DNA of 61,083 nt, the filler included, from Circinaria calcarea (taxonomy: Eukaryota), in NCBI GenBank assembly GCA_051942165.1. It is 11 parts of 11 records of this genome, joined end to end, with 100 filler letters (N's around TTAATTAATTAA, not from the genome) between each part and the next. Parts side by side here need not be neighbours in the genome. Positions count along the whole stretch, not along the records: positions 1 to 5,475 come from JAVECS010001889.1; positions 5,576 to 11,048 come from JAVECS010001890.1; positions 11,149 to 16,620 come from JAVECS010001891.1; positions 16,721 to 22,192 come from JAVECS010001892.1; positions 22,293 to 27,761 come from JAVECS010001893.1; positions 27,862 to 33,328 come from JAVECS010001894.1; 5 more parts are not named here. One strand, given 5' to 3'. This document shows, piece after piece, positions 1 through 61,083 of the stretch. Within the stretch, counting starts at the first letter, position 1; each line of letters starts with the position of its first letter. The notes beneath the pieces are model-generated. The model was not told the DNA's origin and ran no database searches. It saw only the letters and a list, made by a program, of their open reading frames with translations. The position numbers were made by a program, and so were the translations under genes.

Positions 1-26
1 TGTCTTCATGGCTGAATTAATTGCAG

Positions 27-468
27 ATATGGGATTTATTCGAGAACAGACACCTCTTCGACGGCCGCAATAAAACAAATAAAGAGTACTCCAACCGGCA
101 GCATCTTGCTGAGATGATAGCATATCTCGGGCCGCCACCAATGGAGTTCCTCCATCGAGGCAAAGAATACTCCGAGTACTTTGATAAAGACGGTAAGCTG
201 CCAACCCCTCTCATGGCTAGCAGTTGATCACTGCAGAACCTTGACTCCTAAGCACCAACTAACAACATGCTCGCCAGGAAACTGGAACGGTTTCATCGCC
301 ATACCCCAAAACCTGTCCTTGGAAGATTCCGAAGAGAATCTAAAAGGAAAGAACAAGGAGCTCTTTCTGCAGTTCATGAAGTCCATGCTACGGTGGGTGC
401 CTGAAGAGAGGAAGACCGCCAAAGAGCTACTTGAAGATCCGTGGCTGAATACGCCGGTGGAAACGTGA
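27..468 (+). CDS. SRPK-like (CMGC) Ser/Thr protein kinase, last two exons (5' part outside window)
   Basis: Exons 27-192 and 278-468 (intron 193-277, GTAAGC..CAG) give IWDLFENRHLF..HLAEMIAYLGPPP..FMKSMLRWVPEERKTAKELLEDPWL, the typical C-lobe of fungal SRPK-like kinases. Near-identical to the 3' end of the gene at 29828-31493. Confidence 0.9.
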
Positions 469-912
469 TATGCAAAAGAAGAATCGTAAAGGTGTTTCCA
501 AATGCCTGCCCCTAGCTGCTCTGCTCTGAAACCTTATTCGCCCTGAAAGTACAGCATATCGGATAGAAATTGCCCTGGGGGATCCTCTCAGATAGTACAC
601 CTCTTTGTGCCTGCCCTGTATGGCACTCCAGAATATAGTTCTGTATCACAGTCGATAAAGCCAGTTAGACGGACAATGCCGAATTGCCGTATCCTTTCAA
701 CTGCTTAATGGAGTCGACACCGACCTGAATGCCAGAGTGCCAGCTTGAGTTATACTCCATCCCACTGGTCGGGTATCTCAAACATACCGGGGGTTGTGTG
801 GGTGAATACGGTAGAGTGCGTGGGAGCTCGGAATGGCATCTCAGGGGGTGCGTGGCTGATATTCGCCGTCTATATGGATTATAGCGGCGTCTGTCCGTCT
901 TTGTCCTTACAG

Positions 913-2250
913 TCAACCTTCAACCCCTCCTGCCTCACGTAGCTGCTTAACCGCCTTTCCACACCTGTTCTCTACTGCCCACGATAGCGGTGTCCGTCCG
1001 TTCATATCTTTAGAGTTAATCTCAGCTTTGCCTGTTTCAAGCAGCAGTTTAATTACCGCTCCGCCTTGACCTGATCTTGCCCCAAAGACGCTCCCTGATG
1101 CCAAAGATAGTGGCGTTCGTCCGTTTTTATCCTTGAATTCGACGTCCACTTCGCCCGTTTTAAGCAGCTGCTTAACTACCGCCTCACGCCCATTTGCTGC
1201 TGCCCATGATAACGGCGTTCGTTCGTTGTTATCTTTTGAATTAATATCCACTTTGCCTGTTTCAAGCAGCTGCTTGACTGCCGCCTCATGCCCATTCGCT
1301 GCTGCCAATAATAACGGCGTCCATTCATCCTTATCTTTTGAATTAATATCCACTTCGCTTGTTTCAAGCAGCTGCTTAACTACCGCCTCATGCCCATATT
1401 GTGCTGCCAATGATAATGGCGTTCGTCCGTCTTTATCCTTACAATCAACCTCAACCCCTCCTACCTCAAGTAGCTGCTTAACTACCTCATACCCATTCGC
1501 TGCTGCCCATGATAGCGGCGTCCGTTCGTTCTTATCTTTTGAATTAATATCCACTTCGCCTGTTTCAAGCAGCTGCTTAACTACCGTCATATACCCTTTT
1601 CTTGCTGCCCATGATAGCGGCGTCCATTCGTTCTCATCTTTTAAATTAACATCCACTTCGCCTGTTTCAAGCAGCTGCTTAACTACTGCCTTATACCCGT
1701 TTCCTGCTGCCCAAGATAATGGCGTCCGTCCGTTCGCATCTTTTGAATTAATATCCACTTCATCTATTTCGAGCAGTTGCTTAACTACCGCTTCATACCC
1801 ACATTCTGCTGCCCATGATAGCGGCGTCCGTTCGTTCCTATCTTTTGAATTAACGTCCACTTCGCCTGTTTTAAGCAGCTGCTTAATTACTGCTTCATGT
1901 CCATTCTCTGCTGCGCATGATAGCGGCGTCTGTCCGTTCCCATCCTTTAAATCAGTATCTATTTCGCCTGTTTTAAATAGCAGCTCGACTACCGCCTCAT
2001 GCCCGCTTTTTGCTGCCCATAAAAATGGCGTTCGTCCGGTTATATCTTTAGATTCGATGTTCACTTTGCCTATTTTAAGCAGCTGCTTAACTACCGCTTT
2101 ATGCCCATTTTCTGCTGCCCATGATAGCGGCGTTCGTCCTGTTTTATCCTTAGAGTCAATTTCAACTTTGTCTATCTCAAGTAACTGTTTGACTGCTGCC
2201 TCACGTCCACTCCCTGCAGCCCGTGCTAGTGGCGTCCGTCCGTCGTCATC
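913..2250 (-). repeat. Array of 13 highly conserved ~102-bp (34-aa) ankyrin repeat units
   Basis: Recurring DxxGRTPLSWAAxxGxEAVVKQLLETGxVDINSK units with obvious nucleotide-level similarity. Confidence 0.95.
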
Positions 2251-5229
2251 CTTTAAATTAGCCTCGAACCTACCGGTTTCGAGTACAAGAGCCAAAATAT
2301 CGCTGTCGCCAAGTTCTGCAAGGTATGAGAGTACCGTTCTCCGGTTTGTGAATTTGAAGTTGCGTTTAAACTTGTTGATTCTGTCGTCGTCCTGGCAATA
2401 CTGGCTGCATAATTTGTGAAGCCGACTCCCGGGAGGTTGATCCAATGCAAGAGCTTGCACAAACGTTTCCACAGCTTCTTTACTCCCAGTTGCAAGGGCT
2501 GCAAAAAGAGGAGTCCCGTAACGCTCCTTTTCCACTTCAAAACACGATAGGATTGATGGATGGGCTTTGATGAGGTTGGGCATGTTGCCCTCCGCCAATA
2601 CATACAGGAGGGTCACATCTTTTGTATGCCTGCGTACTTCAGCCTTTTCAATCAGACTGTCAAGTATAATCCAACGGTCTAAGGGGAAGCTGTGGATAAT
2701 ATCCTCTTGAATGATATTCCATCCCGCAGCCGCATCTGCGTGGTATAGTACATTGCGTACGGCATACTCTAAGAAAGGAAATGCATTAGAAAATGATATG
2801 CGCTGGTTTGCAGTTACCAGTGATGAGGCTTTTAGATGACCTTTAGTGAGCTCCAGATAAATGAAAGTGTCAACATTTATATAGCTGAGACAACAACGCT
2901 TCAGCCGCTCGTGACTTTGACCTTGAAAGTTACTTCCGAGATCAGGCCTTATGGTTCGGAGCCCCTCTTCTTTTAGGAGAAAGTCCCTTACTGATTCGTG
3001 AATGAATTGGACTTTCCGAGTTTTAGATGTCGTGATTTCAACCAAGCCTTTAGATGAATTGGGTATGAATCTTTCAATGGCGTCTTTTGGGATCTCATCA
3101 AGATCCCACTTCGATGGGGTCTCGGGCACAGTACCAGCAAGAACAGCAAAGTATAACTGCTCGGGACTCAGTGGTACCCTCGAGAAAAGAATCCACTGGA
3201 CACACAAAATTAACTCATCTCTGTTGTTGGAGTCGCGTGTTAAAATATCGCGGAGAAGCTCGTGCAGGTCGCTAGGAATTTCTTGGAGTCTTCGACGAAG
3301 CGCGTGCATGCGGCCACCATCGTATTCCTTATTCAATATTCTTACAACGAGAACAACCCACATGAAGATCCCAGAGGCTTTCTCTTGAAGTTCTGCTCGT
3401 ATCTGCTGGGCCAGCTTACTGTGGCCAATATTTAACTCGCTGTTGAGATAGCTGGTTATATCCTGGCTGTGCCCTTCTTGCCTTTCTAGAACTAAACACT
3501 TTCCTTTCCGGATCGTGATGTACGGGTAGTGCCTGCTCGAAAAACAGATATGGAACTTGATGTCAGCTGATACAGCGAGTTCGCCAATTTCTTCAAAAAA
3601 GGATATCATATCCCGGATCTGGTTGTCGTCACATTCATCCAGGGCATCAATGAAACATACTACGGAGGACTCCCCAAGACTTTGTATAGCCTGTCCCAAC
3701 AATTCCTTTAGAGACTCGGCGCTCCATTGGCGATTTATGCTAATGCTTGACCTTGAAATACCGAGTGAGTCAAAGACTCCCTGTAGCGCTGGGAGTCGTT
3801 CGAGAAGCTGTAATAAAAGCGACCGATACGTCCCTATCGTTGATTTCTCCAGCTCCTCGCCTCGTGCGTTGAAAAAAAATGAGATGAGTATCTTATCCTT
3901 CATCGTCTTGCGGGCATTAGCAAGAGCAAATTTCAGCATTGTTGACTTTCCAGTCCCGGGTTTTCCTTTAATCCAGAAAAAGCCGTGATGCTCGCTCAGC
4001 TTAGTGTCATCAAGCCAGGTAAGGTATTCAGGATTCTTCAAGAGCCATTTACATGTCTTTGCGTGTGCGTTTTTAATAGTCAAGTACCGCGCATCAAGTT
4101 GTTCAAATCTCAGTGACGCTAACAGCATACTTACTTGCTCTTCGTTAAGTGAAATCGGGTTTCCTTGCCTACGGCGACTAGGAATTGAACTTATTATCCG
4201 GTGGAGGGCGTAGGCAACCTTTTCGTATTCGGCGTCGTAGGGTCCTGTAAAGCGACACATTTCCATATGGTTGCGTCCGATATGTTCGGTGACTTCGATA
4301 CCAGGAAGATTGAGGTAAGAGGATGTGTCCTCGACGACCTGGAAGCCCGGTTAATAATGTAATGGATTATACTGAGGGACTTACCTTATGGCCACCAAGA
4401 GCTGAGACGCCTACTTGTTCCTGGAACGAGTGTATCACCCAGTTTTGGTCAAGAATCATAGGGCTAAACTCATCCCTTAATTCCCTAAGGCGTTCTGCAG
4501 ATGGCAAAAGTGTGTTGACTATTAGCTCATTGACTGAAAACCCGGCCGCTTTAATAGCTTTTTCAGCAACACGCTGAAGAATGCCACGGGGATCCGCGCC
4601 GCCATGGGGGGTGCCAAAGAAGACGATACCGACCGTCGACTCAAAGGTGTGCCGAAGATGAGCCCGGCCTGAATCGCAGCTGCTCGACCTCCGTAGCATT
4701 TCTTTGACGACTATCCCTCCCAGACTGTGTACCACGAATAAGACTGGTCTCAATGGCTCTTCCCGACGCTTTGCCTCAAGGGCAACGAGAAAGTCCCACG
4801 CAATATCGTAGACAGTGTTCTTACTCCCGGGAGATCCCAGCTTATGCCTGATGTGTGTATCATAACCGAACGTCAAAACTCGCGCATTTGGGATGGTGGC
4901 AGGAATCAAGTCCCTAGGCCAGTATATAGCAGCGCGGGAGTTCTCCGGACTCAACTTGGAGAATGGGTTCAGCTTTCGAATTTTGGGAGGCGGTTCAGCA
5001 GATTCGTTGTCATCGGTGCGATGACTGACATCGCCTCTCTTGTGGGTCCACGTTCGTTCAGGGTGGCCGGTAAATCCATGGACGAATATGATGCTTTTCA
5101 GTCAGTATGAATGCCGCAGATAATGTATTTATATGCTTACTCTAGAGACTGCTCCTCTGGCTGGACAACTACTGTCAAACCAGCCGGAGGGATCGACTGA
5201 AGGCAGTTCATCTTGATCGAACAATCCAT
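913..5229 (-). CDS. Fungal NLR: N-terminal SesB-like alpha/beta-hydrolase + NACHT + ankyrin repeats
   Basis: Three exons (introns 5094-5140 and 4339-4384). Hydrolase motifs IIFVHGFTGHPERTW, YWPRDLIP, VVHSLGG (nucleophile elbow), FFGTPHGG, NHMEMCRF. NACHT Walker A GKPGTGKST, Walker B FIDALDEC, then FMWVVLV and QFIHESVRDFL. 13 TPL-type ankyrin repeats at the C-terminus. The start ATG (5229 or 5211) is inferred. Confidence 0.93.
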
Positions 5230-5475
5230 AGTTTTTCGCTCCGTGAAAGCTACGACGCATTCGCAAGGCTAGGCATTCAATATTGTGCGATCTGCCAATA
5301 CGGAGATCTAATTGGTCGCTTTACTCAAAATATATCCTATTTTGCCAAGCTTCCTAACGACTGATATGCCTGTAGACCAGTACGCACTTCTTGTTCAAGT
5401 TTTTAATAGATGAAATATCCATATAGTTGCAAACGCCTTACCTCACTGCCACCTCCGCAAGCTCCGGAGGCCTCA

Positions 5476-5575
5476 NNNNNNNNNNNNNNNNNNNNNNNNN
5501 NNNNNNNNNNNNNNNNNNNTTAATTAATTAANNNNNNNNNNNNNNNNNNNNNNNNNNNNNNNNNNNNNNNNNNNN
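5476..5575. other. Artificial contig-joining linker (100 nt: N-run, TTAATTAATTAA, N-run)
   Basis: Identical linkers at 5476-5575, 11049-11148, 16621-16720, 22193-22292, 27762-27861, 33329-33428, 38896-38995, 44457-44556, 50002-50101 and 55546-55645. The core has stops in all six frames, and the intervening contigs decrease in length (5473 to 5444 bp). Confidence 0.98.
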
Positions 5576-5639
5576 CTCGTGACCCCGGTAAATAGTTCCC
5601 CCGTAGGGTTCGTAGGGGTTCTCGGGTAAAGCCCTTACA
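5576..5639 (-). mobile_element. Terminal fragment of a TGTAAGG..CCTTACA LTR-like repeat family
   Basis: Reverse complement matches 50455-50520 (TGTAAGGGC..ACCCCTACGAACCCTACGGG..GGTCACGAG). Located at a contig start. Confidence 0.75.
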
Positions 5640-6106
5640 TTTGTCTCACGGTGTAAAGCCACCCACATTATGTAACAACCATGCGGTACGACCGAGCCTC
5701 TCGATTTAGCTTTCTAGCCCCGGAACTTAGAATACATCTTACTTTATAGAATCCGTACCGCAGCTTACAGAGTTTTGATACTCCCGGCATCACGCAATAC
5801 TCTATTGAGGAAGTGTGAGAGGACTCTGATGAGGTCATCTGGTGTTACAATTACTGGTGCTAATACTAACATGCAGCTTGGCGGCATCTTGCATTTAGTT
5901 TTAAAGTATTTTCATTATGTACAAGAGTTTACTAGTATGCACGCACAGTACCATAAGTGAGAGTATGCCGCGGTCAGAATTTTCCGAGTCCGGAATTATC
6001 AGGAGGCTGTTCTTATTTATATTTTTACTCGATTGAAGAGTATTTGAGACTTAGTGTGCTTATCCTCTTTAGAATACGTTGCTCTATCTTTTGTACGCCA
6101 GGCATT

Positions 6107-7633
6107 ATGTCAGATCAGTCATCCGTCAGCGATCCGGATGGGATCACCGGAAAACTATGCAACTGGGCCTATAACTTAGAGCTCTCCCAAGTACCCCAAG
6201 CCCAACAAACCAGAGCCAAACACATCATCCTCGATGGGCTCGCGTGCGGTATCGTCGGCGCCCACTTGCCATGGTCCGAAACCGCGGCTAAAGCAATCTT
6301 CGAATTAGAACCGTCTGGCACTTGCTCCATCATCGGATGGGAGAGAAAAACCAGCGCGCTTACCGCAGCCCTTTTAAACAGTACCTTTATCCAAGGCTTC
6401 GAGCTCGATGATTGGCATTCGAAGGCTCCTCTTCACAGTGCCTCCCTGATCCTCCCGGCGCTGTTTGCAGCAATCGAGCATGTCCGGACCACCGCTCCTG
6501 ATTCTTCGCCAATATCCGGTCAATCTCTTCTCCTCGCAACGATTGTAGGTTTCGAAACTGGACCACGGATCGGACTCGGTCTAGGCGGAGTAGACATGCT
6601 CTCTCGCGGATGGCACAGCGGAGCTGTATTCGGAGGGCCGGCGGCAGCACTGGGTGTGTCGAAATTGCTGGCTCTCTCGCCACGACAGATGGAATGGGCT
6701 CTCGGTACGGCATGTACCCAGGCTGGAGGTCTCATGTCTGCACAGTTCGAAAGCATGGCGAAGAGGTAAGGTCTCTAGAATCCTTGTGCAATCCCTGATG
6801 CTTCATTCCTTTCTGTTAAAACAATCGACAGGATGCAACACGGATTCGCCTCTCGTAACGGCCTTACCGCTGCCCTCCTGTCTCGAGCCAGCTATAGTGG
6901 CATCGAGCGTGTGCTCGAACGCTCCTACGGTGGCTTTCTCAGCACCTTCACCCAAGGCGCGAAAGCCTCTCCTCCGTACAACGCCGATGCCGTCTCCGCT
7001 GGGCTTGGCGAACGCTGGGAAATCGACAGTATCCGCATCAAACCGTATGCAGCAATGGCGACCCTGCACGCGCCGATTGATTGCATCAGGTTACTGCAGG
7101 AGGAGCAGGGAGAACTTCTGAAAGACGTCAAGCGGATGAAGAGTGTCCGGATCGAGATGGGCGAAGCGGCGTTCAAGCATGGAGGATGGGAAGTGGAGAA
7201 GAAGCCTCTGGAAGCGACAGGCGCGCAGATGAATGCCATGTATGCCGTTGCCGTTCAACTCGTCGATGGAGAACTCTTGCCATCGAGCTACAAGCCTGGA
7301 ATGCTGGAGCGGGACATACTCTACGACTTGATCGACAAGACGAACTGCGTGCATCGCGAAGAGTTCAATGGGAGTTTCAAGACCAGAATCAGGATTGACT
7401 TTGAGGGAGGTGAAGAAGCCGTGGCGACGGTGGAGGCACCGCGGGGCGTCTCCCCGGAAATAGCGAATGAGGAAATTGTGGAAAAGTGGATGGGGTTGGT
7501 GGGAGAGTTGATCGATGAGAAAAGACGGGAACAAATCCAAAGGACCGTTTTGACTATGGAGGAATGTGGCCACGTGGAACTGGAACAACTAATAGGTAAT
7601 TTGGGAAAGGCTGCAGCATGCGCTTTGGATTAG
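6107..7633 (+). CDS. cadA: MmgE/PrpD-family protein, cis-aconitate decarboxylase (CadA/IRG1)-like
   Basis: Exons 6107-6765 and 6832-7633 (intron GTAAGG..CAG). Motifs AKHIILDGLAC, FIQGFELDDWHSKAPLHSAS, GFETGPRIG, GWHSGAVFG, ACTQAGGLMSAQF..KRMQHGFASRNG and VLERSYGGFL closely follow Aspergillus terreus CadA as recalled. Confidence 0.82.
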
Positions 7634-8276
7634 AATATGATATCTATAACAAGGGCATCAACAAACCCCACGCCTCTTTTGGGGGAGGAATAGAGAGGTA
7701 TAAATTCTGCTCAAATGGGCCAAGCTGGGGTGGCAGAATATATATCATTAGCCTGCTCGGTTTAAACTCTTAGATTTTTCCCTAAAATACTAAAGGATCT
7801 CATATCATCCTTCCCTAAAACTCCCCTCCACCCCGGATACCAATCCACCAAAAAAAAGAGAAATATCTAATGTGGAATATATCCCATATCCAAGTCGCCC
7901 GGTCGAGACCCCCCGATCCAGATTTAGTGATCCCTTCCCATTTTCTTCATCTCCATCCTATTCCCTCCATACTTTAAACCCCCTCCCCGGGCCCCTTACC
8001 CTTGATGAAATGCCTATGGTCACGTTGTGCCTAAGCATTTGGAAGGGGAAATGAATAGGGGCAAGCTATCTTATTACTATGGGTTTATAGTAGTATTTAT
8101 GGTAGTCATGACCCTATAGCTTGCCCACTTTGAAGCGGAGCAGCAAATATGTAAATAAAAGGTTCAATGAACCTCCGGGAGCATTCTGTATAGAATGCGT
8201 GGGTGTGCAGAACTTCTGCACGCAAATCTACACCTTCCACTATATTCCAACAAAGAAATAGCCCGAGCATAATGCC

Positions 8277-10193
8277 TTATCTTGTTTTACTCGGACAGTT
8301 GTCCCACAAAGGTCTCACGACACCTTCGCATACCGACTTTCGGAGCTCAACATCATCCCACTGCAAGGTAGGAAAACTGCTCGCAAAAGTACCCTCAATA
8401 CATCGACAGACAGGGTCCAAATAAAAGGGCAAAATGTTATCGGCTGTGTCGTCAAGCCACTTTTTGGAGGCTTCGTAGCGTGACCCGTAGGTACTGTTCA
8501 AATCCAAGCTCACTTCAGCGACGTACGCTTCCAATGAAGTGACGTGCCATATTTCGAGTAGAAGAATGCCAAGTTCGAGTAGAGATTGCTTCGCACTTGG
8601 CGGGCTTCCTACCTCGGACCGTAGGTCTGCCGGAAAGTCGCAAGTAATAAAAGGTTGATTCGCATCAAACCCCAATGCTACCTTGTCAGCCGCGCATGAG
8701 GGATGAGTGCGAAGAAAGTAGATGCCTTGCTTGGTCCAAGACCTCCCAAGCCATGGCGTTGTATGTAGTTGAAGGAGAGACGACGCCAGCCTGTGTGCTA
8801 AAACTATGCGTTGATTCCAGCTCCACCTCTTGGCGAAGTCTTTGGTCTCCTTAGCCTCTTGCAGTAGGCAATCCAAGGTTGTAATATCTGGAGCCGAATC
8901 TGACACGCATCCCCGTGACAAGGGCAGTGGAGGACAATGACAAGAGGTAAACTGACCACGCTCGGAGAGGTAAAGCTTAAGCAACTTGTTTTCGCGGGAT
9001 GCTTGGCTTAGTGATAGACAAATGTTCTGCACATTGGCTCTCAGCGGACCATCGCGAGCTGGTAGATTGATGGTGATCCTCGACCTTCTCACAGGTTCAA
9101 CTGACGTAGACCTATTAAAAGGGTATTAGTAGACGCTCTGATAATACGATAAACTCCTTCCCTTGGCACACACCCAGATTCGTGAAACTGTGCTTCATCG
9201 TCGTTGAGGACGTCAACTTGCGCGTAATGCCACGCGTTTTTTGCTCCAGACGCTGCCATTGGACCAAGCTCGATTTGAAACGTTACAAGAGGCTTCTTTT
9301 TAAGCATTGGCGATGAGCAATCTGAAAGATAGAGATTCGTACGGTGCGAGGTATGACAGCCTGTAGCCCATCCCGCAGAGATCGCAGAGTAGAGACAATT
9401 GCTATACTTCTGAACTTTGCTTAAAAAAGTTGTCAGTTTCACTGTCGTTCTTGAGGGAAACGCCGGAATGTCTTCATCGTGCATAAGGGTCCCGGAAATC
9501 CGCAACCTATCGAGCATTGCGGTTGATTTCTGAGGTTATCAATCTTTTGATCAAGCTCATCCTTTTTAAGAGCGAATTTGATCCTTCGGCCAGTCTGACG
9601 CCATCCAACATCTTCAGCTGAAGAAGCGTTGGTTTCAATGAGTTTCTTTAAAAACTCTGAATCAACCTGCACCTGCTTGCACTTAGTCCATGCGTGGAGG
9701 TGTGTATTCTGGGAGCAATTGGCAGACAGTACTACCAGTTATCTGGCACGAAAATGCAGCAGCAACGACTTCTAATCGATAGATTGAGACTCACTTCAAC
9801 AGTGTTTCCAGACACCAACCCAGATATGCTTCGAGCAATGTCTGCAAGGTTCCTCTCGCAACTCATTAAAGCGTTCCGATAGGGCTTATAAACCTGTCCC
9901 AAGTACTTTGCAACTGCATCTCCTACATCCTGATGTTGCAGAAGTTCGCAGTAGTTGGGAACATTCAAAGCGGCGACCTCTTCATCTTCGATATCCGCGG
10001 CTCTTAAAAGTAGCTTGAGGTCTATCTCTATCAAAACTTTTTGCTCCTCGAGTGCTTCAATTAGGCGATCAACCATTAAGGCCTTGCTCCGGGAGCGACG
10101 CCATATATCATGTGTAGTCTTGTATTGCTTAAGGCCCCAGACAACGACGGGCAGAGCTCCAAGGATAATGCCTACTACCTCGATGCCACTCAT
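8277..10193 (-). pseudogene. HeLo-like N-terminal helical domain + C-terminal degenerate kinase-like (DUF7580-type) domain, with an apparent 1-nt frameshift
   Basis: The N-terminus MSGIEVVGIILGALP is typical of HeLo-like/NLR effector domains. The C-terminal region reads RIVLAHRLASSLLQLHTTPWL..WTKQGIYF..PFIT..LLELGILLLEIW. Near 9525 the frame shifts (..KIDNLR / KSTAMLDRLR) with no intron signals. It could be a pseudogene or an assembly error in an A-run. Confidence 0.65.
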
Positions 10194-10417
10194 TCTAAAA
10201 TATAGACGGTAGCCATTAATAATGTTGCGCGACGGAGCAAGACCATTGAGCTCAGCTTCCAGGTCTTTAGCCTCTCGGAATGGGACAGACCCGATTGGAT
10301 AGATTAGAATAGTAACACTGGGACCACCGAAGAGCAGAGGAGAAAAGGTTTGCCAAATCCTTTACGCCGGCTTGTTTCTACAAAACATTTGGTTAGCATT
10401 TTGTATCTGCGCAAACT

Positions 10418-11048
10418 ATGTCTGCTGAACTACTAGTCACGATTGGTCGGCGGATACAGGACGCTTACGAGAATTTGAAAGCGACTGAAAGTGCACAGCA
10501 TCAGCAGGGCACCTTTGAAGTGGCAGTAGAGAACCAGTCGCAGCGGTTTCGCCTTTGGGCAATTAACATGGGCCTGTACCAAACTGGTCACGGCTCCTTA
10601 GATTACCGTTTTCGGGATGCTCCGCTAGTCTACAGCTTTACCAGGGCATTGTTATGCGACCTGGAGAGATACCTTCTTATTAGTAAGATCAGCTCTCTTT
10701 GCACCCAAACTCGTCATTGATTACAGTGCTGCCGAGCCAGCGAAGATCTGATCAATGTACTAAAGATACTCAGTCAGTGCCAGTTTCAACGAAAACTGCC
10801 GCGATCCCGAGTACCGTCCGAACAATAGCCGATCTCCAGATATAGTTACTTCCTCTGATTATGGGGAATCCGACGATGAAGACTTTGAGAGCTATCAGAC
10901 GGACTCAGTCGCTGAGATTGCCTTGGAGAACGGAGAACGTGTAGTTGATAGGCTATACCGACTGTCTTTTAAGATCCGCAATCCGGCGACAAGACTTGGC
11001 TTCACAAAAGCTCGATATTATCGTCAAGTTGACCAGGATACAGGGATC
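10418..11048 (+). CDS. Conserved fungal protein with RFxLWAxNxG..GHxSLDYRxRDA N-terminal domain (3' truncated by contig end)
   Basis: ORF contains QRFRLWAINMGLYQTGHGSLDYRFRDAP. After a short intron (GTAAG near 10683) an acidic linker leads into VVDRLYRLSFKIRNPATR..KARYY, a motif pair common in fungal C2H2/ankyrin-tailed proteins. Confidence 0.7.
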
Positions 11049-11148
11049 NNNNNNNNNNNNNNNNNNNNNNNNNNNNNNNNNNNNNNNNNNNNTTAATTAA
11101 TTAANNNNNNNNNNNNNNNNNNNNNNNNNNNNNNNNNNNNNNNNNNNN

Positions 11149-11978
11149 TTCCTTGACAGATACGGGCATGAAATGAATCCAACTTATCTTCATAAGTTCT
11201 CGGAGAGATGTCGGTCTTCAGAGACTGGTACTCCAGCCGCCGGGAAGATTTCTCGGCCTTTTCATAGTGCGATAGAGCTTGCAACTGAGCATTGTGCTCC
11301 TCCTGAAGATGCTCTAAGCGAACCTCGCGTCTCAAGAGCAGTTTATGCCGGTTGATTTGATCCCTTACAAGATCAATCTTTTCTCGTTGCTTTGTCCACA
11401 TCGATTCAAAAATCAATTTCCAGTCTCAGAAAGCTATATATTAGTTTTCTGGTTATATGTCGAAGCTCTGAGGCAAACTCACATGTTCTGCGGAAGAATT
11501 TCAGGACGATGAGATAGAAATCCAAGATATCCCGGAAAAAGAGAACCAGTACATCTTTGATGAGCTCATTGTGGCCGAAGAGCTTGGTGACTCCTTGAAA
11601 TTCTGGTAGCAGGAGACCGATATCCGCGAATGCATCGACGATGGCATCGAACGAAGTCTTCATATTGTGAGTCCAATGCAGGAGGAGCTTTATAGGACCC
11701 CAGATCAGAGCCAAAACATCCTGTTTTGCCTGGATAAAAACCTCTATGACCTGGGCATAGCTTCTGAGACCTTCAAGAAAACGCTGGATCTTGGCCAAGT
11801 GGCGAAGATGCCCCTTTTCTGCCTGCTCTTTCTGGATCGCGTCGGTGGCATCGTATACCTCCTCGATGGATTTCGTCTTCAGAATATCTCCCAAGAGCTT
11901 CTGGTCCCCCAGCGTGGCCTTGAAGTCACGGACGGCATTCTCGAAGGCGACTTTGATCGGATCATCCGGAGCGGCCAT
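11149..11978 (-). CDS. 5' part of a NACHT-type NLR (N-terminal helical domain), truncated just before the NACHT
   Basis: IQRFLEGLRSYAQVIEVFIQAK..LALIWGPIKLLL..LPEF..DILDFY is characteristic of the N-terminal domain of fungal NACHT proteins. An intron starts at 11482 (GTGAGT). The contig ends at ..FHARICQG, the pre-NACHT motif. Confidence 0.75.
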
Positions 11979-12253
11979 TTTTGGGTCTCAGGTATGACCG
12001 ATTGCGACAAGATAGGAATTTCTGCTTTATGGTAAGAGACCGCTCCGTGGCGATGCCGGGGCTAACACAGCCCCCCATCAGAAACGTGGAACCTAGCCAA
12101 CATCCAGTCGCGTGCATGATTGGAAAGTTCTTATTGGACTAGTTTTGCGGTAACTTAGCAAAAGCAAAGCGCGATATTAAGTAGCCCAAGCGCTTACTGA
12201 TTCAGCATATGGAGATAGCCTTGTTCTCAAGGCGCATCTAGATTCTTCTTTCA

Positions 12254-12909
12254 CCCCCGAGTCTTAGGGGGGGTCGCCAAGCTTTCCGGGGGGGGGGCCG
12301 TCCGGTATCTAAATTTCGCCCCGGTATATAATAAAAACTAGGCGTATTCGCCCTGAGCCAGGCGCAATTCGCCCTGAGTGTCAGGACCGGCTCGAATTAA
12401 TGCCTGAATGGCGTGAATTCAAAAGGGTATGCTGAATACGGGAGGCTAATTAGCTGGTTCGGTGCATTCTGGAAGGCATAGTTCGGCGCATAGTTCGGCG
12501 CATTCCGAAGGCATGGAAGGCACGAAAGGCATGGATTTTGGCTACATTACACGGAGCGCGCACCACGATAGAAGGTTAGAGGTCAGTTTCGTGGAAAAAG
12601 CGGAGTGTATTTAGTTCTTGCGGAATATGCCATACTAGGCCTGCCATGCCCCTGTTTCTGCCTCCGTCTTCACAAAATATAAAAGTATTAAGCCAAGGCA
12701 GAGGCACGAGTATACCAATATTTAATGGAGGCCGGGGCACGAGGCGCGAGCGTTCGGCAGGCGTAGCCTCTGTGGATAGAAGGTAGAGGCCCGGAGCAGT
12801 GAATTACGCTTAATTATAAATTCTGGGTTCGGGTAATACTCGGATCGGTATAATACCGGCCGACTCCCCCCCGGAGTTAAGCGACGACCCCCCCCCTTGA
12901 GACTCAGGG
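12254..12909. mobile_element. Non-autonomous DNA transposon/MITE with ~55-bp imperfect G/C-run TIRs and TTCA flanking duplication
   Basis: Left end CCCCCGAGTCTTAGGGGGGGTCG..TCCGGGGGGGGGGCCGTCCGGTAT matches the right-end reverse complement CCCTGAGTCTCAAGGGGGGGGGTCG..TCCGGGGGGGAGTCGGCCGGTAT. TTCA occurs at 12250-12253 and 12910-12913. Short internal direct repeats are present and there is no ORF. Confidence 0.75.
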
Positions 12910-13230
12910 TTCATTCATTCATCATTAACTAATAACTAATTAATTATTTCAAGCAGCACAGAAAGATATCTCTTGGGGTCACACAGAGCTCCTAGACCGG
13001 TATTTAATTTGAGATATATTAGGCCTCATAATAACCAAGTGCGCAGGATCGTTTTGTCATGCTCTACACTTAGGGGGGCGGCAAAACCTCGCTTAATTGG
13101 CATCTTGGCGTATGGCGAAAAACCTCTCACGCATATAGTTTTCCTCCTTTACGGTTAGTTCTTGAATACACTGCGTATAGCCATCGTATTGCTCGTACCT
13201 CACATTACCACATGCCTTAGCCATAGAATT

Positions 13231-13322
13231 AGAATTCTTTAGTAATAATTTATACGCTGTGCGAAGCAATTGAGCACATCATTATATATTTAACCGTCCC
13301 TTATTCGTAAAGGATCCTTACA
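13231..13322 (+). mobile_element. 3' part of the LTR-like repeat family
   Basis: AGAATTCTTTAGTAATAATTTATACGCTG..CAATTGAGCACAT..ACCGTCCCTTATTCGTAAAGGATCCTTACA aligns with 50566-50681. Confidence 0.8.
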
Positions 13323-15044
13323 AAAAGCTTGTTTTTATAAGGGTAGCATAAGCATGGTCAAGCTCATCCTGATATATATCGACGCTTCTTTTCCTTAGAA
13401 CTGTACCTTTCGCTCCAGCTCGCAAGATGGGCTTTTCGGGAGTAGTCAAAATCATGAGGTCTTTGACAATTTTCCTACTAGCAGGGCCATCGAGAACTAC
13501 TTGCTCAAGCCTAGGCCAGATCTCAGACAGGAAACGCTCCCTTCCATCTCGAGTTGCTACGGGTATGAGGGGCTCGATCAACACTGCAGGTTGCGGTCTA
13601 GCATGCCCACAGATAATGGCAACGCCAATTGAAGGATGCGACCCAATTGCAGCTTCCATACTGGCAGGATTCAGCTTTCTGGCATCCGAAAAAACAATCA
13701 CATCATCTGTTCTCCCTGCGTGGCGCCATAGTCCTTCCTTGGCGGGATGGCTAACATAGAGATCTTTCATGGAATATTCTTGCAAGTCCGGGAACGTGAA
13801 GAATACTCCTTGGAACGACTCTAGCGCTTTGTCGCGGGTGATTATCAGCTCGAAGAGATTGTCGCCAAAGTCGTGAAGCTGATGGCCTAGCTGCGAGCTG
13901 AACTTTACGTACTGCCAATCTTCAGGTGCAGATATTTCTGTAGGTAAGTACCCAGTTTCAGTCGAGCCAAAGCCAGAATTCAGGTGGGTTTTTGCTGAAA
14001 TGAGTTGACCAGTGCTGTACGACAACGGTCCCCCAACATAAGAAACCAATTCCAAAGACCGGAGGTTTTCAAGATATTCCGGGTTTGCGGAGACGTCAAC
14101 TAGAATACTCGGGGGAAACAGACTCGCTTCGACATTGCCGTAAAGGTGTACACTGTTTGCAATCTCTGCGTTGATCTTGGGCACGGATGGTACAACTACA
14201 GGAATAAACTCGTTGAAGATAGCGGTTGGGAGAAGGAACATGATGCCCGCAGCGTGAAACCAGGGGAAGGATGTAAAGACTCTCTTCCCTCTCCAGTAAC
14301 AGGATTGCCAGGGGCTACCTCCAAGAGATGGAATCATTTGATATGAATCAACAGGTGTTATTGTGCCGTGCGCCAAGACCAGCACTTTGGGGATTCCAGT
14401 CGACCCCGACGAATGCAGCACAACAAACGGGTCATGACTTGCTTCAAGGTACGTCTTTCGATACGGGTAGGTTGCAACGTCGGGACCCTGAAGCCAATCG
14501 TTCAGGTTTGGCAGTGGAAGTGTTCGCATCGACCTTTTGGCCAAGATCTTTTGGGGAACCGAAGACACATCTTCCGGCTGAGGCGTCAGGAAAATAACAC
14601 ACGCCAGCTTTTCCAAAAGACAAATGTGGCCATCAACCGTATTGCTGGGAGAACTGAAGAACATCTAACACATCGTGCCTCGTAATAAGCGAAAAACGGA
14701 CAACGGTTCCTTGGGAAATCGATAGCCAAGCTTACCTTGTAGCCCGTCTTCACCGACGCCAGAACCAGGATCGCGTGCCGGAGGTCCTGCGGCTCCAGAT
14801 ATGTGAAGATAGTCTGGAAGTCTTGACTGCGACCAAGCCTGTCCTCTATCCACCACGCACACCGATTGATTGCCTGTGCAAGTTGACCGAAAGTAATGTC
14901 TTCAAATCCAGCCTTGGGATCCGCCGTTTTTGCAACGGCTATGAAAGGCTTTTTAGGATCTAATATGGAGATCTCATCGATAAGGGTTGGCAACAGCCTG
15001 CGCCCGCAGTCTGCGGGAAACGTAGTAGAGGTGAGAGGTCTCAT
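13318..15044 (-). CDS. NRPS-like adenylation (AMP-binding) domain protein lacking thiolation and reductase domains
   Basis: Exons 14736-15044 and 13318-14664 (intron GTAAG..TAG). Motifs RLLPTLID, VLHSSGSTGIPK, FGSTETG, YSMKDLY, GRTDDVIVF and KGTVLRK are typical of A-domains of fungal carboxylic-acid-reductase-like enzymes. Confidence 0.88.
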
Positions 15045-15904
15045 ATCTGTTTGGTCTTGGTTTGGCGAGTCTTTGGAGGGCTCTAGGGGATGTGGGTTTT
15101 TCTAAAACGGTTGAGTTGATAATAAGAAAAGTTCGTATAAGTATAAGAGGAATAATTCACCCAGTCCTTGCTTTGCTTATTATATTTTGATGATAATCCG
15201 GCGGCGACGAAAGCATTACTTATTTATACTTCATGCCTCGTTTTTCGTTCACACCCTTTCAAAATCCAAATGTAACCTACGCAGATCTTTCCCCCCACTC
15301 TCTTGCCTGATTCCCAGGTTCTTAATCTTCTCTGGGCAAACTGGGTAATATTACCTGCATATGTAGCTTCGGATATGATGCACCAATGCGGGCAAGGCAA
15401 CGAGATAACTATCCGCCTGCGGCATATGATGTTTTAATTTTCGTGATTTAACTGCACGTTTTAAATTTATTTGCATTCCGGTTTTATCACGCTGTGGATA
15501 TACGAAGGACCAGTCGATTGCATAGCTAATGGCTGTGGGTCTAATTGTACTTTAGGACATTTAATACAATCCTTTATCTTATCTGGATCCCTGAGCTAAT
15601 TCTACCACATAAGAACCAACAACGATTTGACCATCGTATAAACCATATATGGTATGCCGTTTGAAAAAGTTTGCACGTATATGTCTTAAATAGTCTCGAC
15701 AGCCCCCGAAACCTTCACCTTGGTAGTTTTCCATATCCCATTCGTTGACTGCATAGGCAAAATAATCTCTTCACTCCCATGTCTCCCACTGGAAGCGTCT
15801 AGGGCTTCAGAATTATTGGTGCAGGTGGTGGTGAACATCGGCCCAATGTGTCCCTCGAGGTCTGTCATCTGTGTCGAAGTGGCAAGACCATGCCCTAGTG
15901 GGTC

Positions 15905-16104
15905 GAATCCTCGGACTACTCAGCTCTCTCGCACTATACCGCTCGTGTCTTTAGTCGAATCTCGTGGTTACGGTGCTAACGATGGTGCGGTCAACCGGTC
16001 TGAGATCTGCCATTCTGCAGAGGACAGAAACGTGCCCCTGAGCTCAGTCAGAGCTCTCCTAAAGGTTGCGGCTTTCGCGAGAGAGCTGAGTAGTCCGAGG
16101 ATTC
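15905..16104. repeat. Perfect 28-bp inverted repeat with 144-bp spacer
   Basis: GAATCCTCGGACTACTCAGCTCTCTCGC (15905-15932) and its exact reverse complement at 16077-16104. Confidence 0.92.
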
Positions 16105-16730
16105 AGGCAATATGATGCCCTAATTGGGTAACAAGTGCGTAGGTTATGCTTCCACTCGCCAACTCTTGATATTCGAATACGAAAGCGTTTTGCAGTGGAT
16201 TTCCCCTGCTCCTTTCTCACGGAGACGTTGGTTTGGAGAGGATGCAGGGAAGACAGTTTGGCTTATTGAAATATCAGGTTCGAAGTGAGTGAGATGCTCG
16301 GAGTGCTAAATAGGAGTGGAGAAGTCTGCTGGAGAAGAAACGGGGACTTGTGCTTGAAGGAAATTGTGCTCAAAAACTGGATACACTTTGCTATACGATT
16401 GGATTTCTGCAGTAAGATATTTATAAATCACTATTGTATTATCATTGAAACCTGCCTGATTTTAATGATAGTACTCTAAAGTTCAGCTTTGTGATGTCTT
16501 TGATTGCATTGCTTCCTGTAAGCACTCCATCACGGGTGCATACAACGTACCGTTCCTCATGGAATGATAAACAGCAGTCATCAATGAGGAGACGGTCGGC
16601 GTCTGGATCCTTCCTTGCCGNNNNNNNNNNNNNNNNNNNNNNNNNNNNNNNNNNNNNNNNNNNNTTAATTAATTAANNNNNNNNNNNNNNNNNNNNNNNN
16701 NNNNNNNNNNNNNNNNNNNNCCCCGGTGCT

Positions 16731-16780
16731 AAAGGATCCTTTACGAATAGTTATAATGATCTTAACGAATAAGGGTCGGT
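16731..16780 (-). mobile_element. Terminal fragment of the LTR-like repeat family
   Basis: Reverse complement ACCGACCCTTATTCGTTAAGATCATTATAACTATTCGTAAAGGATCCTT matches 50630-50678. Located at a contig start. Confidence 0.75.
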
Positions 16781-17203
16781 CATATCAATATAAGGATGCT
16801 AGGATAGGCTAGACTTGTATATGATAAGGGATAGAGTCACTCCGTCGTGCACGATTAATTACCTGGAACGTAATATTGGTCTATGGTTGTTCCATGTATG
16901 GGTGGTCGATAAGTATGGCTATTCTAAAGAGCGGAGGAATAGCATAGCCTGCTTCTATAGTATGTTGTTGCTGATCTTGCTTCACCCTTCCACGAGCAAT
17001 ACTGAGCAACCTTCCTTGGTCACGAAGATTACCCCCGTCCCCGGAGCTAACCTCCCCGTAGTATGGTATGGCACTGACGCCCATAACATGTACGAATAAT
17101 TATCTTTTATTTAAAAAATGATCGATTACGGGTTTTAGGGCGCGTATTAGCAGTAGATATCCGTTTCTCGGTGTTATTTAATTTCCCATAGCTTCATGGA
17201 CTT

Positions 17204-20200
17204 TTAGTTTTCCTTGCTATGTAATCTCAAACTCTCCTCCAAAGCTCGTCGCATATCCTTTTCGTCCTCCATGCTATCAGTTGCTTTCATGGCAAGCTTT
17301 TGCTTGTGTTGACTCTCAGCAAGGCTTTGTCGTTTCACGTATTCAATCACAATCTCTTCCTCAGACTTCTCTCTTTCGACTGCATGATGGTATAGGCGAG
17401 ACTCTTCGAGTGCTTGCCGTAGATCTGCATCGACGTCCGGAGATGTAGAACCCCCATGCTGCTTGGACTCCTCAAGGGCGGCTATCATGTTCGAATCATC
17501 GTCCGTGTCAGCGTCAGTTTCATCCCGGGTAAGGCCCGTGTCTCGGCCCAAGTCTTGATCGGGGCTTCCAATTGGAAGCTGGAGCTGTTGGCCTCGCAAG
17601 CTTGAATACAATGATCCTTCAAAGCGGTCGCGGTGATCTTCCTCAATATAGGTGCTCGAACCGGCACTACTATGCTTTCTAGAGGCTTCAGCTACGCTGG
17701 CCTGAACTGCTCTTTTCAATGCATCATCGTCGTCGCCATCTTCAGAAGCTAAGCGTAGCTCAGCAACACTTGCCCTGATTGCACGCTCAATAAGTTGATC
17801 TTCGAGGGGATCACCCCTTGATGTAACAGCAACGGACTGACGGATTGCCTCCTCAAACTCTACGCCATGTGTTCCGACAGCAGAATTTTCAGTAGAGGGG
17901 CTTGCGTTCAAGTGAGCAGCATCATGAGCTAACCTGGATGAATGTTCCTGAGCTGATTGCGCCTGCACCTGCTGATCCGCCTTCTTTGTACTTCTTGCCT
18001 TCACGAGATCATGAACTGAATGTGAACGACGCTCCTGCGACCGTTTTTGCTTCCCGAGGTCTATTTGTGCTATATGCCAGCGGCTCACAACGTCGAGGCG
18101 TTGGGACTGAGTCGATGTTTTCCATTCATCGTAACCTTGAGCTGTTCGTGCTGCAATGATGTAATTCTGAACGCTTGAACCTTGGTGCTTTCGCAATTCC
18201 TTGTAAACACCCTTGAAGGTGTATCCCGGCAAGCCCCATATGGCTAAATGATCAGTTTCACTCAATCAACGTGCAATCATGCACTTACCGGCACCGGGTT
18301 TCAGCACGAGACCCCCTACGCCCTTACCAAATCCTTTCAGGAGCCCTGTTACACCCTCCTTCTTCGCACCTTCTAGAGGGTGCGTGACTAGGCCCGAAAC
18401 GCCATCATAAAACCCAAACCCAAACTCCTTGTGGACAAGTTAGCCTCTATTCCGGAGTACGCACCCAGGTATAGATACTTTGCCTGCAGCTTTCAGTCCA
18501 CTTTGCAGTCCGGTGATTTTCTCTGTCCTTCTAACTGTTTCGTCGCCATAAAGCTTTGGAGCATTGTGGAAGCCTCTCGCCAAGCCGAGCGTAAAATCCA
18601 TGGGCGATTTGAGGCCTGCTCCAACAATCCTACCGACACCCTTGCCAGCTCCAAGTGCAGCGTCGAATGTGATCCTCTGATTTGATGGCTCCATTGGAGA
18701 CCGTTTCGGAGTGCTAGAGAGGCTCTCGCCACCAGACGATCTGCTTGACTGAGGTCTAAGAGGGGGTCTATCCTTCACGGAATCGGATGTCACTAAGTTA
18801 TTGCCTGATTGCTGCTGGTTAGAGGATAGCAATACCGAAGGCTCAGATAATGATGAAAAGCTGGCTGTACGACTAAGAGTATTTGAGCTACTCTCTGCCG
18901 ATTTGTTTGTCTCGGATTGTACAAGCGCTGGGTCGTCGTGACAAATGACGTCGGCTACATCTGTCAGTGTTGGTATTGCAGACATATGAGGCCAGAATTA
19001 CTATACATTTGGGCGTACTGGGCGCTCCAGGTGTTTTGCCGCCGTTCGCTGACTGCCTATCATCCGTAGGCTTAGTTTGCATCGCTCGGAATATCTCGAT
19101 GGGAAAGTCAGCAACGCCCATCATCATGCTACCCATGGTTCCAAGAAGAGCTGAAGTAGCACCAGATATGGGCTCCAGAGGTCCCTCCTCGGTATCATAC
19201 TCTCTTGGACGGAATCTAGGCATGGTAAGCTTTAAACCACTCGATACAGTTACAGTAACATACAGTTTGAGATCAGTAAAATCCAGCAAGCCCTCATTCC
19301 CTAGTACTGCAGCAGCGAACGCACTCAGTTTGATATCCGTGCGCTTGATTCGCCATACAGCTGGACGGCTAGGCACAAGACTGCAACGTAGATTATCAAA
19401 ATCCAAGGTATCGTGGAAGCTTTTGGCTCCGACATCTGAGCCTTTCTCCGAACCGATTCTGGCACCAAGATCCTGTGCTCTTTTCAAAGTTGTAGGCTTC
19501 AAAGCCTCAGAAATGGCCGCCGCAAGCTTGTCTGCCGTCAAATGCTTGATGGGTATTGGTGCTGGTCCGGCACCGGCTTTTGCCACCATAGCGCCCCAGA
19601 ACGGTTGGTCTCCGAAAAAGGGTACAATTACGGTGGGTTTGCCAAGAGCAATCCCGGCTGCAGTAGTGCCAGCTCCTCCATGGTGAACGACGCAGGAAAC
19701 ATGTCTGAACAACCAGTCGTGAGGTATATTATCGAGCATGAAAACTCCGTCTGGAATCCCAAGCTCATCTGCACCAAAACCGCCCCACCCTTTCGATACA
19801 AGCACACGCTCTCCGGTTTTCTTCACGGCATCGAAGATAAGCCTCGTCATTGCATTTGGATCATCAAGGACGATAGACCCAAATCCAATATAAACCGGTG
19901 GCGGCCCGCTAGCTAAGAATTCTGCCAGATCAGGCGGTGGGCTGTAGGTATTTGCTAAGGACAGGAAGTAGAACCCTGACACAGATATGTGTGGACCCCA
20001 GTCTTTTGGTTTCGGAATCAAGGCTGGGGACCTAGGTTAAACACCTTAGCTGCCTACTCAACGGGTCGGTGCTTAAGGTGTATGAGCATACCAGCAATAT
20101 GTATATGGTATTCGGAGCCGACTGGCCATGCCAGGCGCCCACATAAGACTCACAGCCTCCAGGCCTAAACATTTTTCACGGAAACGATTGATTACATCTC

Positions 20201-21561
20201 CAAGTCCCTGCCAGGTCATCATCTCAACTAGGGCGTACGTTAGGAAATTTGTCATGTTTGCGTCTGCATTTGATGATTGTATGTTGGCTAATGGGTGAGG
20301 GAATGCTTGAGTAGGTGACCATGGCATACTAAACACCCTCCATGTTACTCGTCATTTGGAAATAGGGTTGGGGGAGGAGGGGATCCTTACGTGAACATGA
20401 GGTGCAATGGAATTCCCAGTTTTTCTGCACAGTGAACGTGGGCAAAGCTAGGAGGGTTCGCGATGATAGCGTCTGCAATGAAAGGCTTGGCTGCCAAGTC
20501 TCCGCTGCCGGAGATCCCACCGTCGAAGCTCTGTTGGCAGTTCAAATGAGCATCTGAAACTTCAACACCAGTCCCATCTCCGCTCTCGAAGCACGATCTC
20601 CAGCATCCCTTAACAATCTCATACATGCCCGTTCTTCGTTTGCCAATGTCGCCGCTACGAAGAGCATCCATACCCGGCATAAGTCCGGGATTCTTGACCA
20701 TAAAGGCCATGAGCTCTGCAGGATCGCCACCGATACTGAAGAACTCGAGATCGTTTTCTTCAACAAAGGTTCTGAATACCGGATGCGTTGCTAAACGAAC
20801 ACGATGGCCATAGGTTTTCCTCAGTACCTGCCCGAGCGATATGAATGGTTGTATGTCACCACGTGAACCGACGACGTGGATAACGACGTTGAGTGGAGGA
20901 GGAGGTGTCTGGCCCGGTAGTCCACCTAGAGAGGATGGAAGATAACCTGGAGGTAGGGCAGGTGGCTCGCCAGCGTATTGTAAATTTAATTGACTTCTTA
21001 GGGCGGGTACAAGAAGGTTGGACAATCTCCGGGACTTCTGGTCGATGTTGATGTTTAGACGGCCGTCGCCTAGTACCCGTTAGACTACACTTATCTTGGG
21101 TGTGGCTCTTCAGCAATGCATACTTGCAACGTAGGCTTGTGTATTTAAACCGTCCTGACTTAAATCCACCTTGCCGTAGGTCTGGCTGTACACGGGTGGG
21201 GGAACATCCTCGATAGGTTCCTCTTCTGCGAAACCAGCACGCCTCCTTGAGCTCGAGGCCCAAGCGGCTGTGCCCGGAGCAGTCTTACTACTAATGTGAC
21301 AGTTAAATTGGGTAGAAATTCCGAGGAGAGACGGGGCACGTACGTATCTGTGGGTCTAATCGATCCTTGGGATGGTCTCTGTTTGGATGAACCGTCTGTT
21401 TTGGTCATTGAGGTTGATTCATTCGAAGGTCCATAAAATGAAGGTTCGTCAACCATGTCCGAAGAAGAAGACGCCACCGCCTCTGCTTGAGCGATTACTT
21501 CAGGAGGCAACTGCTCATTCCCAGTCCCGTCAACCCCTTCGACGGGTTTGTTGCTGGTCAT
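17204..21561 (-). CDS. Sterol 3-beta-glucosyltransferase-like (GT1, Glyco_transf_28 + UDPGT C-domain) with C-terminal UIM-like repeats, multi-exon
   Basis: Motifs VVGSRGDIQPF, HRVRLATH, IIANPPSFAHVHCAE, TMPWSPT, PVYIGFGS, IPHDWLF..VVHHGGAGTTAAG and PFFGDQPFWG. The tail has several AIRxS/ALEES UIM-like motifs. Several GT-AG introns lie between the ORF pieces. Confidence 0.92.
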
Positions 21562-22292
21562 ATTGGTATCTCCAGCGCCACAACTGCTGGATAATTCGTT
21601 ATTCGATACTCCTGCGTTTTGTGAGTGGTGTCCAGAGCAAGCGGGGATGAGGAAGACAGTGGATCAATCTTCTGCATACCGAGTCATCAATCATTCACAT
21701 ATACTGGATCAGGCAATTAGGCGTACAACACGTTGACAACAAGGATTCATAGGGCTGATGAAGCAATGAATCAAATCTGATAAGCTAGACTAGACAACAA
21801 GCCTAAAGGACATACAGTGATAGGTGAAGGAGTACTCGGTTGTTTTGGAATAAAGGATCAAGCCAACATGGTGGTCAAGCAGAAGGCTTCGGATCAATGT
21901 CGCGTTGGGAGCCGGAGCGGATGGGGAGACGTGAAGGATCGTATCACAACGAGATTTCGTGCTGGTTCCGGACAAGAGGGCCTTTCGACTCCGATGACGA
22001 TAGTGTTCTCTTGACCATTCAACCCCATTAACATTGAACACGTAGGACGACGTACGTATCCTCGCCACGTTCAGATGCCGCATCCAAGGAGTGGGGGAGA
22101 GAAGTACCTAGCATGTCGCTCGACTTCGCCCATGACGCGTTTTGGACATTTGAATCGGCTCGCTATGTCAGGTTATCCAATCATAGTACTCGNNNNNNNN
22201 NNNNNNNNNNNNNNNNNNNNNNNNNNNNNNNNNNNNTTAATTAATTAANNNNNNNNNNNNNNNNNNNNNNNNNNNNNNNNNNNNNNNNNNNN

Positions 22293-23452
22293 CGTTTCAT
22301 AAACAGATCAGGTATCCATAGAGCGAAAAAAAGGTCTCGAGCGCGAACTTCTTCTTTTCCGTGGTTCTTCCGTAGGTCCAGGAATTCAAAAACATCTGCA
22401 TGCCACGGCTCTAAGTAGATAGCAAAAGCCCCCGGGCGCTTGTTTCCACCCTGATCGACGTATCTAGCAGTGTTGTTGAAGACCCGCAACATGGGTACAA
22501 TTCCATTGGAAGAGCCATTGGTACCCCCGATGTAGGATCCTGTCGCTCGAATGCGGTGTATGTTTAGACCGATACCGCCAGCAGTTTTGGATATCATAGC
22601 ACAGGTCTTGAGGGTATCATAGATCCCCTCAATGCTATCTTCCTTCATGTCAATCAAGAAACAGGAGGCCAACTGGGGATTAGGGGTCCCAGCATTGAAG
22701 AGAGTGGGAGATGCGTGCGTGAAATACTTCTGGGACATTAGGTTGTAAGTCTCAATTACCTTTTCGACATTGTCCTCATGGATCCCCACTGCAACACGCA
22801 TGATCATGTGTTGAGGTCGCTCAGCTATTTTGTCGTCAATCCGGAGCAGGTAGGATCGCTCCAAGGTCTTGAAGCCAAAAAATTGATAGTTGAAGTCTCG
22901 ATCGTAGACGATTGCCGAGTTTAGTTCCTCTGCATGCCTCATGACAATATCATAGGTTTTTTGGGAGATCATGGGGGCCGGTTGATGGTTCTTGGGGTTG
23001 ATGTAATGGTAGAGATCCGAGATCACAGAAGAGAACTGCTTCTTCGTTTGCTTGTGGAGGTTGGATAGTGCGATACGGGCAGCAAGGATGGCATAGTCGG
23101 GATGAGTGACCGTCATGTAAGCAGCAGTCTCAGCCGCCTAAAGAGATTGGTAAGTACAATATACCCCAACAGCGGGGATCCGGCCCCAAACATATTTCAC
23201 TCACGAGGTTGTCGAGCTCAACTGTAGTAACTCCCTGGTAGACACCCGAAATAACCTTCTGGGTAATTGCGGCAGCATCAACATGGTCAGCATCTAGGCC
23301 ATAGCAGAGCCTTGAGACACGAGCAGTGATTTTGTCGAATTGCACACGCTCTTTGCGTCCATCTGCAAGTAAAGATTTGCATCAGCAATGAGTCTGGTCA
23401 CTAAAATGCCATGCACGGGTGTTGAATACTTACCACGCTTCCAAACGAACAT
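22293..23452 (-). CDS. RNR1: Ribonucleoside-diphosphate reductase large subunit (5' part, truncated at contig end)
   Basis: [21 protein letters not shown] (introns 23363-23433 and 23138-23204), followed by [32 protein letters not shown] and [21 protein letters not shown]. Confidence 0.97.
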
Positions 23453-23613
23453 CTTGAGATTTAAGACCAGCACAAGGCGGCAATGAAAGAGGATAAGGTG
23501 GTGTTTGATTCTAGATACTCAATCAAAGCGTAAGAATAAAAAGTAGTCTCGAAGAGCGCAGAGAAACTGATGTTGCAAAGACGACGGAAAGGCGGGAATC
23601 TATTACAAGTTGG

Positions 23614-23640
23614 ACGCGAGCGTGTTAAGTGATTTCGCGT
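23614..23640. promoter_or_regulatory. Paired MCB/SCB-like ACGCGA motifs upstream of RNR1
   Basis: ACGCGA at 23614-23619 and TTTCGCGT (ACGCGAAA on the minus strand) at 23633-23640, about 160-190 bp upstream of the ATG. RNR large-subunit genes are established MBF targets in ascomycetes. Confidence 0.6.
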
Positions 23641-24576
23641 AGCCAGACACGAAAAGTGGACTTTACTATATGCGGTTAGAAAATTATCTCCGCAGCCATA
23701 GGTATCTAGAAGATACAATATCGATTTGACCTAACACTCAAGCTGATAGATTGCTAATTATCGCTGCGGTAGTAAGCGGCAATCCCTGGTGGCTTTCGTT
23801 ATTGTATCAACAAGTTCCTCACTCGCTATGAAAGCAATATCAATGCTATCAATATATCTAATTTAGTCCCGGACTCATTGCTTTAGGTACGGTGGAAAGT
23901 GAAATCCTATACCAGTTCTTTCAAGTCTAACAGACTACTAGCATCCTCGAACGAATCCATTTCAGTCAAAGGACAGTAGCTGAGGGGAAAGATAAATCAC
24001 TGATGATAGCCTCTAGTCATTACACAACTTGATAATCAAAATCTCCACGTTGACCCACCGGACGGATATAGCCCGGTTCGATGAACATCCAGCAGGGCAA
24101 CCTTCTTGAAAATCTGTACAGGTACGTGGAAGAATTAAACTCATCTGTTCTCTTCTCGATCGAAGGGGGTTAGCTACTAGTAGCCAGTAAGAACGGATTC
24201 TTTCATCGAAGATGGAGAAGGAATTTGGGTATCTGTTACTCATATTATAAGTACTGTACTCCAGGGTCTTTATCATCAATGGCTTGGCGGCTCTGTTGGA
24301 TGGGAATAAGGAACTCATACTGCACTATCCAGTACCTGTTCTCGAAAGTCATGAGATGGCCGCAAACCCTTATTATTGTGGTGAGTATCAGAGTAGTCTC
24401 TGCTCATGAATGCCAGTATCAAAGGTAGTCAAAGCCTAGTACTGCCCGAAACATAATATAACACTACCAAAATATATACCATCATCTTGCTATGTCTAAC
24501 AACTCGTCGTGGCCGCTCACAGTCCACACTTAGGCTCCACTATTGTTTACCTCATTCGTAGAGAATCCTGTTCGAC

Positions 24577-25972
24577 CTATGACGAGGTCAAACTATCATT
24601 TCTCTTGTTGGGACTATCGGTCCATGTTATATCATGTCGTACCATTATAGACTGGAGATGCATGTCATCTGGGCTAGGGTTGCCAACCGTCGGGGTTGAC
24701 GGAGGTTCCTTTGTGAGCCCGCCCTTGTCAACCTCTGGTTTTGCACCATTCACATTTGACTTGGGAATATGCTGAAACTGCCGGAGATTACTCTGCGATC
24801 TCTCGGGCGAGCTGCGGTTGGAGCGGAAGTTGTTGTGGAAGCTACTGCGAAGCTGCTCCCAGTGGATGCGTATGTTGAGGAAGGGGGTCATAGTAGGAAG
24901 ACATGCAGAGAGGACTTCGACAGCCAGCTCAATTAGAGACCAATTACCTATTTCAGTTGAGTCTGCAGTGTAGTTGTCAGTTTTGTGTCTCACGGCGGGC
25001 CATTGCTAATCAGACCAGCAAAGCAATTGTCATTGGAAACTTACATGTTATATCTGGCTGGTTGATCCTTGTAATCAGAATGGCCAACCGAACGATTGCA
25101 ATAATGACGGAACTATGGCAAGATATCAGAGCTTATTTGGTCAAAGTACGCAATGAATACTTACAAGCCACCAAGCAGGAAAATTGCTCCCACACTTATT
25201 TTTTTTGCCCCTTGAAAGCTGGAGGTGATACACCGCTGACATGGGCAAAGCTAAGATGACGGCATCTAAGATGATGTTGGGCACCTGCATGGCAATGAAG
25301 AAAGTCAAAAAGTTGATACAACTACCAGGAAGCTCGAACTCCCAGGCCTTTTGGACGGGCTTGCACAGAAAGGCGCCTAGGAAGTTGTTGACAAGGAGCC
25401 AGACGATTACAAAGATTCCGACGATAAGAGTCCATCGACGGAACTTAGGTGTTGAGAAGACTCGCCGATAGAAGAGAAGTACCGAAACCTTGACTAGAGT
25501 GATAGAGACACCATAGAGCTGGGACGAAATATAAATAGTCTACAGCGGTTAGCCAAATAGGTAGATAAGAAGAGAAGCGTATAAAAAGCTGAGTATATAT
25601 CTTGAGATAATTCACAATATCATTAGGACTGAGGGTGGTTATGTGCCTTCCGTCACCGTAACGTATAGCTCAACAGGCGAGAATGTTAGTATTTTCTTTC
25701 ATCCCTATTAATAATATTACCAAGCTCACAAAATGGATAAATAACAGCGTCGCCGTCAACGAAGAGCTAAATTATAAGATTAAATCATAATAGATTAATA
25801 TTCCGTCAAAATGAACTGGACTCACAGCGGCTAAAACAATCACATAATCATCTGCTTTTAGGAGGAGCCCTAATAGTTTCCGGGATATTAAGCGTAATAA
25901 TACGGAAACGTTCACAAGTATTAGTGAAATTACCAAAGCGATTACCGTCTGATAAGAATTATCGTCCAGCAT
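24577..25972 (-). CDS. PTH11-like integral membrane protein (fungal rhodopsin domain, no CFEM), multi-exon
   Basis: Motifs VLLRLISR..LKADDYVIVLA, TLVKVSVLLFYRRVF, CKPVQKAW, PNIILDAVI and WSLIELAVEVLSACLPTM, followed by a Ser-rich cytoplasmic tail. Confidence 0.85.
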
Positions 25973-26383
25973 TCCTTTTCTGTATATAGCAATTGATATG
26001 ATTGTAATGATGTTATTCAATAAAATAATAAATGCAACAGCAGAAGTTGAGAAACCTTTTTATAAGCCTCGAGCGTCTACGGCAGAAACTCAAATCAAAC
26101 GGTGATTAGTTCTTTTAGATTTGATAAGCCTGAATACAAGTTTAATTAATGGCGGAGGTCTGATTGGTTTGATACGTATTCCGTCTGACTTGTAGTTATT
26201 ACGGCGTGGTAGCTCTCACAAGTCCATCTTACATGCAGCCTTCAGAAGGAAGGCAGCCAGCTCCACTTTGCATGAAGGCGGCCAGCTCCGCTATGCATGA
26301 AGGCATGCTCCGAAGTCCAGATGTTATTGTATATAAATAAAAGTGGGTTGATTACGAGGCGGCTCAATATACTTTGGATTATA

Positions 26384-26624
26384 TAAATCATAGATAGCTC
26401 GGGTTAGACTCTTCCATTAATGCACGTATTATATAGAGTTAGATATAAAATACCGTAGAATAATAATCTCGTAAAAGATAATACGCTTAAGTAAGAATTA
26501 TTAGCTGAATTAAAAATATGTTTCTGTTATTAAGTATACCGTACCCTATCAGTAATAAAAGCGGCATTGCATAAGGGGTTTATAAATACCACGAAGGATT
26601 CTAGCCCGAGCTGTCTGTGATTTG
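26384..26624. mobile_element. TA-flanked Tc1/mariner-type MITE (241 bp) with one RIP-mutated TIR
   Basis: Left TA|TAAATCATAGATAGCTCGGGTTAGA versus right reverse complement TA|CAAATCACAGACAGCTCGGGCTAGA. Four differences, all C>T. AT-rich interior. Confidence 0.75.
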
Positions 26625-26981
26625 TACTGTAGTTGAGGCGGCCGGCTCGGGTATCTAGTTGCCGGCCGCAACTATGTCGGTCTGCCGCTGAAGGTAAGTA
26701 CGGTAACAAAGCAGGAGAGTGCGGCAGAGTACAGTTGGTGGCACTATTTGTAATTTCTACCGACGTGCCAACTTTGCCTCTATAATGCAGGACCATCTCC
26801 AGCGGTCTCGAAACCAAGGGACACGAATCTCGGCTCGGCCGATGTCATTACAGCTTCCGATAATGCAAAGGGTCTTTGAAATCTACGAAGTAGGTAGTAC
26901 TCCCCAAGATTGTGCTTAAAAACAAGTGGAGATTTGGTTTATTTATATGCTTCTGTACTTCATTGAGTCTCGGGATTCACC

Positions 26982-27761
26982 ATGAGTCAATCAGAGGCGT
27001 ACATGCTGGCAAGAGATAGCAAGGAGTCCAAACGCCTAGACTTCCAGCACGAATTCATGCGGCATTTAGGACATGGCAATATCCTCCATCCGTCGATTCC
27101 CCGTGGCGAGCTTCGGGCAGTTGCGGACCTCGGGACGGGCACAGGAGTTTGGATCAACGAGATAGCAGAAACCTTCCGGGCCTCCACAGCTGGGGATACT
27201 AGCAAATTCGAGTTTGTTGGATTTGATATTTCGCCGCAGCAGTTTCCGGCCAGCCCCAACTGCTCTCCCGGTGTTGACTTTGTCGTCCATGACATGACAA
27301 CTCGGTTTCCAGAGAAATACCATGGCGTTTTTGATCTTGTCAATATCCGGTTCATGTACTATTCTTTGAAGGCACAAGACCTGCAAATTGCTTTGGAGTC
27401 GGTCATAGAAATCCTACGTAAGAATAAAATTCTTCAGTGTGTTGGGACACAATGAGGCTGACGGAATTCTTTCGCAGGGCCGGGCGGCTACCTTCATTGG
27501 CAGGAAATCGATATCGTTGACGTATGGGCAACACCGTCGACCCCCAACGTTCGAGATGCGATCACCCATGTTGTTCTGGAGAAAGTGGCCAGGGGCTTAA
27601 TTCATCCGTATTACTCTCAAGCTCCCTCTATATCATTCACCCAATATGCGCTGCTAATTAGCAGTGAGCTGATTGTCTTCTGATCCCAGGTTTCCCATAA
27701 AAATCGTGAAGGCAATACTATCACTTTCCATTGGGACCCCGACTATAGACGGTACAAACTC
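26982..27761 (+). CDS. SAM-dependent methyltransferase (LaeA-like class I), 3' truncated
   Basis: YMLARDSKESKRLDFQH, VADLGTGTGVW, FVGFDIS, FDLVNIRF, then after an intron PGGYLHWQE. Confidence 0.88.
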
Positions 27762-27861
27762 NNNNNNNNNNNNNNNNNNNNNNNNNNNNNNNNNNNNNNN
27801 NNNNNTTAATTAATTAANNNNNNNNNNNNNNNNNNNNNNNNNNNNNNNNNNNNNNNNNNNN

Positions 27862-29407
27862 CTTCAAATTCTCAAACCGGAGAACGGTACTCTCATACCT
27901 TGCAGAACTTGGCGACAGCGATATGTTGGCTCTTGTACTCGAAACCGGCAGGTTCGAGGCTAATTTAAAGGATGACGACGGACGGACGCCACTAGCGCGG
28001 GCTGCAGGGAGCGGGCGTGAGGCAACAGTCAAACAGCTACTTGAGATAGATAAAGTTGAAGTTGACTCTAAGGATAAAAAAGGACGAACGGTGTTATCAT
28101 GGGCAGCAGAAAATGGGCATGAGGCGGTAATTAAGCAGCTGCTTGAAATAGGCGAAGTGGATATTAATTCAAAAGATGAGAATCAACGGACGCCGTTATT
28201 ATGGGCAGCAGAGAGTGGGTATAAGGCGGTAGTTAAGCAGCTGCTTGAAACAGGTAAAGCTGAGATTAACTCTAAAGATAAGAACGGACAGACGCCGCTA
28301 TTATGTGCAGCAGTAAATGGGCATGAGGCGGTAGTTAAACAGCTGCTTGAAATAGATGAAGTGGATATTAACATTAAAGATAAGAACGAACGGACGCCGC
28401 TATTATGGGCAATAATACATGAGCATGAGGCGGTAGTTAAACAGCTGCTTGAAATAGATGAAGTGGATATTAACACAAAAGACAAGAAAGAACAGACGCC
28501 GCTATCATGGGCAGCAGAATGGGGGTATGAGGCAGTAATCAAGCAGCTGCTTGAAATAGGTGAAGTGGATATTAATTCAAAAGATTATAACGAACGGACG
28601 CCGCTATCATGGGCAGCAGAGAATGGGCATGAAGCGGTAATTAAGCAGCTGCTTGAAACAGGCAAAGTGGATATTAATTCAAAAGATAAGAACGGATGGA
28701 CACCGCTATCATGGGCAGCACAACATGGGTGTGAGGCGGTAGTTAAACTGCTGCTTCAAACAGGCAAAGCTGAGATTAACTCTAAAGATAAGAACGGACG
28801 GACACCGCTATCGTGGGCAGTAGAGAGCAGGTGTGAAGGAATGGTTGAGCAGCTGCTTGAGGCAGGAGGGGTTGAGGTTGATTGTAAGGATAATAACGGA
28901 CGGACACCGCTATCTTGGGCAGCAGAAAAAGGGCATGAGGCCGGAGTTAAGCAGCTGCTTAAAACGGGCAAAGTGAATGTCGAATCCAAGGATAACAACG
29001 GACGAACGCCACTATCTTGGGCGTCAGGGAGCTACACTGGGACAAGATATTCTGAAGGCAGAGCGGCAATTAAACTGCTGCTTGAAACAGGCAAAGCTGA
29101 GATTAACTCTAAAGATAAGAACGGACGGACACCGCTATCGTGGGTAGTAGAGAACAGGTGTGAAGGAGCGATTGAGCAGCTGCTTGAAATAAGCGAAGTG
29201 GATATTAATTCAAAAGATATGAACGGACGGACGCCGCTATCATGGGCAGCAGAATGGGGGTATGAGGCAGTAATTAAGCAGCTGCTTGAAACAGGCAAAG
29301 TTGAGATTAACTCTAAAGATACGAACGGACGGACACCGCTATCATGGGCAGCATATTATGGGTATGAAGAGGTGATTAAGCAGCTAGTTGAGGCAGGAGG
29401 GGTTTGA
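27862..29407 (+). CDS. 3' part of a second copy of the NACHT-ankyrin NLR (14 ankyrin repeats)
   Basis: Starts FKFSNRRTVLSYLAELGDSDMLALVLETGRFEANLKDDDGRTPLARAAGSGRE, nearly identical to the gene at 913-5229, followed by a different array of repeat units. Confidence 0.92.
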
Positions 29408-29827
29408 AGGTTGATTGTAAGGATGAAGACGGACAGATGCCGCTATATTTCATATAGACGGCGAATATCTGCCACGCACCCTACCGTATCACCCACGGCA
29501 CCCCAGGTATGTCTGAGATACCTGACCAGTGGGATGGAGTATAACTCAAGCTGGCACTCTGGCATTCCGGTCGGTGTCGACTCCCGTTAAGCAGTTGAAA
29601 GGATACTGCAATTCGGCATTGTTCGTCCAACTGGCTTTATCGACTGTGATACAAAACTATACTCTGGAGGTGTCATACAAGGCAGGCACAAAGAGGTGTA
29701 CTATCTAAGAGGATCCCCCAGGGCAATTTCCATCCGACTTGCTATACTTTCAGGGCGAATAAGGTTTCAGAGCAGAGCAGCTAGGGGCAGGCATTTGGAA
29801 ACACCTTTACGATTCTTGTCTTGCATA

Positions 29828-31493
29828 TCACGTTTCCACCGGCGTATTCAGCCATGGATCTTCAAGTAGCTCTTTGGCGGTCTTCCTCTCTTCAGGCACC
29901 CACCGTAACATGGACCTCATGAACTGCAGAAAGAGCTCCTTGTTCTCTCCCTTGAGATTCTCTTCGGAATCTTCCAAGGACAGGTTTTGGGGTATGGCGA
30001 TGAAACCGTCCCAGTTTCCTGGCGAGAATGTTGTTAGTTGGTTCTTGGGAGTCAAGGTTCTGGAGTGATCAACTGCTAGCCGTGGGAGGGGTTGCCAGCT
30101 TACCGTCTTTATCAAAGTACTCGGAGTATTCTTTGCTTCGATGGAGGAACTCCGTTGGTGGCGGCCCGAGATATGCTATCATCTCAGCAAGATACTGCCG
30201 GTTGGAGTACTCGTTGTTTGTTTTATTGCGGCCATCGAAAAGGTGCTTGTTCTCGAACAAATCCCATATCTACAATCAATTCAGCCAAGAAGACATAGGG
30301 AAGGGCTGCTACGCGAAAGGCCAAGCCACGGGCCTTCATGGAAAAACTGGTAGTACGGAAATGTTGTTTGATGTTGGAAGGTATGAGAGAACAGCCATGA
30401 TATTCTAGCCGCATACATAACTAACAAACAGATGAATATGACCACCGATATGTAGCCGACTCACCATAATACCAATATTCCATATATCTACACTATAACT
30501 CCACTTCATCTCCAATATCACTTCTGGCGCCCTGTAAACCTCCGGCTGAATGTCATCTTCGTTTTCGACATCTCCAGCTCTGGCCTCTCCGAAGTCGCAC
30601 AACACAGGATGCCCATAGGACTTGGGAAGGCCAAGTTCTCTAGAAGCGTAGACAGTCCGATCCTTGTAAACTTTCTGCAGGCTCGGACTCTCCATCTCCG
30701 CATTCTCAAAATCCATGAGAATAGATTCATCCTCGATCTCCTGTAGAAGGTTGCTCGCTTTAATGTCTAGGTAATTATCAGCTATACCCGAGATATGATA
30801 GTCTCTCCAGCGACCGTCCTCATTCAAAAAGTGGTACAAATATGACATACCGGTATGTATGACCTTGCATTCACTGTGAAGGTAATCCAGTGCAAGAAAG
30901 ATATACTTCAAAGCACCTTTCAGCAGAGCTTCAGTGAACTTCCGTTGCGGATGGCGCCTCTGAAGATCAAACAGGCTCATCCACAAGGGCTTATGAACAA
31001 GGCATTGATGATGACCATGACGCCAGGAAATCTCAAACGAGTCGAGTATCGTTCTAACACAGGATCGACCAGGATGAGAAAAACTGGCCGCACTCAAGTG
31101 CCTATAGATTTCGACTTCCCTATTCACTCCGCTGGCTTCACGACTACGAGTGTAGACCTTGACGGTAGCATAACGATTTGACCTTTTTCGGAAGATTTAG
31201 TATACGGAATGCCCAGGGCCTTGCTGCGGGCTGTATGGTACACACTTGAGATCCCGAGATAGCCACACTGTAGAGTTTGCTCCATACCCGAGCTTACCCA
31301 GCACGCGGTATCTCGAGTTGAGAAGTTCGCCCATGCGAACCGGGTAGAAGTCGGCGGCAGAATAGGCTGGAAGTTTCTCCTCGTCGAGCTTTTGCACAGG
31401 ATCTGCGATACCGCGTTGGAGGCTGCGAGTATGTATCTGCCTGCTTGGTGCCCTGAGAAAGCAGCGTCTTCCCCGCTTTGTGATTGCTAGCAT
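29828..31493 (-). CDS. SRPK-like (CMGC) Ser/Thr protein kinase, complete, multi-exon
   Basis: FYPVRMGELLNSRYRVLGKLGYGANSTVWL, YATVKV, VIHT-DIKASNLL, VLCDFGEAR, IQPEVYRAPEV, VDIWNIG, MLRWVPEERKTA. Introns include 31183-31245 and 30270-30464. Confidence 0.92.
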
Positions 31494-34400
31494 ATCCCTA
31501 AAGGGAAGCGATACGTCTTGCTGGGGATGCTTGCTATGGTGTACTCTTCTTGATTATGGGAATGTTTTGTCTCGATATCGCGATCCATGGTGTGTTTTTT
31601 AGCTTTCAGAAGATATATGTCAATGTATAGTCCTAGGGCATACATAGTCAATTGCATGCGACGAAGGATCCCCGGTGTAAACTGAGCAGGAATAGCAAAA
31701 TGTGGTGGAAATGTGCATAAGTATCGAATTACACTATGGTAAGCCTGTTTGGGTTTCCGCAAATATTTCTACGAGTAGAAGCAATCAACATAACTCCCGA
31801 TTCAATCGAAAGCATACCTCTACGGAAGTGCCGTAAAGTGAAAAGGAAACGACTCTTGCCTCGATTCCTAGCCAGTAACGTATCTGATAAGACAGGCCTT
31901 TATTCATAAGCCAGAATCTTTTGTTCCCTTCCACTTTTTCATAACGGTCTTTCGCCTGTCAAGCAAGCTTCTAGCCTCCACATAGCTCTATTATATACAC
32001 CCCTTGTAGCTCATAAAGCTTCCCAAACCCGTTCGATTCATACCGAGAGCTCACTTTGCCCCCGCCCTTCACTATTTACTCTACCGCCTCGAGTCCCAGC
32101 TTATAACACGTCCGTTCAGCGACCTTCAAGCGATGAAGCGGTACAGAGAGTAATAAGGCAGCATCTGTCTCGACAAGTGATGAGCTGTTGACGGCTGTAC
32201 CAACTATTGTAGATGGAGGAGTCCGCTGGCCTGTTGGCGCGATAGTGACGGTACCGACGCATAGGCCAGTAAGTAAAGTTGGTCGGAAGCGCTCACCAAA
32301 GTTGCATGGAGAATTGGGGTAGATGGGGGGAACTAGCATCCGATGGTGTGATAGTCACAGACTTGGTATGGTAGCGGTGTATGTGCCTGGTACTATGACC
32401 GCCGGAGATGGTACGTGTACTATTAACGCATTGTTGTCTATAGGTTACGCGGATCTTAAACAAGAATGGCTCCAAAGAGAGCATATATTGGGGCCTTCAC
32501 CTAGTAGATTACCTGTTAATACTATGAAGCGGGCTTGTAAGGAACGATATTGAAATAAATTAGCTAACGTAATAACGTTACAAAAAACAGGGGCAACAGT
32601 CGTGCAGTCTTGAACCTATGCCGAACGAAATATCAGGCAATCATTCAGGTGATAGAGTATCAAAGGAAACGTGGTTCAGATGCCGTAGAAACGAAATTTG
32701 AAATGGCACAGAAAATGCAGCTAGGATCCTAGGAATTGACAGCGTTCCTCGAGGTGGTGAATAGAAGATGGAAATGCTACGAAGTAATATCTCACATACC
32801 AAAGAGCAGGAAGTCAAGTAACATTGCAACACAGGCAAAGTTTGCAGGCCTGTATTGTAGGTAGCGTACTCCATTAACGATGTAAGGTAGTGAAACATCC
32901 CATCAAGACAGGCAATCAAAGGGAAAGCCTATTGTACAAGGGGGGCTGTAGCTGCGATTGGATCCTAAAGCTATATGCTGATTAAGAACTAGTGCTCAGC
33001 CATGATTCCAGGTGAAATCATGGATATGATGTCAGGTAATCTCGGATACCTTCGTACTATCTAATGCTGAGTAGCTTGATCGAGAAGGGAGGAGCACATG
33101 AGATCCAGTTGCAACACATAGGAATGAAGTGGACGATCTCTCGTCGAGCCTCCTCTTCTCCATTTCTATGCTTGAACAAATTGCAGGCCTTGCAGGGGAT
33201 TGGAACCGCCTGACGTAATATATTGTGCGGCAGCTTGCATCATGTCTCCCATCTCTTTCCAGTTTAAGGGATGACCAGAAGATCTAATAGCAGCATTATT
33301 AGTTACAATAACATTACGCAGATAAGCTNNNNNNNNNNNNNNNNNNNNNNNNNNNNNNNNNNNNNNNNNNNNTTAATTAATTAANNNNNNNNNNNNNNNN
33401 NNNNNNNNNNNNNNNNNNNNNNNNNNNNGGTTTCAAGATCCTTGGGGGAAGTTTCATATTTTTTTTCCGTGGAGTGTAGAGAAGTTTGGGAGAGATGGGA
33501 GGGGAATGGTTTGCGGGGTCTGGAGAGTTGTTTTTTAGGAGGGGGAGATTCCAACGGAAAAGCACTTGGACCCATGAGGGAAAAAGCAAATGGGAAATGA
33601 AAGTGAATACGGGGGACGAAGGGGGAGAGAGGGGAAGCGGGAGAGGCCAGGGGGGTACCTGGGTCTATTAGAGGTGCTTGGGATCTTTGGCAAGGGTTTT
33701 GTTTATTTTTGGTCTATGGTGGTGAGTAGGTATCAGATCCCCGTCGATTTCTGGTTCTGCGTGTTGAGTTTGGGTTTGGTATGGCAGGGATAGTAAAATG
33801 GGGTCCGTTAACTTTCTCAATCCGCGTACAGAACGCGGCGTGATAAAAGGGGAAACGCTATTGCTTTGGTTTCTTTCTTTCTTCCCCCCCCCCTGGAACA
33901 TTACTTGTTCCCATACCGTCAGCCTCACACGGTTTCCAGTTTTTGTCCTCTGACGCTCAGCTCAACTTGACTAGGCCCGAGTAACCACCCGAGACATAAA
34001 TTGCCTGCCAGCTGTCTGAAAATATCCCGGTCAGATTTACACCCGAGAATATCTTCCATGATGTTGCGAGCACGGTCGCGAGGCAGATAGTCGACGAACG
34101 CTTTCAGGATAGCATATGGTTTTATCGCCCTGGCCGGTTCTGGCTGTCGGCAAGACTACGTTGTAACGTGGCCTCGACTATTCGGATACTCTGATGCTGG
34201 GCTAAATCGCCCGGCACAGACGAGATATATGCGCTTATTGGAGATAAATGACCCAAACATGGCTGGCGAATCTATTGAAGTAAAATAGATACTCAGAGCG
34301 GAGCTTTGCAGTATCCAAGGCCACGATGGCATTTATCGTCTTTCGATTCCATTTAGTTCTCGACCGGTGTCGTAAGTGCAATAAGGATCCACCCCCTTTC

Positions 34401-35297
34401 TCCCTAGTGCTACGCTTCTTATTTCGTCCTTCGATCAACGTGTATCGTTTCTGTATCCTGCTGAGATATGATTTTTCTGATTTGATAATGTTGTATTTCA
34501 CGTACTACCTGTAAAACTAAACTCGATAATATTTCGAACATCGCCTTTATAGTCTGCCCGGGTCGGGCTGCTGCAGCGTTCGAAACTATACTTGCTCGAC
34601 ATATGTGGTGTTTCATGTAGTGAAGTTAAAGGTAAGAGGAAGAGCAGCCCACACTTCCCAAGTCCTCGAGTCTGGCGCGCACGTGACAATCGTTGTAAGC
34701 TTCCTTTAGGGCCGATCTTCGGGAAAACTAGATTTTATGCCTCCGGGTTATAACACAATAGCACAGCGAGGAGGTGTGGGAGTAGCGCTTGGCTTGATAT
34801 GTTTGCTTTTGATAAGAGTGTGATGAATAAATATGGTTGAGCAGTTAGATGTGATACGAAGGCAAGTAGTAGTATAAAGAAAATACTGGTAGAGAAGGAA
34901 TTACAAATATTAACGCACGGATTAAGCGAGAAATATAGGGCCAGCAACAGTGGTGCTGGTATTCTCGGTATTGGCGATATTTTGTGCATAGAGGAAACAC
35001 CAGGTGTTTAATATTTGGAAGAATTCTTTCTTCGGAATATAAAAATTCTCGCCTCATACGCTTTATAGTCAGTCGGATTATCAAACATCCTAGCAGGGTG
35101 TATCGGTGGTAGATGGTTAAGAGGTAGAAACCCTTCCGGTTCATGTTTCCGGGTCCATTCGGGAACCGTGAGCCAACTCGGGGTCCTGACCGAGACCTGG
35201 CCCGGAATCCACATGTATTCGATATGGTCTTTCTCGAAGGAGTAATATTACTGCTATTGCGGGTAAAATAGATAGTTGAGAAGTTTCTTGCTGATGT

Positions 35298-37578
35298 CTA
35301 TCCTGCGTAATGCTGACGATTTATGTGAAAGTTGCTAAAATCGCAGATCGAACGGGGATTTAGACAATGCTGTACAGTTCGAGGGTTGATAGCTCTGTGG
35401 AAATCTGAGGTGCAGGAAGAATCTTGTGCTGTGCGTTTGGAACGGGTATCTCTCAAATAAGACATCCATACGTCCTCAATCGTATATCCCGACTCGTCAC
35501 AGCCGTGCGATGCGAGTCTCTCATGCAGTTCAGTGACGTATGCAGTCACATTTACTGGTCCCTACATGGCGGTGTGATCGTCTTCTAGCATTTCATACGC
35601 TAGATTCCACGTTCGCATGGTAAGGTTTGTCTTCCGTGAGCCACCGACGTCACTAGGTTCCAACAGTTGCGAGGCGATCTGATATTACCGACTCGTTGTT
35701 TATTTTCATACGCTAAAGCAGTGCAAGTCCTTATCCGCGTAGTTTTTCTGCATCAATAACTATTCCAGGGCCTTCGGAATCCCCATAACTCGAAAGTGTA
35801 TTCTGCAACCTTCTAAACAATTGGACGGTCCTGTAGGGAGGTAATCGGAGCGTTAGTGGGTGACCGTTGCTTGATAAGAGATTGACGATGTCAAGTTCTA
35901 TGTGGGATTATTGTTTGAAAGCAGGGATGGGTGGCTCGTTCAATAAAATGTTTGTGCGTGGCAAGGCGTACGGCTCGATTTAACTTGACAAATTTGTTAT
36001 TGGGAGGTTGGGTATTCGTTTATTCGTATATTTTTATTCTTCCCTAGTAATTGATCCATTTTATATTGGAATATTGTGTCGGCTCTGATCACTTGAGATA
36101 TAACCGAGAATGAGGACCGTCTTACCGATGCCGGTGGCGTCTTTGAGGAATCCCCCAAACTTCTGCAGTTGCCGGGTAAAGCATCGAGGGCTGCAATGAC
36201 AGGGGAATTTCGGCAATGCCATTCAGGCGCGGGCTCTAATAGCATTTTATTAAAAGTCTTTATGGCCAAATTTAAAGCCTCGTTGACCTTGGTAATTATA
36301 AATGTGGCTTGTGATGAAGTCTTTCAGCAAAAGTGTCGAGTACATCTGGGTCCCATTCGCCCTAAAGCTGGCCCGTATCATGCCAGAGACGGTGGGTGCT
36401 AGATCTACCGGTGAGCCGACCTGGTTTTCGTTACCCGCCTACATGGCTGGCACCTGATAGAAGTGCAGATTGTCGAGTCCATACTTACAGCACTGCTGTA
36501 ATGGTACTATAGATATACCTAGTGAATTTATCCTCGGAAACGGGAAAATACGTTGAGGTGGCTCGTGAGATTTGCCCCGGTTGCAGGAATCCCCTCAACT
36601 TCTTCGTTCCACGTACGTAATCTAAGGGGATTCTTCCTTCACCTGGTAGGTGAGGTAAACGGAGGTAAGAAACTCGGATAAAAGGAGCCCCTTCTCTTTC
36701 CCCCCAGCGCCATACTTATCCACGTATCGACCTATTGCTTGAGTTGTTAAATTTTTCTCAGATGAGTACGCAATTTCCTTCACTTTCTTCCTAGAAATGC
36801 ATTCCGGGTCGACATGAAATGCTTGCTCTTTTGCAGTTCTTTTAGGTCAAGGAGACTCTCATCGTCTGGCGTCTCCTCATTCTGGCTAGCCATTATATCA
36901 GTAGTGTACGGAAACAACGCCGCTATTCTGTGCGCTTGGTTTCATATCACAAGTTTCATTTGCGTCATGAGTGGTTTAGGATCTACTCCCGGGTACAAAC
37001 CTTCCGCGTTTTTCCATCGTTTAACTTTTCAAGTTTTATAAAGAAGCAGCGACAATTGGGTAATAATTATTGTCTTCTTGCCGGGGTGGCAGTTCAAATC
37101 CAGTACGAAGTTCACCAGCTATCTTGCCTTCAATTTGAAACGCTTTCTGGTAACTGTCTGTCTGCGCTATACGGTCTATATCTGTGTTTGTTATGGCTGA
37201 GGCTTCGGTTTATATCTTCTCAGCCGGTAAGTTCAAAAGTTATTTCAACTTGGCTTCCTCATCACTTAGCTGTAACTCATCGGCGAATTGTCGAAAATCT
37301 GTTTCGGTTAAGAATGCTAGAGGATCCTGGGATATAGATTCTTCTTGGAATAAATTCTCGTCTTTACTGGTTACCTTATCTTCCTCCTAAGTCGGGTCGG
37401 GTCTGTAATCGGCATCAAAAGAGTTCTCGTCCATATTCTGTTCCCGAGGAAACCCGTTTTTCATACTCGAAAGACCCATACACATTCCCCAAAGAATTCC
37501 AGTTCTTCCGAATCCCGACTTAGCCACAACTGACCGTTTGGCTAAGCAAGGATCGTGCGTGCCGTCAGGGGTTTCCAA
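35298..37578 (-). pseudogene. Possible heavily degraded long ORF of unknown family
   Basis: ORF pieces 35997-36269 and 35298-35549 are in the same frame and are separated only by scattered stops. An acidic protein-like stretch continues past the stop at 37387. No recognisable motif. Confidence 0.3.
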
Positions 37579-38319
37579 TTTTGTAAATGATTCTTGCAGC
37601 TCGAAACAGAATTGTGTAACGAAATGGTATAGATTAGTACGGAGAAGTGATGATGATCTAACTAGATAAAGTTAGTCCTTCACAATACGATGCCCAACGA
37701 GGCGCATTTCCCAGAGCCTAAAGGTGCTAGAGGGGTGGGGGGATCATGGGTCGCCGCCATCCCGCCATCCCGTGGAATAGTGGAAGATTTTGGTTGACAG
37801 AAGTACATAACCTAATAATCTCCGCCATCATATCGGAGACTCGTCGAGATTGAAACGCAACAGCCTCAAGGTCCGCTTTATTAATGCGATCAAGGCCATC
37901 TCGCTCTAAACTGCTCCTCAAGGAGGAATCAGCCCCGACGCATTAGAACGCACCATGAGCTGGGATGTCGTCGGCTTGGCTCGTCTAGCATTTCCAGCTT
38001 TGTCCTTATGCAGCCACATGGAGAACGCGAAGGATCTCAGGTTTCCAACTCCGTCCAACTAGTGGCTTTTCTGGACCTCAACCTTTTGAAATCGGGCGAT
38101 ACACAGATTGCATGTACCTTGTAGCCTCACGTTTCCCCCCGCCTCTGGTGGACACTTCTAAATATTTGTTCACTGCTAGTTGTATGTTTTCAATCTTCCC
38201 TCGTCATTGATCTTTCCATTCCACCAACTTCCCGTTTATGCTCGCTTTTATCATCACGGCTACATATCCATTGCGCATTACATTCTGCCTCAAGGCGGCA
38301 AGATACTGTTGATCCTTAA

Positions 38320-38895
38320 ATGGCCCGGATGTCGACTTCTCCCTTACATGAATTGCAAGCTTCCCCAGCTGAACGCGCCTCTCGACAAGAGAAAGCGTAT
38401 ACAAAAAGACCGAGGAGCGGAAATGTGGAGTCACTCGGAGCCCAGGAGCGTCCCAAAGTCGAACCCAGACCTGCATATCAACAGCAGCCCACTCAGCCAG
38501 ATGCCGTGGAGAATTCACCGCTTATGGTAGGGATTGAGGTGATGGGACCAAAGGAGATGGGGCCAAAAGGAGACTGGCGACGTTTGAAGCGATTTTGGAT
38601 CATTCTTGCTCTCATCTGCATTGTGATTGTCGGCGTAGCTGTCGGAGTCGGTGTGGGAGTCGGGGTAAACAAAAGTGAATCAAAACATGAAGGAAGCCAA
38701 ACATCCAGCTCCTCTGCATCCCCAACGTCAAGTCCGACCTCCTCGCCATCCCCTACCTCCTCGCCATCTCCTACCTCCTCGCCATCCCCTACCGCCTCCC
38801 TTACCATCCTGTCGGCTGTCTATGGTCCCGATGACGTTACTACGGAAGCAATGTCGACACTTCCTCAAGGTGATAACATGGTGATTGATACCAAT
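38320..38895 (+). CDS. Single-pass type II membrane protein with Ser/Pro/Thr stalk, 3' truncated
   Basis: RRLKR followed by hydrophobic FWIILALICIVIVGVAVGVGVGVG, SPTSSP repeats (18-bp units near 38730-38790), then LTILSAVYGPDDVT. Confidence 0.7.
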
Positions 38896-38995
38896 NNNNN
38901 NNNNNNNNNNNNNNNNNNNNNNNNNNNNNNNNNNNNNNNTTAATTAATTAANNNNNNNNNNNNNNNNNNNNNNNNNNNNNNNNNNNNNNNNNNNN

Positions 38996-39218
38996 CTTTA
39001 TAATTATTTTAAATATTTTATTAAAATCTCGGTAAAATTTTATTTAAATCGAACCAAATCGTATTTAGATTTATAATTATTTAATTTCGTTTTTTATTTT
39101 AAAATATATACGTTATTGCTGCTGTTATAATAATTATTATAATAGAAATAATAGAAGTTGGGGTACGCGATCCGAAAACAAAAGTTCTAAAAAAAATTTT
39201 AAAAATTTATTGTTGCCG
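38996..39218. mobile_element. Extremely AT-rich (RIP-degraded) transposon end, TA-flanked
   Basis: Abrupt AT-rich block ending ..TTGTTGCCG|TA that replaces the 5' end of the oxygenase gene. Confidence 0.55.
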
Positions 39219-39220
39219 TA

Positions 39221-40134
39221 AGGTCCATTCATGCCACCGTAGCCAGGCGATCGGGAACGGGTGATCGCCGAGGTCCGCGATGCTGCCCGTCAGTATGGCT
39301 TCTTCCAGGTCCGCGGCCACGGGCGTGTTTTTGAGCCTGCAGCGAGATCTACCCCGGTGCATGGACAATCTGTTCGACTTGCCCACTGAGGAGAAGCTTG
39401 AGATGTCTTTTCTGAAGAACCCTTGCCGCCGAGGATACGAAGCGGCGGGCATGTCGCATCGCGTGGGGGATTCTCTGCCCGATGCAAAGGAGTGCTTTTT
39501 TATCGGCCAGGAGGATGCCGCTGTCGAGCTCTCGGGCTTCTACGGTCCCAACATCTGGCCCAACCTCTCCGAAGACGACTTTCGGGGTCCGGTATGGGCT
39601 TACTACCAGCACACCAGAGACCTCGGGAGGAGCCTCTGGTCCATCTTGCTCGAGGGTCTCGGGCAGCCGGTGGACAAGTTCGCCAAGCGGCCGGTGGTGC
39701 CGATGAAGATGATCCGTTACCCGCCCCACAGCACCGTCCAGCCAGGCCAGCTTGGCATCGGCGCCCACACCGATTTTGGTGGTATCACCATTCTGTACCA
39801 GCAGCCCGGTAAGGATGGCCTGGAGGTGTGGCATGAAACGCGGGAGGAGTGGATCGAGGTGCCCGCCCTCGAGGACCTCTACATTATCAACTGCGGAGAC
39901 ATGGTCGAGAGGTGGTCGGGCGGCGCCTACAAGAGCGCCAAGCACAGAGTCATCAACAATGTCGACGGCGAGAGGCTGTCATGTGCTACCTTTTGGCACG
40001 GCGACGTGTATGCCACAAATCCGCTCAAGCCTGATGACCCAAATAAGGAGACTGTCGGTCAGCTCCTGGTGAAGCGCTTCCGTACCCAGTATTCTATAAA
40101 CAAGGAGACTATTGCTCAGGTCGGTATGGTCTGA
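39221..40134 (+). pseudogene. 2-oxoglutarate/Fe(II) dioxygenase (IPNS/DIOX family), 5'-truncated and frameshifted
   Basis: The DIOX_N motif VIAEVRDAARQYGFFQVRGHG is one frame off the main ORF (extra G at about 39321). Downstream are IRYPP, GIGAHTDFG (HxD), AKHRVIN and RLSCATF (RxS). Confidence 0.85.
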
Positions 40135-40602
40135 CCATAAAATCAGCCAAGGACTTAGTATATAGTATAGGCAAATACTACTGAGTATTAAGGGCATATT
40201 ATGCTATGTTTTTAGAAACACGATTTTTTTATTGCCCGGGTGTAAGTTTTTCGTAATTTTATATTTGAAAGTCGGTCAATTCAGTTGTCTGGTTTACCAT
40301 AATCGCTTTAAGCTTCAGTAATATAAACTAAGACCCTGAGAGTCTGGGAAGCATAATATTCGGAATGCATTTTTATTTCAGACGCTCCACTACGTCGACG
40401 TTGTATTCTTTTCCATAATCAGCTAAGGTATGAATTATGGAAATTTTTATATTACCCCAACCCATTTGGCATAACCATAATTTGTTATCTTCGTTATATC
40501 TAAGAAAAGCTCCATTGCAATATGACAAAAATACTTCTGTTTTCATACGCAGGGTTCAGGGAGCAAGATTGGAGTGTTTCCCCCCGCTCTCTAGCGGGAT
40601 CC

Positions 40603-42068
40603 TTAGACTTTTAAACTAGCCTCGATAGTACTCTGAGTTGGATTATCGGGCAATCTCCAGATCCTGTCAATCTTGAGGCCGACCTCTTCAAGAAGTTTGT
40701 GCCATTGTTGCTCACTACGCTCGACTCCTCCCTCCATGAACATGTTGATATCTATGAAGAATGGGAACGGGTCCGACCCAGCAGTGGCAGTCGTGGGGAG
40801 AATCAGCTCGCCGATCAAGACGCGGGAGGTCGGTTTCATGGCGTCCATGATATAAGACAGGATTTTCTGGCTCCGCTCGTTGTAGTGATTGTGTAGCACG
40901 TTGCAGAGGTAGTAAATGTGTGCATCTGTGGAGATGCCGTCAGCAGGCGTACCCAAGCAGCAAAGGATCAGTCTTCTAGGACTGCTATCGAGACTCATTT
41001 TTTAACCGGCTGAGGGTCGTAAAAAATTGTGCGGCATATTGTCCACCCCTTGGACCCTCACAGGATCACTTCCTTCCAGAACTCGGGCCATATCCTGCAA
41101 CATCATGCTAGCGCCGTAGCTGCCGCTGCACTCCTCCATGATGGATACAAGCGCGTTGCCGCGTCCGCCGCCGACATCCACGACGAAGGCGCGCTACGGC
41201 TCTGCCTCGACGGCGGCCTTCATGGAGCGGAACGGAAACAAGCCCGTGATGGGCTGCGTGGCCTGGATCATGGTCTTACCCTTGTGCCAGGTGTCCGCCA
41301 TCGCTGGATCGTCCTTAAGGGCATCGTAGTAGGTCATGCCCTCCTTATCCAGCGCTCAGACGTAGGGCACCTTGGTGGCATCTTGTGCCTGCTCGGCCGA
41401 GTGCGTCTGAAGGTAGTCCGAGACTTTCCACCATTGGGGGAATTGCATGGTACTGAAAATCTCTCTTGTCAGTCAGGGGTATCTAGACACGAATTTCTGG
41501 GGAGGGGTTCACCCAAGGCGGTACAAGCTAGCAGCGTGATCCGTGCGGAAGATTGCCGATGCAGCTGTGTGCTCGTAAACGCCAGGAGCGATCTCCTTGA
41601 AGAAGCCTTGGGTGAGCACGATGCGAAGAAATCGAGCTGAGGAGATGACAGCTTGTAAGCAACTAGGTATTAAACCCATTATCTCGAGCATGGGAGGGGC
41701 TTGTCGCACTCAGAATAGCAGCATCGAGTTTGACCGCGGCGGCGACATCTTCGATAGCGATGCTGCCTCGGAGCGGCATCGCGTCAAAGACGCCATGGCT
41801 CATCAGTACGTTCAAGGCGGGAAGGATTTGGAACTACCCAGCATACATCAGATACACGTCCATCAATTAGTATAGAAGCATAAAACACGGGGCGTACCGG
41901 ATGGACATGGAATAGCAGAGCGTCTAGAGGCGTGTTAAGAAGACATCGGAGCTTATCAAATTGCTATACCAGCTTTGCCTAGTCGGTCGGTGAGCCGGAA
42001 TGGGCCTTGATGTCCACGACCAGCTGTTCTGCCTCGGCGATGACGGACGCATCAGGAACGAGAGCCAT
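40603..42068 (-). pseudogene. O-methyltransferase (Methyltransf_2) with premature stops
   Basis: FVVDVGGGRG, LQDM, HNFYDPQPVK, YYLCNVLHN and GGVERSEQQW. In-frame TAG codons at 41979-41981 and 41964-41966 in exon 1. Confidence 0.87.
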
Positions 42069-42685
42069 GCTGCTTGACGGCAATTCTTTATAGGATGGGT
42101 TTGAAGCAACACGCAAAGCACTGATAAACTAGGCTCTACAAGAATTCGAAGATAAACAAATTTATAAGCTGTATAGGTAGTGATCAGTAACACCGGGTGC
42201 AATGGTGACCGGTTACGCATCGCTCATTAGAGGCACTCGTAAACGCATTTTCTTTTTAGGGTATCTTTCCATCGTCAAGATAGGGTTTGCATGCATTTGA
42301 TGAGAAGATTCGGGGCATGAAACAGTCGATTCTAGGCTTGCAAACGGTCGGAAGGGCCAAGGATTCTGCAGATATGATTGCAAGAAATCGCCGGCCTTGC
42401 CGATTTGTCAGGCTCGGGTCAATCCCGGCAGGCTTAATGTCGCAATGCGGCTTCGGCGTATTATATATAAGGTACCCTACGCGCCGATCCATGCGTGAAA
42501 CCCTAGGTACATGTACCCACTTAATGAGGTTGAGAAGATTTGGCGGCTGCGGTTCTGGGAATCGGTGTCCGGCCGCCAGCTATCTTCGACCGAGAAAGAT
42601 CAGCCCATAATGTCTGCCAAACCAGCAGTCAAGCAAATATAGCGGTTCTCTTTCATGTTGTGATCGCCAAGATTTATCAGGCAAA

Positions 42686-44157
42686 ATGTCAACTTCGGAC
42701 TAGGCCGTGGGCGTACTCGTACTTGCTGGGTTGTACTTGGGTGGCCGTACATATGGTTTATGGGCCCTCGAGGTAGGTACCCGCCGCGCTCTATGCAAAC
42801 AAGATGCTCATTGGGAGAGACAGACAGTGACTTCATGGTACTTGGTAACCTTCCACCCAGGTGTCCTGCGCCACGGCAAGCCAGTCTCGGGCCCCAAGTG
42901 GCAGTTCCCCAACGGCTCAGGTTCATCGATGGAAGGGGCAGCTCGGAACAGTGGCGACAGTATAGCCCTGTGTACCGAGTATGGTCTGGGTCACACCCCG
43001 AAATGTACGTTGCCAGGCTTCGTAGCCTTGTTTCTCCATCCGCTGCCCTAAATACATGGACAGTGTCATCACGACCCCGGGGGACTTCAAACACTTCAGC
43101 TCCGACGCTGGCGATCATAGCCAGCCTCATAACATGAACCTAGGCTGGTATCTCGGACAAGTCCTTGGCTAGTGCTTGGGCTTCCTTGGCGGAGATGACT
43201 GGATTCGCATGCGAAAGGTCTTCGACCCGACCTTCACGCACAGCGCTGCAGTTGCCCGAATCGATATAGTCGACAGCGCTGCGAGGGACTATGTCGAGAG
43301 ATTGCACGGCTGGCCACGAGTAATAGCGGCTCGGATGCGACCCAGTCGTTCACACTGTCGGCTGTGGACGCTTTCACCAAGTTCCCCTACTTTCTCACGG
43401 CCAGGGCAATATATAGGCCCATGACCGAGACCGAGGAGGACGATCTATGGCGCATAACGGAGAAAAGGATTGCGCTGAGTCCATACTTTCTTGGCGGAGG
43501 CCCTTACCGGTTTGCAACTGCGGCCCGGTTGTTTGATCGCAACGCCATCCGCCGCCTCCGAGAATACGAAAGTGAGTGGCGCGATTATTATACTCGCATG
43601 GTCCGAGTTAGAGGCGCGCGGGGAGAGAGGGCGCCGATTATGACGTACTGGGAGGAACACGAAAAGGGAAATATGAGCCTGCCGGAGGTGAGTCTCGCAT
43701 ATCACAGGGGCGATAGTAGGAATGTAGTTAAAAGGGTTCTCACGGTGTTAGGCTGGGTCGCGAGTACTTTGGGTGTGAAAAGTGGGGCGGGGGTGTTCAG
43801 GCATTTCATCCAACCAGTTTGGGTTAGTCGGTTTAGAATACCTGTATATGCCCGCTTAAGCGTGGCTAGATTCTTGTACCAATAAACCAACCAACCAACC
43901 AACAGGGGCGATAGATTATTCATTAAGGGTTTCTAACTCCTTCAAACATTGGATGAACTGCTTATGCTCAACCTTGACGTCATCACCCATGTGCTCACCT
44001 AGTTTATCACCCTCATCGCCGACCACGACCATCTTAAACGAGAGTTGTGCGATGAAGTGGCCACAGATCAGGCCGACCTACTCTAATATACCACCAAAAC
44101 TAACACCCATCTGCACCGGTGCTTCGCGGAGTCCATGCGTGTTCGTCCCTTTACTGG
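42686..44157 (+). pseudogene. Cytochrome P450 (GliC/XanG-like subfamily), multiple lesions, 3' end lost
   Basis: WQFPNG, VYRVWSG..PE, GWYLGQVLG*CLG, TLDELLMLNLDVITHVLT* and ExxR (ESMRVRPF). Stops at 42701, 43170, 44000 and 44084, plus frameshifts and an intron acceptor that reads TAA instead of TAG at about 43934-43936. Confidence 0.85.
43717..43901 (+). mobile_element. 5'-truncated non-LTR retroelement (LINE/SINE) insertion in the P450 intron
   Basis: 13-bp direct repeat ACAGGGGCGATAG at 43704-43716 and 43902-43914. The insert ends in AATAAA followed by (CCAA)n. Confidence 0.85.
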
Positions 44158-44213
44158 TGTGTTATTCTAGTTATATGCTTTATTGATGTCCATAATACTG
44201 ACCTGGTATTTAT

Positions 44214-44456
44214 TATTATGGCGCCACGCCATACCGTAGGAACCAGTCCCCATGCGGACTGGTGTAGGTTCGCTTAATCAGGAGCAGAGTGAGCGGAGTG
44301 AGCAGGGAAGTGCTCAGGGGTGCTCAGGGTGCTCAGGGCATTATATATAGCAGGTCCCGCTCTTTAGAATAGTATGCTTATAGAACCATAACGAGTTCAA
44401 TATACTCCTTTTATATTGAGCCTAGGGCAACAGTTCAACTACACCCTATGTAACCG
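44214..44456 (+). mobile_element. Probable LTR-like sequence truncating the P450 at the contig end
   Basis: P450 similarity stops abruptly inside an intron. The new sequence has short tandem GTGCTCAGGG units, a TATATATAG box and CAATATA, the usual layout of fungal LTRs. Confidence 0.45.
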
Positions 44457-45952
44457 NNNNNNNNNNNNNNNNNNNNNNNNNNNNNNNNNNNNNNNNNNNN
44501 TTAATTAATTAANNNNNNNNNNNNNNNNNNNNNNNNNNNNNNNNNNNNNNNNNNNNGAGGGGGGTTGGAGCAGCATTAGATGTGTGGATAGATGAGAGCG
44601 ACTATGAGAGGGGGGGTGTATGTGGCCCAAGTACTTAGACATGTTGGCTGTTATCTGTATCGGAGCACGGACCTGTTTGGCGAGTCGAGGTTTATGCGGT
44701 ATCACGTATCTAAGTGAATCCAATCCGTCTATTGTCCTGTTGCGGTACTCACGGAGACGCCAAGGGACATTATTGACCGGTATCGTTGTGGCAGGGGGCA
44801 TGCCTCGTTTCGGGAGGCCGTTGCAGGAGGAAGATTCTCTTGTTAGATGGGAACGATACGTCTATTGCGCGAATTCAAGCAAAACGGCAGAGAAGGTCAA
44901 CTGGGGGTATGGGCACAATATGTAAAAACCTTTCTTCTTTGAAAAAAGAAAAGTTCCGGCCTCTTCTTCGATAGATGATAAAGGCCCTACTTGCCTCGAA
45001 ATACGACGACTGGCATCGTAAAAGATGGTGGCGAAAGAAGCACAACATCCCTCGACCCAATGTTTATTCTCAGTCTCCGCTTCCAGGAAACGACCCGACC
45101 TCCCATGACGGCTTTTTTTCTTTCTTTCTTCCAAAGCGCCCCGTCGGATCATCGGGGCTCCACATTTTGATCATGTTCGACATCCTCTTGTCTCCACACA
45201 ATCATATGCCCCGCACCCGTTCACGCCGTTTTAGTCACGGCCAAGCGAGCCAAGCGCGCCAAGAAAACCGAGTCGACGATCGGATGAGATCAGAGGGGCC
45301 AGGGATTGCCTGGGATTGCCGGGGATGGCAGGGAAAAAGCCGCCCTCGAGTGCCCGTACCTGACGTCGTTTTCCCCCAAGCACGGATCATTGGGATGGCC
45401 CAGATTGTGGGGCCAACGGCACGAGACACTGGCGCTAAAGTTTGAGGAAGGTCCTGACGCAGGGTCTCACATTTGCTCTGGACAAAGAGTACTGCACATC
45501 GCGGGTGGCTGAAGGAAGCTGTGAGCCAATTGAGAGCAGTCGAGGCTCCCACCGGCTTCACCGGCTCCACAAGGGATCGACGATGTTCAGCCCGAACTAG
45601 ACCGAAACCAGCTTGGATTGACAGGCCATGACGCTCGGGTGTGGACCCTGATGATGCAAGAGAGACAAGGGTGGGGAAGATGCGAAAATGGGAAAGATGG
45701 CTGGGGGACGAAAATAGATAAAAAGATACGAAAAAGACGCGTTTCCTGCCTCTTTTGCTTTCACCCCCCAGAGAACAAGAGTTATCTTGACAGTCCGACA
45801 ACCACAACGCCCCATCGGCCACGGCTTACTGAACATCGGTTTTGCTCATATAATTCGAAAACTACTTCATACCAGAAAGCATACCCAGTCATCCTTCCAT
45901 AGCCACCAAATCCATCACCACGAACAAATACCAGCTATTATCCTTTTCAGCA

Positions 45953-46301
45953 ATGGCATCTGCATCCCTCTACCCCGCATCCTCATCCTCCCCCTCATCC
46001 GCCCACTACAACTTAGAGGCCGCTTACGAAGATCCCGTGGCGACTTATGCTCGGTAAGCTTTTCCCGTTCCCCACAGACAAATCTCTTTCACTTCCGAAA
46101 AATGGATCTCAACAAAGCAGCTCGCTAATCAGAAATCCGGCAATTAGAACAATGCACCAGCACACAAAGCGCCAAATGGACGCTGCCACCCTGTCCGCAT
46201 CCCGCCGCCGCCGCACTGCCGAACAGGAGGGTGTCAGTGCCATGACGCAGCTGACGACGCAGTCGTCTATCGATAGCACCAACAGCACTTCAACGTCGTA
46301 G
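45953..46301 (+). CDS. Small (84-aa) Ser-rich fungal protein with YARxMHxHTKRQM motif
   Basis: Exons 45953-46053 and 46148-46301 joined by a canonical intron (GTAAGC..GCTAAT..TAG) give MASASLY..DPVATYARTMHQHTKRQMDAA..STSTS*. Confidence 0.72.
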
Positions 46302-46918
46302 AACGCAGTCTGTTCTCCTCTCCTATGAATTATTTTCCTACTGGGACATGTGAAAAAGCGAGGAATCCGAATCAATGGGGGTGTATTTTGGTGACTGGAT
46401 GAACTTCTGAGGTTTGGGAGTTGGATGGGTTTGGTATGGCAAAGCAAGGGAAGGCAAGGCCACGGTTATCATGGTATGGTGCATAGGGAAGCGATCAGTA
46501 GGGCTCTTGGCAAGGAGCATAACAGGATGAATACACTCCGGGGAAAAAGGGCCTATTCGGGACGGGTGTAGGACCGGACACTGGCTGCAGAGAGTGAGGA
46601 TTTGACATGGACTTTGTATTTCGAATTGATAAGGATGGGGCTCTTTTTCCGCCTAAATGTATACAACTTTATGACCCTAGTTCAGTAATAGAGTGATTGA
46701 AAAATATTATCCCCTGTCAATTTTTCATTTGCTCCTATTTGCACCGAGCGAAAATTCCCCTTGAACGATAAAACCAAGAGATGATACATACCAACCCATC
46801 AAGGTTAGATACTACACAGTGTGAAAGCTGCAGTCTGCGGATTGTTTGGGCGCACATCTCTACAACGATGAAGCAGCAGGGAAAAAAACAATATCACTCG
46901 TTCGCCTATTTCGGATGT

Positions 46919-48972
46919 CTAGCCTACTTCGGCCACGAGCCTCGCTCGAAAATGAAGCTCGAGCGGTCCAGTTCTGGCTACAAAGCATTCTTGGATCGTG
47001 TCTAAAAACGACAAGGAGCGCTTCTCGTGCGCAAAGCTGATTCTGTATCTCTGGACCAGCGTTGCCGTGACAAGACGCAGCTCGGCCAGGCCCAGATTTC
47101 TTCCAATACAATTGTAACGACCTGTGATACCGTTAGTTAGCCTTACTTCATCGTAAACTCCCATCCCTCAATCCTCCCCATCCAATGCACTATACCTGTA
47201 CCGAAAGGCCGAAAACCCCTTTTGTTTCGAACCATCTCCGGGATCTCACACCATCTCTCGGGAATAAATGAGTCTGCTTTTTCGAAGCAGTCCTCGCCTG
47301 TCCGATGTGTAAGCATGCGGAAGAGCGGTAGCAGCCGGTAGCAACCCACGCCTAAAAATGGTATATCTCGGTGCAATGATGTTGGTATCTCCAGGAACAA
47401 ATCTTCCGCATATAATTGCACCTTCGCTCGGTGTCTTCCGATAGCCTCCTGTGGGCAGTGCTGGATGCAATCGAAGGGCCTCGTTTACTACACCGTTTAA
47501 GTATGGAAGCTTTTGCAGTATTTTATCATCCGAGCAATCGATCGCCGCCACCTCAGCTTGCAGCTTTTCAGTTGTGGCAGGGTCGCTCGCAAGGCGGTAA
47601 AACAGACAGATCAATGTCGAGGTAATTGTATCACTGTTAGAATAAGCCTTTCCTGTCAATAAGAAAGACCTACAATCCAACTCGCCTTCCAGCTACAATT
47701 GCCAAAAGTGCGTCTCCGGTTAGCCAATTCCAGTCTGTCTCTGTGAAGCCATTCCTCCGCGCATCTCCAATGAGCCAGTACGATAAATCAGGCTCCGAGT
47801 TGTTGTTTTCTTCAATAAACTGCCTGCAGCTTAGCACAGACCGAGCTCTTGTTGAAATTGTTCCGGGCAGCTATCCGAAAATCGTACCTGGGCTCGACTC
47901 TCTATTTGTCGTCGACACCATGCAATCATAGCAAACCAATTTTTAATGAGTGGCAAAAATCCAGCCATGTTAAACCCCAATTGCACGAGCCAAGGGACCG
48001 GAGTCAGCGGACCCAACAGGTCAAAAGCTTCTCGCAGCGTTAAGATGACAGAGTGCCATTCCCGATTCTGCAGCATATTAAAAGAGGTCCCGAACACAAA
48101 GTCTCCCATAACATCGAAGCCAAACCAGCTAAACAGTGGCTCTACAGCTGTCGACCTGCCCGTGGCAACATCGGCAGCGATATGCTCTTTAAGCATTTCG
48201 ATATACTTAAGAGCCCTTTCCTTATACCGAACAACGGCTGCGATCGGCTTCAGCTTGAATACTGGGCACCCGGAAAACCATCTGACCTTTGGTTGAGAAG
48301 CCCTGGTCCCATGTACGGCGCCGATCATCATGCGTCTTTGAGTCACGGACTGTAACCAGTGAAATGTTGGGGTGCGTGATGTCGTACCAGTCAGCTTTAC
48401 CGCACACGCTTCCTAGCCCATCAATGGCCTGGTAGATATCTGGATGGGTGATTGTAAGCTCGCTTGGACCTTGAGAACATTAGCTTCAATTGAAAACGTG
48501 CCTGACTGCTGATACTTCAGAGCATCTTACCGGTCCGAACGAAGTCACCGTACTGTCGAGCCAACTCATCGAGCACTAGGAAGTTCCTCGAGTCTCTGCA
48601 GGCCCAAGCGTGCCAAATCTTTGTTGTCCGGGCTAAACGTGGGCCGGGGAACCCTGCTCGTGAAAGACGATGGAAGTACAATCGATACACAGCAATGCTC
48701 GTCAGAAGGGTTGTAAGGTAAACACCAAATACTAGCACAGCTTCTAGGAAGGAGGAGGTTATCTCGCATTCTTGGATGATGATCTGGAAAGCAGCGTATA
48801 AGATGAAAGCAAGCAAATGAACGGTAAATATCATGGGGCTGTGTAGATGCCATTCTTGGTGAATAAACAAGCCGTAGTGTAGACCGATGGCTGTAACACC
48901 ACCGAACGCGAGCCTGTTCCACAGTGGCGCACATTTCGAATAATTTTGATCATGACACATGGGTTGAGCCAT
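46919..48972 (-). CDS. Cytochrome P450 monooxygenase (secondary-metabolism type), multi-exon, apparently intact
   Basis: N-terminal TM segments, YRLYFHRL..FPGP, YGDFVRTGP, FDVMGDFVFG, AGSDT, EALRLHP, FIPERW and heme motif PFGTGRYNCIG. Confidence 0.92.
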
Positions 48973-49127
48973 GGTGTTTTTTTGTAAGAGGAGGTGTTCT
49001 TGGGCTGTGTACTGGAAACCCTTCGGCTGTCAGCAGGTTGAAAGCTGCAGCCGGAAAGTTCCTTGTCCATCCTGCATTTGAGTACTTCGGCGGTATGACG
49101 TTAACACGCAGTGTACACAACGAATAG

Positions 49128-49709
49128 TCTACAGGGCGGTGGTTATGTTTCGGTGGTTTATCTGGCCTTCTAACAAATCCTACGACCATTCATCCCAACA
49201 CCTACCAAATCCTCAGTCATCTTCCCCACGTCTTTGCCTTCAATTGGCTCAACCTCCTTATCTTCGACATCGCTAACCAGCGTCTTCCTGCCGCCATTGC
49301 CGAGGACTCGCTCAACAAACCTTGGCGGCCTCTACCCAAGAAGCTAATTACGCCCGCCGCAGCACAGATGCTACTCCTCCTAATCATACCCGTCGTGCTG
49401 CTAGCGGCCTACGGCCTCGGGGCCGGCCCTGAAAGCGCCCTCCTCGTCGCACTTACATGGATGTATAATGACCTCGGCGGCGGAGATGGAGACTATTGGG
49501 TGCGCAATGGGATCATAGCCTCTGCGTTTGCGGTGTATAACGCAGGCTCACTTAAGCTTGCGGTTGGTAATGGATCGACAATCTCCTGGAACGGGCTCGA
49601 ATGGATCGCTATGATCAGCGCTGTCATCTTAACGACGATGCACGTGCAGGATGTGAAGGATCAGGCGGGGGATCAACAAAGAGAACGCCGAACAGTTTGG
49701 GGGATTTAG
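49128..49709 (+). pseudogene. UbiA-family prenyltransferase/terpene cyclase (Fma-TC-like), truncated at both ends
   Basis: NWLNLLIFDIANQRLP..EDSLNKPWRPLP, WMYNDLGGGD and HVQDVKDQAGD..RRT. There is an in-frame TAG at 49125 with no normal N-terminus, and a stop four codons after RRT. Confidence 0.82.
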
Positions 49710-50269
49710 CAAAACTTTGTAAGAAGAATGTATGTTATGGAAGCCAATAGAATCCATTACTAAAATTTAACCCTTACTAGTACTACATAGCTCCGATGTG
49801 GACCTACAGCGGAGCTATGCTGCGCTATGTTGGCTTAAATAGGCAATTGATCATCTTATGAAGTCATATTTGCTGCCAAGATTTAACGTCAAGTCATCAA
49901 GTAGAAACTGCTAGAATTAATCGAATAAATATAAAAGTAGACTCTATATACACAGAGTAAAGACGTGAACACGCCTAAATTCAGTAATAAAATGTCTGGA
50001 ANNNNNNNNNNNNNNNNNNNNNNNNNNNNNNNNNNNNNNNNNNNNTTAATTAATTAANNNNNNNNNNNNNNNNNNNNNNNNNNNNNNNNNNNNNNNNNNN
50101 NCCCTCCCACAACACTATTCATATTTTCCACTTCCGCGTTTCGCTCCGTGTAGCCGTAACTCGTATTCCCGGAAGAAAGGTAAACGTTGGTAAAAAATAA
50201 AAGGGGGATGGGGTATTTTGCGGAAGGAAAAAGAAAGGCAACGGGTGAAGATCCCCAGGGGGTACTTAT

Positions 50270-50454
50270 TGTAACAGTATCCACCGGGAGAACCCCCTTA
50301 CGAACCCCTACGGGTGAACTATACTATACACCGAGGTCACCGAGGTATTGGTATTTCGCTTATGGTAGCGAAGAGTACCATGGTATTAAGGTTTTTCTCG
50401 CGAAAGCGTTATCCCGGAATTCTTTAAAATAATGATTTATATACGATACGAAAT
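50270..50454 (+). mobile_element. Degenerate tandem copy of the adjacent LTR-like repeat
   Basis: TGTAAC..ACCCCTTACGAACCCCTACGGGTGAA..CCGAGGTCAC..GTTTTTCTCGCGAAAGCGTTA parallels 50455-50580. Confidence 0.7.
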
Positions 50455-50681
50455 TGTAAGGGCCTCTGGTAGAGGGACCCCTACGAACCCTACGGGTGAA
50501 ATATACCCCGAGGTCACGAGGTATCGGCTTAGCGAGAAGGGGTTTTCCTCGCGAAGCGTTACACCAGAATGCTTTAGCAATAAATTCATACGCTGATGCG
50601 AACCAATTGAGCACATGGTCACCCAGTTTACCGACCCTTTTTCGTAAAGATCATTATATTATTTCGTAAAGGATCCTTACA
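50455..50681 (+). mobile_element. Complete 227-bp solo-LTR-like element (TGTAAGG..CCTTACA)
   Basis: TG..CA ends with a 7-bp terminal inverted repeat. Partial copies occur on three other contigs. No clear TSD. Confidence 0.78.
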
Positions 50682-51772
50682 ATAGGGGGTTTCTGCACTA
50701 CGTGGAGGAACTAAGTATTCGGAGCGGTTGAACTAAACCACCGAGCGTGTGTATAGCAGAGGTCTTCGGCGATATAGTTGCATAGTGGAAATCCATACAT
50801 ATAGAGTGGTAGTTACTATAGCCAATCCGGCCTATTCCACCCTGTACTACCTCCGTTGTTTTACAATTATGTTTTCTGAAAAAAAATAAAAAGAATTCTA
50901 ATTTTAATTTTAAAAACGCCATAACCGGCCCTTCACTTTTTTTAAAGGAAGAAAAAAAGAATTCCATGCGGATGAGAACTTCTCGACGGAAATTTCAAGG
51001 GGAGAGGGGGAAACGAGAGGGGAAAGGGGAAAAAAAGAAAAAAGAGTTATCGATTCCTACCGTCGAGGGGTCACGTGGTGGTAGTTGTAAATGGCACTGT
51101 AGTAGATGAGATGAGATATTACTTTGTTTCTGATCGCAGGGGCGGAGGTTTATGGGCGAGGTTTATGAAATCATGGGGAAGCAGAAGGTTGCATAGAGAG
51201 AGGTGTGATGTCATCGGGGGGTAAAAAACACTTTTAATCGGAAAGGGAGCCAAGGGGGGATGGGGATAGTCAGCATGGGAAACAGAGCCTCAAACCCCTA
51301 ATTATCGCGAAAGATTTGAGAGGAAAAAAAAAAGGACAACTATCATTTCTGCAGGAGATAAATAGGGATCCTCGTGGTTCAAGAACCCCCGGGGCAACGA
51401 CTTTGCCGGGTATTCGTACTCGATCGTCCACCCCCACTGCTTGCATACTGCGGTACCGGAAAACCCTGGTACCGTATTGACACAGAAGCTTTCCGGCCGT
51501 GTACCCTAGGAAGGCGTTGCCGGGGAGCTTTTTTTGGGACTAACGGTCAGCTGTCGACCGATATTTAGCCTAGGGACGTAGCACGAGGTTAGTTTTGTCA
51601 GGGGGTCTTTGGATGTTGTGGTCAGGGGAGTGCAAAAGCATGCAGGAAATGGGTTGACAAAGGGTTTGATGTAATTCTATCTGTTTTGTCCTAATCACAA
51701 GGCCTTCGAGGCTCACGAGGCCAGTCTGTTCCTTTCTCTCCTCTCTCGTAACAATACTATGTGCTTCAGCAA

Positions 51773-53350
51773 CTATTTTCCTGGGGAGATACTGCTGTAG
51801 TCTCTATTCTCCCAATCGTCACCTAATGTCAAGTTTGCCAAGGATTGCGTGTGTGGTTCCCCCTTTGACAGTGTTGATGATCCACTCCACCCCTGCTGGC
51901 GTAAACGCGACGAATGTGTTCTGGGGATGAAGTGTAATCTCGCCTTTAACTAAAAATCTGGTCAGGCCGGATCTTACTGTCGGATGGTGTAGACTGAAAG
52001 AAGCGAAAACTTACACATCCCGATAACTTTGGGTGTTCTTGAGTTTCCTTGATCGAACATGCAGATCATCCCTCCCGAGCAGCCCCAAACCCCACTAATG
52101 GTGTGCCTGAGGATTTCGGTGTACGGGAATGTTTTGGATTTGGTCATATGTTCTTCTGTGTACATCTCCTCTGCCGATGGACAGTGCAGTTTCCCGACTG
52201 CCAAGGCTCTCATGTTTGGAAGGAAAAGGGCCTGCAAGTCGGGTTTCTAGCAGTGTTATATCATCAGTCGGCCAATCATCTATGTAAATCGAGGTCAATT
52301 ACCTCTTCGCCTTCGATCTGCATGTCTGACACAATACTGGACCCGTGTGAGTTAGATTTCAGGGTGTGAATGTATGAAGCATAGACGTAATCGTAGGCTG
52401 TCATAGGCTTCGTGTCCAGTTTAGCGATCTCGTTTTTGATCTCTTTATAAAACGGCAGCCTTTCCAAGGGTACACTGCTGCCGTTGTACGCAACAGTCCA
52501 GATTACAGAAGGCGGGTCTGACTGGAGAAATGGCGTGATCGAGTGTAGTTGATCCGTGGTAATGAAATGTCGTGGCATTTCCGCTTCGGCGGGTTGGGGG
52601 GGGAAAAGACGGAATATGGCAATGTCCGACCCAAAATCGTAATGGTATAAATACACAAAACAATCCGTTTCACCTGCGGGCTATCTTTTAGTATTTGGAG
52701 ACAGACTGCTTCGATTGATCAAGGATGTGTCGTACATAGATCTGGTGAGAAACGATCACAACTAACCCGTATTCTCTGCTGTTCTTTCGATTTCAAAGAA
52801 TTGGCTAACTCAATGCACGCCGCCTCTTCACCCTGGAAACCAGGCAGGAAATGACAACAGCTAACAAAGTATTCTTGTTCCATCCAAAATCCGGACATAA
52901 TGGTCATGGCGTCTTCTGTAGGTGTTGGGATGAAAATCTTGGCGGCAGCTAGGCCGAAATACCCAGCAGCGTTGATCAACTAATACCATGAATTAGCAGT
53001 AACTTTCATCGGCGATATAGAATGCTGCTAACCTGAGTAGTAACATCCTTGTCGTGGCCAAAGAGAATGAGATCTTTGGTGTTCCTCCTCTTGACGGTAC
53101 CATTTTCCTCGACAGAGTGGAATTTCGACCAGCCATAGCCCTTGATGTACATTGTGGCACCGAAATCACCATTGTACACCATGTTTCTTCGTCTTTTGAA
53201 GGTGCCTGGAAAGATGTGACGAGGGTTTGGAATGCTGAAATTTGTAGATCTGGAGATGACCGGGGGAGTAGAAGGGTTGAGAGTAAGCGAAGTATTTTTG
53301 GCAGCATGATTCTTAGTGAGGAGTTCCGGCCTAGGCTTATTCTGAACCAT
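51773..53350 (-). CDS. Intracellular trypsin-like (PA clan) serine protease, at least 5 exons; 5' end uncertain
   Basis: Splicing the ORF pieces at canonical GT-AG sites gives, in order, SGFWMEQEYFVSCCHF (His), DFGSDIAIFRL (Asp), HTISGVWGCSGGMI (Ser) and VIGMFKG..N.FVAF. Stop TAG at 51773-51775. Confidence 0.7.
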
Positions 53351-55089
53351 GATGGTGCAATGAGCGTGGGTCGCTCCTGTAACGTTTGTAGACTGATTGC
53401 TTTGTCGTCAATATCTTGTGCAGTTTCCGTCTTTGCTCTGTGCTCGTCTATATAAGTGATGGAACCACCACTGCTTAGACGACAAATCGGGCCTTCATTG
53501 ATGCGGAAGTCTATTCTAACTATAACCAGGTCTTTTGTGCTGTTCAAGGTAACACTTTCCCACCCAAATTTTTTATCATAGGGCAAACCAACCTAATTAG
53601 ATGGCTATATCAACAGAAGACAGATTAGCACGAAATTATAGCCGCCTATCAGGCTCATCATAGAAAGCTTTCAGAGCACGAATCAGCACGCTACAGCAGT
53701 CCGGAAAGGTTAGACGAAAGCCGGAATCAGACAAAAAGTTTACTGGCTAGAAAAATTCCTATTGCCGTCACCCCTTTAAAAACAATCCAGTTCGACAGGA
53801 AGAGTAGGCATTTTTCAAGGAAATAATTTCTTTAAGATTCGGGCGTCTTATGGCAACCACCCCTCCTCTTGTGCTCTCCAAAAAGCCTAAATTCCTCCCA
53901 AAGCTCCCCAGTTCCAGAACCAGGTCGCATGCACATATTCGACGAAAATACCCACGAAAAGGCCCTCCATCCCATCCACCCAGCTCCCATATCTCCCCCG
54001 TCTGCCATCTCCTTCCCCATCATCTCCGTATCCACTTTCACTTCACTTTGCTGGACACGTCTACACAATTGTCAGCCTTGCTCTTCTCCCTATCTTGATC
54101 ATTCTCTCTCTCTCATATTTGGAGGGGCAAAGAGAAAAATACCCACCTTCCCACACGCCCCGCATGTCATCTCGCTCCCCGAGATCGAGGCTCCGCAAGC
54201 CGGGCAGGCGGAATGTGACATTTCTCTTTCTTTGGTTTTCTTTTTGGAGGTGGGGTTTAGCTTGGACGGGGCGAGAGGGAGAGACTGAGAGAGAAGCTTT
54301 TGATTTCGGTCGCGTGGATATGAGAAGAGGGATTTTTGGGTCTTTGTGCGTTGATTTGCGCGCGGTAGTAAGAAGTGAGGAGGGGATGGATAGAGAAGGA
54401 AGGAAGTGAGGAGATGAAGAGAGGAGGTAAAGGCGGGGGGGGGGGGTCATGTGCAGGGTAGCTCCCCCACGCGATAAGGAAAGATCGGGTTTAGCGCTTA
54501 TTCTTACCTTATCGGTGGAAGCCAAAGCGTTTATCGGGGTTCATCAATCGTAGGGCCGAAAGGGCTCAAGCGGCTCTCGGGGAATTTTTGGTTCCGGAAG
54601 TGGCCATATGATATCTCTGGGAGTAGGACTGGTAACTCTACATTGACCAGGTTCTACGTAGGAAACGTGCTGAAGGTAAGTTTGCCATTGTTCGACTCGT
54701 CGGAAATGAATTTAAAGTTTGATTGGGTTGTACATATATCGACAGTCGAGTATAGATTCGCTTGATTGGCAAATCTGTCCACCCTGAGAGCAACGGTACA
54801 TCCGCCCATAGAAAGGGAGAAAAGGAGGAGATTGCTAAGAACGGTGGTCAAGCTAGCAGCCTAACGATGAGAAATTCCCCGCACTCAAACAACCAAATAA
54901 TTCAGAGAAAAACATCAGGCAAGCCATGGTTCGCTGAATTTGAGCATAAATCATCCTCGGAATTCGAGAGACTCGGTATCCTCCTCCATCACTGCATCCC
55001 TCCAGAGCTAGACATCAAAGCATCCACCACATATGCAAGGTCCTGTCCTTTATAATCCTGTAGCCTCCTCGTATCTCCACTCTGCACCC

Positions 55090-55545
55090 TTATTCTTCTT
55101 CGCCGTGTTCGCTGGGTATGAGTTCGTAACCCTCTTCGGACGGTAGCAACAACGCGGTTGCACTAACTCCGGTTCCTAAGAGAACCATTATAGTCCAGCT
55201 CGCCGTGCACAGAATCCAAGAGGTATCGAGTCTCCACCCGGGGAAGAATCGGTCGTCGTTGTCGTAGAGATACGCCTGTCTTCGCGTCAGCCCACCATGT
55301 TTTGCCCAAGCCTCCACGATTTCTTCTTCTCCAAGGGACCAAAAAGAAATTGGCCTACCATAAGCGACATCCCGGTACACTGAACCAAGCCCACGAATAC
55401 CAAAAACCCGCTCAAAATCTTCCATCCCGACTCCCTCTGCTGTTTACCTCCTAGCAGCATTATCAGAAAAGCAATCAATGTCATGCCTTCCATCACGACG
55501 GCAAAGGACATGAGAAACCCCACGGATCGCCAGATGGAGCAGAAG
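55090..55545 (-). CDS. Claudin/SUR7-like tetraspan membrane protein, 3' part
   Basis: FCSIWRSVGFLMSFAVV..GGKQQRESGWK..(intron 55276-55358)..AYLYDNDDRFFPGWRLDTSWILCTASW..GYELIP. Confidence 0.8.
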
Positions 55546-55645
55546 NNNNNNNNNNNNNNNNNNNNNNNNNNNNNNNNNNNNNNNNNNNNTTAATTAATTA
55601 ANNNNNNNNNNNNNNNNNNNNNNNNNNNNNNNNNNNNNNNNNNNN

Positions 55646-56972
55646 AGGTCCGCATGACGAACCAGATCTTTAGTGCTCGGAATCTCCGAGATAATCCGAT
55701 TCCCCAGTCACGATAATCGGTAACTTGGCCGGAGTCGGAATATTTGTTCTGAAGGTAGGATGCATTGCTGGACAAGGGGTTGGTCAGTTGTATTCGTGAC
55801 TTGACAAAGAGGCAGCTGGAGATCGGTCAGACATCTCTCGGCTGCATCGACTGAATATCAGACAACCCGAGATGGATGTTGACATACCTTGCGTCCAGGG
55901 TTACGAGAAGCCATTTGGACATGTTTATATTAAAGCTATCAAATGCCTCAAAATTCTCTGCGAAGTGTTTGTACTCTTCGAATAGCAATGCTGCCCCCGC
56001 ATATGCAGCATCAACATGTGTCCAGATTCTTGGATGAGCCATGAGTAACTTGGCAGCTTCATCGAACCTATCCACGGCACATGTGGTTGTGGTCCCTAGA
56101 GTAAGTGTCAGGTAAAAAGGCTCAAGCCCATCATGATAGCACCGTTCTATCGTATCTTGAAGGCTACTTCCTGTCATGCTGAATCGATCCTCGATTCTGA
56201 CCGGTACTGATCGATATTTTGTACCAGCAACCAAGGTGGCCTTTTGAGTGCTACTATGAGACATTTCACTTCCTAGAGCCACTAGCCTTCCCCTTTTCTG
56301 CGAAATAGCCACCTCTTTTTCTTCGCCTTCCAGGTGTGATGTAGCTTCGTCGAGGTACCTATCCCGGGCGGCAATCATGACGATGGCGATTGCCTCAGAA
56401 GCAGAAGCATGAATTACTCCTCCTCCGTTCGTGGAAGAGAGGTAGCAGGAGGGTAAATGAAGAAGCTTAGCCAGCCAGTCCAAGACGATTATCTCGAGTT
56501 CTGTGGCGGCTGGCGAACATTCCCAATTGAAGCCTGGAGCCGTCAAGGCTGCCGAATATAGTTCGCCAAGTATACCTGGATATGTGGACGGAGAAGGGAA
56601 AAATGCCATGAAGTGGGGAGATTGCCTAGACATTCAATGAGCACTATTTGTCATAGTAGTGGTTTCTCGATGATCGATCTGAAACGGGATGGGGGAGGGG
56701 GTCACCAATGGACCATTCCGGGCATTATTTTGGACTCGATATCCTGCTGAATATCCTCCCACTTCTCGCCAGATTGGGGAGGGCCATCCGGAAGGAGCTT
56801 TCGGAGGTAGCCTGGCTCGACATCCGGGACAACACGGCGGTCTTGAACAGTGTCGTAGTAATTGATGACTACTAAGATTAATCATGCAGCCAAAGTGTGA
56901 AGCAACAGATGGTCGATACAGACTTTCGTCAATGGCAGCATGTGCGGCCTGCCGAAACTGATTGGAGTTCAT
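55646..56972 (-). CDS. Aromatic-L-amino-acid decarboxylase family (PLP-dependent, group II), 3' truncated
   Basis: MNSNQFRQAAHAAID, VEPGYL, IMPGMVHWQSPHFMAFFP, SPAATELE, HSSTQKA, GTTTTCAVD, HVDAAYAG, NMSKWLL and DYRDWGIGLSRRFRALKIWFV. Confidence 0.93.
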
Positions 56973-58254
56973 ATAGACTCCGGGGAAAGTGAACGAGACA
57001 CTGACTGTGCAAATTAAAATGACCAACGAAAACAAGCTCCTCACCTTTTATAAGTCGAGCTTCAAGCCTGACTTAGAACCAAGCTTGTCCTCGTGCTGTG
57101 TCTCAATAACATTATCATTGCAGGTCGGAGCTGGTCATGCTCTCCTACAGCTTCCCGGTTTGACACCGTCAAGCCCAGGTGATTTTGGGCTTCTCCTCCG
57201 ACTTGAGATGTTTTAAAGCGTCTGCCCAGGCCGGTTGAAGTTGATTAGCTTCAGTTTACTAGCCAGACTGTTATTCAAAGTTGTAGTAATGTGCAGCTAC
57301 AGTGAAGATGTCTTGCACAAGGGGGGGATGACATCGTGTTCCTAGTGTGCTGCTTCGATTTGACACGACTCAACGTCGCAGCATGAGGGTCGAGAGGATG
57401 GATGGAGATCCCCAGTCAAGAATAGAGGCCGCAGCGTAGCGGGTTAGGGCCGAAGCGGGTGCATGGCCACGCGTATCTAAGCCCCTTTCCCAGCTGCCGT
57501 AGCAGTTCTGACACATTATTAGCTAGGAAATAGTATCAGATGATACTCTCTTCGAATGCTTGATCTGATCGGGAGCTCGACAGCGAGGTTATGAGAGCAG
57601 GCGATAGGATGGATATATTGCGTTGGAAACGACTTAGCGCTTCCATTAGCGCGACTTTACTCGTCTCACGCGCTTTCCGCTCGTATCTCCGCTTTTCTCG
57701 TATTGATGTTTGAGCAGTGCATCCTCCTTTTGCTCCTCCTCACTTTATTCTTAGGTAAGCTATTGCTCGAGCGAAATAGACCTTCACTCAGTCTCTGGTC
57801 TATACAAGCCCAGCCTAAACCAATCCTGAAATTATTTTCAAGAAACGCCGGGTCCATGCTGCTTGTGCAACTGCTCGAGGGAATGCCGATTGAATAAGGG
57901 AAATATTATTAGTATCCCGGTATTAACTATCTACTAATATAGGGTTTAATTTAGGTCGGCTTGGATTTTGACAATCGCTAATCAGCATCATCTATCATTT
58001 TTTATTGATATTGGTCGGTATCGCTATCCACTTTCGGCGTGTGGAAGAGGTTAGGTAGTCATATTCTAAACTGGTACCTTATGGAAGGGTCTATTTGGGG
58101 GATAGTCAAAGCCATATTCACGTCTCGGATCGGAGTGGCGGCGGAGATATTCAACGTCTTGCTAAGTTGGCTAACGGTGGAAGACCTGTATTTTGAACAT
58201 TATGCCATGGCGTTTGCCGCCAACCAGAGACCAGCGGCCGAGAGTGTTACCGAT

Positions 58255-59934
58255 TTACTTCTCCTGACTAAGTTCACCGGTCCCATTCTTAGTCCTCCTA
58301 TCAGCCTCGCGTCTTCGCCGCCACCATTGCCAGACCGCGAAAACTAGAACCGTCAGAGGAATGGTGATAGCGAAGTAATACCACAGCTGTGGCGCCGCAT
58401 CGAAAGTAGTTTGCCCGGCTCGGTCCGCACTAAGGCTGAAGAAGACCATACTAAAAATTGCCTGCGAAAGAGTTAGTGAAATGTGATTGCAAGACGTCGA
58501 GTGTAAATACTTACGGAGATAAACGTGCCTGGCAGGAAAATCATGGTAACAGCAGCAATGGTAATCATCGACGAACTGTCTCTTTTGGTTTCAATGGCGA
58601 TTCTAGAAGTAAGGTTTGCAATGTCCAAATTATTGCGGTTGTCCATTTGCGAAGCGATGCTGAAAAAGAGTTGAATCATAAGCTGCGTGCGCTCCTCGTA
58701 ATTGGCTGCCCAACGCTTCAAAGCACGACAGCGAGAGCTCAAGGATTCCAAGTTCTCGATAGCCGGATATAAAGGTGGCATTTGAATCAAGGAGCCAGAA
58801 GGGGTGTTCGACAAGGCAGATTCATGCTTTCGGGCGGTTTCGATAAAGAAGTCGAGACGTTCTTGCAAGTCTTCCAGATCTGCAACAATTATCCGTAAAG
58901 ATCTGGAGAGGAGGTGTAATTTCTCAGCGGCATCTGGGGTATAGATGATGGACTGCAGGCCGGTGCCTCTTCCGTTGCTATTCTCCTTTGAGCCATCTTA
59001 GCATAATTACATTTAAAAGTCTTCGTAACAACACAGTATAATAAAAACGGACATACCCATTCTAACAATTGGTCTCTCAATCCGCCTACCAAGGCTTTCC
59101 ATGACGAGGCACATTCATTCGCGATTAATAAGTCTATTACGAAAGGACAAGACAGCGGAATATAGGTTTTTTGATCAGTGGCGGATCGTAGTATTTCGAT
59201 TTTGGCGCCTTCTGGACAATCAACAAGGAAGTATGTCGATGATCCTGTGTCCATCTGATAGGAAAACCATACTGTCCCCGGTCCGTTCTTCCCGAACCCA
59301 TTGTTGTATTGATAAAATCCCTCTTGACACAGCTATTAGTCAGATACGGTGGTTATTCCCAGTAAGTAAACATATACCAGTTGCTACAATCTTTTGCTCG
59401 GCATCAAGTCTAGAGAAGCTTCCGTAACCAGCTTTGGCCCATGGACTAGGTTCCAGGGTACCTTCCAGGAAGGAGATGGAAAATTTGAAGCGGGAACAGA
59501 GCCGCTCTAGGGTGTCTTTCCTAACGTGGAGTTGTCTTGGCTTGCGGGCACCTAAATATTTCAGTTATTTATACTGGATGCAGAATGCCCAAGCCTGATT
59601 ACTTACGATGGCTATATAAAATCGAGGTAATAAAACTTAGATAACCCAAATGAGCTTTAGATCCCTCTGTTATTGAGGGTATGCTCACAAGACTCGAAGG
59701 GTGGGAGTGGCAGGATGCTGGACGATATTAGTTCTCTGCCACGATTGATGGAAAACCAACAACCATCAGATATGGTAGAATTCCATCATCATCCAGTCCC
59801 GGCTGCCAGACGGGGGACGAGCCCGGTATGCTAGGTGATAGATTCAGCTCTAGGACGTCAATCCGCGTTTGCACTTGCTCCAGCCCACTGCGATCTAACA
59901 GCTCTTGAATCGCCGACTTGGAACTTTGTGCCAT
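58255..59934 (-). CDS. Fungal CorA-like membrane protein (C-terminal two-TM CorA domain), multi-exon
   Basis: RTQLMIQLFF..TKRDSSSMITIAAVTMIFLPGTFIS-AIFSMVFF..WYYFAITIPLTVLVFAVWQWW. Upstream exons are inferred from GT-AG sites. Confidence 0.78.
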
Positions 59935-60263
59935 GATGTAAATGAGTTGGTAGGCTTGGATTTGCGAATGGTTAGGAGAGTTTGCTGAACTCAGATCGGG
60001 GAGGGGGATGACAATGAAGGACCTTCCTGATAGAGAGTCTGTGTGGAGTAGAACCTCCTATGAAAGCTAAATAACGTAAGATGGGTAACTAATCAGAGTA
60101 AAGGATGTAGTACTTATAAAATAGTAGAGTCCTTGCAAACTACATTTTGTATTTCTCAGTCATCCTTCGATGGTTACAGTGTCAGACAACGCTGACAGCC
60201 GAATAGTTCAGCGCTTCAGCCTTACGAGAATCCAGCCTTGGCAGACAACCATTCGATAGCTTG

Positions 60264-60951
60264 GCACGCGGTTGACAAAAAACTTTGCAACCCCGCATTA
60301 CACCTAACCGTAGCGTGCGTAGTTACTGACCTTTCCAGCCTAGAATTCGGGTATAGGACCACCAACATTGGAGGGGTCCCACAAGTTTAGAGGTTAATCT
60401 TTACGGAAAATTGCAATTTCATACCCCAAGAGTATGAAAATTTGCAATTTCATACCCCACCCCCAATCACTACCAATACGGAAGGTCGCTGTCACTGCCG
60501 TAAAGACCTATTATCGCAGAGGTCGCTGTCGCAGAGGTCGCTGTCGCAGAGGTCGCTGTCGCAGAGGTCGCTGGCGCAGAATCATTGTAGTAAAGTCGCT
60601 ATCGTAGAGTCATTGTCGCAGAGTCGCTGTCGTAAAATCACTATCGCAGAGTTACTGTCGCAGAGTCACTGTCGCAGAGTCACTGTCGCCAGTGATATTG
60701 CGATAATGGCATTGCGACACACTGACATCGCGATATAAATGCGAGAGCGACATAGTGCGATAGCGACCCACTAAAAACCGCGATAGTTAGCTTAGCCTAT
60801 TAACCTTAGGCCGGGTTCTTAGGCTAATACCCTCCTGACAGTGGTGTGTTCTTCGGGACACCCCCTGAAATTTGGGGGTGGGGTATGAAATTGCAATTTC
60901 CCGTAATATTTAGCGAGTAATATACGGTCGGCGTTGTTGTCAACCGCGTGC
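60264..60951. repeat. Outer 15-bp perfect inverted repeat enclosing the inner MITE
   Basis: GCACGCGGTTGACAA at 60264-60278 and TTGTCAACCGCGTGC at 60937-60951. Confidence 0.75.
60404..60903. mobile_element. 500-bp TA-flanked Tc1/mariner-type MITE with internal minisatellite
   Basis: TA|CGGAAAATTGCAATTTCATACCCC..GGGGTATGAAATTGCAATTTCCCG|TA. The left TIR is partly duplicated. The interior has TCGCAGAGGTCGCTG x4 (60514-60573) and degenerate 14-mers to about 60688. Confidence 0.85.
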
Positions 60952-61083
60952 TCGGTTTCTGGGATTCTCTTTCTGAAGAAGTTGCTACTCGATGACTTAT
61001 ACAGATGTTAGCAGCAAAAGCTACATTAGCGATGAATAGCTTCTATTCGGACCCAGGGATTGGGGGAATGGAGGAGGGAAGGG

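Follow-up and report, generated by a model that had tools for sequence, protein, structure and literature searches.

The Locus and Its Two Copies

Does the Circinaria calcarea assembly hold the same NOD-like receptor (NLR) locus twice, and, if so, how do the ankyrin (ANK) arrays of the two copies differ? The question was raised by a first-pass annotation of a 61,083-nt stretch of DNA (the window), which consists of 11 joined contigs, 5475 to 5438 nt each, ordered by length. The contigs are separated as follows:

5476–5575, no strand, artificial spacer N44-TTAATTAATTAA-N44, 100 nt, repeated at 27762–27861 and at eight other places

When the 11 pieces were compared, similarity between contigs was confined to contig 1 (1–5475) and contig 6 (27862–33328), all 45 HSPs of at least 150 nt being contig 1–contig 1, contig 1–contig 6 or contig 6–contig 6. 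The two contigs have in common a stretch of ~2.4 kb, in opposite orientation, that comprises a kinase tail, an intergenic spacer and an ANK array. The contig at 22293–27761 carries RNR1, for which the best match is 93%; the gene proved too conserved for taxonomic placement. The features next to the arrays are:

1–468, plus strand, 3′ end of a protein-kinase gene, contig 1, truncated by the contig end (Pkinase E 0.0017, profile positions 227–263)
121–468, plus strand, kinase ORF, contig 1, ending ...EERKTAKELLEDPWLNTPVET
469–912, no strand, intergenic spacer, contig 1, between the convergent NLR and kinase stops
29408–29827, no strand, intergenic spacer, contig 6, 92.9% identical to that of contig 1 (411 aligned nt, five gap events)
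29828–31553, minus strand, protein-kinase gene, contig 6, with several introns (Pkinase E 1.4e-13)
31197–31553, 30405–31196 and 29828–30175, minus strand, kinase ORF pieces, contig 6, with VIHT...DIKASNLL, CDFGEA and YRAPE

Positions 1–2359 had been said to align, with only scattered substitutions, to the reverse complement of 27862 to about 30295. The alignment was reproduced, with its end at 30295, and the locus is indeed present as two diverged copies, with 14 and 15 ANK units. Unique flanking sequence is 93–95% identical between the contigs, a divergence of ~6%: identity is 94.2% between 1–626 and 29670–30295, and 95.1% over the pre-repeat segment, cap unit and unit 2 (226 nt). The ANK arrays, aligned collinearly, are 72–81% identical, which is no closer than any two units (mean unit–unit DNA identity is 74% within contig 1, 76% within contig 6 and 75% between the arrays). 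Because the collinear array identity equals that of any two units, the description of scattered substitutions applies to the flanks and array ends but not to the array interior.

The locus had been called an "NLR-kinase locus". A tblastn search with the three kinase pieces detected a neighbouring kinase at 0 of the 51 metagenome loci related to the NLR, many of which are short of downstream DNA. Thus, nothing ties the kinase functionally to the NLR.

A Hydrolase/NACHT/ANK Receptor Gene on Contig 1

The gene next to the truncated kinase on contig 1 has the following structure:

913–5229, minus strand, complete NLR gene, product 1407 aa, spliced CDS with a single terminal stop
5141–5229 (exon 1), 4385–5093 (exon 2) and 913–4338 (exon 3, stop included), minus strand, NLR exons
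5094–5140 and 4339–4384, minus strand, NLR introns
4240–5093, minus strand, predicted N-terminal alpha/beta-hydrolase (sesB-like) domain, split by a 46-nt intron
3532–4056, minus strand, NACHT-type NTPase core (Pfam NPHP3_N, E 5.2e-31, residues 95–269 of exon 3)

The contig 1 gene is a fungal NACHT-type NOD-like receptor: an effector domain, a Walker A NTPase (GKPGTGKS, residue 391) and superstructure-forming repeats are all present. It had been described as an NLR with a lipase-like effector, and this is what the spliced 1407-aa ORF encodes in the form of a hydrolase domain, NACHT and ANK. The splice junction between GGHK and VVEDTSS agrees with uninterrupted homologues, and Pfam Ank_2 matches the two arrays with E values of 9.6e-101 and 3.2e-115. 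Contig 6 contains 15 ANK units and the kinase gene only; since it begins 22 nt before the cap unit, the second copy is without a NACHT or effector domain in the window and is only presumed to be a whole NLR.

Sequence searches with the N-terminal domain returned little. The match to Pfam Abhydrolase_6 was weak (E 0.0067, below cut-off), none of the curated Pfam models reached its cut-off, an NCBIfam search gave no match, and a PDB sequence search gave chance-level rows only (E 0.46 and above). The fold was assessed on an AF2 model of the domain (pLDDT 77.5), which omits the last ~60 residues of the hydrolase domain (encoded in exon 3). All 50 of the 50 VIA-align matches listed were alpha/beta-hydrolases (Z 8.7–11.4), the best being PlaB (Z 11.4, rmsd 3.5, 170 aligned residues). 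A Foldseek search with the model gave no match at E ≤ 0.001; most of its top rows were alpha/beta-hydrolases (thioesterases, lipases, esterases), and a few had unrelated folds. As modelled, the N-terminal domain has the alpha/beta-hydrolase fold. Its motifs are HSLGG at residue 152, GTPH at residue 190 and NHMEMCRF at residue 289. The pattern xSxGG occurs in 135 of 150 homologues, and [DN]Hxx[MLI]x[KR] in 85 of the same 150, many of which are fragmentary. The predicted catalytic serine is probably Ser152 in HSLGG, and the aspartate and histidine probably lie in VVEDTSS and NHMEMCRF, respectively.

The hydrolase/NACHT/ANK architecture is common. Of the 51 related metagenome loci, 43 have a hydrolase domain upstream of the NACHT match, 3523 relatives of the NACHT region were found at E ≤ 0.001 among 7999 scored, and representatives of the N-terminal domain number 6497. 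The best-matching named relatives of the NLR are Lepidopterella and Cenococcum proteins (73–74% identity).

Unit Gain and Loss in the ANK Arrays

The arrays were divided into units, which are numbered here with the cap as unit 1:

913–2337, minus strand, ANK array, contig 1, 14 units, with twelve further whole units (34 aa in eleven, 33 aa in one and 41 aa in one) between the cap and a terminal part-unit
994–1116, minus strand, 41-aa unit with a 7-aa ASGS insert, contig 1 unit 13
27862–29407, plus strand, ANK array, contig 6, at the contig start, with 15 units and a stop following 22 nt of pre-repeat
29006–29128, plus strand, 41-aa ASGS-insert unit, contig 6 unit 12, counterpart of contig 1 unit 13 (bootstrap 100)

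The first-pass annotation had counted 13 and 14 units and had placed the insert unit 12th and 11th; both statements are right when the divergent N-terminal cap unit is left out. The AVE[N/S]RC-type unit was likewise found once in contig 1 (unit 14) and twice in contig 6 (units 10 and 13), and the dipeptides listed as following AA match the units as read here.

The arrays had been called reshuffled and not collinear. Unit number does differ, but both ends are anchored, by the cap, unit 2, the insert unit and the unit preceding the insert unit. In the unit tree, bootstrap values were 100 for the two units 2, 100 for the two insert units and 93 for contig 1 unit 12 with contig 6 unit 11, while contig 6 units 5 and 6 grouped with each other at 96. 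A collinear unit map fits with three whole-unit (102-nt) gains or losses, one of which is a tandem duplication giving contig 6 units 5 and 6, so "reshuffled" is stronger than needed. Most of the off-diagonal best unit matches go to two consensus-like units, contig 6 units 3 and 8. In sequence, the terminal unit of contig 1 resembles a chimera in which a head of the contig 6 unit 13 type is joined to a tail of the contig 6 unit 15 type. A regular expression for the ASGS-type insert unit gave 0 matches in 120 homologues, the expression being narrow and the test weak.

The mean pairwise protein identity of units is 0.62 in both arrays, and pS between units is 0.42. This high synonymous divergence implies that recombinational homogenisation is not strong.

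Alleles or Paralogues

We consider it probable that contigs 1 and 6 represent two real, diverged copies of a Pezizomycotina sesB-like/NACHT/ANK NLR that is convergent with an ordinary protein-kinase gene. The relation between such copies could be of two kinds.

The first, to which we give nearly an even chance, is that one locus was captured from two haplotypes or strains. The sample would have contained two genotypes, as in a heterokaryon or a mixed thallus or when close relatives are co-assembled, and the contigs could be old balanced non-self alleles. The genes keep their order and orientation, the intergenic spacer is preserved throughout, and both contigs break within or beside the locus. 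A RIP-like bias, expected for a duplicate in a RIP-proficient haploid genome, was sought in the 56 flank substitutions (40 transitions, 16 transversions), and none was found (C/T followed by A in 6 of 23, G/A preceded by T in 6 of 17). Moreover, two metagenomes sampled elsewhere contain versions of the contig 1 NACHT and N-terminal part that are ~93–95% identical to it (63 letters differ from contig 1 in a record of 1101 nt, and 67 in one of 1403 nt), so variants at this level exist in nature. These two metagenomes, the only sequencing runs that matched, share 0.15–0.16 of words with the query and align to contig 1 as pieces that are 90–95% similar; array pieces are joined in them differently from contig 1 (85% threshold). 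Among the 51 related metagenome loci there was no near-identical third version (best, L001, 74%). Allelism is harder to reconcile with the extent of divergence, since 6% in non-coding sequence is high within one species unless selection maintains the alleles, and with its uniformity along 900 nt of flank, coding and non-coding, with no fall-off. The contig ends also lie off graph junctions between the copies, such junctions being ruled out by mismatches 8 and 11 nt from the ends, and no other similar pair was found among the 11 contigs (in a length-sorted assembly, twins would sit elsewhere).

The second relation, paralogy, is in our view only slightly less likely. Here, at least the kinase–NLR pair would have undergone segmental duplication in one haploid genome, after which the copies diverged by ~6% and gained and lost units independently. 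Divergence that is even across coding and non-coding flank is consistent with such an event, as is the retention of open ANK frames in both copies and of the last-exon protein sequence in both kinase tails; the NLR family is, moreover, described as very large and of fast turnover in the available text of PMC13449251. The duplication, however, must have taken in the neighbour gene and the spacer exactly, and the missing RIP signature speaks against it with a weight that depends on the strength of RIP in the lineage.

Replacements at the Binding Face

Amino acid variation between units peaks at alignment columns 8 and 9 (the two residues after AA), 18 (H/Y/C/R) and 38 (the first hairpin residue after KD), in agreement with the earlier observation that it concentrates at the two residues after AA and in the beta-hairpin. 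Non-synonymous (N) and synonymous (S) changes were counted in 12 disjoint nearest unit pairs, with six canonical ANK binding positions chosen in advance. At the six positions N:S was 32:4, versus 60:37 elsewhere (Fisher p = 0.003), and pN/pS was 1.45 versus 0.54. Replacements cluster at positions forming the ANK binding face.

The annotation had further called the receptor actively diversifying. The N:S ratio is significantly higher at the binding face than elsewhere, but ω above 1 was not significant. In a site-likelihood test (a custom script, run alongside the pairwise counts), ω was 1.34 at the preset binding positions versus 0.56 elsewhere; the pooled likelihood ratio test for ω > 1 gave p values of 0.6 or 0.2 for the preset set and 0.09 for a post hoc set, and in single-site tests column 7 alone reached p = 0.04. 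When all unit pairs were used, pN at columns 8, 9, 18 and 38 only equalled the global pS (ratio 0.98–1.04), so relaxed constraint could explain the pattern.

Neutral decay, with ANK surface positions unconstrained and diversifying selection unneeded, is an explanation to which we give roughly one chance in three. It would account for ω values of 1.0–1.8 at variable positions, nowhere significantly above 1, and for a framework that is itself fairly relaxed (ω 0.54–0.56). It does not readily account for how sharply the replacements are localised: the best-anchored pair, contig 1 unit 13 and contig 6 unit 12, differs by 14 N and 1 S changes (counted by hand), and 0 of these 15 fall in the 19 codons of columns 22–37 and 39–41. 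In the accessible part of PMC4986451, the same positions are reported as positively selected in Podospora ANK NLRs.

Assembly, the Kinase and a Proposed Mechanism

An assembly artefact, in which one or both arrays would be mis-assembled or chimeric and unit number and order not real, is improbable. Short-read assembly of internally conserved NLR repeats is described as unreliable (PMC12222747, in the text available), contig 6 begins 22 nt ahead of its array, and the related metagenome contigs L001–L003 likewise stop 450–660 nt past the NACHT-region match. There are exact repeats of 60 and 53 nt within the contig 6 array, and exact matches of 47–50 nt between the arrays would make chimeric paths possible at small k. 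However, about a quarter of the bases differ between units, neither reading frame is interrupted over the 14 and 15 units, and the flank differences are substitutions at a normal transition:transversion ratio rather than error-like indels. With longest exact repeats of 36 nt in the contig 1 array and 60 nt in that of contig 6, mis-assembly is unlikely.

We give very little credence to the further idea that the ~6% divergent island, which spans the kinase, marks balanced old non-self haplotypes in which NLR and kinase co-diverge as a sensor–target (guard–guardee) pair, an arrangement not described in the accessible portions of the literature on fungal ANK NLRs.

A mode of action for the receptor may be proposed by analogy with established fungal NLRs. 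The ANK array would serve as the ligand sensor; ligand binding would cause the NACHT domain to oligomerise, and oligomerisation would switch on the N-terminal serine hydrolase, whose attack on lipids or esters could lead to a cell-death or defence response. New specificities might arise when 102-nt units cross over unequally and surface residues change under selection or relaxed constraint. The existence of a ligand, the enzymatic activity of the hydrolase and an output in cell death are all inferred.

Comparison with Known Systems

Fungal NLRs that combine sesB-like, NACHT and ANK parts are known, and so are variation in ANK repeat number and positive selection acting on the concave face (PMC4986451). 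The array differences reported here are of the type already described, and knowledge of fungal NLRs is unchanged by them. The sesB-like lipase/esterase domain (related to human SERAC1) resembles the present domain in being an N-terminal alpha/beta-hydrolase ahead of NACHT, with an HSLGG-type nucleophile elbow (PMC4986451, same text); the domain here differs in that no curated Pfam model reaches its cut-off and the hydrolase is predicted from sequence and model.

Podospora anserina Pa_7_10370 is also a sesB/NACHT/ANK gene (PMC13449251, as far as its available text goes). It has the same three-part architecture and non-canonical ANK units, of 34–35 aa there and 34 aa here, and unit number varies between versions. 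The Podospora gene is classed as having high internal conservation, whereas the units here are 62% identical in protein, the two being compared by description.

HET-D/HET-E (HNWD) were the analogy originally offered. In these NACHT NLRs, units are gained, lost and exchanged within the repeat arrays, and specificity is set by a few hypervariable positions (PMC13449251, PMC12222747). The likeness does not extend to "highly conserved repeats": HET-D/HET-E combine a HET effector with 42-aa WD40 repeats that are 80–100% identical, and the receptor here combines a hydrolase with ANK units that are ~75% identical in DNA (pS 0.42). Being only 62% identical in protein, these units are less conserved than HET-D/E repeats. 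HIC repeats, in the accessible text of Dyrka et al. 2014 (PMC4986451), have >85% identity over at least 100 aa; the values here, 0.62 in protein and 74–76% in DNA, lie below this. A Psim-like value of 0.75–0.76 (our own calculation without T-REKS, on self-delimited units) compares with an HIC threshold of T-REKS Psim ≥ 0.7, as given in the available text of PMC13449251. The HIC trait of repeat-number polymorphism between versions is seen as 14 versus 15 units.

The locus adds one more sesB-like/NACHT/ANK receptor, from an unsampled Pezizomycotina lineage (best NLR match 74%), in which the array changes as units are gained or lost and as residues of the binding face are replaced. DARPins (designed ankyrin repeat proteins) are said to have been randomised at binding-face positions by Binz et al. 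in 2003, and the variable columns 8, 9, 38 and 41 presumably correspond to DARPin-randomised positions on that face. Columns 36 and 39 are randomised in DARPins but do not vary here, the first being an invariant K and the second mostly N; column 18 is variable here but a framework H in the consensus, and the units here have one extra loop residue. Because their units are only moderately conserved, the arrays are open to short-read assembly, which the near-identical HET-D/E repeats are not, and the locus would thus be convenient for population study.

Composition of the Window

Ten 100-nt spacers split the window into 11 pieces, whose sizes fall from 5475 to 5438 nt along its length.

5476–5575: spacer of 44 N, TTAATTAATTAA and 44 N; the others start at 11049, 16621, 22193, 27762, 33329, 38896, 44457, 50002 and 55546

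The pieces are adjacent entries of a fragmented, length-sorted assembly, and any feature spanning a spacer is artificial. Since the window consists of 11 pieces, the comparison is one between contig 1 (1–5475) and contig 6 (27862–33328), and all-against-all BLAST of the pieces found similarity between different pieces for this pair only. Open frames of the other contigs match filamentous-fungal Pfam families, among them DUF7580, DUF7708, fungal rhodopsin, P450 and RNR1.

8280–9125, minus strand: DUF7580 domain, contig 2
11409–11987, minus strand: DUF7708 domain, contig 3
22295–23137, minus strand: fragment of the ribonucleotide reductase large subunit (RNR1), at the end of contig 5
39265–40131 (plus), 40606–41001 (minus), 47249–47692 (minus), 49128–49706 (plus): genes of contigs 8 and 9 (2OG-Fe(II) oxygenase and O-methyltransferase; P450 and UbiA prenyltransferase)
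60491–60689: tandem repeat of period 14 (also 42), ca. 12 copies, 80% matches, contig 11

The genes of contigs 8 and 9 may be pieces of secondary-metabolite clusters. No large-database protein exceeds 93% identity to the RNR1 fragment, whose matches are scattered across many Pezizomycotina classes; the fragment could be used as a reference for single-copy depth. The corresponding maximum for the NLR protein was 74%. These values point to a Pezizomycotina lineage not sampled in the database.

Two Diverged Copies of an NLR Gene and Its Kinase Neighbor

We found that positions 1–2359 align with the reverse complement of 27862–30295. Identity between the contigs was 94.2% in the kinase tail (1–468), 92.9% in the intergenic spacer (with five small gaps), and 95.1% in the first 226 nt of the NLR side, which comprise 22 nt of pre-repeat sequence, the cap unit, and unit 2. 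The 56 flank substitutions consisted of 40 transitions and 16 transversions, occurred in both directions, and displayed no RIP-like (CpA/TpG) context bias. This alignment, together with the repeat unit counts made without the cap, bears out the observation of the first-pass annotation; the pair of diverged copies of a fungal sesB-like/NACHT/ankyrin repeat (ANK) NLR with its adjoining kinase is real.

The NLR gene is complete in contig 1.

5229–5141, 5093–4385, 4338–913, minus strand: three-exon NLR gene, contig 1

Both of its short introns have GT..AG ends, and the spliced frame of 1407 codons has its sole stop at the terminus; homologues read straight through the second exon junction (GGHK/VVEDTSS). 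Contig 6 begins 22 nt before the cap unit, and the second NLR is represented by its ANK part alone. The protein-kinase gene lies downstream of the NLR in convergent orientation. Contig 6 contains all of it (Pkinase, 1.4e-13; motifs HTD...DIKASN, DFG, and APE, with introns in between), and contig 1 the final 468 nt. Because a kinase neighbor was found at 0 of the 51 related metagenome loci searched, we regard the kinase as a neighbor rather than a component of a system.

Domains of the NLR Protein

Pfam searches with the contig 1 protein returned extensive ANK matches and a NACHT-type core (NPHP3_N, 5e-31), while the N-terminal 236 residues gave a sub-threshold Abhydrolase_6 match alone. The family of this N-terminal domain has 6497 representatives at E ≤ 0.001, most of them located at residues ~30–270 of proteins longer than 1000 amino acids. 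An AlphaFold model built from 38 aligned sequences had a mean pLDDT of 77.5. Foldseek produced no match to the model at E ≤ 0.001; thioesterases, lipases, and esterases made up most of its top rows, which also included a few unrelated folds. In a VIA-align comparison with 48,161 chains, all 50 listed rows were alpha/beta-hydrolases, the best being phospholipase PlaB (Z 11.4, rmsd 3.5, 170 aligned). The domain carries the motifs HSLGG (the nucleophile elbow), GTPH, and NHMEMCRF, whose classes are present in 135, 137, and 85 of 150 homologues, respectively. Of the 51 related metagenome loci, 43 have this hydrolase domain upstream of the NACHT match. Passages of Dyrka et al. (PMC4986451) describe the sesB-like lipase/esterase as a fungal NLR effector domain, found also in sesB-like/NACHT/ANK proteins, and the predicted N-terminal domain of the contig 1 protein is this domain. 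By analogy with the family, the ANK array would sense, NACHT would oligomerize, and the hydrolase would mediate the response.

Unit Content and Order of the Arrays

Parsing of the frames yielded 14 units for contig 1 and 15 for contig 6 (c1_n and c6_n below), counted from the divergent N-terminal cap (TVLSYLAELGDSD...). Left uncapped, the arrays have the 13 and 14 units of the first-pass annotation, with its long insert unit in 12th and 11th place and its AVE[N/S]RC type occurring once and twice; its lists of the two residues after AA also match the parsed units.

A maximum-likelihood tree over the 29 units contained cross-contig pairs at both array ends: cap/cap, c1_2/c6_2 (bootstrap 100), c1_12/c6_11 (93), and c1_13/c6_12 (100). 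The within-contig pair c6_5/c6_6 (96) is a tandem duplication, and the EAGGVE-type units c1_9, c1_14, c6_10, and c6_15 group together (99). A unit-level dynamic programme gave the collinear map (c1-c6) 1-1, 2-2, 3-3, 4-4, 5-5, 6-7, 7-8, 8-9, 9-10, 12-11, 13-12, 14-15, which leaves c6_6, c1_10 with c1_11, and c6_13 with c6_14 as extra units; therefore, three whole-unit events suffice. The first 11 codons of c1_14 equal those of c6_13 except for one base, and its last nine are closest to c6_15, the expected remnant of an unequal exchange deleting two units. Only five of the 14 contig 1 units have their best contig 6 match on the collinear path. Of the other nine units, seven match c6_3 or c6_8 best, the two most consensus-like units, and such matches are weak evidence of true reordering. 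Collinear alignment identity within the arrays (72–81%) was no better than that of arbitrary units (74% within contig 1, 76% within contig 6, 75% between arrays). Thus, of the "reshuffled" arrays proposed earlier, unit gain and loss stand, while wholesale reshuffling is unnecessary.

Distribution of Replacements

Entropy peaked at unit-alignment columns 8 and 9, which hold the residue pair following AA, at the H/Y/C/R column 18, and at column 38, directly after KD. Over all unit pairs, pN at these four columns equaled the global pS (ratios 0.98–1.04), the average column being at 0.49. Independent contrasts were obtained from 12 nearest unit pairs, disjoint and at least 80% identical, and a set of six binding positions chosen before counting, which we take to be the counterparts of the residues randomized in designed ankyrin proteins (DARPins). 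The first-pass annotation had allowed that a non-synonymous excess at ligand-facing positions might be absent; enrichment was seen, with 32 non-synonymous to 4 synonymous changes at the six positions (pN/pS 1.45) and 60 to 37 elsewhere (0.54; Fisher p = 0.003). In site likelihoods under an MG94-like model, which assumes a single unit tree and is violated by recombination between units, columns 9, 18, 8, and 38 had the highest non-synonymous rates, and beta exceeded alpha at p < 0.05 in column 7 only. Pooled omega was 1.34 at the preset positions (not significant), 1.8 at positions selected post hoc (p = 0.09), and 0.56 at the rest. Of the description "actively diversifying", the counts bear out non-synonymous enrichment at binding positions; diversifying selection is at most a candidate explanation, since pooled omega above 1 was not significant.

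The best-anchored pair, c1_13/c6_12, is the unit with the insert.

994–1116, minus strand, and 29006–29128, plus strand: unit with a 7-aa insert (after TPLSxAS) near the C-terminal end

Its copies read SVFGARSGQGG and SYTGTRYSEGR. A hand count from the alignment gave 14 non-synonymous differences and one synonymous difference; 14 of the 15 lie in or around the insert, one at column 38, and none in the 19 codons of columns 22–37 and 39–41. A narrow regular expression for the ASGS-type insert unit matched none of 120 homologues.

Origin of the Two Copies

The copies may be one locus in two genotypes (alleles or strains), consistent with the perfect synteny, intergenic spacer included, the lack of an RIP signature in the flanks, and the break of the assembly at the locus. 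They may also be paralogues arising from segmental duplication, with which the high and uniform 6% divergence, showing no decay over 900 nt, and the rapid turnover known for this NLR family agree. Two metagenomes (biocrust and rock) contain contigs that share 90–95% identity with parts of contig 1 but have array pieces joined differently; these show only that relatives at this distance occur elsewhere. JGI metagenomes yielded nothing above 74%.

Passages of one report (PMC12222747) describe short-read assemblies of repeat-rich fungal NLRs as dropping or inventing units. Here, collapse or chimerism of the arrays is unlikely with reads of at least 100 nt, because the longest exact repeats measure 36 nt in the contig 1 array, 60 nt in that of contig 6, and 47–50 nt between them, both frames stay open, and the copies differ by substitutions of a normal spectrum. 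Mismatches 8 and 11 nt from the contig ends show that these ends are not junctions between the copies.

L001, L002, and L003, the metagenome relatives of highest identity (72–74%), all stop 450–660 nt past the NACHT-region match, within ANK arrays; assemblies tend to break inside such arrays.

Comparison with Known Fungal NLRs

The first-pass annotation drew a parallel with the highly conserved repeats of HET-D/HET-E; the repeats here proved only moderately conserved, with a mean pairwise protein identity of 0.62 over whole units, a Psim-like score of 0.75, and an uncorrected synonymous divergence between units of 0.42. They fall short of the 85% repeat identity used by Dyrka et al. (PMC4986451), and are barely above the Psim ≥ 0.7 stated in a 2026 Podospora study (PMC13449251), by our own calculation and not T-REKS. 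The modal unit spacing was 34 residues in 57 of 120 homologues, and a 34-residue unit is likewise reported there for the Podospora sesB/NACHT/ANK gene Pa_7_10370 (PMC13449251). Dyrka et al. also report five selected ANK positions (PMC4986451). The change in unit number and the variability of the binding face seen here are already described for this NLR class.
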